Shown: piece after piece, positions 1-64,000 of the stretch
Position numbering within the stretch: position 1 is the stretch's first letter
Layout: each line of letters begins with the position of its first letter
Source: Azolla caroliniana
Lineage: Eukaryota > Plantae > Polypodiophyta
DNA length: 64,000 bases
Reading direction: 5' to 3'
NCBI GenBank assembly: GCA_043228905.1
Contig: JBHGNT010000002.1
Coordinates: 24,800,001 to 24,864,000, forward strand
Program-made: the position numbers and the translations under genes
Notes under the pieces: generated by a model
Told to the model about the DNA's origin: nothing
The model's database searches: none
The model's input: the letters and a program-made list of their open reading frames with translations, nothing else

Positions 1-1220
1 TTGGGCAGAAGCCGATCATGCCGATGGAACGTACGATCTCCTCATGGGCAACCGTGGACTGGAAAGACGAGATGAGCCGGGAGGAACTGTTGGCGGCGCG
101 CATACGACAGCTCGAGCGAAGACCGTAGGATGTGGAGCAGGCTGCGGGAAAGCTTCGGGTGGCAAGGACGAGGAACAAAGCCCGGTTCGACCGAACGCAC
201 CGGCTCCGACCAAAGAAGATCGAGGAAGGCGACTGGGTGTTAGTCTACGACAGCAGCCTCGACAACCAACACCGAGCAACACGGAAGTTCGCAAGAAGGT
301 GGTTCGGGCCTTACGTGGTACAAAGCGCCAACGACAACGGGACGTACCATCTGGCGGAACTCGACGACACGAGAATGGCGATACCGGTAGCTGGGAAGCG
401 GATCAAAGCGTTCAAGAAGCGTCACGACGACGAGCCAGATCCGGTTAACCTAAACCGCGACGACGAACGATCCGAAACCGAGGACGAACCGACGGGCGGG
501 GAATGAAGACTAGACCGGTTTTCTCCGTCCCAACTCAATTGGCGCATGCCGGTGGATGCGCGGTTAGGTGGGGGCGGATGTCGTGAAGAAAACCGTTCAC
601 AAGCGGAATCGGTGCACCGGAGCGTAGGAACCGGCTCTTCATGCACATACACCTTATGTTGTACATAAGAGAGAATTAGGTACATAGAAAATCCTAGGTA
701 GGTAGATTCGGTAGGTAGGAAGTTAATGGGAAACGGCTCCTTTCTTGCCTATAAAAGGAGGGAGACGGGGAGGAGAAAAGGGGGATCACGGTTAGAGAGG
801 ACGAAGTGTTGTCGGGTTGTCGGCCGAAGGCTTCTCTCACTTCCATACTCCGTAGCTTCTTCCTGTGTAGGTTTTCGGGAGGCTCGCGCTGCTCTGAGGA
901 ATGCCCGAGTGCTTCTGGCAGCACCTCCAACCTACTCCTTTCTTTCTGAGCGTTTACGAACAGGCATCGGCATCTGTTCGCCGGCCTGCTCGGTTGTAAC
1001 CGACTTCGTGCTTCTTGTTGTTTGTCCTGGTTAATATATATATACATACATTCGTGTCTCTCTGCGTCGGTGTCCCACTCGCGTCTTTGTGTCGAAGGGC
1101 CGTGTCCCTGTGAATCTACGCTCGCACGTAGTGGGTCTCTTTTCCTTTCTCTCTTGCTCTTCGGTACAGGACCCCCGAGGTCCCGCCTCATTCCACGCAT
1201 CCGCGAGGAATACCTCGACA
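1..1220 (+). mobile_element. Ty3/gypsy element G1, 3' end (integrase C-terminus, PPT, 3' LTR 579-1220)
   Basis: ORF ending at 506 has a gypsy integrase tail (KFARRWFGPYVV...NGTYHLAELD...VAGKRIKAF, GPY/F motif) with no chromodomain. PPT AGGTGGGGGCGGA lies directly before the LTR TGTCGTGAAG...CCTCGACA, which is followed by ACGG and copia coding sequence. Confidence 0.9.
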
Positions 1221-1224
1221 ACGG

Positions 1225-4200
1225 GGTCATGAAGTTCAGCAAAGGGAGCCTGATTGTGGCTCGGGCCCGGAAGGTAAACACGCTGTACCTGATGAATGCC
1301 TGGTTATGTCCGGAAGAAGTGAACGTGGCATCCAACACTGCCGGTGAGCTATGGCACAAGAGGCTATGTCATATGAGCGAGAAGGGGATGAAGAGGCTTG
1401 CAGACGACAACCTCATTCCAGTGAAGAACGTGCACTTAGAGAAGTGCACTGATTGTCTGGCCGGTAAGCAGAACCGGACCTCCTTCCGACCAAGGCCACC
1501 GATGAGACGTAATGCACCACTGGAGTTGGTGCATTCGGATGTGTGTCAAGTAGACACGAAGTCACATGCCGGAGCGCAGTACTTCGTGACGTTCATAGAT
1601 GACCACAACCGGAAGCTGTGGGCCACACCATTGAAGACGAAGGATCAGGTGTTATCCGTCTTCAAAGAGCTCCACGCGAGAGTCGAAAGAGAAACCGGCC
1701 GGAAGCTGAAGGCGGTTCGAGCAGACAACGGAGGAGAATACCGGGGGCAGTTCGAGGAGTACTGCCGCTCGAAGGGAATCCAGCTCGAATTTACCGTGCC
1801 GAAGACGCCGGAACTAAACGGACTGGCCGAGAGGATGAACCAGACCATAATGGAGAGGGTCCGGAGTATGCTAGTGCATGCAAAACTACCCAAGAAGTTT
1901 TGGGCTGAGGCACTGTCGACGACGACATATGTGATAAACAGATCACCCTCAGTACCCTTGGACGGAGACACGCCACAGAGAGTATGGACCGGTAAGGAAG
2001 TGTCCTACCGGCATCTGAGGGTGTTCGGGTGTCTCGCGTACGTGCATGTTGCAAAGGACCGGAGAGGAAAGTTAGATCCAAAGACCCGGCCATGCATATT
2101 CCTCGGTTACGGTGACGATGAGTTCGGCTACCGAGTGTGGAACCCGGTCGACAAGAAGGTATTCCGGAGTTGAGATATTATCTTCATGGAGGACAAGACG
2201 CTCGCCGACTGGGAGTCAGAGAAGAAGATAATGAACTCCGAGTTGACTGGTAAGGATAGACTCTACGATGAGCAGACCCAACCGGCAAGAGACCGGTTAG
2301 CACTCGAGGAACCAGCCGGTTACGGTGAGGATACCGAACCGGCAGAAGAAGAAGTAGAGGAAGGTTAGACCGGAACCGGCCAAGACTCCGAATCGGATTC
2401 GGATGAAGAGCAAATGGAGGAGCTGGTTACCGAAGCCCGAAGACGGAGATATCCTCTAAGAAAGAGAAGGGCCCCCCAGAGATTTCTGGATGCAGAGCAT
2501 GTTCTGCTGTCCGATGAGGGGGAGCCGGAAAGCTTCGAAGAAGTGAAGCAAGACACCCACAGCCGAAAATGGTTAAGTGCCATGCAGGATGAGATGGATT
2601 CCCTGCATGAGAACCATACGTACGAATTGGTGGAGTTGCCGAAAGGAAAGCGGGCACTCCGAAACAAGTGGGTGTACAAGTTGAAACCGGGAGATGCCGG
2701 CAACCCCCCGAGATACAAAGCCAGGATCATGGTGAAGGGGTTCCAGCAGAAGAAGGGCGTGGACTTCGACGAGATATTTACCCCGGTAGTAAAGATGACC
2801 TCCATCCGGATGGTGTTGAGTATAGCAGCAAGCATGGACCTCGAGGTAGAGCAGCTGGACGTGAAGACAACATTCCTTCACGGCGACCTCGAAGAGGAGA
2901 TCTACATGCAGCAACCGGAAGGATTTGTGGAGAAAGGGAAGGAGCACCTGGTATGCCGGTTGAAGAAGAGCCTGTACGGACTGAAGCAGGCTCCCAGGCA
3001 ATGTTTACCGGAAGTTCGACTCCTTCATGACCGATCAAGGGTACCACAAGACGCAGGCCGATCACTGCGTGTTTGTGAAGAAGTTCGAAGGAGGGGACTT
3101 CCTGATACTCCTCCTGTACGTGGATGACATGTTGATCGTCGGACGGGACCAAGTCAAAATACGGATGCTGAAGAAGGCTCTCAACCGAACCTTCTCAATG
3201 AAAGACTTGGGTCCGGCAAGAAAGATGTTGGGGATGCACATCATTCGGGACCGGTTAGAGAAGCAACTATGGGTGTCACGGGAGAAGTATGTAACAAAGG
3301 TGCTTCACCGGTTCAACATGTCAGAAGCGAAACCGGTCGGATCGACACTTCCGGCAAACTGCAGGCTATCCGGCAAACAAAGCCCGAAGACGAAAGCAGA
3401 GAAGGTGGATATGATTAAGATTCCATATGCCTCTGCCGTCGGGAGCTTGATGTACGCTATGGTGTGTACCCGACCAGATATAGGATACGCAGTCGGAGTG
3501 GTGAGCCGGTTCATGAGTAATCCCGGCAAGGACTATTGGAACGCAGTCAAATGGATACTCCGGTACTTGAAGGGCACTTCAAATATGTGTCTCCGATTCG
3601 GCTCCGGAAAACCTCAACTGGACGGTTTCACCGATTCGGACATGTCGGCTGATGTGGATACCAGCCGGTCTACATCCGGGTATGTGATGACATATGCAGG
3701 GGGAGCTGTTTCTTGGCAGTCGAGGCTGCAGAAGACGGTTGCATTGTCAACCACGGAGGCGGAGTACATGGCAGCTGTGGAAGCTGGCAAGGAAATCTTA
3801 TGGATGAAGGACTTCATCGGTGAGCTCGGTATACGGCAAGAGGAATACCGACTCTATTGCGACAGTCAAAGTGCCATCCACCTTGCTAAGAATGCGGCCT
3901 ACCATTCCCGGACGAAGCATATCCAACGGAGGTATCACTGGATCCGGGAAAGAGAAGATGACCAGTAGTTCGCACTGACGAAGATCCACACGGCCGAGAA
4001 CGGGTCAGATATGCTGACCAAAGTGCTGACACCCGACAAGTTGGATGCATGCCGGAAGAGAATCGGACTGGTAAGACACCCCATGCCGGAGTGAAGGGGG
4101 AGTCTGTTCGTCGGCACTGTTCTTCTCCCTTCCCATCCGGTATCGGCCTCAGCCAAAACGGTATGAGGAGTACCCGGCTACGGAGAGCCGGATGATACAG

Positions 4201-4797
4201 ACCCGGTGTGAACCGGATGAGGAGTACTCGGCTACGGAGAGCTGGATGGTGCAGACCCGGTATGAACCGGATGAGGAGAACCTGGCTACGGAGAGCCGGA
4301 TGGTGCAGGCCCGGTATGAACCAGAGGAAGAGACATATTCGTAAATATGTTTCTGAGAGCCCATTGTGGCTATATTTGTAAATAGCCGAAAAGTCATATT
4401 AGTATAAATATGACTTAGGGCAAACTAATATTAGGTTGTTGTTATTTTTCTTGTTGGTGCAAGAAGCAGAGACATCACGTAACGTTGTACAGAGAGAGAG
4501 AGAGAGAAAGAGGTCGTTGCCTCTGTTGTAACCGGCGCCTGTGGCGAAGATCGTGAGTCCGAGGTCGTTGCCTCCGTGAACTCACCGTTTTGTACATTCA
4601 TACATAGTGACAATTTGCAGCCTGTGGGCTGCCGTGGTTTTTTTTTTCCCTAGTTTGGGGTTTTTTTTTCCATGTAAACCTCCTGTGTACTCTTCCTCTC
4701 CTTTGTGTCGTGTTCTATTTCCCATTTTTTTTCTGTGTATCACTCTAAGCTCGGTTGTGGCCGAGCGTTGCGCATAAGGAACGTTGGTTTCCCGTCA
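1225..4797 (+). mobile_element. Ty1/copia element A, 3' half (IN-RT-RNaseH pseudogene to 4094, PPT, 3' LTR 4105-4797)
   Basis: GAG-pre-integrase LWHKRLCH, rve, RT YVDDML and RNaseH TKHI motifs with stops and a frameshift. PPT GAAGGGGGAG overlaps the stop codon. LTR ends CCCGTCA, followed by GATAA (TTATC on the minus strand). Confidence 0.93.
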
Positions 4798-5682
4798 GAT
4801 AATATCTCGACTCCGGAAAACCTTCTTGTCGACCAGATCCCACACTCGGTAGCCGAACTCATCATCGCCGTATCCGAGGCATGTGCAAGGTCGGGACTTT
4901 GGATCCAACTTTGCTCTCCGGTCCTTTGCAACATACACGTAAGTGAGACACCCGAACACCTTAAGATGCTGGTAAGACAATTCCTTACCGGTTCACACTC
5001 TTTGCGGCGTGTCTCCGTCCAAGGGTACTGAGGGTGATCTGTTTATCACGTACGTCGCTGTCGTTAGCACCTCAGCCCAAAATGTCTTGGGTAACTTGGC
5101 ATGTGCATTACGTCTCATCGGTGGCCTTGAGTGGAAGGAGGTCCGGTTTTGTTTACTGACCATGCAGTCGGTGCACTTCTCAAGATGCACGTCTTTCACC
5201 GGAATGAGGTTGTCATCGGCAAGCCTCTTCATCCCCTTCTCGCTCATGTGACACAGTCTCTTGTGCCACAACTCACCAGCAGTGTCACATGCCATGTTCA
5301 CTTCTTTCGGGCATAACCGGGCATTCATCAGGTACAACGTGTTGACTTTCCAGGCCCGAGCCACTATCAGGCTCCCTTTGCTGAATTTCATGACTCTGTT
5401 CTGGATGCTACCCATGTAGCCTTCATCATCCAGCCGACCGGCTAATATCAAGTTCAATCGAACCTCCGGAACATGTCGGACATCCTTCAAGAAAAATTTG
5501 CATCCGGTTGGTGTTGTCAGCCACACGTCTCCTATGCCGACAATTCGGCATGTACCTTCATTCCCCAACCGGACACAGCCTTGCTCACCGGTTGTGTAGG
5601 ATGAGAAGCATTTCTGGTCTGGGGTAAGGTGGAATGACGCTTTGGAATCAACAACCCACGTTGTCTCATCTCCGGCAAGGTT
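4798..5682 (-). pseudogene. Ty1/copia element B, 5'-side fragment (protease, GAG-pre-integrase, integrase with internal deletion)
   Basis: Translation reads WVVDSKASFH...LWHKRLCH...MRRNA|HAKLP...KKVFRSRDII. It continues across the TTATC TSD at 10808 on the opposite strand. Confidence 0.88.
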
Positions 5683-7605
5683 TGACAAGAATACACGCTC
5701 CCTAAGCACAACGCTCGGCCACAACCGAGTCTAGGATCAAACACAGAAAATGGGTAAGGTACGCACGACACAGTGAAGAGAAGACTACACAGGCAAACTA
5801 GGGAAAAACCACGATAGCCCACAGACTGCAAACTATCACTATATCACAATGTACAATAGTAAAGCACCGAGGCAACAACCTCGAGCTTGCTATCTTCGCC
5901 ACAAGCGGCGGTTACAACAGAGGCAACAACCTCTTCCTCTCTCTCTCTCTCTCTGTACACAGTTACGCACTCAAATCTTGCACCAACAAGAATGACAACA
6001 ATTACTATTACTAAGTTTGCCCTAAGTCATATTTATACTAATATGACTTTTCGGTTATTTACAAATATAGCCCCGATGGACTCTCAAAAAACATATTTAC
6101 AAATATGTCCCTTCATCCGGTGAGCGCTTCTCACCGGGCCTTCGCCATCCGGCTCTTGCCGGGTACTCGTCATCCGGTTCTCACTGGGCCTTCAACATCC
6201 GGCTCTTGCCGGGCGCTCGTCATCCAGTTCTCACCAGGCCTTCAACATCCAGCTCTTGCCGAGCGCTCGTCATCCTGTTCTCATCGGGCCTTCAACATCC
6301 GGCTCTTGTCGGGCACTCGTCATTTGGTTCTCACCGAGCTTTCAACATCCGGCTCTTGCCGGGCACTCGTCATCCGGTTCTCACCGGGTCTTCCTTGTCG
6401 GGTACTCGTCATCCGGTTCTCATCGGGTCTTCCTTGCCGGGTACTCGTATCCCATCCGGAGGGATCTGTTTCCTAACAAACTCCCCCTTCACTCCGGCAT
6501 GGGATGTGTTACTAGTTCGATCCGCTTCCGACATGCATCCAGCTTGTCGGGTATCAACACTTTGGTCAGCATATCTGACCCGTTCTCGGCGGTGTGGATC
6601 TTCATCAACGCGAACTCTCGATGTTCTACTTGCTCTCGGATCCAGTGATACCTACGCTGGATATGCTTCGTCCTGGAGTGATATGCTGCGTTCTTAGCAA
6701 GGTGGATGGCACTTTGACTATCGCAATAGAGCCGATATTCATCTTGCCTGATACCGAGCTCTCCGATAAAGTCCTTCATCCATAATATTTCCTTGCCGGC
6801 TTCCACAACCGCCATGTACTCTGCATCCGTGGTTGACAACGCAACCGTCTTCTGCAGCCTCGACTGCCATGAAACAACTCCCCCTCCATATGTCATTACA
6901 TACCCGGATGTAGACCGGCTGGTATCCACATCAGCCGACATATCCGAATCGGTAAAGCCGTCAAGTTGAGGTTTACCGGAGCCGAATCGGAGACACATAT
7001 TCGAAGTGCCCTTCAAGTATCGGAGTATCCATTTGACCGCGTTCTAGTGCTCCTTGCCGGGATTGCTCATAAACCGGCTCACCACTCCAACTGCGTATCC
7101 TATATCCGGTCGGGTACACACCATTGCGTACATTAAGCTCCCGACGGTAGAGGCATATGGAACCTTCATTATATCAGCCTTTTCTGCTTTCGTCTTCGGG
7201 CTTTGCTTACCGGATAATCTGCAGTTTGCTAGGAGTGTCGATCCGATCGGTTTCGCTTCTAACATGTTGAACCGCTTAAGCACCTTTGTCACGTATTTCT
7301 CCAGTGAAAGCCACAATTGCTTTGTTGGCCAGTTCCGGATGATATGCATCCCAAGCATCTATCTTGCTGGACCCAAGTCTTTCATTGCGAAAGTTCGGTT
7401 GAGAGCCTTCTTCACCATTCGTATTCTGGCTTGGTCCCGTCCGACGATCAACATGTCTCCACGTACAGAAGGAGTATCAGGAAGTCGCCTCCTTCAAACT
7501 TCTTCACAAACACGTAGTGATCGGCCTGCGTCTTGTGGTACCCTTCATCGGTCATGAAGGAGTCGAACTTCCGGTACCATTGTCGGGGAGCCTGCTTCAG
7601 TCCGT
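5683..7605 (-). mobile_element. Ty1/copia element C, 3' part (RT-RNaseH remnant, PPT, 3' LTR 5683-6478), nested in B
   Basis: RT/RNaseH ORFs at 6489-7358, PPT at 6481-6490, LTR TGTTAGGAA...CTTGTCA with U3 tandem repeats. Interrupted at 7605 by a gypsy LTR. Confidence 0.9.
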
Positions 7606-7670
7606 TGTCGCGTTGTTAAGCGCGTACGTGTAGAAAGGGGCGGGACCACGGGGGTCTTGGACCGAGGAGG

Positions 7671-7708
<38 letters not shown>

Positions 7709-8190
7709 TTCACCGACACGTAGAAGAGAGAAAGAGAGATATAGAACGTAACACTTAATTATAATGACAAGAGATTACAAACTCCGACAGTTACAACTGA
7801 CAAAGCGGCGACGGACCCGACACGGGGACCCTACTCACGCACACCGACGACAGTCTCACGACTCCAAGAAACAAAAGGGGAAAGGGAGTGACTCTGCTGG
7901 AAGCACACGGGCTATCCACGAAGCAGAGGCAGCGACCTCCCGACACCCGTAGAGAGCGACGATTCGAGTCGAAGTGAGAGCGCCCCTCCTTCCGTTCTGC
8001 AGCCCCCGCTTTTCTTCTTCCTCGCCCACGATACCCATTTTCCCTTGTCCTCCCTTTATTCCATGTCCCTCTCACCGGGATACACACAATCCCCCCCTAA
8101 TAAATGCGTGCGGCTTAGTATTTACATCCACCGGTTCGTGTACAAAATATGACGTCACGCGTCCATCCGTGTAAGGGCCGGTTTACGCGC
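7606..8190 (-). mobile_element. Gypsy LTR G2 (5'-interrupted), inserted in copia C
   Basis: 3' end CCAAGACCCCCGTGGTCCCGCC...AACAACGCGACA matches the G4 LTR end at 38823-38875. Followed by ACGG of the copia RT. Confidence 0.8.
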
Positions 8191-8805
8191 TGTCGAGGTA
8201 TTCCTCGCGGATGCGTGGAATGAGGCGGGGCCTCGGGGGTCTTGTACTGAAGAGCAAGAGACAAAGGAGAAGGGAAGGGACCCACTACGTGTGGGCGTAG
8301 ATTCACAGGGACACGGCCCTTCGACACAAAGACGCGAGTGGGACAGCGACACAGAGAGACACGAATGTATGTATTAACAAAGACAACAACAAGAATACGA
8401 AGTCGGTTACAACCGAACAGGCCAGCGAACAGATGCCGATGCCTGTTCGTAAACACACAGAAAGAAAGGACTAGGTTGGAGGTGTTGCCGGAAGCACTCG
8501 GGCATTCCTCAGAGCAGCGCGAGCCTCCCGAAACCTGCACAGGAGAAGCTATGGAGTTTGGAAGAGAGAGAAGCCTTCGACCGACAGCACGACAGCACTT
8601 CGTCCTCTCTGATTCCGCGATCCCTTCCTCTTCCTCGTCTCCCTCCTTTTATAGGCAAGAAGGGAGTCGTTTCCTATTAACTCCCTACCTACCGAATCTA
8701 CCTACCTAGGATCTTCTATGTACATCATAAGGCGTACGTGCATGAAGAGCCGGTTCCTATGCTCCGGCGCACCGATTCCGTTTGTGGATGGTTTTCTTCA
8801 CGACA
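8191..8805 (-). mobile_element. G1-family gypsy LTR with mismatched flanks (recombinant LTR)
   Basis: Homologous over its full length to 579-1220. Flanked by ACGG (copia A) on its 5' side and GCGC (G2 LTR) on its 3' side. No PBS or PPT is adjacent. Confidence 0.88.
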
Positions 8806-10807
8806 CCGTTCCGGATGCTACCCGTGTAGCCTTCATCATCTAGCCGACCGGCTGATATCAGGTTCAGACGAACCTCCGGAACGTGTCAAACATCCTTTAG
8901 CAGCAACTTGCATCCGGTTGGTATTGACAGCCACACGTCTCCTATGCCGATAATTCGGCATGTACCTTCATTCCCCATCCGGACACAGCCGTGGTCACCA
9001 GCTGAGTAGGATGAGAAGCATTTCCGGTCCGGGGTAAGGTGGAACGACGCTCCGGAGTCTACCACCCAGGTCATCTCGTCGCCGGCAAGGTTTATTTCAC
9101 TCTCCTCGGTGATGAGCATCAACTCTTCTTCGCTTGCCGCGATTGCCGTCGTTCCCTTCCGGTCCAGCCCCCTCCGGTCTTTACTGTTCCGGTCCGGGGT
9201 TTGCTTTGAGTCTGTACCGTTGGTTTCCTTGTCTTTACGGAAATGCCGACAGTTCTTTTGGAAGTGTCCCAGCTTGCCGCAATAGAAGCAAGTAGGCCTC
9301 CCCCTTGACTTTGACCGTGTCCCCGACTTCTCCCGGTTCTAGGGACTACGGTTTCTGTGTCTTCCGCGTTCTAATTCGGTAAGGAGCGCTTTGGAGTCGG
9401 AGCTCGTATCTTTATCCTTCCGACGCGCCTCCTCATCTAGCAAGCTCGACTTTACTCTTGCTAGGGATAACCGCTTTCCTTCCGGCCCGGCGTTGCCCAA
9501 AGTGACAACCAACGTCTCCCAGCTATCCGGGAGGGAACCGAGCAAGAGTAGCGCTAGTACCTCGTCGGCAAGAGGTACTTCCAATGACGTTGCCTGGTGG
9601 GTCAGCCCTTGGAAGGCATTCATGTGCTCCGCCATGCTGGAGCCATCTTGGTACCGGAGTCTTACTAGCTTCCGGAATACCGAAACCTGGTTAACAGCAT
9701 TTTTGTTTTGGAACATTATGCCGATCTTCTCCCAGAGCTCATGAGCCTTGCTCTCTTCATTGAAGTTGTTGTACAGGCTCATGTCGATGAAGCACCGTAT
9801 GTACGCCGTTGTCTTCATGTGCATCACCTCCCATATCGTGGCGTCGATTTTGTCCAGTCTCTTGTCCCCGAACTGAACCGGCAGCCAGAGGTCTTTAACA
9901 ACGAGCACGTCCCTCATCTTCGACTTCCACACTGAATAGTTGGAGCCGGTGAGCTTGAACATGCCGCCAAACGATTCGTCCATTTTCTGTGTCGATTTTG
10001 CTCTAATACCAATTGACGGGAAACCAACGTTCCTTATGCGCAACGCTCGACAACAACCGAGCTTAGAGTGATACACAGAAAAAAAAAATGGGAAATAGAA
10101 CACGACACAAAGGAGAGGAAGAGTACACAGGAGGTTTACGTGGAAAAAAAAACCCCAAACTAGGGAAAAAAAAACCACGGCAGCCCACAGGCTGCAAACT
10201 GTCACTATGTATGAATGTACAAAACGGTGAGTTCACGGAGGCAACGACCTCGGACTCACGATCTTCGCCACAGGCGGCGGTTACAACAGAGGCAGTGACC
10301 TCTTTCTCTCTCTCTCTCTCTCTGTACAACGTTACGTGATGTCTCTGCTTCTTGCACCAACAAGAAAAATAACAACAACCTAATATTAGTTTGCCCTAAG
10401 TCATATTTATAATAATATGACTTTTCGGCTATTTACAAATATAGCCACAATGGGCTCTCAGAAACATATTTACGAATATGTCTCTTCCTCCGGTTCATAC
10501 CGGGCCTGCACCATCCGGCTCTCCGTAGCCGGGTACTCCTCATCCGGTTCATACCGGGTCTACACCATCCGGCTCTCCGTAGCCGAGTACTCCTCATCCG
10601 GTTCACACCGGGTCTGTATCATCCGGCTCTCCGTAGCCGGGTACTCCTCATACCGTTTCGGCTGAGGCCGATACTGGATGGGAAGGGAGAAGAACAGTGC
10701 CGACGAACAGACTCCCCCTTCACTCCGGCATGGGGTGTCTTACCAGTCCGATTCTCTTCCGGCACTGTTCTTCTCCCTTCCCATCCGGAGGGACCTGTCT
10801 CCCAACA
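8806..10807 (-). mobile_element. Ty1/copia element A, 5' half (5' LTR 10014-10807, PBS, gag from 9983, zinc knuckle, protease)
   Basis: LTR 10014-10709 is nearly identical to 4105-4797. PBS TGGTATTAGAGC (tRNA-Met type) at 10000-10011, gag MDESFGGMFKL, protease WVVDSGASFH. TTATC lies at 10808-10812. Confidence 0.92.
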
Positions 10808-10812
10808 TTATC

Positions 10813-13365
10813 TTCATGGAGGACAAGACCCTTGCCGACTGGGAGTCGGAGAAGAAGATAATGAACTCTGAGTCAACCGGTAAGGATCGGTTCGATGAGA
10901 TATGGACCTATCGGTTGACACTCAAAGAACTAGCCGGTTACGGTGAGGATACTGAACTGGCAGAAGAAGGAGAAGAAGCTGAAACCGGAACCGGACAAGA
11001 TCCCGAATCAGATTCAGATGAAGAACAGGTGCAGGAGCCGGTTACCGAAAACCGAGGACGGAGATATCCTCTCCGGGAAAGAAGAGCCCCCCGGAGATTT
11101 CCGGATGTAGAGCATGTGCTGCTAGCCGATGAGGGGGAGCCAGAAAGCTTCAAAGAAGCAAAGGAGGACACCCACAGCCACAAGTGGTTGAGTGCCATGT
11201 AGGACGAGATGGATTCCCTGCATGAGAACCACACGTATGAACTGGTGGAGTTGCCGAAAGGAAAGCGCGCACTCCGGAATAAGTGAGTGTACAAGTTGAA
11301 ACCGGGAGATGCCGGCAACCCCCCAAGGTACAAAGCCAAAATCATGGTGAAGGGGTTCCAGCAGAAGAAGGGAGTGGACTTCGACAAGATATTTGCCCCG
11401 GTAGTTAAGATGACTTCCATCCGAACGGTGCTGAGCATAGTGGCAAGCATGGACCTCGAGGTAGAGCAGTTAGACGTGAAGACGACGTTCCTCCACGGCG
11501 ACCTCGAAGAGGAGACCTACATGCAGCAACCGAAGGGATTTGTGAAGAAAGGGAAGGAGCACCTGGTTTGTTGATTGAATAAGACCTTGTACGGTTTGAA
11601 GCAGGCTCCCCGGCAATGGTATCGAAAGTTCGATTCCTTCATGACCGATCAAGGATACCACAAGACGCATGCCGATCACTGCGTGTTTGTGAAGAAGTTT
11701 GAAGGTGGAGACTTCCTAATACTCCTCCTGTACGTGGATGACATGTTGATCATCGGACGAGACCAAGTAAAGATACGGATGCTGAAGAAGGCTCTGAACC
11801 AGGCCTTCTCAATGAAAGACTTGGGTCCGGCAAGACAGATACTAGGGATGCACATCATCCGAGATCAATCAAAGAAGCAATTGTGGCTGTCACAGGAGAA
11901 GTATGTGACAAAGGTGCTTCAGCAGTTCAACATGTCAAATGCAAAACCGGTCGGATCGACACTCCCGGAAAACTGCAAGTTATCCAGTAAGCAAAGCCCG
12001 AAGACGAAGGCAGTGAAGGCGGATATGATGAAGATACCATATGCCTCTGTCGTCGGGAGCTTAATGTACGCAATGGTGTGTACCCGACGGGATATAAGAT
12101 ATGCAGTCGGAGTGGTGAGCCGGTTTATGAGCAATCCCGGCAAGGAGCACTGGAATGCGGTAAAATGGATACTCCGGTACTTGAAAGGCACCTCAAGTAT
12201 GTGCCTCCAATTCGGCTTCGGTAAATCTCAACTTGATAGTTTCACCGATTCGGATATGTTGGCTGATGCGGATACCAGTCGGTCAACATCGGGATATGTT
12301 ATGATATATGCAGGGAGAGCTGTTTCATGGCAGTCAAGGCTGCAAAAGACGGTTGCGCTGTCAACCACAGAGGCGGAGTACATGGTAGTTGTGGAAGCTG
12401 GCAAGGAAATACTATGGATGAAGTACTTCATCGAAGAGCTAGGGATCCGTCAAGAGGAATACAGGCTCTATTGCGACAGTGAAAGTGCCATCCACCTTGC
12501 GAAGAACTCGGCATATCACTCTAGGATGAAGCACATCCAACGGAGGTACCATTGGATCTGGGAGCGAGTGGAAGATCTAGAGTTCGTGCTAACGAAGATC
12601 CACACGGAGGAGAATGGGTTGGATATGTTGACCAAAGTGCTGACACCTGACAAGTTGGATGCATGCAGGAAGAGGATCGTATTGACGAGGCATCCCATGC
12701 CGAAGTGAAGGGGGAGTTTGTTAGGATTTCGGTCCCTCCGGATGGGATAAGAGTACCCGGCAACGAAAGACCTGGTGAGAACCGGATGAAGAGTACCTGG
12801 CAACAGAAGACCCGATGAGAACCGGATGAAGAGTACCCGGCAACGGAAGACCCGGTGAGAACCGGATGATACAGGCCCAGTGAGAACATATCACCGGATG
12901 AAGGGACATATATGTAAATATGTTCCAGAGAGCCCATTGGGGCTATATTTGTAAATAGCCCGAAAGTCATTTTAGTATTAATATGACCTAGGGCAAACTC
13001 TTTGTGTGTGTAGTCATTATTTTGTATAGAGTTATTGGTGTAATTGTTGTACAAAGCGTAGCAAAAGTTGAGAGAGAGAGAGAAAGACAGTGTGTGTCTT
13101 TGTTGTAACTGCCGCTAGGCGAAGATTGAGAGGAAGAGGTCGTGGCCTCTATGTTCATCTGTTGTATTCCTCTCTACATAGTGATAGTTGGAGTTTGGGG
13201 ACTCCCGTGGTTTTTCCCGTTTTAGGGTTTTCCACGTTAACATCCTGTGCATTCTCTTCTGTCTGTGTACCTACTTCCATTTCTCCATTTGTATTGTGTT
13301 TGATTATCATTAAGTGATCTAAGTCTTCGGTTGTGGCCGAAGATTATTCCGCATAGTTCCTTTCA
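10813..13365 (+). mobile_element. Ty1/copia element B, 3' half (RT-RNaseH pseudogene to 12708, PPT, 3' LTR 12719-13365)
   Basis: Resumes FMEDKTLADW after the TSD, with RT YVDDML and several stops. PPT GAAGGGGGAG is followed by TGTTAGG...CCTTTCA. Confidence 0.9.
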
Positions 13366-14418
13366 AAGTATTCATGAATGGCCTTTTCGAGGAATGTGAG
13401 TGTTTCCATACTCTCCTCTTTAATACCACAGATGACAATATTCTTTGATCATCTTTCATATTCTTTCAATTCTCGAACATTTATGCTTTCTACATTCTTC
13501 TCTTAATTCATCACATGCATAATAGATGAGTTTGGTACCACATCCCCACCACATACATAGGCCCATGGCTTCATTGTGCATACATTTTTCATCTCACTTG
13601 CATCCTGCTTCATTGTATCCATTTCTTTCCTCTTTTAATGTATCCTTTAATTCAATCTCGTTAAGGCATTTATTTGCTTTGAAAAAAACATTCTTAAATT
13701 CTTGAATCCCATTTTTTAAGTTTTGCAACTATTTTCTTAAGACCTTAATGTTGAATATTGGCTTCTAATGGACGTATTCACGCCGTCTCCTTTTGTACAC
13801 ACTAGGCTTAGGCTATTTATGTAAATAGTGAGAAGGGCAGTTGCCCTAAGTCAGTCAGTATATATCTGACTATGTAACCTAGTTTGTGGTTGTTGCTTTA
13901 AGTTGAAATATACTCTTCATATTGTGTGTAACTGTCTCTCTCTCTCTTGCATACTAGTTGTATTCTTGGTCTTTATTGCCATCAATGTTACGATCTTGCA
14001 TCCTTTCTTGATCTTATCCTAGAAGAGTGTTGATCTTGTTCCGCATTAGATGACGGTGATCTCAACATCTGGTATCAAAGCTTGGTATTGTTTGATTCTA
14101 CTGCCACCATCTATCTAACCTTCATTGGCAACTCCTCTTGAAATTACACTTGACGAAGAGAGACAATTGAAGGTCTGCACCCCACTGTTCGAAATCACCC
14201 TTGAAGTAACTCAGTCGACTGTACTTCGACTTGATGATTGTCGTCTCTTGGAGTGAGACCCTTCTCTTGATCAGACCACATTCACGACTCACTCAGTTAG
14301 GCAAAAATCGAATAGGTCATCTGACGCTATCTCCTCACCTGCCGTAACCACTCGAAGCAAACACAACTCTAGGGGCAACCCCCATCTGTGTTTCATTCGG
14401 AAGGACCAGTAGGCTCCG

Positions 14419-17400
14419 TGTTGGGAGACAGGTCCCTCCGGATGGGAAGGGAGAAGAACAGTGCCGACGAACAAACTCGGCCGAGGCCGACCGGTCGAGG
14501 CCGAAACGGTATGAACCGGATGGGGAGTACCCGACTGTGGAGAGCCGGATGGTGTAGGCCCGGTATGGACCGGATGGGGAGTACCCGACTGCGGAGAGCC
14601 GGATGGTGTAGGCCCGGTATGAACCGGAGGAAGAGACATATTCGTAAATATGTTTCTGATAGCCCATCGAGGCTACATTTGTAAATAGCCGAAAATTCAT
14701 ATTAGTATAAATATGACTTAGGGCAAACTTTTTGTGGTTGTTGTTATTCTTCGTTGTTGGTGCAAGAAGAAGAGAGAGCGCGTAACTGTACAGAGAGAGA
14801 GAGAGAGAGACGAGGTCGTTGCCTCTGTTGTAACCGCCGCCTGTGGCGAAGATCTGAGAGCACGAGGTCGTTGCCTCAGTGAACTCACTGTTGTATATTC
14901 CTACATAGTGACAGTTTGCAGCCTGTGGGTTGCCGTGGTTTTTCCCTTATTTTGGGGTTTTCCACGTAAACCTCCTGTGTACCATTTCTCCCCTTGGTGT
15001 CGCGTTTCATTACCTGTTTTTCTGTGTATGAAAAGAATCTCGGTTGTGGCCGAGCGTCAGACATAAGGAACGTCGGGTTCTCAACAATTGGTATCAGAGC
15101 AAAATCGACACAGAAAATGGACGAATCGTTTGGCGGCATGTTCAAGCTAACCGGCTCCAACTATTCAGTGTGGAAGTCGAAGATGAGGGACATGCTAGTG
15201 GTTAAAGACCTCTGGCTGCCGGTTCAGTTCGGGGACAAGAGACCGGACAAAATCGACGCCGCGATATGGGAGGTGATGCACATGAAGACAACGGCGTACA
15301 TACGGTGCTTCATCGACATGAGCCTGTACAACAACTTCAATGAAGAGAGCAGGGCTCATGAGCTCTGGGAGAAGATCGACATAATGTTCCAAAACAAAAA
15401 TGTTGTCAATCAGGTGTCGGTATTCCGGAAGCTAGTAAGACTCCGGTACCAAGATGGCTCCAGCATGGCGGAGCATATGAATGCCTTCCAGGGGCTGATC
15501 CACCAGGCAACGTCATTGGAAGTACCTCTTGCCGATGAGGTCCTAGCGCTACTCCTGCTCGGTTCCCTCCCGGATAGCTAGGAGACGTTGGTTGTCACTT
15601 TGGGCAACGCCGGGCCGAAAGGAAAACGGTTATCCCTAGCAAGAGTAAAGTCGAGCTTGCTAGATGAGGAGGCTCGTTGGAAAGACAAAGATAGGAGCTC
15701 CGACTCCAAAGCGCTCCTTACCGAATCGGAACGCGGAAGACATAGAAACCATAGTCCCCAGAACCGGGAGAAGTCGGGGACACGGTCAAAGTCAAGGGGG
15801 AGGCCTACTTGCTTCTATTGCGGCAAGCCGGGACACTTCCAAAAGAACTGTCGGCATTTCCGTAAAGACAAGGAAACCGACGGTACCGATTCGAAGCAAA
15901 CCCCGAACCGAAACGGTACAGACCGGAACTGTAAAGACCGGAAGGGAACGACGGCAATTGCGGCAAGTGAAGAGGAGTTGATGCTCATCACCGAGGAGAG
16001 TGAGATCAACCATGCCGGCGACGAGATGACCTGGGTGGTAGACTCCGGAGCATCGTTCCAACTTACCCCGGACCAGAAATGCTTCTCATCCTACTCAGCC
16101 GGTGATCACGGCTGTGTCCGGATGGGGAATGAAGGAACATGCCGAATTGTCGGCATAGGAGACGTGTGGCTGACAACACCAACCGGATGCAAGTTGCTGT
16201 TGAAGGATGTCCGACACGTTCCGGAAGTTCGTCTGAATCTGATATCAGCCGGTCGGCTAGATGATGAAGGCTACACGGGTAGCATCCCGAACGGTGTCAT
16301 GAAGTTCAGCAAAGGGAGCCTGATTGTGGCTCGGGCCCGGAAGGTAAACACTTTGTACCTGATGAATGCCCGGTTATGTCCGGAAGAAGTGAACGCGGCT
16401 TCCGACACTGCCGGTGAGCTGTGGCACAAGAGGCTATGTCACATGAGTGAGAAGGGGATGAAGAGGCTTGGAGACGACAACCTCATTCCAGTGAAGAACG
16501 TGCACTTAGAGAAGTGCACTGATTGTCTGGCCGGTAAGCAGAACCGGACCTCCTTCCGACCAAGGCCACCGATGAGACGTAATGCACCACTGGAGTTGGT
16601 GCATACGGATGTTTGTCAAGTAGACACGAAGTCACATGCCGGAGCGCAGTACTTCGTGACGTTCATAGATGACCACACCCGGAAGCTGTGGGCCACACCG
16701 CTGAAGACGAAGGATCAGGTGTTATCAGTCTTCAAAGAGCTCCACGCGAGAGTGGAAAGAGAAACCGGCCGGAAGCTGAAGGCGGTTCGAGCAGATAACG
16801 GAGGAGAGTACCGGGGGCAGTTCGAGGAGTACTGCCGCTCGAAGGGAATCCGGCTCGAATTTACCGTGCCAAAGATGCCGGAACTAAATGGACTGGCCGA
16901 GAGGATTAACCGGACCATAATGGAGAGGGTCCGGAGTATGCTAGCGCATGCAAAACTACCCAAGAAGTTTTGGGCTGAGGCACTGTCGACGGCGACATAT
17001 GTGATAAACAGATCACCCTCAGTACCCTTGGACGGAGACACGCCATAGAGAGTATGGACCGGTAAGGAAGTGTCCTACCGGCATCTGAGGGTGTTCGGGT
17101 GTCTCGCGTACGTGCATGTAGCAAAGGACCAGAGAGGAAAGTTAGATCCAAAGACCCGGCCATGCATATTCCTCGGTTACGGTGACGATGAGTTCGGCTA
17201 CCGAGTATGGGACCCGGTCGACAAGAAGGTATTCCGGAGTCGAGATATTATCTTCATGGAGGACAAGACGCTCGCCGACTGGGAGTCGGAGAAGAAGATA
17301 ATGAACTCCGAGTCGACCGGTAAGGATAGACTCTACAATGAGCAGACCCAACCGGCAAGAGACCGGTTAGCACTCGAGGAACCAGCCGGTTACGGTGAGG

Positions 17401-19434
17401 ATACCGAACCGGCAGAAGAAGAAGTAGAGGAAGGTGAGACCGGAACCGGCGAAGACCCCGAATCGGATTCGGAAGAAGAGCAAATGGAGGAACCGGTTAC
17501 CGAAGCCCGAAGACGTAGATATCCTCTCAGAGAGAGAAGGGCGCCCCGGAGATTTCCGGATGCAGAGCATGTCCTGCTGACCGATGAGGGGGAGCCGGAA
17601 AGCTTCGAAGAAGCGAAGGAAGACACCCACACCCGAAAATGGTTGAGTGCCATGCAGGATGAGATGGATTCTCTGCATGAGAACCATACGTACGAATTGG
17701 TGGAGCTGCCGAAAGGAAAGCGGGCACTCCGAAACAAGTGGGTGTTCAAGTTGAAACCGGGAGATGCCGGCAACCCCCCGAGATACAAAGCCAGGATCGT
17801 GGTGAAGGGGTTCCAGCAGAAGAAGGGCGTGGATTTCGACGAAATATTCGCCCCGGTAGTGAAGATGACCTCCATCCGGACGGTGCTGAGTATAGCAGCA
17901 AGCATGGATCTCGAGGTAGAGCAGCTGGACGTGAAGACGGCATTCCTTCACGGCGACCTCAAAGAGGAAATCTACATGGAGCAACCGGAAGGATTTGTGG
18001 AGAAAGGGAAGGAGCACCTGGTATGCCGGTTGAAGAAGAGCCTGTACGGACTGAAGCAGGCTCCCCGGCAATGGTACCGGAAGTTCGACTCCTTCATGAC
18101 CGATCAAGGGTACCATATGACGCAAGCTGATCACTGCGTGTTCGTGAAGAAGTTCGAAGGAGGGGACTTCCTGATACTCCTCCTGTACGTGGATGACATG
18201 TTGATCGTCGGACGAGACCAAGGAAAAATACGGATGCTAAAGAAGGCTCTCAACCGGACCTTCTCAATGAAGGACTTGGGTCCGGCAAGACAGATGTTGG
18301 GGATGCACATCATTCGGGACCGGTCAGTGAAGCAATTATGGCTGTCACAGGAGAAGTATGTGACAAAGGTGCTTCACCGGTTCAACATGTCAGATGCAAA
18401 ACCGGTCGGATCGACACTTCCGGCAAACTGCAAGTTGTCCGGTAAGCAAAGCCCGAAGACAAAAGGAGAGAAGGCAGATATGATGAAGATTCCATATGCC
18501 TCTGTCGTCGGGAGCTTGATGTACGCAATGGTTTGTACCCGACCGGACATTGGATACGCAGTCGGAGTGGTGAGCCGGTTTATGAGCAACCCCGGCAAGG
18601 AGCATTGGAACGCGGTCAAGTGGATACTCCGGTATTTGAAGGGCATTTCAAATATGTGTCTCCGATTCGGCTCCGGAAAACCTCAACTAAACGGTTTCAC
18701 CGATTCGGACATGTCGGCTGATGTGGATACCAACCGGTCTACATCCGGGTATGTGATGACATATGCAGGGGGAGCTGTTTCGTGGCAGTCGAGGCTGCAG
18801 AAGACGGTTGCATTGTCAACCACAGAGGCGGAGTACATGGCGGCTGTGGAAGCCGGCAAGGAAATATTATGGACGCATGCCGGCAACGAAGCATATCCAG
18901 CGGAGGTATCACTGGATCCGGGAAAGGGTAGATGACCAGGAGTTCGCATTGGCGAAGATCCACACGGCCGAGAACGGGTCAGATATGCTGACCAAAGTGC
19001 TGACACCCGACAAGTTGGACGCATGCCGGAAGAGGATCGGGCTGGAAAGACACCCCATGCCGGAGTGAAGGGGGAGTTTGTTGGTAGACAGGTCCCTCCG
19101 GATGTGAAGGGAGAAGAATAGTGCCGACGAACAAACTCGGCCGAGGCCGACAGGCCGAGGCCGAAACGGAGAACCGGATGAGGAGTACCCGACTGCGGAG
19201 AACCGGATGAGGAGTACCCGACTGCGGAGAGTCGGATGGTGTAGGCCCGGTATGAACCGGATGAGGAGTACCCGACTGTGGAGAGCCGGATGGAGCCCAT
19301 CGAGGCTACATTTGTAAATAGCCGAAAAGTCATATTAGTATAAATATGACTTAGGGCAAACTTTTAGTAGTGTGTTGTCATTCTTGTTGTTATTCTTTCT
19401 TGTTGGTGCAAGAAGAAATCAGAGCACGTAACTG

Positions 19435-19466
<32 letters not shown>

Positions 19467-19743
19467 CGAGGTCGTTGCCTCTGTTGTAACCGCCGCCTGT
19501 GGCGAAGATCTGAGAGCACGAGGTCGTTGCCTCAGTGATCTCACTGTTGTATATTTCTACATAGCGACAGTTTGCAGCTTGTGGGCTGCCGTGGTTTTTC
19601 CCCTATTTTGGGGTTTTCCACGTATACCTCCTGTGTACCATTTCTCCTCTTTTGTGTCGCGTTTCATTACCTGTTTTTCTGTGTATGTAAAGAATCTCGG
19701 TTGTGGCCGAGCGTCGGACATAAGGAACGTCGGGTTCTCAACA
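14419..19743 (+). mobile_element. Full-length Ty1/copia element E (LTRs 14419-15086 and 19079-19743; TSD CTCCG)
   Basis: CTCCG at 14414-14418 and 19744-19748. PBS TGGTATCAGAGC at 15089-15100. PPT lies before 19079. Confidence 0.96.
15117..19068 (+). pseudogene. Copia E gag-pol polyprotein, disrupted
   Basis: Domain order gag-CCHC-PR-IN-RT-RH. In-frame TAG at 15579 and 17046, and a deletion/frameshift in RNaseH at ~18874. Confidence 0.93.
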
Positions 19744-21062
19744 CTCCGTCCCTCTAATCGTTGCAATTACCCAAAACAGGATCGGCCTAGAAAATCGCAC
19801 ATAATTCGTGTTGGGAAATCTTGGAAAATCGACATTCGAAATCGAACAATCAAATCTGGGTTCAACTCGACTAAGTCGGTTGACAGTAGTCACTCCGAAC
19901 AGTATTCATCGACATTCGTAATCAACACGACTTGTGACCAACTTCAGCTAGAACAGCATCAAGTGAGCCAAGTTGTTGCACTCCATCACAGTTTGTAGCT
20001 AACTCCGGACAAAGTCTATTATACCAACACAGATGGCTTCAACATCCGGCTCGTCAGAGATGAGTCTAAGGAAGTTCGACAGATCGAACTTCAACTTCTG
20101 GAAGGAGCAGATGCAGGACTATTTAATAGTCAAGGGGCAAATTGACCCCATTGAGAATGAAGACCCTCCAAAAGGATACAAGCCGCTCGAATGGGAAAAG
20201 CTCGACAGAATCATCCAAGCCACCATTCGAATGCACCTATCGGAGGTTGTGTACTTCACGGTGCAATCCTATTCAACTGTCTTCCAACTTTCGAAGACAC
20301 ATTCGGACACTTACGAAAAGAAGGTCGTCGCCACCAAGATATACCTGATTCGGCGCCTTTATAACCTTCCGATCAAAGAGTTTGACTCAGTCCAGGCACA
20401 CCTAAACGAGTACGAAAGCTTAAGCTCCCAAATTTTGGCCCAGGGAACGATTATCGAGGATGAACTAAAAGCAATGCTGCTTATGAGTAGTCTTCCTCCT
20501 CTCGTGGGAAACTTTCGTCACAACCGTGTGCAATGCGTCAATAGCTGCCATCAAGTACTCTTCAATCACGAGCGCAATTATGACAAAAGCGGCTCAGAGA
20601 AAATCATTTACTAACGACGCAGCCAACAACGCTTACGTAGTACAAGGTTGAACAATCAACGATGTCGGAGCCAATCACGGGATAATCGAGTATGCAACTA
20701 CTGCAAGAAACACAGACACATCAAAGCCGATTGTCGTGCACTCAAGGCTAAAAACGATTAGGCTCGGCGAGCCGGGCAGAAGAGTGGCCGACCCAAGGAG
20801 AAAAACTACATCGGCTATTCGGCCAAAGTATTGATAAACGACCTGAATATACTATCAATTGAGAACCTAATCGAATCAGAAGTTTTGCTTACGACTGAAG
20901 AATCGAGCGAGCACATGGCTCTCAAATTCGGGTGCATCTTTTCATGTGACTCCTCATCGATCACAATTTCGGCAATACACGGCCCGACATTCTAACTCAG
21001 TTCAGGTAGGAAATTCGCAACTGTAAAGAAATGAGGAGCAAGAGTGGTTGAGATGCAGCGGA

Positions 21063-21115
<53 letters not shown>

Positions 21116-21526
21116 TAAGGCAAAACACAAAGAGAGACAAAGAGAGCTTAAAAACAGAGATAAATGACAGTATATTACATTAACCAAAATACTTCCAGTA
21201 GTAACTAAGTTACAAGGGGTTGGTTTAAATACCAACTATACTAGGGCAAGTGCCATTTCTACTATTTACAAAACTAGCCTGGTATGACCATGAGCTAGTG
21301 TGAAACCTATTACTATGGGAAGTTGACTTCCACTCTCAACACGCCCCTTTGAACACAACTTCCATCTGTCGAAAACTTGTTTCGGTTCGGTCTTCGGAAT
21401 TCGGCTTCCGGCATTCGTAATCCTCGAACTGGATTGTTTGGCTTTTCGGCTTCGTGCTCGATTCGATTAACTATGTATTGCGTACTCATGTATCGTTGCA
21501 TGTTGCATATCGTTCTGTCATTACGT

Positions 21527-23250
21527 TGTCGTGAAGATTCCGGGCCCTAGGCCTCGACAACCAGCATAGGTCTACGCGTAAGTTCACGAAACGATGGTTC
21601 GGGCCATACGTGCTAATCGGCGTCAACGATAACGCGATGTATCATCTTGCGGAGCTCAACGGGACCCAAATGACGACCCCGGTGGCCGGGAAGCGGATAA
21701 AGGCCTTCAAGAGGCGGAGTGAGGTGGAACCAGACCCATGAGCCAAAAGCGCCGGTTCAGAAGGGGAGGGCGAGTAGCATATGGACCGGAATCCCTTACT
21801 AAAATCGTTGCCCGGCACATAACAGAGTATGTGCGGTTTAGTGGGGGTGGATGTCATGAAGATTCCGGGCCATAGGCGGAAACAAGGTGAAACGCGCGGG
21901 AGCACTGGTGTGCACGAGTGCACACCCCTAGTGAATTAAATAGTGTAAGTACTAGGCATAGGTAGAAGGAAGTGTACTAGGTAGTTAAGGCATTAATAGG
22001 GATTCAAACATCACGTAAGTAGGGAGAGTTACGAGGAGGGTGAATCAGGGGGGAGAATCTAGGAAGGGAAAGCGACAAGTCATGAATGCCTTGTAACGGT
22101 CGCTCCTTGTGCTATAAAAGGGGTGACCTTTGATTGTTTGCAGGGATGTCATTTTTGGGGAAGTAATCAAGAGGGGAGAAAAGGAACAGAGAGGAGACCA
22201 GACGAGGAGTCCTACGACAGATCACCGGAAGGCACTTCCCATGCTCGCGTCAGACGCCCGAGTGCTCCCGACCAGGGATCGACCTTCTGCGTGCCTACTC
22301 CACTTCCTATCTAACTACTATAGAGCATACGCTCGACCACCAGCACTGATCCAGTTGTAATCACCCACAGCGCTATGCACATATATTGATTAATAGAAAC
22401 TTATCTACCGAACACAAGTTGTTCTTAGCATCTCTGTCTGCGCCTGTGTCTACACACGATCTGACAAGAATACACGTTCCCGTTGAACAACACTCGGCCA
22501 CAACCGAGGATAGAATCAAACACAGGAAACGGGTAAGGAAGGCACGACAGAGTGAAGAGAAGAGTACACAAGATGTTTACGTGGAAAGCCCAAACTAGGG
22601 AAAAACCACGGCAGCCCATAGGCTGCAAACTATCACTATGTTACAATGTACAACAGTAAGGCACCGAGGCAACAACCTCGAGCTTGCTATCTTCACCACA
22701 GGCAGCGGTTACAACAGAGGCAACGACCTCTTCCTCTCTCTCTCTCTGTACACTGTTACACTCTCAAATCTTGCACCAACAAGAAATGACAACAACCTCT
22801 TTTCTGAGTTTGCCCTAAGTCATATTTATCCTAATATGACTTTTCGGCTATTTACAAATATAGCCCCGATGGACTCTCAGAAAACATATTTACGAATATG
22901 TCCCTTCATCCGGTGAGCACTCCTCACGGGGACTGCATCATCCGGCGCTTGCCGGGTACTCCTCATCCGGTTCTCACCGGGTCTTCCGTAGCCGGGTACT
23001 CCTCATCCGGTTTCGGCCTCGGCCGAGATTGCTCATCACCACTGTTCGACTCAGAGCCCATCCGGAGGGACCTGTTTCCTAACACGATCCTCTTACACTA
23101 TCTCTCTCGTTTCGCTAACCTTCTCTGTTTAAACCGCGGTCTTAGGGCTCACGTAGATCACAGACTCTTCCTCCTCATTTCTTGATTCCTTGGTTCAAGA
23201 CCCCCGCGGTCCTGCCCAACTTCTACGCATCCGCGAGGATTTCCTCGACA
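21527..23250 (+). mobile_element. Internally deleted gypsy element G3 (~26-bp 5' LTR stub, integrase tail, PPT, 3' LTR 21852-23250)
   Basis: TGTCGTGAAGATTCCGGGCC at 21527 is repeated (TGTCATG...) at 21852. Integrase tail LDNQH...WFGPYV...VAGKRIKAF. Ends CCTCGACA. Flanks are ACGT and ACAT. Confidence 0.85.
22462..23084 (-). mobile_element. Copia solo LTR (C-like family) inside the G3 LTR, TSD CGATC
   Basis: Homologous to 5683-6478. CGATC at 22457-22461 and 23085-23089. No PBS or PPT. Confidence 0.92.
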
Positions 23251-25755
23251 ACATCCATGTAGCGTGTAGTACTCCCCCTCAAGCTCAGTAATGTGGATGT
23301 CATGAGACCAAGGTCCGATGCAAATTGCCCGAGCTTGTCAACTCCTAAGGCCTTTGTAAAAGTATCAGCAATCTTGAGGTGCGTACTGATCTGTTGTAGA
23401 TCGATTTCTCCGGCCTATACTCGCTCGCGAATGAAGTGGTAGTGCACTTCGATGCGTTTAGTTCGTGCATGGAAGACGGGGTTCCAAGCGAGGTAGATGT
23501 TGCACATGTTGTCGTAGTATAGGCAAATTGGATCCGTAATGGGAATGCCCAGATCCTTTAGTATGCACTTGAGCCATACGGCTTCACATGCGGCGATTGT
23601 CGCGCCCCTGTATTTGGCTTCCATGCTCGACAGTGTGACTATTGGCTGCTTCTTATTGCTCTAGGAGATCGCTTCGCTGCCGAGGGAGAAGATGAATCCG
23701 GATGTGGATCATCTATCCGCTTTGTATCCTGCCCAGTCCGCGTCTGTGTATCCTTCAAGTCGAATGGTCGTATTTGACTTATACATAATGTCATGATCCA
23801 TTGTAGTGCTGACATACCGGAGTATCCTCTTAGCGCAATCGAGATGAGGGTTTCGCGGATTTTGCATGAATTGGCTAAGTAGGCCGACCGAATAACTAAG
23901 ATCGGGCCGCGTAATGGTGAGATAGATTAAGCTGCCAATTAGTTGTCGATACTGAGTAAGTTGTAGAGCAAGTTTGCATTCTTTCATTCTGAATTTGTAG
24001 AGCAAGTTGAGAACGTAGTGCCATTGAGAGATCATTATTCCAACTGGTGTCTGAATTACTTCAAGGCCTAGGAAGTAATGGAGCTCGTGCAGGTCTTTCA
24101 TCCACATAAAGGATGATGACAATCGGGCTATCCGACTCATTTCTGATGTACAAAGAAGTATCAGATTTTGACATTCAAAATCTGATCTAATAAAGATATT
24201 GCGTGATCTTCGAGTGTCACGCACATGGTGCTTGTTTGAGGCCGTAGAGAGGCTTCTTGAGGCGGCATACTACGTGCGGATGATTACGTGATTCAAATCC
24301 AGGTGGTTGAATCATATATACTTCCTCTTCTAATTCTCCTTGGAGGAAGGCGTTTTTCACGTCCATCTGGTGGAGGTGCCACCCTTTTTCTGATGCAAGA
24401 GCAATTACGGTCCACACGGTGGTCATCTTTGCCACCAGGGCAAAGGTCTCTTCGTAGTCTATGCCATGCATTTGCGCCTATCCTTTCGCAAGTAGTCATG
24501 CTTTGAAGTGATTTACGGAGCCGTCGGCATTGTGTTTCACTTTGTAATTCCATCGACAACCAATCACTTTCTTGTGCGGCGTTTGGGTGACGAGATCCCA
24601 TGTCTCGTTTCTTCATTCATCGCATCGACCCATCACGGATCCTTTACGGCTTCGGAAAGCATCTCCGGCTCCTGTACTGACGCTACCTTCATCATGAAGG
24701 TGTAATGGTACGCCATATAATCGTTGTAGCCAAAGTGGTTAATGGGATTCTTTTAACGGGTCGATCGGCGGAGATTCTCATTTGCTGATACTAAGGCTTC
24801 CTTTGCTCCATCTGTCTGGATGATAGGAATGTCTAGGCCTTCGAACTCATTATCAAGGAAGTGAGTCGACGCGTTGTCGATTGGATCTTCGTATTCGAAC
24901 ATCTTGGCCTTCCCTTTGTCGAGTTTCGGACTCGGTCAAAATGTGCTTTGGTCACTCGGGGGCTCCCATGGTCCACTAAGCCGTGTCGTAATCTCCATTT
25001 CGGCAGATTCCGAGTCGAGCAGATTTAGAGTTGAAGTTGTTTCTTGTGCGTACAAAGATGCGGACTCGTCGAAGACTACGTCTCGACTTGTTCGAGCTTT
25101 GCGGGTAGTTAGGTTGTAGCATTTGTACCCCTTCTGTTCAAGTGAGTATCCTACGAGGATACATTTCTCCAACTTCGGGTCGAGCTTTTGTCGTGTATCA
25201 TCGGGAATATTTATGTAGGCGATAGAGCTGAAAATGCGGACGTGTGATAAGTTTGGCTTCTTTCCAAAGAACTTCTCACGAGGAGTTACGTCGTGTACTC
25301 CCAAGGTTTTGCACCTATTCATGAGGTATACAACCGTGTTCCCCGCTTTTGCCCAATACGATTTCGGCAGGTTCTTCTCATTCATCATAGCCTGTGTGAC
25401 TTCTACTATGTGCCGGTTTTTACGCTCAGCTATGTCGTTTTGCTGAGGTGTGTGACGGTATGAGAATTCTCGTTGGATTCCTTCCTTTTGGAGATACGCC
25501 GTAAACTCATCCGAAAAGTATTGTTTGCCTCCATCCGATTGAAGGCAGCGTACGTGCCGACCCGTAGTTTTTTTTACTTCGGCCTTGAACCTCTGGAAGT
25601 GTACAAACACTTCGCTCTTCTGTCTCATCGGGTAGATCCAGGTGTGCAAAACTAATCATCTTAGATCATATGATAGATCTTGTTGTAAGCTTAGATTCAA
25701 GCCATAGATTGTCAAAATCAGACATCGTATGACCAAGTAATGGCTAAAATAAACT

Positions 25756-25756
<1 letters not shown>

Positions 25757-25849
<93 letters not shown>
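25757..25849. repeat. Compound microsatellite (GA)n(GT)n(GA)n
   Basis: Directly visible dinucleotide runs. Confidence 0.95.
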
Positions 25850-25850
<1 letters not shown>

Positions 25851-28811
25851 TTCACATCCATAGAGAGGCCAATATTGACTCGCAGGACTAAGTACAAAAG
25901 TTATCTTAATGTGTGTCTCCTTCTTAAGAAGGGATATTCATACTTTGAAGCACCAATGTCTCAATGTGTGAATAAGACATACACATATGAGCTCAACCTT
26001 CTAGGTGTTCTCTTTAGTGTGATACTCAAGTCATTACCCCCTGAGTCTTAATATATCATCATAGTTTTCATGAATTGCACTATATGCAGAGCATGTAAAA
26101 AGCAAGTAATATTCATCCTCGACTAGCCTTTCCTTGCATACCTTACATGTATTTATTGTTGACTGATTTTGATTCCATAATGCAACTTCAATACCTAAGT
26201 TGTGTGATCAAGTGTGGAGTGTTAGGGCTCTATGAGAGTTAATACATACTTATGTTAGTAATGATGTGTGAAAAGTAGCGTGCGGAAGCAAGTACAAAGA
26301 CAGAACAGAAGGGAGAACACTCAGGTTTAATGGAGAGCTTAAGCTTACATAGTATACGCAGGGGAGACCGAGAGAGACACCAAAAAAGAGAATAATGATT
26401 AACAGACAAAAAAGAACCAAACATATATGTGTTCAATGAACACTTTGTACAAGCCCTAGAAGGACTAATTGGAGTACTGACAGTACTTCAATGCTCATTA
26501 AGAGCTCCTACACTAACTCCCAAATATATTCCTCACGGAATATCTTTCCTAACGGCCTAACCGATCGGTCCCAACCGATCCGGTCCTCGGCTTCTTCAGC
26601 CAATCCGGCCGCTGTTGAGCTTGTCTCTCAACACTCCCCCTCAAGCTCAACTTGAGGCTCTTCGAGATCTTCACAGCTCCGGTTCCTCCTGGCTTCACGC
26701 CTCGCTCGTGCTCCTCGACCTGTTCGACTCTGCGCGCTTCGACCCTTACGGTCGGCTTGTCTGCTCATGTGACCCTTATCAGCTCTTCTGTTGTTGCGGT
26801 GTCAACACTTCTTCTACTGCCTTTTCTTCCGCTTGGGCCTCGGTTGATTCAACGTGTCTGAATCGAACATCCGAACCGACTCGGCTACTTCCGATCGGTT
26901 TTCGCTCTCGTCCGAGTTGGCTATCTCCAACTCGTCTTCGGTCTTCTTGCCCTCGATGGTGTCATCTTCCCCATACGTGGTTGGCTTCGGCTCTCTCCTT
27001 CGGCTACTCCCCATCTGTCCGCTCCCAGACTTTTCCACGGGTCCTCCCTCGGCTTCTTCAGCCGATCCGAAGTCGAACTCGACAACCGAGTCAACTGACT
27101 CGGACTCGGTGTCGCAGTCTCTGCTCCTTTCCTGCTGCCTTGCTTGGTCATTCGGGACTGTTCTCCCCCTCAAGTTTGGCACGTCGAGGTGACGCAACCC
27201 GAGCGCACCTGAGAATTGCCGCAACTTGTCCAGACCAAGAGGCTTTGTGAAGATGTCGGCAACCTGCCGATCCGTCGGCACGTACTGAAGTTCGACTTCT
27301 GCGGAAAGGACACGCTCACGGACGAAATGGTAGTGCACCTCAATGTGCTTGGTCCGTGCGTGGAAAACGGGGTTCTTCGCAAGTTGGATGCTGCTGAGGT
27401 TATCGCAGTAGATCGTCGTTGGATCGGACACCTCCTCTTGCAGGTCCTTAAGTAGCCGCTTCAACCATATGGCTTCGCATGTCGCGACAGCCGCTCCTCG
27501 GTACTCAGCTTCGGTGCTCGACAGTGCAACTGTCGGCTGCTTCTTACTGCTCCACACGATCGCGGCACTCCCGAGGGAGAACGCGTATCCGGACGTGGAT
27601 CGGCGATCGGTGGCATTGCCAGCCCAATCAGCATCGGTGCAGCCGACTAACCGCGTGGCTACACCGGTCCGATATAGCAGTTCCCGGTCCTTAGTTTTGT
27701 TGACATACCGAAGTATGCGTTGCGCACACTGATGGTGCTCCTCGGTAGGTCGCGCCATGAACTGACTAATCACTCCGACCGGATAACTGAGGTCGGGTCG
27801 GGTGATGGTCAAGTATATGAGGCTTCCGACAATTTGTCGGAACCTCGTCGAGTCGCATACCTTTCCCCTATCGGGACGAAGCTTGACGGTTCTGTCTAGA
27901 GGAGTCGAGACAGACTTACAGTCGGCCATCCCGAATTTGAAGAGCATACTCATCACGTAATGACATTGACTGATCAATATGCCTTCAGGGGTACGGTGTC
28001 GTGAAGAATTTCGGCTAGAGGAAGAAACCGGGAAACATTGTGTACATCGGCGGGGTGCAGCATGTGTGCTCACCCGTGTACATTTAGTGTGAATAACGAG
28101 GGTGCCTTTATGGCGCCGAAGAGTAGTCAAGTCGGGACAGACGATCCCATGTAAGTCAAGATTTATCCCACATTGTAACGCATCCCTCTCTTTGTTCTAT
28201 AAAAGGAAGGGAGCGCCCTTTGTGAAAGGGTTGCCCATTTTGCGTTAGAGGGTATACCGTTAGATTTAGGGTTAGTTACATTTCTTCTTCTTCTTCTTCT
28301 TCGTCTTTTCCCCCTTCGTGTTTTGCTTAAGGTTTGCTTCGGCTCGGCCTCCTGTGCAAGACCCCGCTCGGCGCGACGAGCCGAGAGCTCCCCGACGGCG
28401 GCTTGACAGCAGACGACTGTTGTAACCTACCTTGGTCCGGCTCGAAGCCGGGAATGTATTCTTCCTCTTATATATATATATATACATTTGCGCCTATCTG
28501 TGTATATTCGCGTCTCTGTTGGTGTCGGGTGCTTCCCCCTTTCCTGCGTTTCCTGTACATAAGGGCGTGAGTCGGGTCAGCCTCTGTGTGTGTGTGTGTG
28601 TGTGTGTGCGTGTGTGTGTGTGCGTGCGTGCGTGAGTCGGTGTTTAGCGCGCGCTCCCTCTCTTTCTCTCTCTCTCTTCGGTTGCCTCCGGTGTGTTTCT
28701 GGGATGCCCCGGAAACGGTGAAGTACGACTTCCTACGCTCTGTCACTCCCTAGTCCAAGACCGTCGTGGTCCCGCCTTTCTCCACGCACATGCATAACAA
28801 CACGACATCTT

Positions 28812-28829
28812 TGGTGAACCCGACGTGAA
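28812..28829 (+). promoter_or_regulatory. Primer-binding site complementary to tRNA-Trp
   Basis: TGGTGAACCCGACGTGAA, 4 nt after the LTR, is the reverse complement of the plant cytosolic tRNA-Trp 3' end (TTCACGTCGGGTTCACCA), as recalled from memory. Confidence 0.85.
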
Positions 28830-28844
28830 AGACGAAAAGGGAGG

Positions 28845-29912
28845 ATGGAGTCGGAAGACGACGACCTCGCGGTGATGGTGGCCGAAGTGGTGTTGGAGTC
28901 AGCACGAGTGCTAATGAGGCGAGAAGCAGCGCAACAAGCGGTTGAGCGAGTGGTCAAAAGAGTCGGCCGTTTCAACGGGGACAAAGTCCCATCTTACTTG
29001 GGAGCCTACAATGCGGATATGGAGGAGCGTGGCGTAGACGAGGCGTTGAGGCTGGAGTTCTTCTGTCGGGTCGTAGCTGTCCGGATGCATGCGGAAGTAA
29101 AGGAGCTCCGTGAGGCTCATAGTTCGTGGGAGGCCTTCGAAGAGGTGCTCCTGAAGGCATACGGAGGACGGCGGAAGAGCTGGGGACGACACGACTTCGA
29201 CCAGTGGGTAGTGTCGGCAAAGACCCACCGGGGCGCGACGAAGGCGTTCCGAGAGTTCGAGCGACGGCTTGCTTGGCTCCCGGAGCGGGAACAAGGTTTG
29301 GTGGGGACGGACAAGGTGCTATTGTTCGTCAAGTCGATCGACCAAGCGGAATGGGAGGCCATCGGGATTGAGCTTGAAGATGATGACAGAGCGAATGGGC
29401 TTACGGAGGACTGGTCGAAGGTCGGAAGGGTGTGCCTACAGCTAGACAATGAGCGAGCCGAGAAGGCTAAGAGGAAGGCGTGCGACGACATGCCATCACA
29501 GCGGGAAGAGGCCGAACGGCAAAGAGAGCCGGCAAGGGTCGGCGTTGGGGCCATGATTGCGGAGGCGTACGCAGCTCTCGAGGCGATGCTCGAGGAAGAG
29601 GAAAGATCAAGGCCGCAAGCCGAGACTGAGGAGACAGACTTGCCCCACGCGACGGCGGAAGATCGGTACCACGGTACCACGGTACCACGGGAGAGGGCGC
29701 GAAACAAAACGCCCTCTCAACTTGTGGAGATAGAACGGCCAAGGACGAAGCCGAGATACAGATCGCGGAACCGGATAGTTGGGACCAGCGGTTTCAAGCG
29801 TGTCAGCCCGAAACCCCGGAAATCGGAGAAGCAAGCCCAGGCGGGGCTTGCGCGATCGGTGAAAAGACGACCGCCGACCACGAAGAGTCGGTGGCTACGG
29901 ACAAGGGCGTAA
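28845..29912 (+). CDS. Gag-like protein of G4 (probably frameshifted after ~260 aa)
   Basis: ATG lies just after the PBS. Helical capsid-like region RFNGDKVPSYL...SWEAFEEVLLKAY...AFREFERR. The C-terminus is low-complexity. Confidence 0.65.
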   Translation: MESEDDDLAVMVAEVVLESARVLMRREAAQQAVERVVKRVGRFNGDKVPSYLGAYNADMEERGVDEALRLEFFCRVVAVRMHAEVKELREAHSSWEAFEEVLLKAYGGRRKSWGRHDFDQWVVSAKTHRGATKAFREFERRLAWLPEREQGLVGTDKVLLFVKSIDQAEWEAIGIELEDDDRANGLTEDWSKVGRVCLQLDNERAEKAKRKACDDMPSQREEAERQREPARVGVGAMIAEAYAALEAMLEEEERSRPQAETEETDLPHATAEDRYHGTTVPRERARNKTPSQLVEIERPRTKPRYRSRNRIVGTSGFKRVSPKPRKSEKQAQAGLARSVKRRPPTTKSRWLRTRA

Positions 29913-30951
29913 AACGGACGGGCGATTCTTTGTGTCTTCCCACACTTGCTACCGAGACGATGGCAGTCAGGCCCGAGTGCCCACGTGAGTCCCAACCGGA
30001 GGAAGGCAGCGGCGAAGGACCGAGAATCACCGACGAGACGATACAGGGAAGGAGCGGACGGAAGCCCACGAACCCGATTCCGGAGAACTCGGCGTTCGGG
30101 CCCGTATGCCCATGTAAGACCGAGGAGATGGATGGCGGTACCGAGGAGTCCTGGCACGATGCCAGCGAAGATGGATGGGAGATGGCCAGCGAAATGGGTG
30201 ACAAGGAGACCAAGGAATGACCCGACTGGGGACCGAACCACGCAACGCTCCAGTACGGGTGGAGCATGATCCGGTCGTGGATTGTTCGATCGGGGCCAGA
30301 ATCGGCATAAAGGTGCCGATACGGGAGAGGTTGCGGGACGAGCCGCCCTCTTTTACATGGGGAGAAAGACCGACCAGGCGAAGGTCGGGAATTGGAAAGG
30401 AAGGTGATAAAAGGTTCGGAACGAGTCTGGCAAGATCGGCATCGGAGCCGAAACTCCAGACATTGGAGAATCAAGCTCAGGCGGGGCTTGATTGATCACA
30501 GAGTAGATGCTATCCACCGACACCACTAAAAGGGGCGGTGGCCCGGACGAGTTGCAAAAAGACATTGCGAAATCGGTTACGCCACATCTTATCCGGAGAC
30601 TTCGGCGGTTCAGCCGATGTGGCAACGTGAGACCGAAAGAGATGGAGGATGGAGGCAAGTACGCGAGAAGGAGAGAAGCGACGAGTTCGGGAGAAGTAAA
30701 AGGGATGAAGAGGAGAACAAAGTCCGGTCCTACAGGATCCCCACACCAGTCTGGAGGCCCCGGCAGTTCGGCCAACGTGGCAACGTGAGACCTAGGGAGA
30801 AGGCTGGTGGCGATAGGAGAACAGGACCCGGCAATACGGAGAAGGACGAACGGACCCGGACGAGAACCGGGTGGAGTGGACTCCCCGATGACCATTCCGG
30901 GAGGGAGGAAGAGAGTAGGCCTACGGAGAGGCCGAGGAGACAGTACGTTGG

Positions 30952-33900
30952 TGTTGGGAATCAACGCTTCGATTCACCTTCTTCCTTTCGGCCACAACCG
31001 AGTAATCGCGGATCAATGCAGCAGAAAATAGAAACCAAAAGAGAGAAACACACGAGTACACAGGGATTAACGTGGAAAACCCTAGATGGGAAAAACCACG
31101 GGAGTACAAGACTCCAAACAACACTATACAAGAGAAGTATACAATGACGAGCTCCAAGGCGACGACCTTGAGCTCGCTGTCCTCGCCACAGGCGGCGGAA
31201 ATACACAGAGGCGTCGTCCTCTTCCTCTCTCGCACTCTATCTCTCACTCTGTCTCACGGCTGCTCCCTCTTCACTCCTCTTGAGTGGAAAAACAGAAAAA
31301 TGATAAGCAACAACAACACTGTTTGCCCTAAGTCATATTTATACTTATATGACTTTGGGCTATTTACAACTGTAGCCTCAGGGGCCCATAGCGAACATAT
31401 TCACGGATATGTCCCTGCATCCGGATCGCTCTCCGGGTACATTCGTCATCCGGTACCGAAACCGGGGTCTTCGTCATCCGGATCCGAAACCGAAACCGGG
31501 CTTGTCGGCATTCATCTCCGATATCCGACCATCCCATGAGAAGGGACCGTAATCCCAACAAACTCCCCCTTCACTTCGGCATGGGATGTCTCTCCAATCC
31601 GATCCTCTTCCGGCATGCTTCCAGCTTGTCGGGTGTGAGGACCTTGGTCAGCATATCCGACCCGTTCTCGTCCGTGTGGATCTTTGTCAGCACGAACTCC
31701 TTGTCTTCTATCCTTTCCTGGATCCAGTGATATCTTCGCTGGATGTGCTTCGTCCGGGAGTGATAGGCCGCGTTCTTCGCAAGGTGGATTGCACTCTGAC
31801 TGTCGCAGTAGAGTCGGTACTCCTCCTGTCGGATACCGAGCTCTCTAATGAAGTCCTTCATCCATATTATTTCCTTGCCGGCTTCAACAGCCGCCATGTA
31901 CTCCGCCTCCGTGGTTGACAGCGCAACCGTCTTCTGCAGCCTCGACTGCCATGAAACAGCTCCCCCTGCATACGTCATCACATACCCTGATGTGGACCGG
32001 CTGGTATCTGCATCAGCCGACATATCCGAATCGGTAAAGCCGTCGAGTTCGGGCTTTCCGGAGCCGAATCGGAGGCACACGTTTGCCGTGCCCTTCAGGT
32101 ATCGGAGTATCCACTTGGCCGCGTTCCAATGCTCTTTGCCGGGATTGCTCATGTACCGGCTCACCACTCCGACTGCATATCCGATGTCCGGTCTCGTACA
32201 CACCATGGCGTACATCAAGCTCCCGACGGCTGAGGCATACGGCACTTTCATCATATCCTCCTTTTCAGCCTTTGTCTTGGGACTTTGCTTGCTGGACAGC
32301 TTGCAGTTTGTCGGGAGGGTCGATCCGACCGGTCTTGCTTCCGACATGTTGAACCAGTGAAGCACCTTCATCACGTACTTCTCCTGTGACAGCCACAACT
32401 GCTTCTTGCTCCGGTCCCGGATGATGTGCATCCCTAGTATTTGTCTCGCCGGACCCAGGTCCTTCATTGAGAAGGTTCGGTGAAGAGCCTTCTTCAGCAT
32501 CCGGATCTTGACCTGGTCCCGTCCGACGATCAACATGTCGTCCACGTACAGGAGGAGTATTAGAAAGTCTCCTCCTTCGAACTTCTTCACAAACACGCAG
32601 TGGTCGGACTGCGTTTTGAGGTACCCTTCGTCGGTCATGAAGGAGTCGAACTTCCGGTACCATTGCCGGGGAGCCTGCTTCAGTCCGTAAAGGCTCTTCT
32701 TCAACCAGCATACCAGGTGCTCCTTCCCTTTCTTCTCGAATCCTTCCGGTTGCTGCATGTAGATCTCTTCATCGAGGTCACCGTGAAGGAATGTCGTCTT
32801 CACGTCCATCTGTTCTACCTCGAGGTCCATGCTTGCCGCTATGCTCAGCACCGTCCGGATGGAGGTCATCTTCACTACCGGGGCAAATATCTCGTCGAAG
32901 TCGACGCCCTTCTTCTGCTGAAACCCCTTCACCACGATCCTGGCTTTGTATCTCGGGGGGTTTCCGGCATCTCCCGGTTTCAGCTTGAACACCCACTTGT
33001 TTCGAAGTGCCCGCTTTCCTTTCGGCAACTCCACAAGTTCATATGTGTGGTTCTCGTGCAGGGAATCCATTTCATCCTGCATGGCACTCAACCACCTGCG
33101 GCTCTGGGTGTCATGTTTTGCTTCTTCAAAGCTCTCCGGCTCCCCCTCGTCGGTTAGCAGCACGTGCTCTGGTTCCGGAAATCTCCGGGGGGCCCTTCTC
33201 TCTCTTAGAGGATATCTCCGTTCCGGAGCTTCGGTAACCGGTTCTTCCGATTCTTCTTCATCCGAATCCATTTCGGGATCGGGGCCGGTTCCGGTATCGT
33301 TTTCATCTTCTTCGGCCGGTTCTGTTTCTTCACCGTCTTCGGCCGGATCCTCGAGTGCTAACCGGTCCCTTGCCGGTCGGGACTACTCCTTGTAGAGTTG
33401 ATCCTCACCGGTCGACTTGGAGCTCTTCACCTTCTTCTCCGACTCCCAGTCGGCGAGTGTCTTGTCCTCCATGAAGATGATGTCTCGACTCCTGAATATC
33501 TTCTTGTCGACCGGGTCCCATACTCGGTAGCCGAACTCGTCATCACCGTAACCGAGGAATATGCATGGCCGGGTCTTTGGATCTAGCTTTCCTCTCCGGT
33601 CCTTTGCCACATGCACGTATGCGAGACACCCGAACACCTTCAGATGCCGGTAGGACACTTCCTTACCGGTCCACACTTTCTGCGGCGTGTCTCCGTCCAA
33701 AGGTACTGAGGGTGATCTGTTTATCACGTATGTCGCCGTCAACATTGCCTCAGCCCAAAACCCCTTGGGTAATTTCGCATGCGCCAGCATACTCCGGACC
33801 CGCTCCATTATGGTCCGGTTCATCCTCTCAGCCAGCCCGTTCAGTTCCGGCGTCTTCGGCACAGTAAACTCGAGTCGGATTCCCTTCGAGCGACAGTACT

Positions 33901-36283
33901 CCTGGAACTGCCCCCGGTATTCCCCTCCGTTATCCGCTCGTATCGCTTTCAGCTTCTTGCCGGATTCCCTTTCCACTCTCGCGTGGAGTTCTTTGAAGAC
34001 GCACAACGCTTGGTCCTTTGTCTTCAACGGTGCCGTCCACAGCTTCCGGCTGTGATCATCAATGAATGTTACGAAGTACTGGGCTCCGCCATGTGACTTC
34101 GTTTCTACCTGACACACATCAATGTGCACCAACTCCAATGGTGCGCTCCGTCTCGTCGGTGGCCTTGAGTGGAAGGAGGTTCGGTTCTGCTTACCAGCCA
34201 GGCAATCGGTGCACTTCTCCAGGTGCACATGCTTCACTGGGATAAGGTTGTCTTCTGCAAGCCTCTTCATCCCCTTCTCACTCATGTGGCACAGTCTCTT
34301 GTGCCACAGCTCACCGGCAGTGTCGGCTGCCACATTCAGTTCTTCCGGACATAACCGGGCATTCATCAGGTACAGTGTGTTGACTTTCCGGGCCCGAGCC
34401 ACTATCAGGCTCCCCTTGCTGAACTTCATTACGCCGTTCCGGATGCTACCTGTGTAGCCTTCATCGTCTAGCCTCCCGGCCGAAATCAGGTTCAATCGAA
34501 CCTCCGGAACGTGTCGGACATCCTTCAGCAGCATTTTGCATCCGGTCGGGGTTGTCAACCACACGTCTCCTATGCCGGAAATCCGGCACGTACCTTCATT
34601 TCCCATCCGAACACAGCCATGCTCACCGGCTGTGTAGGATGAGAAGTATCTTCTCTCCGGGGTCAGGTGGAACGATGCTCCGGAATCGACCACCCAGGTC
34701 GTCTCATCGCCGGCAACGTTTAGCTCACCTTCTTCGGTGATGAGCATGATTTCTTCCTCACTTGCCGCGAGTGCCGTTGTTCCTTTCCGGTCCTGTCCTC
34801 GCCGATCCGAACCATTCCGGTCCGTGGCTCCCCGGTATGCACCGTTTCTCTCCGGTGACTTCTTCGAATCGGTGTTGTCGGTTCCATTGTCTTTTCGGTA
34901 ATGCCGACAATTCTTTCGGAAGTGCCCCGGCTTCCCACAGTGGAAGCATGTGGGCCTTCCTCTTGACTGCGACCGGGTCCCCGACTTCTCCCGTCTTTGC
35001 GGACTCCGGTTCCATTGTCTTCCCCGATCCGATTCGGTAAACAACATCTTCGGGTCGGAGGCCGGTTCCTTATCTCTCCGACGCGCTTCTTCATTCAAAA
35101 TACTTGTCTTTACCGTTTGTAAGGACAAGTTATCTTCGGTGCAGGAGGTGCTGAGAGTCACCACCAAGTTCTCCCAGCTTTCCGGCAATGTACACATCAG
35201 GATGATGGCTTGCATTGCATCCTCCAACGGGAACTTGATCGCCGCAAGCTGATTCACGAATCCCATGAACGTGCTTACGTGTTCCACCATACTCTCGCCG
35301 TCCCGGTACTTGAGGTTCACTATCTTCCTCATCAGGGAGGTCCGGTTCAACGCATTCTTCCTCTCGTAGAGGCCCGACAGCTTCTTCCACATCTCATATG
35401 CGTTGGTGTCGTTCGCCACATGTTGTAGGACGCTTACATCGACATATTGTCGGATCGTCGCTACGGCTTTCCGGTTCAGGAGCTTCCACTCCGACTCAAG
35501 TACCCCCTTCGGTATTTCCGACCTGTCAATCGGTTCGTACAGGTCCCGAACAATCAGAAGATCCTCCATCTTGATCTTCCAGTCGGCGTAATTCTGCGCA
35601 TTCAGCACCATCATCCCCGGCTGCCCGCTGCCGCCGCCTTCCATTTTCTGCAGCAGTTCGCTCTGATACCAGTTTGTTGGGAATCAACGCTTCGATTCAC
35701 CTTCTTCCTTTCGGCCACAACCGAGTAATCGCGGATCAATGCAGCAGAAAATAGAAACCAAAAGAGAGAAACACACGAGTACACAGGGATTAACGTGGAA
35801 AACCCTAGATGGGAAAAACCACGGGAGTACAAGACTCCAAACAACACTATACAAGAGAAGTATACAATGACGAGCTCCAAGGCGACGACCTTGAGCTCGC
35901 TGTCCTCGCCACAGGCGGCGGAAATACACAGAGGCGTCGTCCTCTTCCTCTCTCGCGCTCTATCTCTCACTCTGTCTCACGGCTGCTCCCTCTTCACTCC
36001 TCTTGAGTGGAAAAACAGAAAAATGATAAGCAACAACAACACTGTTTGCCCTAAGTCATATTTATACTTATATGACTTTGGGCTATTTACAACTGTAGCC
36101 TCAGGGGCCCATAGCGAACATATTCACGGATATGTCCCTGCATCCGGATCGCTCTCCGGGTACATTCGTCATCCGGTACCGAAACCGGGGTCTTCGTCAT
36201 CCGGATCCGAAACCGAAACCGGGCTTGTCGGCATTCATCTCCGATATCCGACCATCCCATGAGAAGGGACCGTAATCCCAACA
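30952..36283 (-). mobile_element. Young full-length Ty1/copia element I (609-bp LTRs 30952-31560 and 35675-36283; TSD GTTGG)
   Basis: GTTGG at 30947-30951 and 36284-36288. PBS TGGTATCAGAGC at 35660-35671, PPT present. The LTRs differ at one position that I could find. Confidence 0.97.
31571..35644 (-). pseudogene. Copia I gag-pol polyprotein with a single in-frame TAG (33383-33385)
   Basis: The 753-aa and 566-aa ORFs are in the same frame. All domains are present (CCHC, DSGAS, HHCC, DDE, YVDD, RNaseH). Confidence 0.93.
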
Positions 36284-39200
36284 GTTGGTACCACGGGAGA
36301 GGGTACGGAGCAAAACGCCCTCTCAGCATGCGGAAAAGGACGACCCGGGACAGGGTCAGGGAGACAAATCGGACGCCCAAGGAGGATCCTTCACACCGGT
36401 TCTAGAGACTTCGGCAGTCGGCAACGCGGATGACGTAAGACCAAGATACTGACGGTGGCGGCGGGGTGACGAAGGGAAAAAGGGCTACGGATGGGCGGTC
36501 TACGGAGATCCTCACACCGACCCGGCGGTCGGCCCGAGAGCCGGCGTGAGTCCTATAGGGAAGATCGGTGGCGGCAGGAGAACGTGGTAGGACGGCAGGA
36601 GGCGACGAACGGCAAGGAGGTATCAGGTCGGCGAGGCGGCCACGAACCAAATCGGACCTTCCGGCAAGGTCGGTGGGCGTAAGGAAGTTCGGTCCTACGG
36701 GATCCCCACACTTAACCAGAGACTCCGGCAGTTCGGCCAACGTGGCAACATGAGACCGAGAGAGAAAGTTGGTGGCGGCAAGAAACGGGACCCGACTACG
36801 CGGAAGACACGAGGAGAGTAGGGAGGGACTCAAACAAAAGACACCCGAGTTTCGGCAAGCATAGAAACGGAGTCCGGTCCTATGGGACCCTCACACCGAT
36901 CCGGAGACTCCGGCAGTTCGGCCAACGTGGCAACGTGAGACCTAGGGAGAAGGACAGTGGTGGCAGGGAACGGGACCCGACGACACGAGGTTTCGAAAGG
37001 AGCCGGTAGGGGCAAACACGGGGAGGTGTGTCAGGCCGGAAAGGCACACTCGGGACGGAATAAGAGTCTCGCAAGTGGCCATCGCGGGCCGGATCAAAGC
37101 GTGACTACGGGACCGTGTTCGGCATGGGCGGTGCCAACTGAAGGGAGCGAAAGACGGCGCAAGGGAGGTGCCGAGAACGAGGTGACAAGTGCCTAGTGGA
37201 CTGCACAGGGTCGGAGTCAGGGGATGGCAAGAGAGGCCAGAGGAGGATCCTCCACACTCGCTTCGTAGATCTCGGTAGCTCCGTCGAAGCAGCGAAGATT
37301 GACACGGCAAGCCGGGATGACAAGCTGGTGGGGGCGAGGGGACGATGGCAAGCGGAAGACTCAAGACCTGTTCTAGCAGCACGAAGACGGGAAGGGCCAA
37401 GCGGGCTACTACGGGGTGTTCCTCAGATGCGGAGAACACTAGTACGCGGGTGAGCGGCGATGCACGATCTAGCCGGGAAAGAGGCCGACAAGGCGTGAAA
37501 TGAACCGGAGTATGGCATAGGCGGTGCCAAACAACGGATGAGCGTATGTGGCGCACGGAGGTGCTGGAGTGGGAAGGCGAGCGCGGAGACAGTTTGCGCG
37601 GTTCGGAGGTAGCGCGAAGAAGGCCAGAAAGGGATCCTCCACGCCATTCCGGAGACCATGGCGGTTCGAGCCGGCACGGCAATGTAAGACCATGGAGAAG
37701 GAAGGTGGCGGCGAGAGGATGAGGGCAACGTGAAACAACATGGGACGGCAATCAAGACGACGCGAATGACCAACGGAGGCCAAGCGGGCCGCTACGGGCG
37801 TTCCCCAAGCGGAGGACATCGGGCATACGGTGGGGAGCGGGGCGTTCATACGGCCGAACAAGGGCCAACGGAAGTACGCGTACTACGGAGATCGCGGCAG
37901 AGGACCCATCGATGGGTCGAACAAGCCTACAGGGAGGTGAGCGCGAAGGAAGAACCGAAGTCGACAGATCAAACCGGCTTACCGAAACTGGGATGCGGAT
38001 TACGTAAGACCGGTTTCTCACCGGCCGAAATCTCTCACCCTTCAACCAAATTTGGCACATACCGGTGGACGTGCAATTAGGTGGGGGCGGATGTTGTGAA
38101 GAATTTCGGCCAGAGGCGGAAACCGGGAAACATTGTGTACATCGATATGTGTGCTCACCCGTGTACATTTAGTGTGAATAACAAGGGCGCCTTTATGGCG
38201 CCGAAGAGTAGTCAAGTCAGGACAGACGATCCCATGTAAGTCGGGATTTATCCCACATTGTCACGCATCCCTCTCTTTGTTCTATAAAAGGAAGGGAGCG
38301 CCCTTTGTGAAAGGGTTGCCCATTTTGCGTTAGAGGGTATACTGTTAGATTTAGGGTTAGTTACATTTCTTCTTCTTCTTCTTCTTCTTCTTCTTCTTCT
38401 TCGTCTTTTCCCCCTTCGTGTTTTGCTTAGGGTTTGCTTCGGCTCGGCCTCCTGTGCAAGACCCCGCTCGGCGCGACGAGCCGAGAGCTCCCCGACGGCG
38501 GCTTGACAGCAGACAACTGTTGTAACCTACCTTGGTCCGGCTCGAAGCCGGGAATGTATTCTTCCTTTTATATATATATACATTTGCGCCTATCTGTGTA
38601 TATTCGCGTCTCTGTTGGTGTCGGGTGCTTCCCCCTTTCCTGTGTTTCCTGTACATAAGGGCGTGAGTCGGGTCAGCATGTGTGTGTGTGTGCGTGCGTG
38701 AGTCGGTGTTCAGCGCGCGCTCCCTCTCTTTCTCTCTCTCTCTCTTCGGTTGCCTTCGGTGTGCTTCTGGGATGCCCCGGAAACGGTGAAGTACGACTTC
38801 CTACGCTCTGTCACTCCCTAGTCCAAGACCCCCGTGGTCCCGCCTTTCTCCATGCACGCGCGTAACAACGCGACAACGGATCACTTCGATCCCGAGGAAG
38901 TAATGAAGGTCTCCCAGATCCTTCATGTCGAACGATGCCGCAAGTTGAAGCTTCACGCAACTGATTTCACCTAGGTCGGCGTCGGTGATGACCAAGTCAT
39001 CAACATATAGTAGAATACTAACCGGTCCGAGTCGACCTTTTTGGATGAACAGGGAAGAGTCCGATTTTGAGGTGACGAAGCCCATCCGACGCAGTTGTTG
39101 CGTGATCTTCGCGTTCCAGGCACGCGGGGCTTGCTTCAGTCCGTAAAGGGACTTCTTCAGTCGGCATACTGCCGAGGAGTTCGTTCCGAAGTGAAATCCG

Positions 39201-42200
39201 GGGGGTTGTACCATGTACACCTGTTCCTCAAGGTCACCTTCCAGGAACGCATTCTTTACATCCATCTGATGTAAGTGCCACCCCTTGGCCGCGGCTACTG
39301 CGAGCAGAACACGGACGGTCGTCATCTTCGCGATCGGCGCAAATGTCTCATCGTAGTCGATGCCGTGTTTCTACGCGTAGCCCTTTGCCACTAGCCGAGC
39401 CTTGTACCGGTTGACCGAGCCATCGGTGTTGCACTTGACTTTGTACACCCACCTACACCCGATCGGTTTTACCCCTGTTGGTGCGTCAACCAAGTCCCAG
39501 GTCTCGTTCTCCGCTAATGTGTGCATCTCTTCCTCCATCGCGGCACGCCAATTCACGTCTTTAGCCGCTTCTGCGTAGCTCTCCGGCTCACGCACTTCCA
39601 CTACACAAGTCATGTACGCATAATGATGCGCCATGTACTCATTGTATCCGAACCGCAAAACAGGATTCTTCTGGCGGGTAGATCGGCGTAATCTCATATT
39701 AGCCGATGTTGAGGCCTTCTCGGTCGACACGGGCTTCACTTTTAAAGACCCGTCACCGATTCCCTCAGAGTCGGACTCGCGTCGGTTCGACTCGTTCCTT
39801 TCCGTGCCGGAATCCGACACCTTCTTCTTCCCTTTCTCTTTGCGCGTAAGCCGTCTCCTCGGCTTCCTACGCGGGGAGTGCACGGCCGAGTCTTCACTAC
39901 TCGCCGGCTCTTCATCAGACTGGTCGTACCGACTCAGCCGTCCAATCGGTCCACTTAACCGGAGTGAAATCGGACTCTCTTCGTGGGTCTCGATTTCGGG
40001 CTCATTCGGAGACATCTCGGCCTCGCTGACCTCATCGTCAGAACTCGGATTGGAGTCGGGGTTCGGAGTCGGGGGCAGGTACCAGGACGCGGACTCGTCA
40101 AACACAACGTCGCGGCTGACACGCGCTTGTTTGGTGCGAGGGTTATAGCACTTATAACCCTTCTGCTCGTCCGAGTAACCGACCAGGATGCATTTCTCGG
40201 CCTTTGCATCCAGCTTCCTCCTTTTCTCCTTCGGTACATGCACATACGCGATGCTACCGAACACCCTCAAGTGTCGCAAGTTCGGCTTCGTTCCGAAATA
40301 TAGCTCGTGCGCCGACACTTTGTCTCCGATCCGGTTCTAGATGTATACCGCGGTCCTTACCGCCTCGGCCCAATAGAACTTGGGCAAGCTCTTCTCCTCC
40401 AGCATTGCTCGTGCCGCTTCCACAACTGACCGATTCTTCCTCTCGGCCACGTCGTTCTGCTCCGGCGTATATCTACAACTGAATTCGCGCCGAATTCCCA
40501 TTTGTTGTAGATAACCGTTGAATTGACCGGAAAAGTACTCTTTCCCGCCATCCGATCGCAGGCACTTGATCTTTCATCCCGTTTCCTTTTCCACGAACCC
40601 TTTGAGGTCCCGGAAGCAGTCGAAGACTTCGTTCTTCCTCTCAATGAGTTAGATCCACGTGTGCCGCGTGTGGTCGTCGATGAAGGAGACGAAATATCGG
40701 CTCCCGCCAAGGCTAACGTTTTGTGCCGGCCCCCATACATCGGAGTGTATAAGGTCGAGCTTGTTCCGGCTCCGGTTTCGCTCGTTGGGGAAGGGAAATC
40801 GGTGTTGCTTCCCGAGCTGGCAGGCTTCACAAATTTGTGCCTTTCGGCCACTAAATTTGGGCAATCCGAACACTACCTGTTTCGATTGCAGATCTTGAAG
40901 CCGCTGGTAGTTGACGTGGCCTATCCGCTTGTGCCACAAGTCGATGTCCGACTCGGCTTTTTGTCCCTTCGCGAACATTGCGGTGCCGCCGTCAGTGGAA
41001 TCGAGGATGAACATCCTCCCGTCTCTGCGCCCTTGCGCAATCACACGGCCTTCTTCCTCAATGAAGCACCCGAGGTGTGTAAACCGAACCTCCATCCCTT
41101 GGTCGACGATCTGTCCGACCGAGACCAAGTTTTTCGTGATTGTCGGAACGTGCAGCACGTTCATGAGTTTCCCTTTCTGCCCGACATGGCTAAGGGGAAC
41201 TTCTCTGACATTCGCGATCGGATGCGGAGTGTCGTCTCCAGTTGCGACTACTCCAGGTTGTATCGGTTTTTCAAGGTACGAGAACCACTCCTTATGGCTC
41301 GTCATGTGGTTTGACACGCCGGAGTCTACGTACCACACCTCGTCCGATCTCGGGGTGCTCTGTTTCATTGAGTTTGCTTCGTGCCTCGTCACGAAGGCAG
41401 ACCCTTCTCTGTCTCTCCCGAAGTCTTCGGCGTAGTGCGATCGCTACCGATTTCCCTTGTCGGTATGTCCGGAGCCGTTTTCGGAACCGGTTCTCTCCAA
41501 ATCGGCGCGCTTCTTCCAGCACTCACTTTCCCTGTGGCCTTTCTTGCCACAGTACCAGCACTCCGCGATGACCTTCCCTCGCCGGTTCTCATCGCTTCGA
41601 CTCCCCCTGTTTCCGGAGGGTCCAGAGTTGCTGTCGGCATCACCTCGGTGCCTTCTTTCTTAATCTCGTCGGCCGCCTCCATTGCGTGCCGACTCGCCTC
41701 GTCCTCCATGTCCACGGGGCCTATCTCCCTCCATGTATAGCATTCTGTTGTCAGTGTGCGTGCTTGTAGACGCACCCGCGTGGTTCTCCTCTACCAGGAG
41801 CATCGACTGTAAGTCGAAAAAGGACAGCGTATTCTCCCGGGTACACATAGCCGTTCGGAACGCTCCGAAATTCGACGCCAAACCTCCGAGACAGATCTGG
41901 ACCATCTCGCTCTCCTCGATGTTCACCTCTATGGAGGCGAGGGAGTCGCAAATATCCTTGATCTTCGAGGTATAGTCCGCCACTGACAAGTCGCGTTGTC
42001 GTAGGTTGCTCAACTCCTGTCGGAGCTAAAGCTTCCTGGCTGTGGTGCTCGCGGCGAAGATTTTGTTCAGATTTTCCCACGCACCCTTCGACGTCTTTGC
42101 ATCCCGAACATAGCTCAATAGTTGTTCGCCCACACACAATGCGAAGCAGTATAATACCTTGCTCGCCGATTGCTCCCACGACGGAAAGTCTCTGTGTGTC

Positions 42201-42846
42201 GATTCAGGTGTCGCGTCATTAGCTCCTTCGACATAACTCTAGTAGCCGTGCTCGAGCAGGTACTGGTGCATCTTGTAGGACCAAGACGCGTTGTTGGTTC
42301 TGTCGAGCTTCTCTGTTGGAAGCGAGCTCACCATGCCTCTATCCATCATTCTTCTTGTTCTTCTTCGTCAAGCTGTGTCAGCTGCAGAGAGGTTCTCAAC
42401 CCTCGCGCTCTGATACCATGTGAAAAGTAGCGTACGGAAGCAAGTACAAAGACAGAACAGAAGGGAGAACACTCAGGTTTAATGGAGAGCTTAAGCTTAC
42501 ACAGTATACGCAGGGGAGACCGAGAGAGACACCAAAAAAGAGAATAATGATTAACAGACAAAAAAGAACCAAACATATATGTGTTCAATGAACACTTTGT
42601 ACGAGCCCTAGAAGGACTGACTGGAGTACTGACAGTACTTCAATGCTCATTAAGAGCTCCTACACTAACTCCCAAATATATTCCTCACGGAATATCTTTC
42701 CTAACGGCCTAACCGATCGGTCCCATCCGATCCGGTCCTCGGCTTCTTCAGCCGATCCGGCCGCTGTTGAGCTTGTCTCTCAACATGATGTAAGGTTGAA
42801 TACGATCACCAAAAATGAAGCATTATTACATAGTATGCTTGGAATT

Positions 42847-43200
42847 GAGTAGTGATTCTCAATGTTCAAGAAATTTACCAGTAAATGTTGTTCATGAGAA
42901 TCCACATAGTGATTGTTCAAGGATTGTGTGTGGGGAATGGACTAGATTGACAATGTGTGGAAAGAAAATTCGAATGTGGCTTAAATGCAACACATTGTAT
43001 CAAAGTGTGATACTTTAATGTCCGAACCTATTCAAGGAAAAATATTATTAACGAGCAAGTCTCCACACCTCTCTTTTAATATTCCTCTCACATCAAAGAG
43101 AATATGACCTAAATCATACTGAAGCAATGGTGTAGATGGTGGACAAAGAGATGGGCTCTAAGATGTATTAGTGTGGTTTCCCGATTTACATTGTATGTTT
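42847..43200. repeat. Old dispersed repeat, homologous to 60607-60980
   Basis: Shared collinear blocks CTCAATGTTCAAGAA, AATGTGTGGAAA, GTATCAAA.TGTGATA, GGAAAAATAT and GTGTGGTTTCCC. Confidence 0.65.
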
Positions 43201-43301
43201 TTCAAAGCGATTTGAGATATCCTCTCGAATAGGTAGTTGCATAAGATAACTATTTTATCAATGCTTCCAGTCATCTTCTTTTACAAAACTAATCACAAAT
43301 T

Positions 43302-43921
43302 GTGTAGAGTGTCCAACTATATTAGAATCCACACGACATGCTCTATGGGACTGCCCAGAGTCCCATCGAATATGGCAGGGGGTTGGCTACTTATTGCAAT
43401 TATGCCAGGTGCAAGGCTCAATCAAGTGGGGGAATGTATGTTGGCTATCATGGCAGACCCCAATTGACAGCTATGAGCATCAGGAAGAGGGGATGACTTT
43501 GGTTATAAAAGCACAAGAGATTTTTTTCTCCACCATCGGCAATATCCACTCAACTCCTATTAGTGTCAAATCTCAAGTTCTGTTGGACTTGGTCATCTCA
43601 ATAACTCTTAGGATTCTGTGTAAACAACGGTGTAGACATGTCTTTTCCAACCAAAGCGCGCAACCAATAATGTTAATGCAAGAGATATGGAGTGAAGCTG
43701 TAGCCACTCTAATGAGCCAATATGATGGCCTCAAGGGCGACTCCGATAGAGTTGAAAGACAACGACTGGCCTTTATCCAGCAATGGTTGTCCTCTCCTTT
43801 TCTTGAGGCAGTGGGCGTCCACATAAGATGGACCTATCGTGTCCCTATAGGGATTTGTATATAATAATCTCATATGTAAAATCTTTATAACTAATGGAAG
43901 GAGTTTTTTTTTGGGAAAAAA
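43302..43921 (+). mobile_element. 5'-truncated L1-like LINE fragment with poly(A) and 17-bp TSD
   Basis: zf-RVT-like ECPTILESTRHALWDCPESHRIW and LCKQRCRHVF motifs, then an A-tail. AAAACTAATCACAAATT at 43285-43301 and 43922-43938. Confidence 0.85.
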
Positions 43922-44261
43922 AAAACTAATCACAAATTAGATAATATGTATACTATATCATAAACTCTACAAATGTTTTTTATAATAACACTTCACACCA
44001 AACAAATACCACAAACAAGTGCAACAGATAAAAAAGAAATGATCACCACAAAATTTTCCGTTGGTCAAATATTTCACAAATACCAAAGTTTCGAGCATAA
44101 TTGCCACATTGCTAGAAATTCCAGCTCATTTTTTCTACCATCTCCCACATATTCCTCCATAAATACTATAAATTTTGCAATAAAATGAATGTTAAAATTT
44201 TCTACATAATTGTAAAATTGCCCAAATTTCAGACCCTTATCGAAAGTGCCAAATTTTCTAA

Positions 44262-44408
44262 TACATTTACAATTCTAGCACAAGTTTTTACACTTGCCTA
44301 TTGGCAATATTATTAATATTCTTAAAGTATTTTCTAATATATTTACAATTCTAGCAAAAGTTTTTGCACTTGCTTATGGGCAATATTTCTAACATTCTTA
44401 AAGTATTT
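44262..44408. repeat. Tandem duplication, ~77-bp unit x2
   Basis: ATTTACAATTCTAGCA.AAGTTTTT.CACTTGC...ATTCTTAAAGTATTT occurs twice. Confidence 0.8.
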
Positions 44409-45024
44409 GGTACATATTGGAATTTCTTACACTTACGAGAAAAAAACGTGCCAAAATCTTCAACCCAAAACTGCTGAAGTTTTTGGCACTCAACTAATTT
44501 TGTTGGAAGTCACATCATTCATGGTTTTTCTTTCTTTTTTTATCCAAAAAATAGTTTTTCTTTTCTACTGGTACGTTCAACATTGTTGTAGAAATGCATG
44601 ATTTCCTGGGTTTGACATTAGTTTCCACTATTTTGTCAAGTTTCCACTACTTTGTTGTATAATACTGAGACACTCTTTACTAGTGACAATATGCAAATCA
44701 TCATTTTGCATCTTGGTCTGCCCAATGTGAACCTTTTGGTTGATTAAAAAAAACACGTGTGGATGATTATGAAGGTACATGGAATAGACCACTATAATGT
44801 TTTCGTGTAGAGATCGGCGAAGCTTATGGTTACATACTTATATACATTAGATTCCACTAAGTCTTGCACAACGCAACATCGCCACACTTAGTCCGGTGTG
44901 GTAACTACCTTTTGGTCGATTGAGAAAAATCGCATGCATACGATTGCAACAGCCAAATGGACAGGCCAGGGAAATGTTTGTTTTGGAGATCGAAGAAAGC
45001 ATACGGGGGGTGACTTGCATACAC

Positions 45025-45055
<31 letters not shown>

Positions 45056-45532
45056 TGTATGTATGCACATTAGGTTCCACGTAAAGTAAGTTTTGTATGG
45101 TGACTATTGATTCAGGAGGAACACACACTGATCAAATGGGAAGCGAGGCACATGAAGGATCGGGCAATATGCATTGATCAAAGCCATAGGCCACAACAAT
45201 AGGATACGAGACGCGGTGAGCGAGCGAGCAACCAACGAGAGGAGAGTGATTTTGCATGGGGTTGTTATGTTAACACATATAGCAGAGTGGAATTCCATGG
45301 GGGGTGATGATGGGAGGGACAAAGAGCCCCCCCCCCCCCCCCCCCCCACATAGTGTGAAACGAATAATTTACCTCACCGACCTCTCTCTGTCTCCCATGC
45401 GGTGATTCTTCCAACCTTCAAATAGTGCTCTGTTCCTGAGCTCTTTCTCTTACTTCTCTCCGCAAATACATACTACTACTACTATTTCTACTATTACTAC
45501 TCTGTTCTCTCTACTTTCTTCTAGTTCTAGCT

Positions 45533-48500
45533 ATGGCGCTCTCTGTGCATACCTTCTTCGATCACCCCTTCCTATGCCTTCTCTTGCTTCCCCTCTTCTT
45601 CCCTTTGTTTCTCTTCTGTCTGCCTCTCCTCCTCTTCCTGCTGCTGCCCACCACCTTCTTCCTCCTCCCTCCCTTCCTCCTCTTCAAGTTCGGTTCGTCG
45701 CTCCTCAACAAAATCTCGATATCAGGTACGCATGTCCTTGATCATGATTATCATTCTATCGTTAATCTACCGCCCATCCTGATCCTTGGACATGATCATG
45801 ATCTTGATGCTGGTTTAGGTCTGAATCGAGCCATTTTAATCAAACCGATAGTAAAATCAGATCCTTCTTTATTGATGCCACTGCTCGACGGGGATGTGGA
45901 GGGGTATGAAGAAGCCTCGGAAATCTTCTCTAAAGATGAAGAAGGAGATGAGGAGGGATATAAAGTGATTTCCGAACCTTCTGATGAAGGAAGATTAGAA
46001 ACCCAATTAGATGTGGATGTTTCTGACAATGGGTTATCAAAGAATCTGCAAGAAAACCTACAACTGGCACCAGATCCTACATTCATGATGCACCAACCCC
46101 ATACGATCATGGGGGGAGCATATGTAGTTTCTGAACCATCTGAAGAAAAAGGATTAGATGTGAATGTTTATGATAATGGATTGTCAAATAATCTCTTACA
46201 CGTGGATGTTTATAATAATGGATTGTTAAAGAACCCGCAAGAAAACCCGCAAATAGTACCAGAGCCTGCATATAATAATGGATTGTCAAATAATCTGTTA
46301 GAAGTGGATGTTATTAATAATAGATTATTAAAGAATATGCAAGAAAACCCGGAAATAGTACCAAAGCCTGCATATAATAATGGATTGTCAAATAATCTGT
46401 TAGATGTTGATGTTTGTAATAATGGATTGTTAAAGAATCTGCAAGAAAACCCGCAAATAGTACCTGAGCCTGCATTCATGCAACAACCCCTTACTAATGT
46501 TGGTGAAGCATATGTAGTTTCTGAGTCATCTCCAGTCGAGACAGGAGCAAATGATGCAGCGGTTCATGCAGGACAAAAGGATGGTGTTGATTTCTCTGAG
46601 GAAATAAGAAGTGACGGTCATTTAGATCTCAATAATGAGGTAACTGATGGACGAAACGATGCATGCCAAAAAGATGAGGGTGATTTGTCTGAGGGAATAG
46701 AAAGAGACTATCATCTAGATCTCAGTAAGGTAACTGGTGAACAAAATACTGTTAATGGGGTGAGGATGGAAGAAGAGAAGGATGGCTATGTCCCATCTCC
46801 GCCCATACAAAGGGAAGGGTTTGTGTCTGTAGGTGAATCATCTCATGTTGAGAAGGTGGATGGAGAAGAGGAAGAAGAGAAGGATGTCTATGTCCCTTCT
46901 CCACCTATACAAGGGGAAGGGTTCGTGTTTGCAGGTGATCAATCACCTCATGTCTTTGACAACATGAAGAAGGAAGAATCGATGGATGATGGTGGGGCCT
47001 TTTGTGAAGGAAATGCGAAAGATGATGAGTCTACTTTTCTTCAACTCTCCAATGAAGTATTTAATGAGGAATTAATCAAGAAAGGGACATTAGGTGAGGA
47101 GCCTAGTGCCCAAGATCAAGCAATGTATAGTTACTGTGGTCGTAATAATGATCATCGTGTTAAGGGAGATGAGCATGAATCAAGACCATTCTCCACAATT
47201 GATGGTCATGGAGAGGTTCTTCTTGCAAATGGGCATGGTGAGTCAGCACCTGATCATGAGGCAGCCATGGATGAGAATGGAAAGACAGAAATCACCAATG
47301 AGCATAAATCAATGAATGAGCGTGAATCAGCACATGATCGAGAAGCATCGATCACAAGCAATGATGATGAGATTAATATTGTTGGAGATGGAAATGGAGA
47401 TGGAAATGGAGATGGAGATCACCATCATGAAGAAGGATTTACCTCCTCTGATGTCAAGGAGCCACCCATTAATATAAAGGGGCTTAAGTCTGAACCTCAT
47501 GGAGAAGAATCCACAAGCGAAGAAGAGAAGAAGAAGAAACCTGTTAATGCTGAGTCGGCTTCTTGTGAAGAAGCATTCATGACTGATGATGAAGTAAAGA
47601 AGCATACACCCCATTTAGGGAATGGAAATTCTAGCATTCCCAGTGCCATAGATGTACAGGAAGTAGTCCAGTGTCCTGTAAGTGAAGATTTATCCAGTGA
47701 TATATCGGGAACTCGACAAGTGATTATAGATACTAAACAAAAACCCAAGGATACAAAAGCTCTAAATGAAGCTGTAAATGGAGGACAGGAAGGTTTGGGG
47801 TCATTAATAATCGAGGGTTTACCAGTTTTGGAGGAGAATAATATTGCATTACCAGTTTCACATAGTAATCCGGCCCAAGGAGTTATACCAGCTGATGACA
47901 CTGGTGAACAACAACATTTGGAAGAGCCATACAAGGATGGTAACACTGAACCTGTGGAGGAGCCACAGAAAGCTTTAGATGGAAAGCCAGAGGGCTGGGG
48001 ATTATTAAACTTGAAATGTTTATCTGCCAAAAATGATCCAAGATTGAACCCAACCCCTAAACAAGGGATCGAAGAAGATCCCCATCGAGAAGTCGTGAAT
48101 TCACAAAAATGTGCAGATATAGAGGTACGTTTTAGGTATATGTGGACATAAGATTTTATGTTTAAAAAAATCTCAGTAGCTGAACGTATGTTAATAGTCA
48201 TCTAAACATTAATGTTTACTTGTGAAAGTGATCTGAGCAAAAATTTCCAAATGTTTGAAGTTGAAGTACAATCAATGCATGCATTAGGACCTATAATAAC
48301 AATGAAACCTTCGGAAAACAATAACTTGGAAAACTATAACTAAGAAACCTTCGAAAAAACGTGAATGCATTAGGGCTTTGTGTGAATGCATTAATAATTA
48401 TCCCTTTCTGACAAAAGTGAGTTTCCATCCATGTAGTCCTCCTTAAAGCAACAAGGAGAGCATGTTATTTTAGATGACATCAAGGCAATAAGAAAGATCT

Positions 48501-48661
48501 TAGGGTGTGATGGCAATCCGAATGCACATGTGTCCGACCAGATCCAAGAGCTCTATGCATTTTTGGGTATGGAGCCATTGTCTTGGATTGCAGAGGTTAA
48601 TGATCTGGAAAGGGCAAGAGGGGAATTGGATGTTTTGAAGGCTGTGGTTGGAGTGAAATGA
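45533..48661 (+). CDS. SLDP-like (seed lipid droplet protein family) gene, join(45533..48124,48437..48661), ~938 aa
   Basis: Hydrophobic Pro-rich N-terminus and long acidic repeat-containing middle. A phase-0 GT-AG intron at 48125-48436 leads to a terminal exon ...IKAIRKILG...IQELYAFLGMEP...DLERARGELDVLKAVVGVK*, which resembles the SLDP1/2 C-terminal motif as I recall it. Confidence 0.68.
46000..46940 (+). repeat. Intragenic coding repeats (~120-bp NNGLSNNLL.VDV.NNGLLKN.QENP.IVPEPA x3 plus partial; EEEKD.YVPSPPIQ.EGFV x2)
   Basis: Visible in both DNA and translation. Confidence 0.9.
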
Positions 48662-49468
48662 TCAAATGTGAGTGAAATCTGAGTATGGAACTGCTGTCTT
48701 GGATCGATAGCAAGAGGTTGATGATAATGGAGAAGAGGAAGAGGAGAATTGGATATATTTCTCTTTCTAAGGCTATGGGTGGGAGTGAAAGCATTTTTAA
48801 TAATGGTTTTTACATTTGTCTTCTTCTACTTATTAATTATGTACCAATATACAAATTTTACATTTTCCTTATTCCCAATGTACATACCTTTTTATATAAC
48901 AAATTTTATTTTGGTGTGAAGGGGGCATATGCCCCAAGTTATAATGATGAAAAATATTTCTATTGCCCAATTTGAGTTTTATTTCAATTGAATCTCATGC
49001 TTCTTATAAACCCTTCTTTATAAAAGTTTTGCATACGTAATATTGTGACCGACAAACTTGCATGGCGGAAGTTCTAGCCTTGCAAGAACGAGGAATGGAA
49101 CTTTTTTTACGTATACATTTGAGTAGCAGTTTTGTCCAATACTTCGATAGTTGTTTATAATTCATGGTTCATGGTATCATGGTAAAAACGAGGAATGGAA
49201 CTTTATACGACACTTTTTACCAACACTTTTGTAAAACAAAGAATGGCATTGCTATATACTATTTTGAAATGGTAGTTGTGGATGATTGTATGAGTAGGTA
49301 GGTACCAAGGGAAGAGTAAGTGCCATACATAATTAATTGAGAATGAAAACCCCATGTATGCCTTTTGGAAGATTCAACGTATCTTTGTGAAGCTTGTAGT
49401 TGAAATTAGGACAAATCAAATGTTAAACAAATAGTAACTAGATAGATGATACTTCGATGAGAAACTAC

Positions 49469-49990
49469 GTAGAGCAAAAGATGTAATGTAAGACTTGTGG
49501 ATAGACAATTCATAATAATTTGAGACATAGATGATAAAGCAAGTGTTGTTATGTGAGTTGAGATTCCATGTCTATGTTTCCACTTTCCAACGGATAGAAT
49601 CATGACACAGGGTCAATTATTTTACTAAGCTTTGGCCTCAAACATGCATTTGGGTTATTGTACCACATCATAGAGCAAAAGATGTAATGTGAGACTTGTG
49701 GATACACAATTCATAATAATTAGGGTAAATTATTTTACTAAGCTTTGGCCTCAAACATGCATTTGGGTTATTGTACCACATCGTAGAGCAAAAGATGTAA
49801 TGTGAGACTTGTGGATAGACAATTCATAATAATTTGAGACGTAGATGATAAAGCAAGTGTGTTATGTGAGTTGAGATTCCAAGTCTATGTTTCCACTTTT
49901 CAATGGATAGAATCATGACACATAGGGTGAATTATTTTACTAACCTTAAACCCAATCAAACATGCATTTGGGTTATTGTACCCCTGATAG
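49469..49990. repeat. Tandem repeat, ~200-bp unit, three copies (middle copy internally deleted)
   Basis: AGAGCAAAAGATGTAATGT...CAAACATGCATTTGGGTTATTGTACC starts at ~49471, ~49672 and ~49785. Confidence 0.88.
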
Positions 49991-50299
49991 AAAGCAATAT
50001 CGAAACAGCAAGAAGCGAACCATGGTAAGACTTGATGGAACAAGTTGATACAAATGTAGATTTTGGATTGTGATGCATGCAAGCGAGTGAGACACTAATC
50101 AGTCACATCACGTCACTGGCATGCCTCGTTGACCAGGCCATTTTTCACATTTTCATTAGGGTCCAATTGGGTGTGCTAGAGATGTCCAATGAATTGTGCT
50201 CCTTTTGTCATCCTCCCCCCCCCCCCCCCCTTCCATGTAGGCACAACTCAATAATGTCAAGCATGCCGACCACTTGATGTTTCATAAGGTGCCAAGCAT

Positions 50300-50344
<45 letters not shown>

Positions 50345-50443
50345 AACTAAAATGTCTCGAAAATATCTAGTACATCCTCTCTCTCTCTCTCTCTCCGTGT
50401 CCACTTTGTCCACCATATACATACATACACACATAGTATGAAC

Positions 50444-50927
50444 CATAGTACGTAAAATTCGTGTTTGACTGGCATAACATTTGTTTTCCTACATTGGAAA
50501 ACGAATGCGGATGTTATTCAACCACTCTTGTGTTTTTTTTTTTGTTTTTTCCATTTTTGGGGCTTATTTACCTCATAATAAATAGTTAATCCAAAAGTAT
50601 GGTATTTATCATTCTTTGAGGGTGTTTTTCTTACGTGATTGAAACATTTATACTATGGTATGAACCGTATGTACCATACGTACATGCGCATTCGAGAATG
50701 GTTCCATCATTCGAGTATGGTAAACACCCACAAAGTATGGTAAATACTATACTTTTGTATTCATTATTTATTATAAGGTCAATTTTTATTTTAAGGTAAG
50801 AAAGTTAAGTAAAAAGTGTGAAAAAAAACATAAGAATGTTTTTGATAACATATGCATTCGATTGCATTCGTATGAAAAAAAGAATGTTTGCCAATGCATT
50901 CGAGTATATTACTTAGTACGTACTATG
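50444..50927. mobile_element. Foldback/MITE-like imperfect inverted repeat
   Basis: Termini CATAGTACGTA / TACGTACTATG. Inner arms CAAAAGTATGGTATTTATCATTCTTTGAGGGTGTTT / AAACACCCACAAAGTATGGTAAATACTATACTTTTG, plus further paired blocks. Confidence 0.72.
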
Positions 50928-51116
50928 ATGATACACTGCTTTGATCGAAAGATATTTTTCTTCATCTAACTCAGCACTCTCTCTCTACTATTTAGAATCC
51001 AAATCACATACATACATAATAGGAAGAAGGAAGAGTGCGTTCTTTCTATTCTTCTTCTTCTTCTTTTTCTTTTTCTTCTTCTTCGTTCTCCTCTGTTTTT
51101 CCTCTGCTCTGCCGCC

Positions 51117-53921
51117 ATGGCAACTTCTCTGCTAATCCCACCTTCAAGAGAATCTACTTCTCCCCTCATCTCTGTAAGCGACATCAGAAAACCCATCATG
51201 GCGAAGAAAAGATTTGTCGCATCTCTACGAAACCGGCAGAACATCATCCAAGTAAGTTCTTTCTCATCACTTCACCTCTCTTCGTCTTCGGCTTCTTCCT
51301 CGTATTCTTCTTCTTCGAGACTCTTTCATACCTCCGTGGTCAAATCTCTTTCTGTACCAAGCGGCCGAACCCGAAGAAGAGGTAGAGGTGTGATTGTGGC
51401 GATGTTCGAAAGATTCACTGAGAAAGCGATCAAAGTGATCATGCTAGCACAAGAAGAAGCGCGGAGACTTGGCCACAACTTTGTCGGCACCGAACAAGTC
51501 CTCCTTGGCCTCATCGGAGAAGGCACAGGAATCGCTGCCAAAGTGTTAAAGTCAATGGGTGTGAATCTAAAAGAGGCAAGAATCGAGGTCGAGAAGATCA
51601 TAGGCAGAGGATCGGGATTTGTTGCTGTCGAGATCCCTTTCACACCACGGGCCAAACGTGTCCTCGAGCTTTCCTTGGAAGAAGCCCGTCAACTTGGGCA
51701 TAATTACATCGGGTCCGAGCATCTATTGCTAGGGTTGTTAAGGGAAGGAGAAGGGGTGGCAGCACGTGTGCTAGAAAACCTTGGTGCAGACCCAACAAAT
51801 ATTCGCACACAAGTTATAAGAATGGTTGGGGAGAATACTGAAGCTGTGGGTGCAGGTGTTGGTGGAGGAGGAAATAGTAATGTGAAAACGCCAACTTTAG
51901 AGGAGTTTGGAACAAATCTCACCAAGTTAGCCGAGGAAGGGAAACTAGACCCTGTTGTCGGTAGACAACCTCAAATAGAGAGGGTCACACAAATCTTAGG
52001 ACGCCGAACAAAGAATAATCCATGTCTTATTGGTGAACCCGGAGTCGGAAAAACTGCCATCGCTGAAGGGTTAGCACAACGTATTGCGACTGGTGATGTT
52101 CCTGAGACGATTGAAGGTAAGAAAGTTGTTACCTTAGATATGGGTCTTCTCGTGGCGGGCACTAAATATAGGGGCGAATTCGAAGAGAGGCTAAAAAAGC
52201 TCATGGAAGAGATCAAGCAAGCGGATGATATAATCCTGTTTATCGATGAAGTTCATACCTTGATTGGGGCAGGGGCAGCAGAGGGTGCCATCGATGCAGC
52301 CAATATATTAAAACCCGCTTTAGCACGAGGTGAGCTTCAATGCATAGGAGCAACTACTCTCGATGAGTATCGGAAACATGTTGAAAAAGATCCCGCCTTA
52401 GAGAGACGTTTCCAACCGGTCCTGGTTCCGGAACCCAGTGTCGACGAGACCATACAAATCTTACAAGGTCTCCGTGAACGATATGAGATCCATCACAAGC
52501 TCCGGTACACTGATGAATCCCTAGTAGCTGCTGCCCATCTCTCTCATCAATATATCAGTGATAGGTTTCTTCCTGATAAGGCCATTGATTTGATCGATGA
52601 GGCAGGGTCTCGTGTTCGATTACGTCATGCTCAACTCCCCGAAGAGGCAAAAGAGCTCGAAAAGGAACTTAGGCAAATCACTAAAGAGAAAAATGATGCG
52701 GTGAGAGGGCAAGACTTTGAGAAAGCTGGGCAACTCCGTGATCGCGAGATGGAATTAAAAGCACAAGTATCAGCAATTGCTGAGAAAGGGAAAGAGAAGT
52801 CAAAGGCCGAGATAGAGTCGATGTCGGCCGACAGTGCAGGTCCCCTCGTCACCGAATCCGATATCCAACAGATTGTGTCAGCATGGACTGGGATACCTGT
52901 TGAGAAGGTATCAGTAGATGAGTCAAGTCGCTTATTGAAGATGGAAGAAACACTGCACAAAAGGGTGATTGGTCAAGATGAGGCCGTGAAGGCAATAAGC
53001 CGAGCGATTCGGCGTGCTCGTGTTGGATTAAAAAACCCTAATAGGCCCATTGCGAGCTTTATTTTCTCGGGTCCAACTGGTGTCGGGAAATCCGAATTAG
53101 CCAAAGCTTTGGCTGCTTACTATTTCGGCTCCGAAGAAGCTATGGTGAGGCTTGACATGAGTGAATTCATGGAAAGACACACGGTTTCTAAGCTCATTGG
53201 ATCACCACCAGGTTACGTGGGCTACACAGAAGGCGGCCAGTTGACAGAAGCTGTAAGACGTCGACCCTATACAGTGGTTCTATTTGATGAGATTGAGAAA
53301 GCTCATCCCGATGTTTTTAACATGATGTTGCAAATCCTGGAAGATGGTAGGCTCACCGATAGCAAGGGAAGAACTGTGGATTTCAAGAATACCTTATTGA
53401 TCATGACTTCAAATGTAGGGAGTAGTGTGATCGAAAAGGGTGGTGGTGGCATTGGATTCCAACTTGAATATGGAGAGAAAGACAGTAGCTACAATAGGAT
53501 CAAGAGCCTTGTGAATGAAGAGCTCAAACAATATTTCCGGCCTGAGTTTTTGAATAGACTTGATGAGATCATTGTGTTTAGGCAATTGACAAAGGTTGAG
53601 GTGAAAGACATAGCCGAAATCATGCTTAAGGAGGTGTTTGAGAGGCTAAAGAAGAAAGATATCGAGTTACAAGTCACTGAAAGGTTCAAGGATAGGATAG
53701 TCGATGAAGGATATAGTCCAAGCTATGGTGCAAGGCCATTGAGAAGGGCAATTATGAGGCTATTAGAAGATAGTATGGCGGAGCGAATGCTTGGAGGTGA
53801 GGTTAAAGAAGGTGATTCAGCCATAATTGATGTGGATTCAGAAGGGAATGTGACAGTACTCAACGGTACCACTGGAACATCTTCTAGTGCAACTGTGGAA
53901 GCTCCAGCTGGTATTTCTTAA
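51117..53921 (+). CDS. clpC: Chloroplast Clp protease ATPase subunit ClpC (Hsp93), intronless, 934 aa
   Basis: Ser-rich transit peptide, [31 protein letters not shown] Clp-N repeats, Walker A motifs GEPGVGKT and [11 protein letters not shown] domain, GYVG pore loop, IGF loop and GARPLRR. Confidence 0.97.
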
Positions 53922-55463
53922 AGTATAGACATAATTTCGATTATTGCTAGAGATCTGTCATATTCGGATTGTAATATATTTATAGATTTGTATATATATA
54001 ATGTATGTATGTATGTCTGTAGCTTGTGTATATAAAAGCCGTATACCACTAAGGAGGGGCTCCTTAGTGTAAATGTTTATAAAAAAACATAGAAATTCTA
54101 AATGTTCAAATTCCAGAATTATATATATAGATGATATTCTATTGGATTGCTTATTATGATTGGGTGATATTTTGGAAACAGAATTGAAGTGTTAATCATT
54201 GTGGATGACTTCGAAACATGCTTGGTTTGTTGAATCAAGTTAAGAGGATCATAATGGGGATGAGAGACATGGGGGAGGTATAACACATAGTACATGTTAG
54301 AATAAAGGGACCAGAAAAAGAAATTGGCGGTGAATTTTAGATGTTTGAACCTTATAAAGTCTTCACACTGAGTCTCTCGGGTTTGTCCTGGCCTTGATAT
54401 TCTTTTTTCCTTTATATTGAATTAAGTTTTGTACATATTTTGAGCACATTGTTTTAAACATTTCAAGTGTTACCTTCAAATCTTAGTTTGGGAATTGCAA
54501 TGAAGTTTATAACTGCGAGAGTCATGCATGGTGATGGCATGTGAAAATGGATGATGGTTTTAAGCATACAAAAGTTCTATAGAACTGACAAATTATGTAA
54601 CCAAGAAAAATTATATTGATGGTATGTTTGCCTGCGTACATACATAAGTATTGCAATGAATTTACGCTCACATATATAACTATGTACATAAATAACTTAA
54701 TAAGTATAATGTACGCATGCTCACATCAATAACTATTCTTCCATACTTGTAAGAGCATTAACAAATCATATCAATCATGTTGATTACATGCAATACTAAA
54801 TCATGGACAAGAATAGTGCTAATAAATCATTGGGATGGCACAATTTTCCTTGCAAGTATAACATTTTTATTATTCTTTCATTATTTGTTTTAGCCACAAT
54901 TTTCCTTGTAACTATAGTCTATAACATGTTCTTATTCTTTCAATATTTGTTATTGACACCATTGTCCTGATAATTAGAACGCCTAACATGAGATGCATTA
55001 TATCAACCCAAGAATCAGCTCCATTTTTTCATTTATAATGTGAATTACGTAGGTAGTTCCAAACATGGTGTTCCAATCTTCCAAGCAAATAATCTCCTAA
55101 TTAATGAGGATAACAAGTGAATGCACACTAATGAATAAAAAAACTGAAGATGCAATACAGCCTTTTTTATTAAATGACAACGTCATTGAAAATGCAGGAT
55201 TGGGGAAAGTGTCCATTTACAATCAACGCTTGCCTATACTAATTTAGAGAAATCTTCCTTTAGTACCTCTCATCTTTCTTTTGTTTCTCTTTCTTTTGAC
55301 TGTCAGGGTTCTGCAGTACCATTTTTTGATACAACAGAAGCCTCTGCAAAAGAAAATACATGAAAAGATACAAATAGCAACCAACGTTGAAATGCAACTT
55401 TTATAACACCGGCTGTGTTTCCCCATTGCATAAACCATGTTTCTTCCATACATTTATTAGCCA

Positions 55464-58360
55464 TTATTTCTCAGTATATATGGCAATTTGTGGAACGATG
55501 ACACTGCCCATCCATAGTTTTCCATCATGTTCTTCAACTTCGCTAACCAATCTTACCACTTTTCCCTCTCGATCTTCCAGAACCTCGACAAGAACACCAT
55601 CTTGACTGAGTCTAATCACCATTCCCTTGGCTAACATCCTTGAAATTTTCGTGTATACACTAGTCAAGGATATGGGTAGTTTTAGCAATGCTGCCCGGAT
55701 CCATAATGGCGAGTTTAATAAAATATTTGGTTTTGCATGGATAGCAACAAAGAAATCTCCATTCTTCACACGTCGAACATTATCTGGATATCCTGGCATT
55801 GAACTAAAAAGCTCCAATTCCCCTTTTCTTGGGCCCTTCAACCAATACCGCATGATGCTGCAAAAGATTAACACTTTAGGATCACTAGCAACAAGTGCAA
55901 ACAACGAGATAGAGAAGAAAAGAGAGAAGCAAACCGGCGAGTGAGCGTCTCCGACATCACCAAGTAGGAATTGTCTTGGCTGATTGCAATGCCATTAGGG
56001 AACTGAAGGCCATGTAAAAGCACTTTCGTCTCACCAGTTGAAGGATTAAATCTAAGAAGCCTACCACTTTTATCTCCGCCAACAAACATAGTTACGAAGT
56101 CTCTGCAAATAAAACCATACATCCATATAACTAGTACATATAAATCAATGGCCCAAGGTATACAATCAAGTAGATGGTTTTCATTGCTTGCTCTTTAAGC
56201 CATAATATTATGTTCATCGTACAAATAATTCATATTTTGACTCTTGATATCACCTACATTTATCACAATTCAAGAAGATAATAATCAATCATCCAACATT
56301 GGTCGGGGAAATATAATTACAATGCAATGCTAGGTAAATGTTTGAAAAAATCGCATAAGCACATTACCATTGGAAATATAAGAATTTGGCTCTTACATCT
56401 TTGCTTTGCACAACGTTGAAATGATAGCATTGCAAAACGTTTGATGCTTACCTTCTATGATACTTGGAGCTACTGTCGGTGAAATAGACGAAGCCATCAT
56501 CATCAAATTCAACGTCATTTGTAAATGCAAGAGGAATACCTTCAGCCTCTGTTACTATAACCTTAGCCAAACCGCCCTCAGCACCGACAACGCATAGACC
56601 ATAGTATGCATCAGCAACATATAAGTCTCCTTTCTTATCAAACCTCATCCCCAAAGGCCTTCCACATATGTGCTCAAGCTCAATCTTCAGAGAAGGAGGT
56701 GATCCAGGATTGCAAATTGAAGAGCTGCTCACAGACAAAAGAACCAGTTAGGACTACTTTTTGCACAAAATAAAAAAGCAGTACTTCAAGGATTATCAAA
56801 TATCACAGAAAAGTTCAGCTCAATTCTCAATTTGTTTTTCAATCACATGCCTGGTAGAATATGTGTTTGCCATTTATCTCTATTGTGCACAAGCAGGGAA
56901 AGAAAGAACAAAGACCATTTATGCAAACATGTGGTCAGAACTATTTATCATTATTCACTGATCATTGATCAAAAGGTTAATATACACCTTAGCATTATCA
57001 AATTAAAAGTTCAACTTAAAAATATAGAGAAAAAAAGTTAATGAGAAAATAAAACATGTCGATATAAAAGACAATATTCGTGTTTGAAGAAAAGTAAAAA
57101 TGCATTCACACTGCTTTCTAGACAATCAAGTCTGAGAAACCTGATTTTAAATAGTTAATTTATTCCACACGGAAAATAGATTTTTGCCTTTAATGTATTA
57201 AAAATTGGCTTGAAATTTAATGGCAACATAATCGAGCTTTTCTAGTAAGGAGCTAATTCATCCATTGCTGATTCTTATTTAGTTTAATTGTGTATTCATT
57301 GAATTGTTGAGAGATCTAATTCACATAAAATTGTGCTTCAATTCATCAAAACGTCACAAACTTTTATTATTATCCCAAAGCAGATGTGACTCAGTCAAAT
57401 GTGAGGGAGGATTGCCTAAGAACCATCGAATATTAGATAATGGAAATTAGCGAACGTAATCTAAAGTTCTATGTGTCAATTTTCTGTCTTTGTAAATTGC
57501 TACTATATTCTGTTAATGGAGGGCTTTTAGATTGGATTTTGGAAATAAAGTTATGGTGTCATCATCTTTTCATCACACGGTGTGTATAGTGGGTAAACCA
57601 AGCCAAACTTATGGCTTATGACAGTGAATGTGAGGTGGTTAATTAGGGTAAGGGTTAGACTGATTGCACTGCTGGCATTTGCTTTCACTGAAATCAAGTG
57701 CAAAAGGGAGGAAAGAACAGGAGAGAGGGATTTTTTAGGTTTTCTTCTAATTTTCTATCAATAGGGTAGGATTTTTTCAGTTCAAAAGCAATCTTGCTGC
57801 CAATGATTTTATCCGTCTCTATTTCTCTAATTTCGGCAATACAATCAACAATCCCACGTCTAATGTTTGTCTAATTCATCGTTTAATTTCCACCAAACGA
57901 GTGTAATTTTCCCTCTCATTTCTCCTATTGTCTCTTAGTTAAAAACCTTAGCAACTCAACCCCACCTCTGGCCCCAGCTGACATGCACACACAGATCCGC
58001 ACAAGAAGAATAACAAGGATCGAAGAGAGAAACGTAAAGGGAATACAAAACTGGAAAAACTGACCGATTGGGAGATGTGTGGGCAAACTCCGTCCATCCT
58101 TTTTCCTGCCCATCCCATCGCATGATCCGTCCATCAGCGATGCCTGTGTACGGACCGCGGCCCTCGCGATCGAACGCGAGACTCTCAGGTCCGATGAAAT
58201 CAGGTGTGGAAAGGATCTGTGAGCGTTGGAGCTTATTCTCCATGTCCATAGGGATCTGATCATGTAGTGGAGGTTGAGGAGGTACAAGGACCCATCTCAC
58301 AAATAAAGCCAGGGTAGCTGCTACCAAGACCCACCTCAGCCTCCATGCCTCCAAGGCCAT
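55464..58360 (-). CDS. Strictosidine synthase-like / Ca-dependent phosphotriesterase (APMAP-like) protein, complement join(55464..55857,55935..56102,56452..56724,58065..58360), 376 aa
   Basis: N-terminal signal anchor, with GPESLAFD, EHICGRPLGMRF, YFTDSSSKY, LQFPNG, PGYPDN and VSEVEEHDGKLWMGSV motifs. All three GT-AG introns keep the frame. Confidence 0.92.
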
Positions 58361-59708
58361 GGCTTCTGTCTTCTTTAACTCGTCAGGACGCAGTACCTGT
58401 TTCTGCTATCCTTCAGAGCTTACTACCTTGGACAGCTGAAAAGAGAGAAGTGTACTCCTGTGTGGGTGTGGGGACTAGACTCTGTTCCTTCCTTTTTCTT
58501 GTTTAATAGACACACTTTGAACTTGGAAGGTATGTTATGTATGTAGGAAGAAAAGGAACCTCATGAAAACCTCCTCATTTTGGTGGTGTTCACTGTTCAT
58601 CTCTTACCCCCTAAGGGCTCATTCACATAGGTCCCCATTCCTCGACTCTGTCCTGTCCGGCCCTTCGGCTTCTCCCTGCTCCTGCATATTCTATGGCCTT
58701 TCTTCTGGCTCCTCTCCGTAAGTAAACCCGCATGCGTTTTCCTTGCCCACAACATGATAGAAAGAGCCACTAAAAGGACATGTGTATTCTATTCTTTCGT
58801 GATCCTACCTTGTGAATTTTATCTACTTCTGTTTTTCCCCCAAGAAGGATACTACATTAGTATTTGGAATACGCCCTAAGGCTATCTTTACATGAAATAT
58901 GTACATTTAGGTAATGACCCCACATGCTTAGTTCTAATTGTCGACTTAAAATAAATACTTCGGTGTAGAATCCGCCTATAAAATATTCCTTCCCCCCCCC
59001 CCCCCCCCCCGCCCATATGGCATGAAACTCCAATTGTTATAACTTTGCTCGTTGCATATTACCTTTTATGTTATGTTATCTAAAAACCCTTTGAGATTTT
59101 TGGAAAAAAAAAAAACAACCTTTGATCTTATGCACAATCTCTATGTAAATCCCTTACATTATTTGGGTAGTAGGTATTTCGGTCACATTTTGGAAAACCT
59201 TCAAATATCTAGCCCTCCAAATATACCAAATTGTGATACTACTTACCAATTGCCTTAAGTTTATCAGACTCTATTTATGGATTCAGTGATATAATTGTTT
59301 TTTGCATTAGACCATGTCCCATAGCAAGAGAATCTTCAAGTTCAACATTCTCTTGTTATCATATATCATTGGTTTATCTTGTACCATCGCCCATAATATT
59401 GCTCCCCATGTATACATTGCTTTATATATTGGTATATGTCACGATTCTTTTCCATATTTCCATCACAAAGTCACAACTCCACTGACAATGCTTAGTAGTC
59501 TCCACTAGATTTGTACAAAAAAGGGCACATATTGTTTGCATTTACCCCTTTTTGTCAATTTTATCTACTTCCTCTAAAGAAATCTCAACAAAAGTTTGCT
59601 TGAGATGTAGTCATTTTTTGACATTGTATCACGATATTTGATCTGCCTTAGTTTGTAATTAAGTGTAAACAATGTGTATATAGAATTGTCTTTTTCAAAA
59701 TGCCCTAA

Positions 59709-59792
59709 GAGTTGTTTTACATGGCTTTAAAGGGAAAGATAGGAGTTGTTTTACATGGCTTTAAAAGATAAAGATAGAAGTCATTTTACATA
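59709..59792. repeat. 34-bp tandem repeat (~2.5 copies)
   Basis: GAGTTGTTTTACATGGCTTTAAA....AAGATAG is repeated. Confidence 0.8.
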
Positions 59793-60606
59793 CCTTATGT
59801 GATTTTGAAAGAAACAACAATCATGCATAGTTTTATCTTTTACCCTTCTTCGTGAGTCATATTATGCAACTTCAAAATATAATAGTAAGAGCATTTAAAT
59901 TACGCATGCCTTCGATGAAAGGTAATTGTAATTGTAAGGCCTAGTGACTTGTAAGGACGAGGATGAGTTGTCTAATGATTGTGTCTCCAGAAGTAGTTGT
60001 GAGATGCAAATAACTCTTTGAGTGAGGGATTAAATTTCATACCATTTCAAAAGTATGCATTTGCAAAATTAGTCATGTAAAGAAGCATGCACCAAACTTC
60101 TTTAATTAGAATAGCTTATGGAAGTACAAAAGCACTAGTTGCAACTTGATATTGTGCTTAAAATTACAATGGGCTTTTTCATTCATCCACGATTGCCTAT
60201 CATAAATGTTTAGTACATAATGCAACAAACCAATATCCAAATTTCCAATAATGATAGTATAGAGTGCTCATGAACATCAATCCACCAATTACTTACACAA
60301 TCGATCGTAGAGGTCAAGCACATGACCTCGTTTTTACTCAACAACCTTACCAGATGATGTCAATTGTAACATAATTATTTCTAAATGGACTCCTATGCGC
60401 TACAAGGATATGTCGTTTTCTCCCATCTCCTCTCTTTGATAACACAAATTTTATATATGTACTTTACACATAAAGAAACAATGAGGGACACATAAGACTA
60501 GAACAAAAATAGATAGATCAATTTTATTATCATCATTGGAAGATAAATATGACCTATCAATAATGAAACATAAAATATAACATTTTCATGTACAACATGT
60601 GAAAAT

Positions 60607-60980
60607 GAGTAGCAACTCTCAATGTTCAAGAACTTACTAATGAATTTCGCAATTGAGAATGTACACAATGATTGTGAGATAAAATCTTGTGCGGTTGGGT
60701 TAGGTAAAAAATGTGTGGAAAACATAGTTGAATGTGATTAAAGCCAAAGCATTGGTATCAAATTGTGATATTTAGACTCCTACACTTGTTTGGGAAAAAT
60801 ATACATTTTTTACTAGTCTCAGTCCTCTGAGGAAGACAACAGGATGGGTTCATGCTCTTTTTTTATAGGTCTTGTCTCACCTTGAAGAGAGTGTGAACTA
60901 TAATATGCATGGAACCAATTTTTGGAATGGAAGACAATAGGATGGGATGTAGCATGTATCAACGTGTGTGGTTTCCCATG
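60607..60980. repeat. Old dispersed repeat, homologous to 42847-43200
   Basis: Same collinear blocks in the same orientation. Confidence 0.65.
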
Positions 60981-61198
60981 TCATGACTCTTGATACATTA
61001 GCATTGCAAGAAGACCTCGTTCAAAGACAAACATATATGATGCATCATGAAGCCACTATATTGATAAATGGATGGATGGATACCACCTATGTTTGCTTGA
61101 GAATAACTTTTGAACCACCCACATGTGACATCCATAGCAGGTGTTTTTTTATGTCATGTTACTAGCTTCCATAGTCACTATTACATTAGTATAATCAT

Positions 61199-64000
61199 TG
61201 TTGTAGACGAGGTCGTCAATGCGGAAGATCAAGAAGCATTCGATTGCTGTTGAATACCTGCGTATAACAGAATCATAGATCGTGCACAGAGAGAGAGAGA
61301 GAGAGAGACACAAAAGACTTTCTCATTCAACAAAGCAATAATACAACACCCAACCTTACAAAAAGGTTACAAGGTCACTATATATAGTGACCGACTTAGG
61401 GCAACTACCCTTTATGCTAATTACACAAATGCCCCAAACTTGGGCTATAGAAAGGGATAGTGTGAATACGTCCATTATACACTTGTATTCGACACTCCCC
61501 CGTAATGGGCGTATACATGGGTTATCTAAGATTACAGGTATAGACTTAGGTTCTCGGACATATCAGCTTTGTTCGGGTCGGCAGGGTCCGAAGGCAGAAG
61601 ACCGAACTGGTCGGGTCGGAACAGTTGAAGCCGATCATTAAGGAACTGATGTCGGTTGTCGGGAACCATCCTGCTCTGTGTCCGGCTCTAACCGGACTGG
61701 TTTGTCGTTACGCCCATCTGATGCCGAAGAGACCGAAAACGGTCTGCCGAAAGACACTTGGTCATTCCATCTGCGACATTGTCGGTTGTGGATATTTTCT
61801 CTAGACCGATTTTCCCTGAAATGACGCAGTCCCGAACGAAGTGATATCGAACGTCGATATGTTTGGAGGCGTTGTGGTGAACCGGATTTTTCGACAAGGC
61901 AACAGCACCTTGACTGTCGCTGTAGACAACTGGAGCCGAGTCATGGTCGACTTGTCGAAACGTGTGCGCCAGCCGACCGAGCCACAAAGCTTCTTTTGCT
62001 GCGTCGGACGCAGCTACATATTCTGCTTCGGTCGTTGAGGTCGCTGTGCACTCCTGAAGTTTCGACTTCCACGAGATTGCTCCATTGCCGAATTTGAAGC
62101 AGTATCCGGTTGTTGATTTCCGACTGTCTATACAGCCGGCGAAATCCGAGTCGGTGTAACCGACTACGCCTGAGGTTCGGTTCTGACCGAAAAGAATGCC
62201 ATGGTCTTTTGTGCCAGCCAGATATCTGAACACATGCTTGACTGCGTTCCAATGCGATCGGCCAGGATTGTGCATAAATCTGCTAACGACTCCTACGGCA
62301 TGAGAAATATCAGGCCGTGTCGCGACCATCAGGTACATAAGGGAGCCGACTGCCGGTGCATACGGTACCGACTTCATATCTTCCCCCTCCGGGCCGGATG
62401 TCGGGCAGTCTCGCTGAGAGAGCCGAAGATTCATTGGGAGCGGGGTTGAAGCAGATGTGGCTGATTGCATGTTGAAGCGTTCCAAGACACGTCGGATATA
62501 GTCGGTCTGAGATAAAAAAAGATGTCGTTTATCGCGATGCCGACTAATCTTCATGCCGAGTATGTGTCGTGCCGGACCGAGGTCCTTCATTGCAAACTTC
62601 AACCGCAGTTGCCGGATGAGATCGGCAAGTTCGCCCGCGTGGCGTCCAGAAATTAGCATGTCGTCCACGTAGATGATGAGGAAGATGGGTGATCCATCTT
62701 GAGCTGTGTTGGTAAAGAGACAATGGTCCTCATCGCTTTTTGAGAAGCCGATCGATTGGATGAAGTCGTCGAACTTCTTGTACCATTGTCGCGGTGCCTG
62801 TTTGAGGCCGTATAGACTCTTCCTGAGTCGGCAGACTAGATGTTCTTGGCCAGTTGCCACGAAGCCTTTTGGCTGCTCCATATAAATTTCCTCCTCGAGA
62901 TCACCATGGAGGAAGGCTGTTTTGACATCTAGCTGAATCAGCTCCAAGTTGTCGGCTGCCACTACGCCGAGTAGAAAACGAAGGGTTGTCATTTTCACAA
63001 CTGGTGAAAAAATCTCGTCGAAGTCGACGCCATATTCTTGTCGGAAGCCCTTCGCAACTAATCTGGCCTTGTACTTTGGGGTGGTCGAATCAGACGTCTC
63101 TTTTAGTCGATAAACCCACTTGCAAGGAAGAGCACGTCGGTTCCTAGGTAATTCGACCAGATCCCAAGTCTTGTTTGCCCGAATGGAGTGCATTTCCGAC
63201 TCCATCGCCAGATGCCAGGTGGCGGAATCGACAGATGTCGATGCTTCTTCGTAAGACGTCGGTTCGCCGGCGTCGGTGAAGAAAATTCCAGGAGAATACC
63301 TCTCCGGAGGTTGCGACAGTCTCTCGGATCGTCGAGGTATGATTGGACTGGTCGCATCGGGTATCGAGGTCGGATGGTCCGAAAGCGGATTGTTCTGCTG
63401 TGCCGAGTCGGAGTTGTCCGAGTCAGTAGTGTAAGGTTCAGCTACCCGTGAAGCTGACCGTGTGTTGAGAGCGGGGTCTTCTTGAAGGGTCGGCACATCG
63501 GAAAATGTTACCCTTCGGACTTCGATCGGTTTTTCGACTGATGGACTCATAGCCGACTTGTTGAACACAACGTCCGAACTTCGGACGATTTGTCTGCGTT
63601 CGGGATCCCAGAGTCGGTATCCCATTTCGCCGTCAGATCCATATCCGAGGAAAATGCATTTCCTGGACCGAGGTGCAAGTTTTCGGCGATCATCTTTCGG
63701 AATAAGAGCGTACGCCTCGCATCCGAAGATCCTCAGCTTGTCGTAATTCGGCTTACTGCCGATCCATAGTTCCTGAGGAATTTGAAGTCCTAGAGGTCTA
63801 CTTGGCGACATATTGATTATGTGTACTGCCGTGAGTAGAGCCTCTGCCCAGAAGCCATCCGACAGTCCGGAGTGTTGGAGCATGGAAACTATCCTTTCTT
63901 GGATTGTCCGATTCATTCGTTCTGCAATCCCGTTTTGCTCCGGACTGTGTGGTGCCGTAAATTCACGTCGGATGCCGCGTTGTCGGCAGAATTTGACGAA
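61199..64000 (-). mobile_element. Ty1/copia element J, 3' part (open IN-RT-RNaseH frame to 61688, PPT, 3' LTR 61199-61494), continues beyond the window
   Basis: Uninterrupted ORF of at least 742 aa with YVDDML and SKHIDVRYHF. PPT CGGGGGAG is followed by TGTCGAATAC...CTACAACA. Confidence 0.93.

What the first reader, a model, noticed from the sequence alone, without database searches (positions are those of the whole stretch)
579..38879. Gypsy lineage that appears to integrate specifically at CpG-centred 4-bp targets inside other retroelements
Seen: five independent target sites of related gypsy LTRs (TGTCG...CGACA) are all RCGN 4-mers. They are ACGG (G1 in copia A; 1221-1224 and 8806-8809 minus), ACGG (G2 in copia C; 7602-7605 minus, one junction only), ACGG (G4 in copia H; 27993-27996 and 38876-38879), ACGT/ACAT (G3 in copia F; one CpG-decay change) and GCGC (8187-8190, one junction only). 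Host frames are restored by removing exactly 4 bp where both junctions are visible. The five copia TSDs in the same DNA (TTATC, CTCCG, CGATC, TGATG, GTTGG) are 5 bp with no consensus. Established: most plant LTR elements make 5-bp TSDs with weak preference, and heterochromatin targeting is best known for chromodomain integrases. The G1 integrase tail has GPY/F but no chromodomain. Inference: this tRNA-Trp-primed non-chromovirus group (possibly Phygy/Selgy-related) reads CpG or methyl-CpG directly. That would steer it into CpG-rich TE nests and away from the AT-rich gene island. With CpG at roughly 7-8% of positions here, 5 of 5 by chance is very unlikely, but n is small.
Basis: partly seen in the sequence, partly recalled or inferred. 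Interest (0 to 1): 0.85.

Follow-up and report, generated by a model that had tools for sequence, protein, structure and literature searches.

The report
Fern Phygy-like retrotransposons insert at CpG
A family of jumping genes in what is likely a fern inserts almost only at four-base sites with CG in the middle (ACGT most often), a habit already published for the moss Phygy lineage it likely belongs to, and the extra idea that it senses methylation to aim at other jumping genes was not supported.

Summary
All five window targets are at the stated places, and removing 4 bp restores two copia reading frames. A search of public contigs gave 64 further distinct LTR 3' junctions. 58 have CG at the centre against 3.8% background, and 5 of the other 6 are TG/CA, which CpG decay can explain. 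The motif is NCGN with ACGT favoured (26 of 58), not RCGN. The habit is already published: Neumann et al. 2019 give Phygy as 4-bp NCGN TSD (100% of 186), mostly tRNA-Trp primed, with no extra domain. This family fits those traits; placement in the Phygy tree could not be tested. The host is likely a fern, and my searches found no report of Phygy in ferns. Steering into CpG-rich nests is not supported: 31 of 64 flanks are as CpG-poor as the gene island, and 23 of 65 lie near a recognisable repeat (a lower bound). Methyl-CpG reading is untested. This scan noted a similar NCGN habit in another, likely fungal, genome (e1-10582392, unchecked). Verdict: new member of a known kind.

The parts
3..506 (+). 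Integrase C-terminal tail with GPY motif (WFGPY), one in-frame stop, no chromodomain
   Evidence: Translation; 75% identity to the end of full pol P0017; no Pfam family
561..578 (+). Polypurine tract
   Evidence: Sequence directly before the LTR; same tract before other copies
579..1220 (+). G1-type LTR, likely a hybrid; 3' end flanked by copia A
1221..1224 (+). TSD copy ACGG in copia A
7602..7605 (-). Target ACGG of G2 in copia C (one junction)
   Evidence: sibling copia copies carry the uninterrupted site; empty-site contigs
7606..8190 (-). 3' part of the G2 LTR; its first four bases (8187-8190, GCGC) are the target of a G1-type copy (one junction)
8191..8805 (-). G1-type LTR, likely the reciprocal hybrid: 5' end in copia A, 3' end in the G2 LTR, no PBS behind it
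8806..8809 (-). TSD copy ACGG in copia A
21523..21526 (+). TSD copy ACGT of G3
21527..23250 (+). G3: internally deleted copy (LTR start fused to integrase tail, PPT, 3' LTR from 21852 carrying a copia solo LTR)
23251..23254 (+). TSD copy ACAT of G3 (one transition from ACGT)
27993..27996 (+). TSD copy ACGG of G4 in copia H
27997..28807 (+). G4 5' LTR
28812..28829 (+). Primer-binding site, 4 nt behind the LTR; tRNA-Trp by recall
   Evidence: the same site follows 21 of 96 outside LTR ends; tRNA identity not confirmed by a tool
28818..29912 (+). gag-like ORF of non-autonomous G4 (no pol match inside G4)
   Evidence: 26% identity to the N-terminus of Riccia polyprotein P0055, E 2e-12
38092..38875 (+). 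G4 3' LTR
   Evidence: 1.9% non-CpG difference from the 5' LTR
38876..38879 (+). TSD copy ACGG of G4

Best explanation
These are copies of a Ty3/gypsy family, likely of the Phygy lineage, that insert with a 4-bp duplication centred on CG, likely because the integrase itself reads the CG step of the target. Shown: the 4-bp duplication at two frame-tested sites, the central CG, ACGT favoured, T avoided at the first position and A at the last, and no TA-centred site. Inferred: a two-fold symmetric integration complex kinks the target at its central pyrimidine-purine step, as described for 4-bp retroviral integrases, and base contacts narrow that step to CG. TG/CA centres would be later CpG decay. 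Nesting in other elements would follow from where CpGs are, not from a tether or a methylation sensor.
For: 58 of 64 distinct outside 3' junctions are NCGN (58 of 65 before dropping L044, a bacterial sigma-70 locus), against 3.8% CpG in the same flanks and 0-4 of 65 at seven other offsets. Both LTR types show it: 16 of 18 and 42 of 46. 5' junctions: 10 of 15 CG, 2 TG. ACGT is 26 of 58 against 6.1% of background NCGN; T is first in 3 of 58 against 37%. Nearest-neighbour LTRs show 176 of 986 CpGs as TG/CA (67 of 74 loci), enough to explain 5 TG/CA centres. Serrao 2015 (PMC4422553, abstract and section 6) reports central YR selection, and T and A disfavoured at the first and last TSD positions, for 4-bp viruses. 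Ty3 and foamy-virus integrases are the closest solved relatives by sequence. Phygy row: 4 bp NCGN 100%, tRNA-Trp 81%, no extra domain. CG-centred targets also occur in the Drosophila ZAM subgroup; that flies have almost no CpG methylation is recalled.
Against: No Phygy reference sequence was on hand, so membership rests on traits. The outside junctions are mostly one-sided. Of 6 loci with both LTR ends and no PBS, 1 has an exact 4-bp duplication, 2 have one mismatch and 3 do not match, likely chimeric contigs or recombinant LTRs. 3 of 15 5' junctions and 1 repeated 3' junction (L040 group) are not NCGN or its decay product. 95 of 96 loci come from one series of related assemblies, and short contigs may favour some flanks. 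The predicted pol model was too poor to name contact residues (mean pLDDT 56).
Confidence: 0.72

Rival explanations
1. The integrase prefers methylated CpG and is thereby steered into silenced retroelement nests.
For: 5 of 5 window targets lie in other retroelements. At least 23 of 65 outside flanks lie within 150 nt of a recognisable repeat with a small library. No host-gene Pfam family was found among 208 flank ORFs: hits were retroelement domains, one weak DUF and the bacterial locus. TG/CA decay shows target CpGs are methylated at some time. Moss Phygy copies nest in Tcn1 (PMC6911290 passages), and liverwort Phygy is enriched at centromeres (PMC12885004 passage).
Against: The window is mostly nest: 2822 CpGs against 368 in the island. 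31 of 64 flanks are CpG-poor, some at 24-35% GC, and 42 of 65 show no nearby repeat by my tests. Decay can follow insertion. CG-centred targeting is known in insects and in Ginger1 with no methylation link in the passages read. CpG-poor flanks could still be old methylated repeats, so this rival is weakened, not excluded.
Confidence: 0.15
2. The family reached the NCGN habit independently and is a separate non-seed-plant lineage rather than Phygy.
For: Phygy was defined from one moss. No named Physcomitrium protein appeared among the listed homologues; the named ones were Riccia and Adiantum. CG-centred 4-bp targets recur in unrelated groups.
Against: TSD length, NCGN motif, likely tRNA-Trp primer and lack of extra domains match the Phygy row together and no other row of the table. 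A relative (L129) has a different primer site, tRNA-Thr-like by recall, which is Phygy's second listed primer.
Confidence: 0.12
3. The pattern is chance or an artefact of how LTR ends were called.
For: n = 5 in the window, chosen after the fact. At site 8806 the host sequence resembles the LTR start.
Against: The outside set was chosen by LTR sequence alone, and CG is enriched at one offset only (binomial p about 2e-74).
Confidence: 0.01

Closest known systems
Phygy non-chromovirus Ty3/gypsy lineage (Neumann et al. 2019, PMC6317226; passages, section 9 and supplementary file 3 read)
   Same: 4-bp NCGN TSD, likely tRNA-Trp primer, no chromodomain, no extra RNase H, short element
   Different: Host is likely a fern, not Physcomitrium; the one near-complete autonomous relative spans about 7.3 kb (published range 7.7-10 kb); the ACGT bias was not stated in the parts read
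Ginger1 DNA transposons (Bao et al. 2010, PMC2836005; passages read)
   Same: Gypsy-type integrase with GPY/F motif; 4-bp CG-centred TSD
   Different: DNA transposons with inverted repeats; prefer CCGG (75%) and CCGT/ACGG (24%), whereas this family prefers ACGT
Drosophila ZAM-subgroup errantiviruses (review PMC5408687; passages read)
   Same: Sequence-specific palindromic target; the review lists TATA, CGCG and ATAT for its three subgroups, and CGCG for ZAM is my reading plus recall
   Different: Insect lineage; integrases lack GPY/F
4-bp-stagger retroviral integrases such as PFV and MLV (Serrao 2015, PMC4422553; abstract and section 6 read)
   Same: Central YR step selected; T and A disfavoured at the first and last TSD positions
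   Different: Their preference is weak (about 63% above random); here about 90% of sites are CG

Membership tests
Phygy | 4-bp TSD with NCGN motif | tested here: met
   Frames restored at 4 bp; 58 of 64 NCGN
Phygy | PBS for tRNA-Trp (81%) or tRNA-Thr (6%) | tested here: inconclusive
   One conserved PBS at 28812-28829 and behind 21 of 96 LTR ends; Trp identity is recalled; a tool check found 0 tRNA genes in 31 loci
Phygy | No chromodomain | tested here: met
   No chromo family in P0017, P0026 or the window tail, nor among the precomputed families of 120 listed homologues
Phygy | No extra domain (no aRH) | tested here: met
   Only RVT_1, RT_RNaseH, RT_RNaseH_2, Integrase_H2C2 and rve in P0017 and P0026
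Phygy | Length 7.7-10 kb, coding region filling the interior | tested here: inconclusive
   About 7.3 kb between LTR ends on the contig behind L004 and L005, only parts fetched; window copies are deleted or non-autonomous
Phygy | RT-RH-INT groups with the REXdb Phygy clade | not testable with these tools
   No Phygy reference sequence available; the tree of 31 integrase tails only shows the window copy among unnamed close relatives, with Riccia copies further out
Selgy | tRNA-Ala PBS, about 5 kb, no NCGN motif | tested here: not met
   Table row against NCGN and the 7.3-kb autonomous relative; that the PBS is not Ala is recalled
TatI | aRH domain (100%), with 4-bp TSD and tRNA-Trp | tested here: not met
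   No additional RNase H family
Chromoviruses | Chromodomain after the integrase | tested here: not met
   The tail ends about 60 residues after GPY in an acidic stretch

The most novel reading that the evidence does not exclude
A vascular-plant retrotransposon integrase reads methylated CpG directly, with no chromodomain or host tether, so the host's own silencing mark aims new copies into silenced DNA and even into the target duplications of earlier copies (seen at L028 and L054).
Probability: 0.15. Interest if true: 0.75.

Novelty: new member of a known kind. Interest (0 to 1): 0.3.

Why it matters
It extends the one plant LTR lineage known to have a sequence-specific target from a moss to a likely fern, and sharpens the motif to an ACGT-favoured palindrome. 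Because the family is abundant here and intact pol relatives exist (P0017, P0026), it offers material for an open question: how a gypsy integrase reads a CG step, and whether cytosine methylation changes that. If methylation mattered, it would be a direct DNA-mark route to heterochromatin targeting.

Tried and rejected
No whole genome is held, so no genome-wide TSD set or background could be made. The LTR-end pattern found 0 matches in viral contigs, and P0017 found no relative there. Genome contigs gave 2 relatives among 35 candidates, without target junctions. Confirming the PBS as tRNA-Trp from viral contigs failed: 0 tRNAs in 31 loci. Laying contigs on 7540-8870 was dominated by empty-site copia contigs. 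On 27975-28050, the loose-end majority before the LTR start ended in CCGT in X1 (7 contigs) and X3 (12), in ACAT in X8 (3), and was the PPT in X7 (2); agreement among the flank contigs was about 0.5, so this is no count. Cluster look-ups named no moss protein. The Atlas search gave only generic RT clusters. The AlphaFold model of P0017 (pLDDT 56, pTM 0.34) was not used and no fold search was run. The idea that targets resemble LTR ends, suggested by site 8806, was rejected: positions +5 to +12 show no such pattern apart from T at +7 in 25 of 58 against 27% background. L044 was dropped as a chance bacterial match; the L040 group (4 contigs, one flank) was kept as a miss.

Full report
Check of the observation. 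The window holds a retroelement nest (about 1-42.8 kb) and a gene island. Keeping a single 4-nt copy restores the reading frames of copia A and copia H, and removing five bases breaks them. The five copia TSDs are present and 5 bp long. Local CpG density makes 5 of 5 unlikely (about 9e-7, post hoc).

One structural correction. The LTRs at 579-1220(+) and 8191-8805(-) share the copia A duplication but face opposite ways, as do the two halves of copia A. They differ at 54 of 610 positions along their whole length, 7.3% outside CpG, whereas the host's LTRs are 97.3% alike. The LTR at 8191-8805 has no PBS behind it. The simplest reading (inference) is an inversion between a solo LTR in copia A and the 3' LTR of a second copy that sat at GCGC inside the G2 LTR; a misassembly is not excluded. 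G4's LTRs (1.9% non-CpG) fit their host copia H (1.5%).

Independent test. No genome was held. A degenerate pattern for the LTR 3' end matched 4 window sites and none in 100 shuffles, and matched 96 stretches of metagenome contigs. 21 were followed by the PBS; the other 75 gave 65 distinct flanks. Their second and third bases were CG 58, TG 3, CA 2, GG 1, TC 1. The TC case (L044) is a bacterial sigma-70 locus and was dropped, leaving 58 of 64. CpG in the same flanks is 3.8%, and CG at seven other offsets is 0-4 of 65. 5' junctions gave 10 of 15 CG, 2 TG and 3 other; two of these (L028, L077) repeat sites already counted. ACGT makes up 26 of 58 against 6.1% of background NCGN. First bases are A36 C14 G5 T3 and last bases T37 C10 G7 A4, so the motif is a symmetric NCGN, not RCGN. 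No site is centred on TA. Between nearest LTR neighbours 176 of 986 CpGs read TG/CA, so the five TG/CA centres fit later decay. Limits: 95 of 96 loci are from one series of assemblies. Of 6 both-ended loci without a PBS, only L077 has an exact duplication, 2 have one mismatch and 3 disagree.

Where it lands. With retroelement proteins, the window and the other loci as library, 23 of 65 flanks lie within 150 nt of a repeat, both copia and gypsy and including its own family. This is a lower bound. Pfam on 208 flank ORFs found retroelement domains and no clear host gene. 31 of 64 flanks have CpG at or below 3.1%, against 2.8% of CpGs in the window's nest and 69% in its island; the median is 3.3% against 7.0% and 2.3%. 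The family therefore does not confine itself to CpG-rich nests. Short-contig assembly may bias this sample in either direction, and CpG-poor flanks may be old repeats.

What it is. The integrase tail finds 88 longer relatives. Full pol P0017 has 96% identity to the tail upstream of LTR locus L005. It holds RT, RNase H, zinc finger and integrase core only. Named relatives come from Riccia and Adiantum. The intronless ClpC in the island has Adiantum and Ceratopteris as best named hits, so the host is likely a fern. G4 carries a gag-like ORF and no pol.

Comparison with what is known. Neumann et al. 2019 (PMC6317226; passages, section 9 and supplementary file 3 read) state that Phygy elements have an insertion preference for NCGN. 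They tabulate 186 elements as 4 bp (100%, NCGN), tRNA-Trp 81%, no extra domain. Jedlicka 2019 (PMC6911290, passages) confirms 4-bp TSDs for Phygy and its nesting in Tcn1. Phygy is also named in a liverwort genome (PMC12885004, passages). Selgy and TatI each fail a defining trait. Passages of PMC9002660, PMC7466625, PMC13469084 and PMC8282616 added nothing on targets. Searches for Phygy with fern (3 papers, 2 read in passages, 1 seen as a listing), Phygy alone, REXdb terms (listings) and NCGN showed no report of Phygy or NCGN targeting in ferns. The library holds open-licence papers only. CG-centred 4-bp targets are also reported for Ginger1 (PMC2836005, passages; lead from note e1-10582392) and a Drosophila errantivirus subgroup (PMC5408687, passages).

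Mechanism. Shown: stagger of four, central CG, symmetric flanking bias. From established work (PMC4422553, abstract and section 6): 4-bp integrases bend the target at a central YR step and disfavour T and A at the TSD edges, as seen here. Inferred: flexibility alone would also admit TA, which is absent, so base-specific contacts likely select CG. Whether methylation helps, hinders or is ignored is untested, and the structure model was too weak to name residues.

Verdict. The feature is real and strongly supported, and it is already described for Phygy. What is new is the likely fern host, the ACGT bias and a hint of re-insertion into earlier duplications. New member of a known kind; interest 0.3.

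Noticed in passing
L028 about 247-250 and L054 about 790-793: An LTR start is separated from another LTR end by ACGT alone (tail-to-head in L028, head-to-head in L054), as if new copies landed in the target duplication of an earlier copy; n = 2 among about 78 junctions.
   Followed up: partly
window 579-8805: Likely inversion of about 7 kb between two 87%-alike gypsy LTRs, leaving the halves of copia A on opposite strands.
   Followed up: partly
window 8806-8809 and 16288-16304: The copia sequence right after the ACGG target resembles the gypsy LTR start (9 of 10 bases in a sibling copy); not general in other flanks.
   Followed up: yes
window 21527-21560: G3's LTR start is fused to the integrase tail next to a stretch that mimics the LTR end (CTCGACA), giving a miniature copy that still has a TSD.
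   Followed up: no
window 51117-53921: Intronless 934-residue chloroplast ClpC gene; best named hits are fern proteins at 87-88%.
   Followed up: partly
L128, L129: Relatives of this integrase (about 60% identity in the tail) sit in a cyanobacterial genome bin, probably plant contamination; L129 has a different PBS, tRNA-Thr-like by recall.
   Followed up: partly
L040, L050, L053, L090: Four contigs share one non-NCGN, non-PBS sequence behind the LTR end; perhaps an amplified derivative that lost its PBS.
   Followed up: no
window 30952-36283: Very young copia (LTRs differ at 1 of 609 bases) nested in G4, with one in-frame stop in its polyprotein.
   Followed up: no
window 45440-48151: 903-codon ORF with hydrophobic start and 102-nt repeats, not identified.
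   Followed up: no
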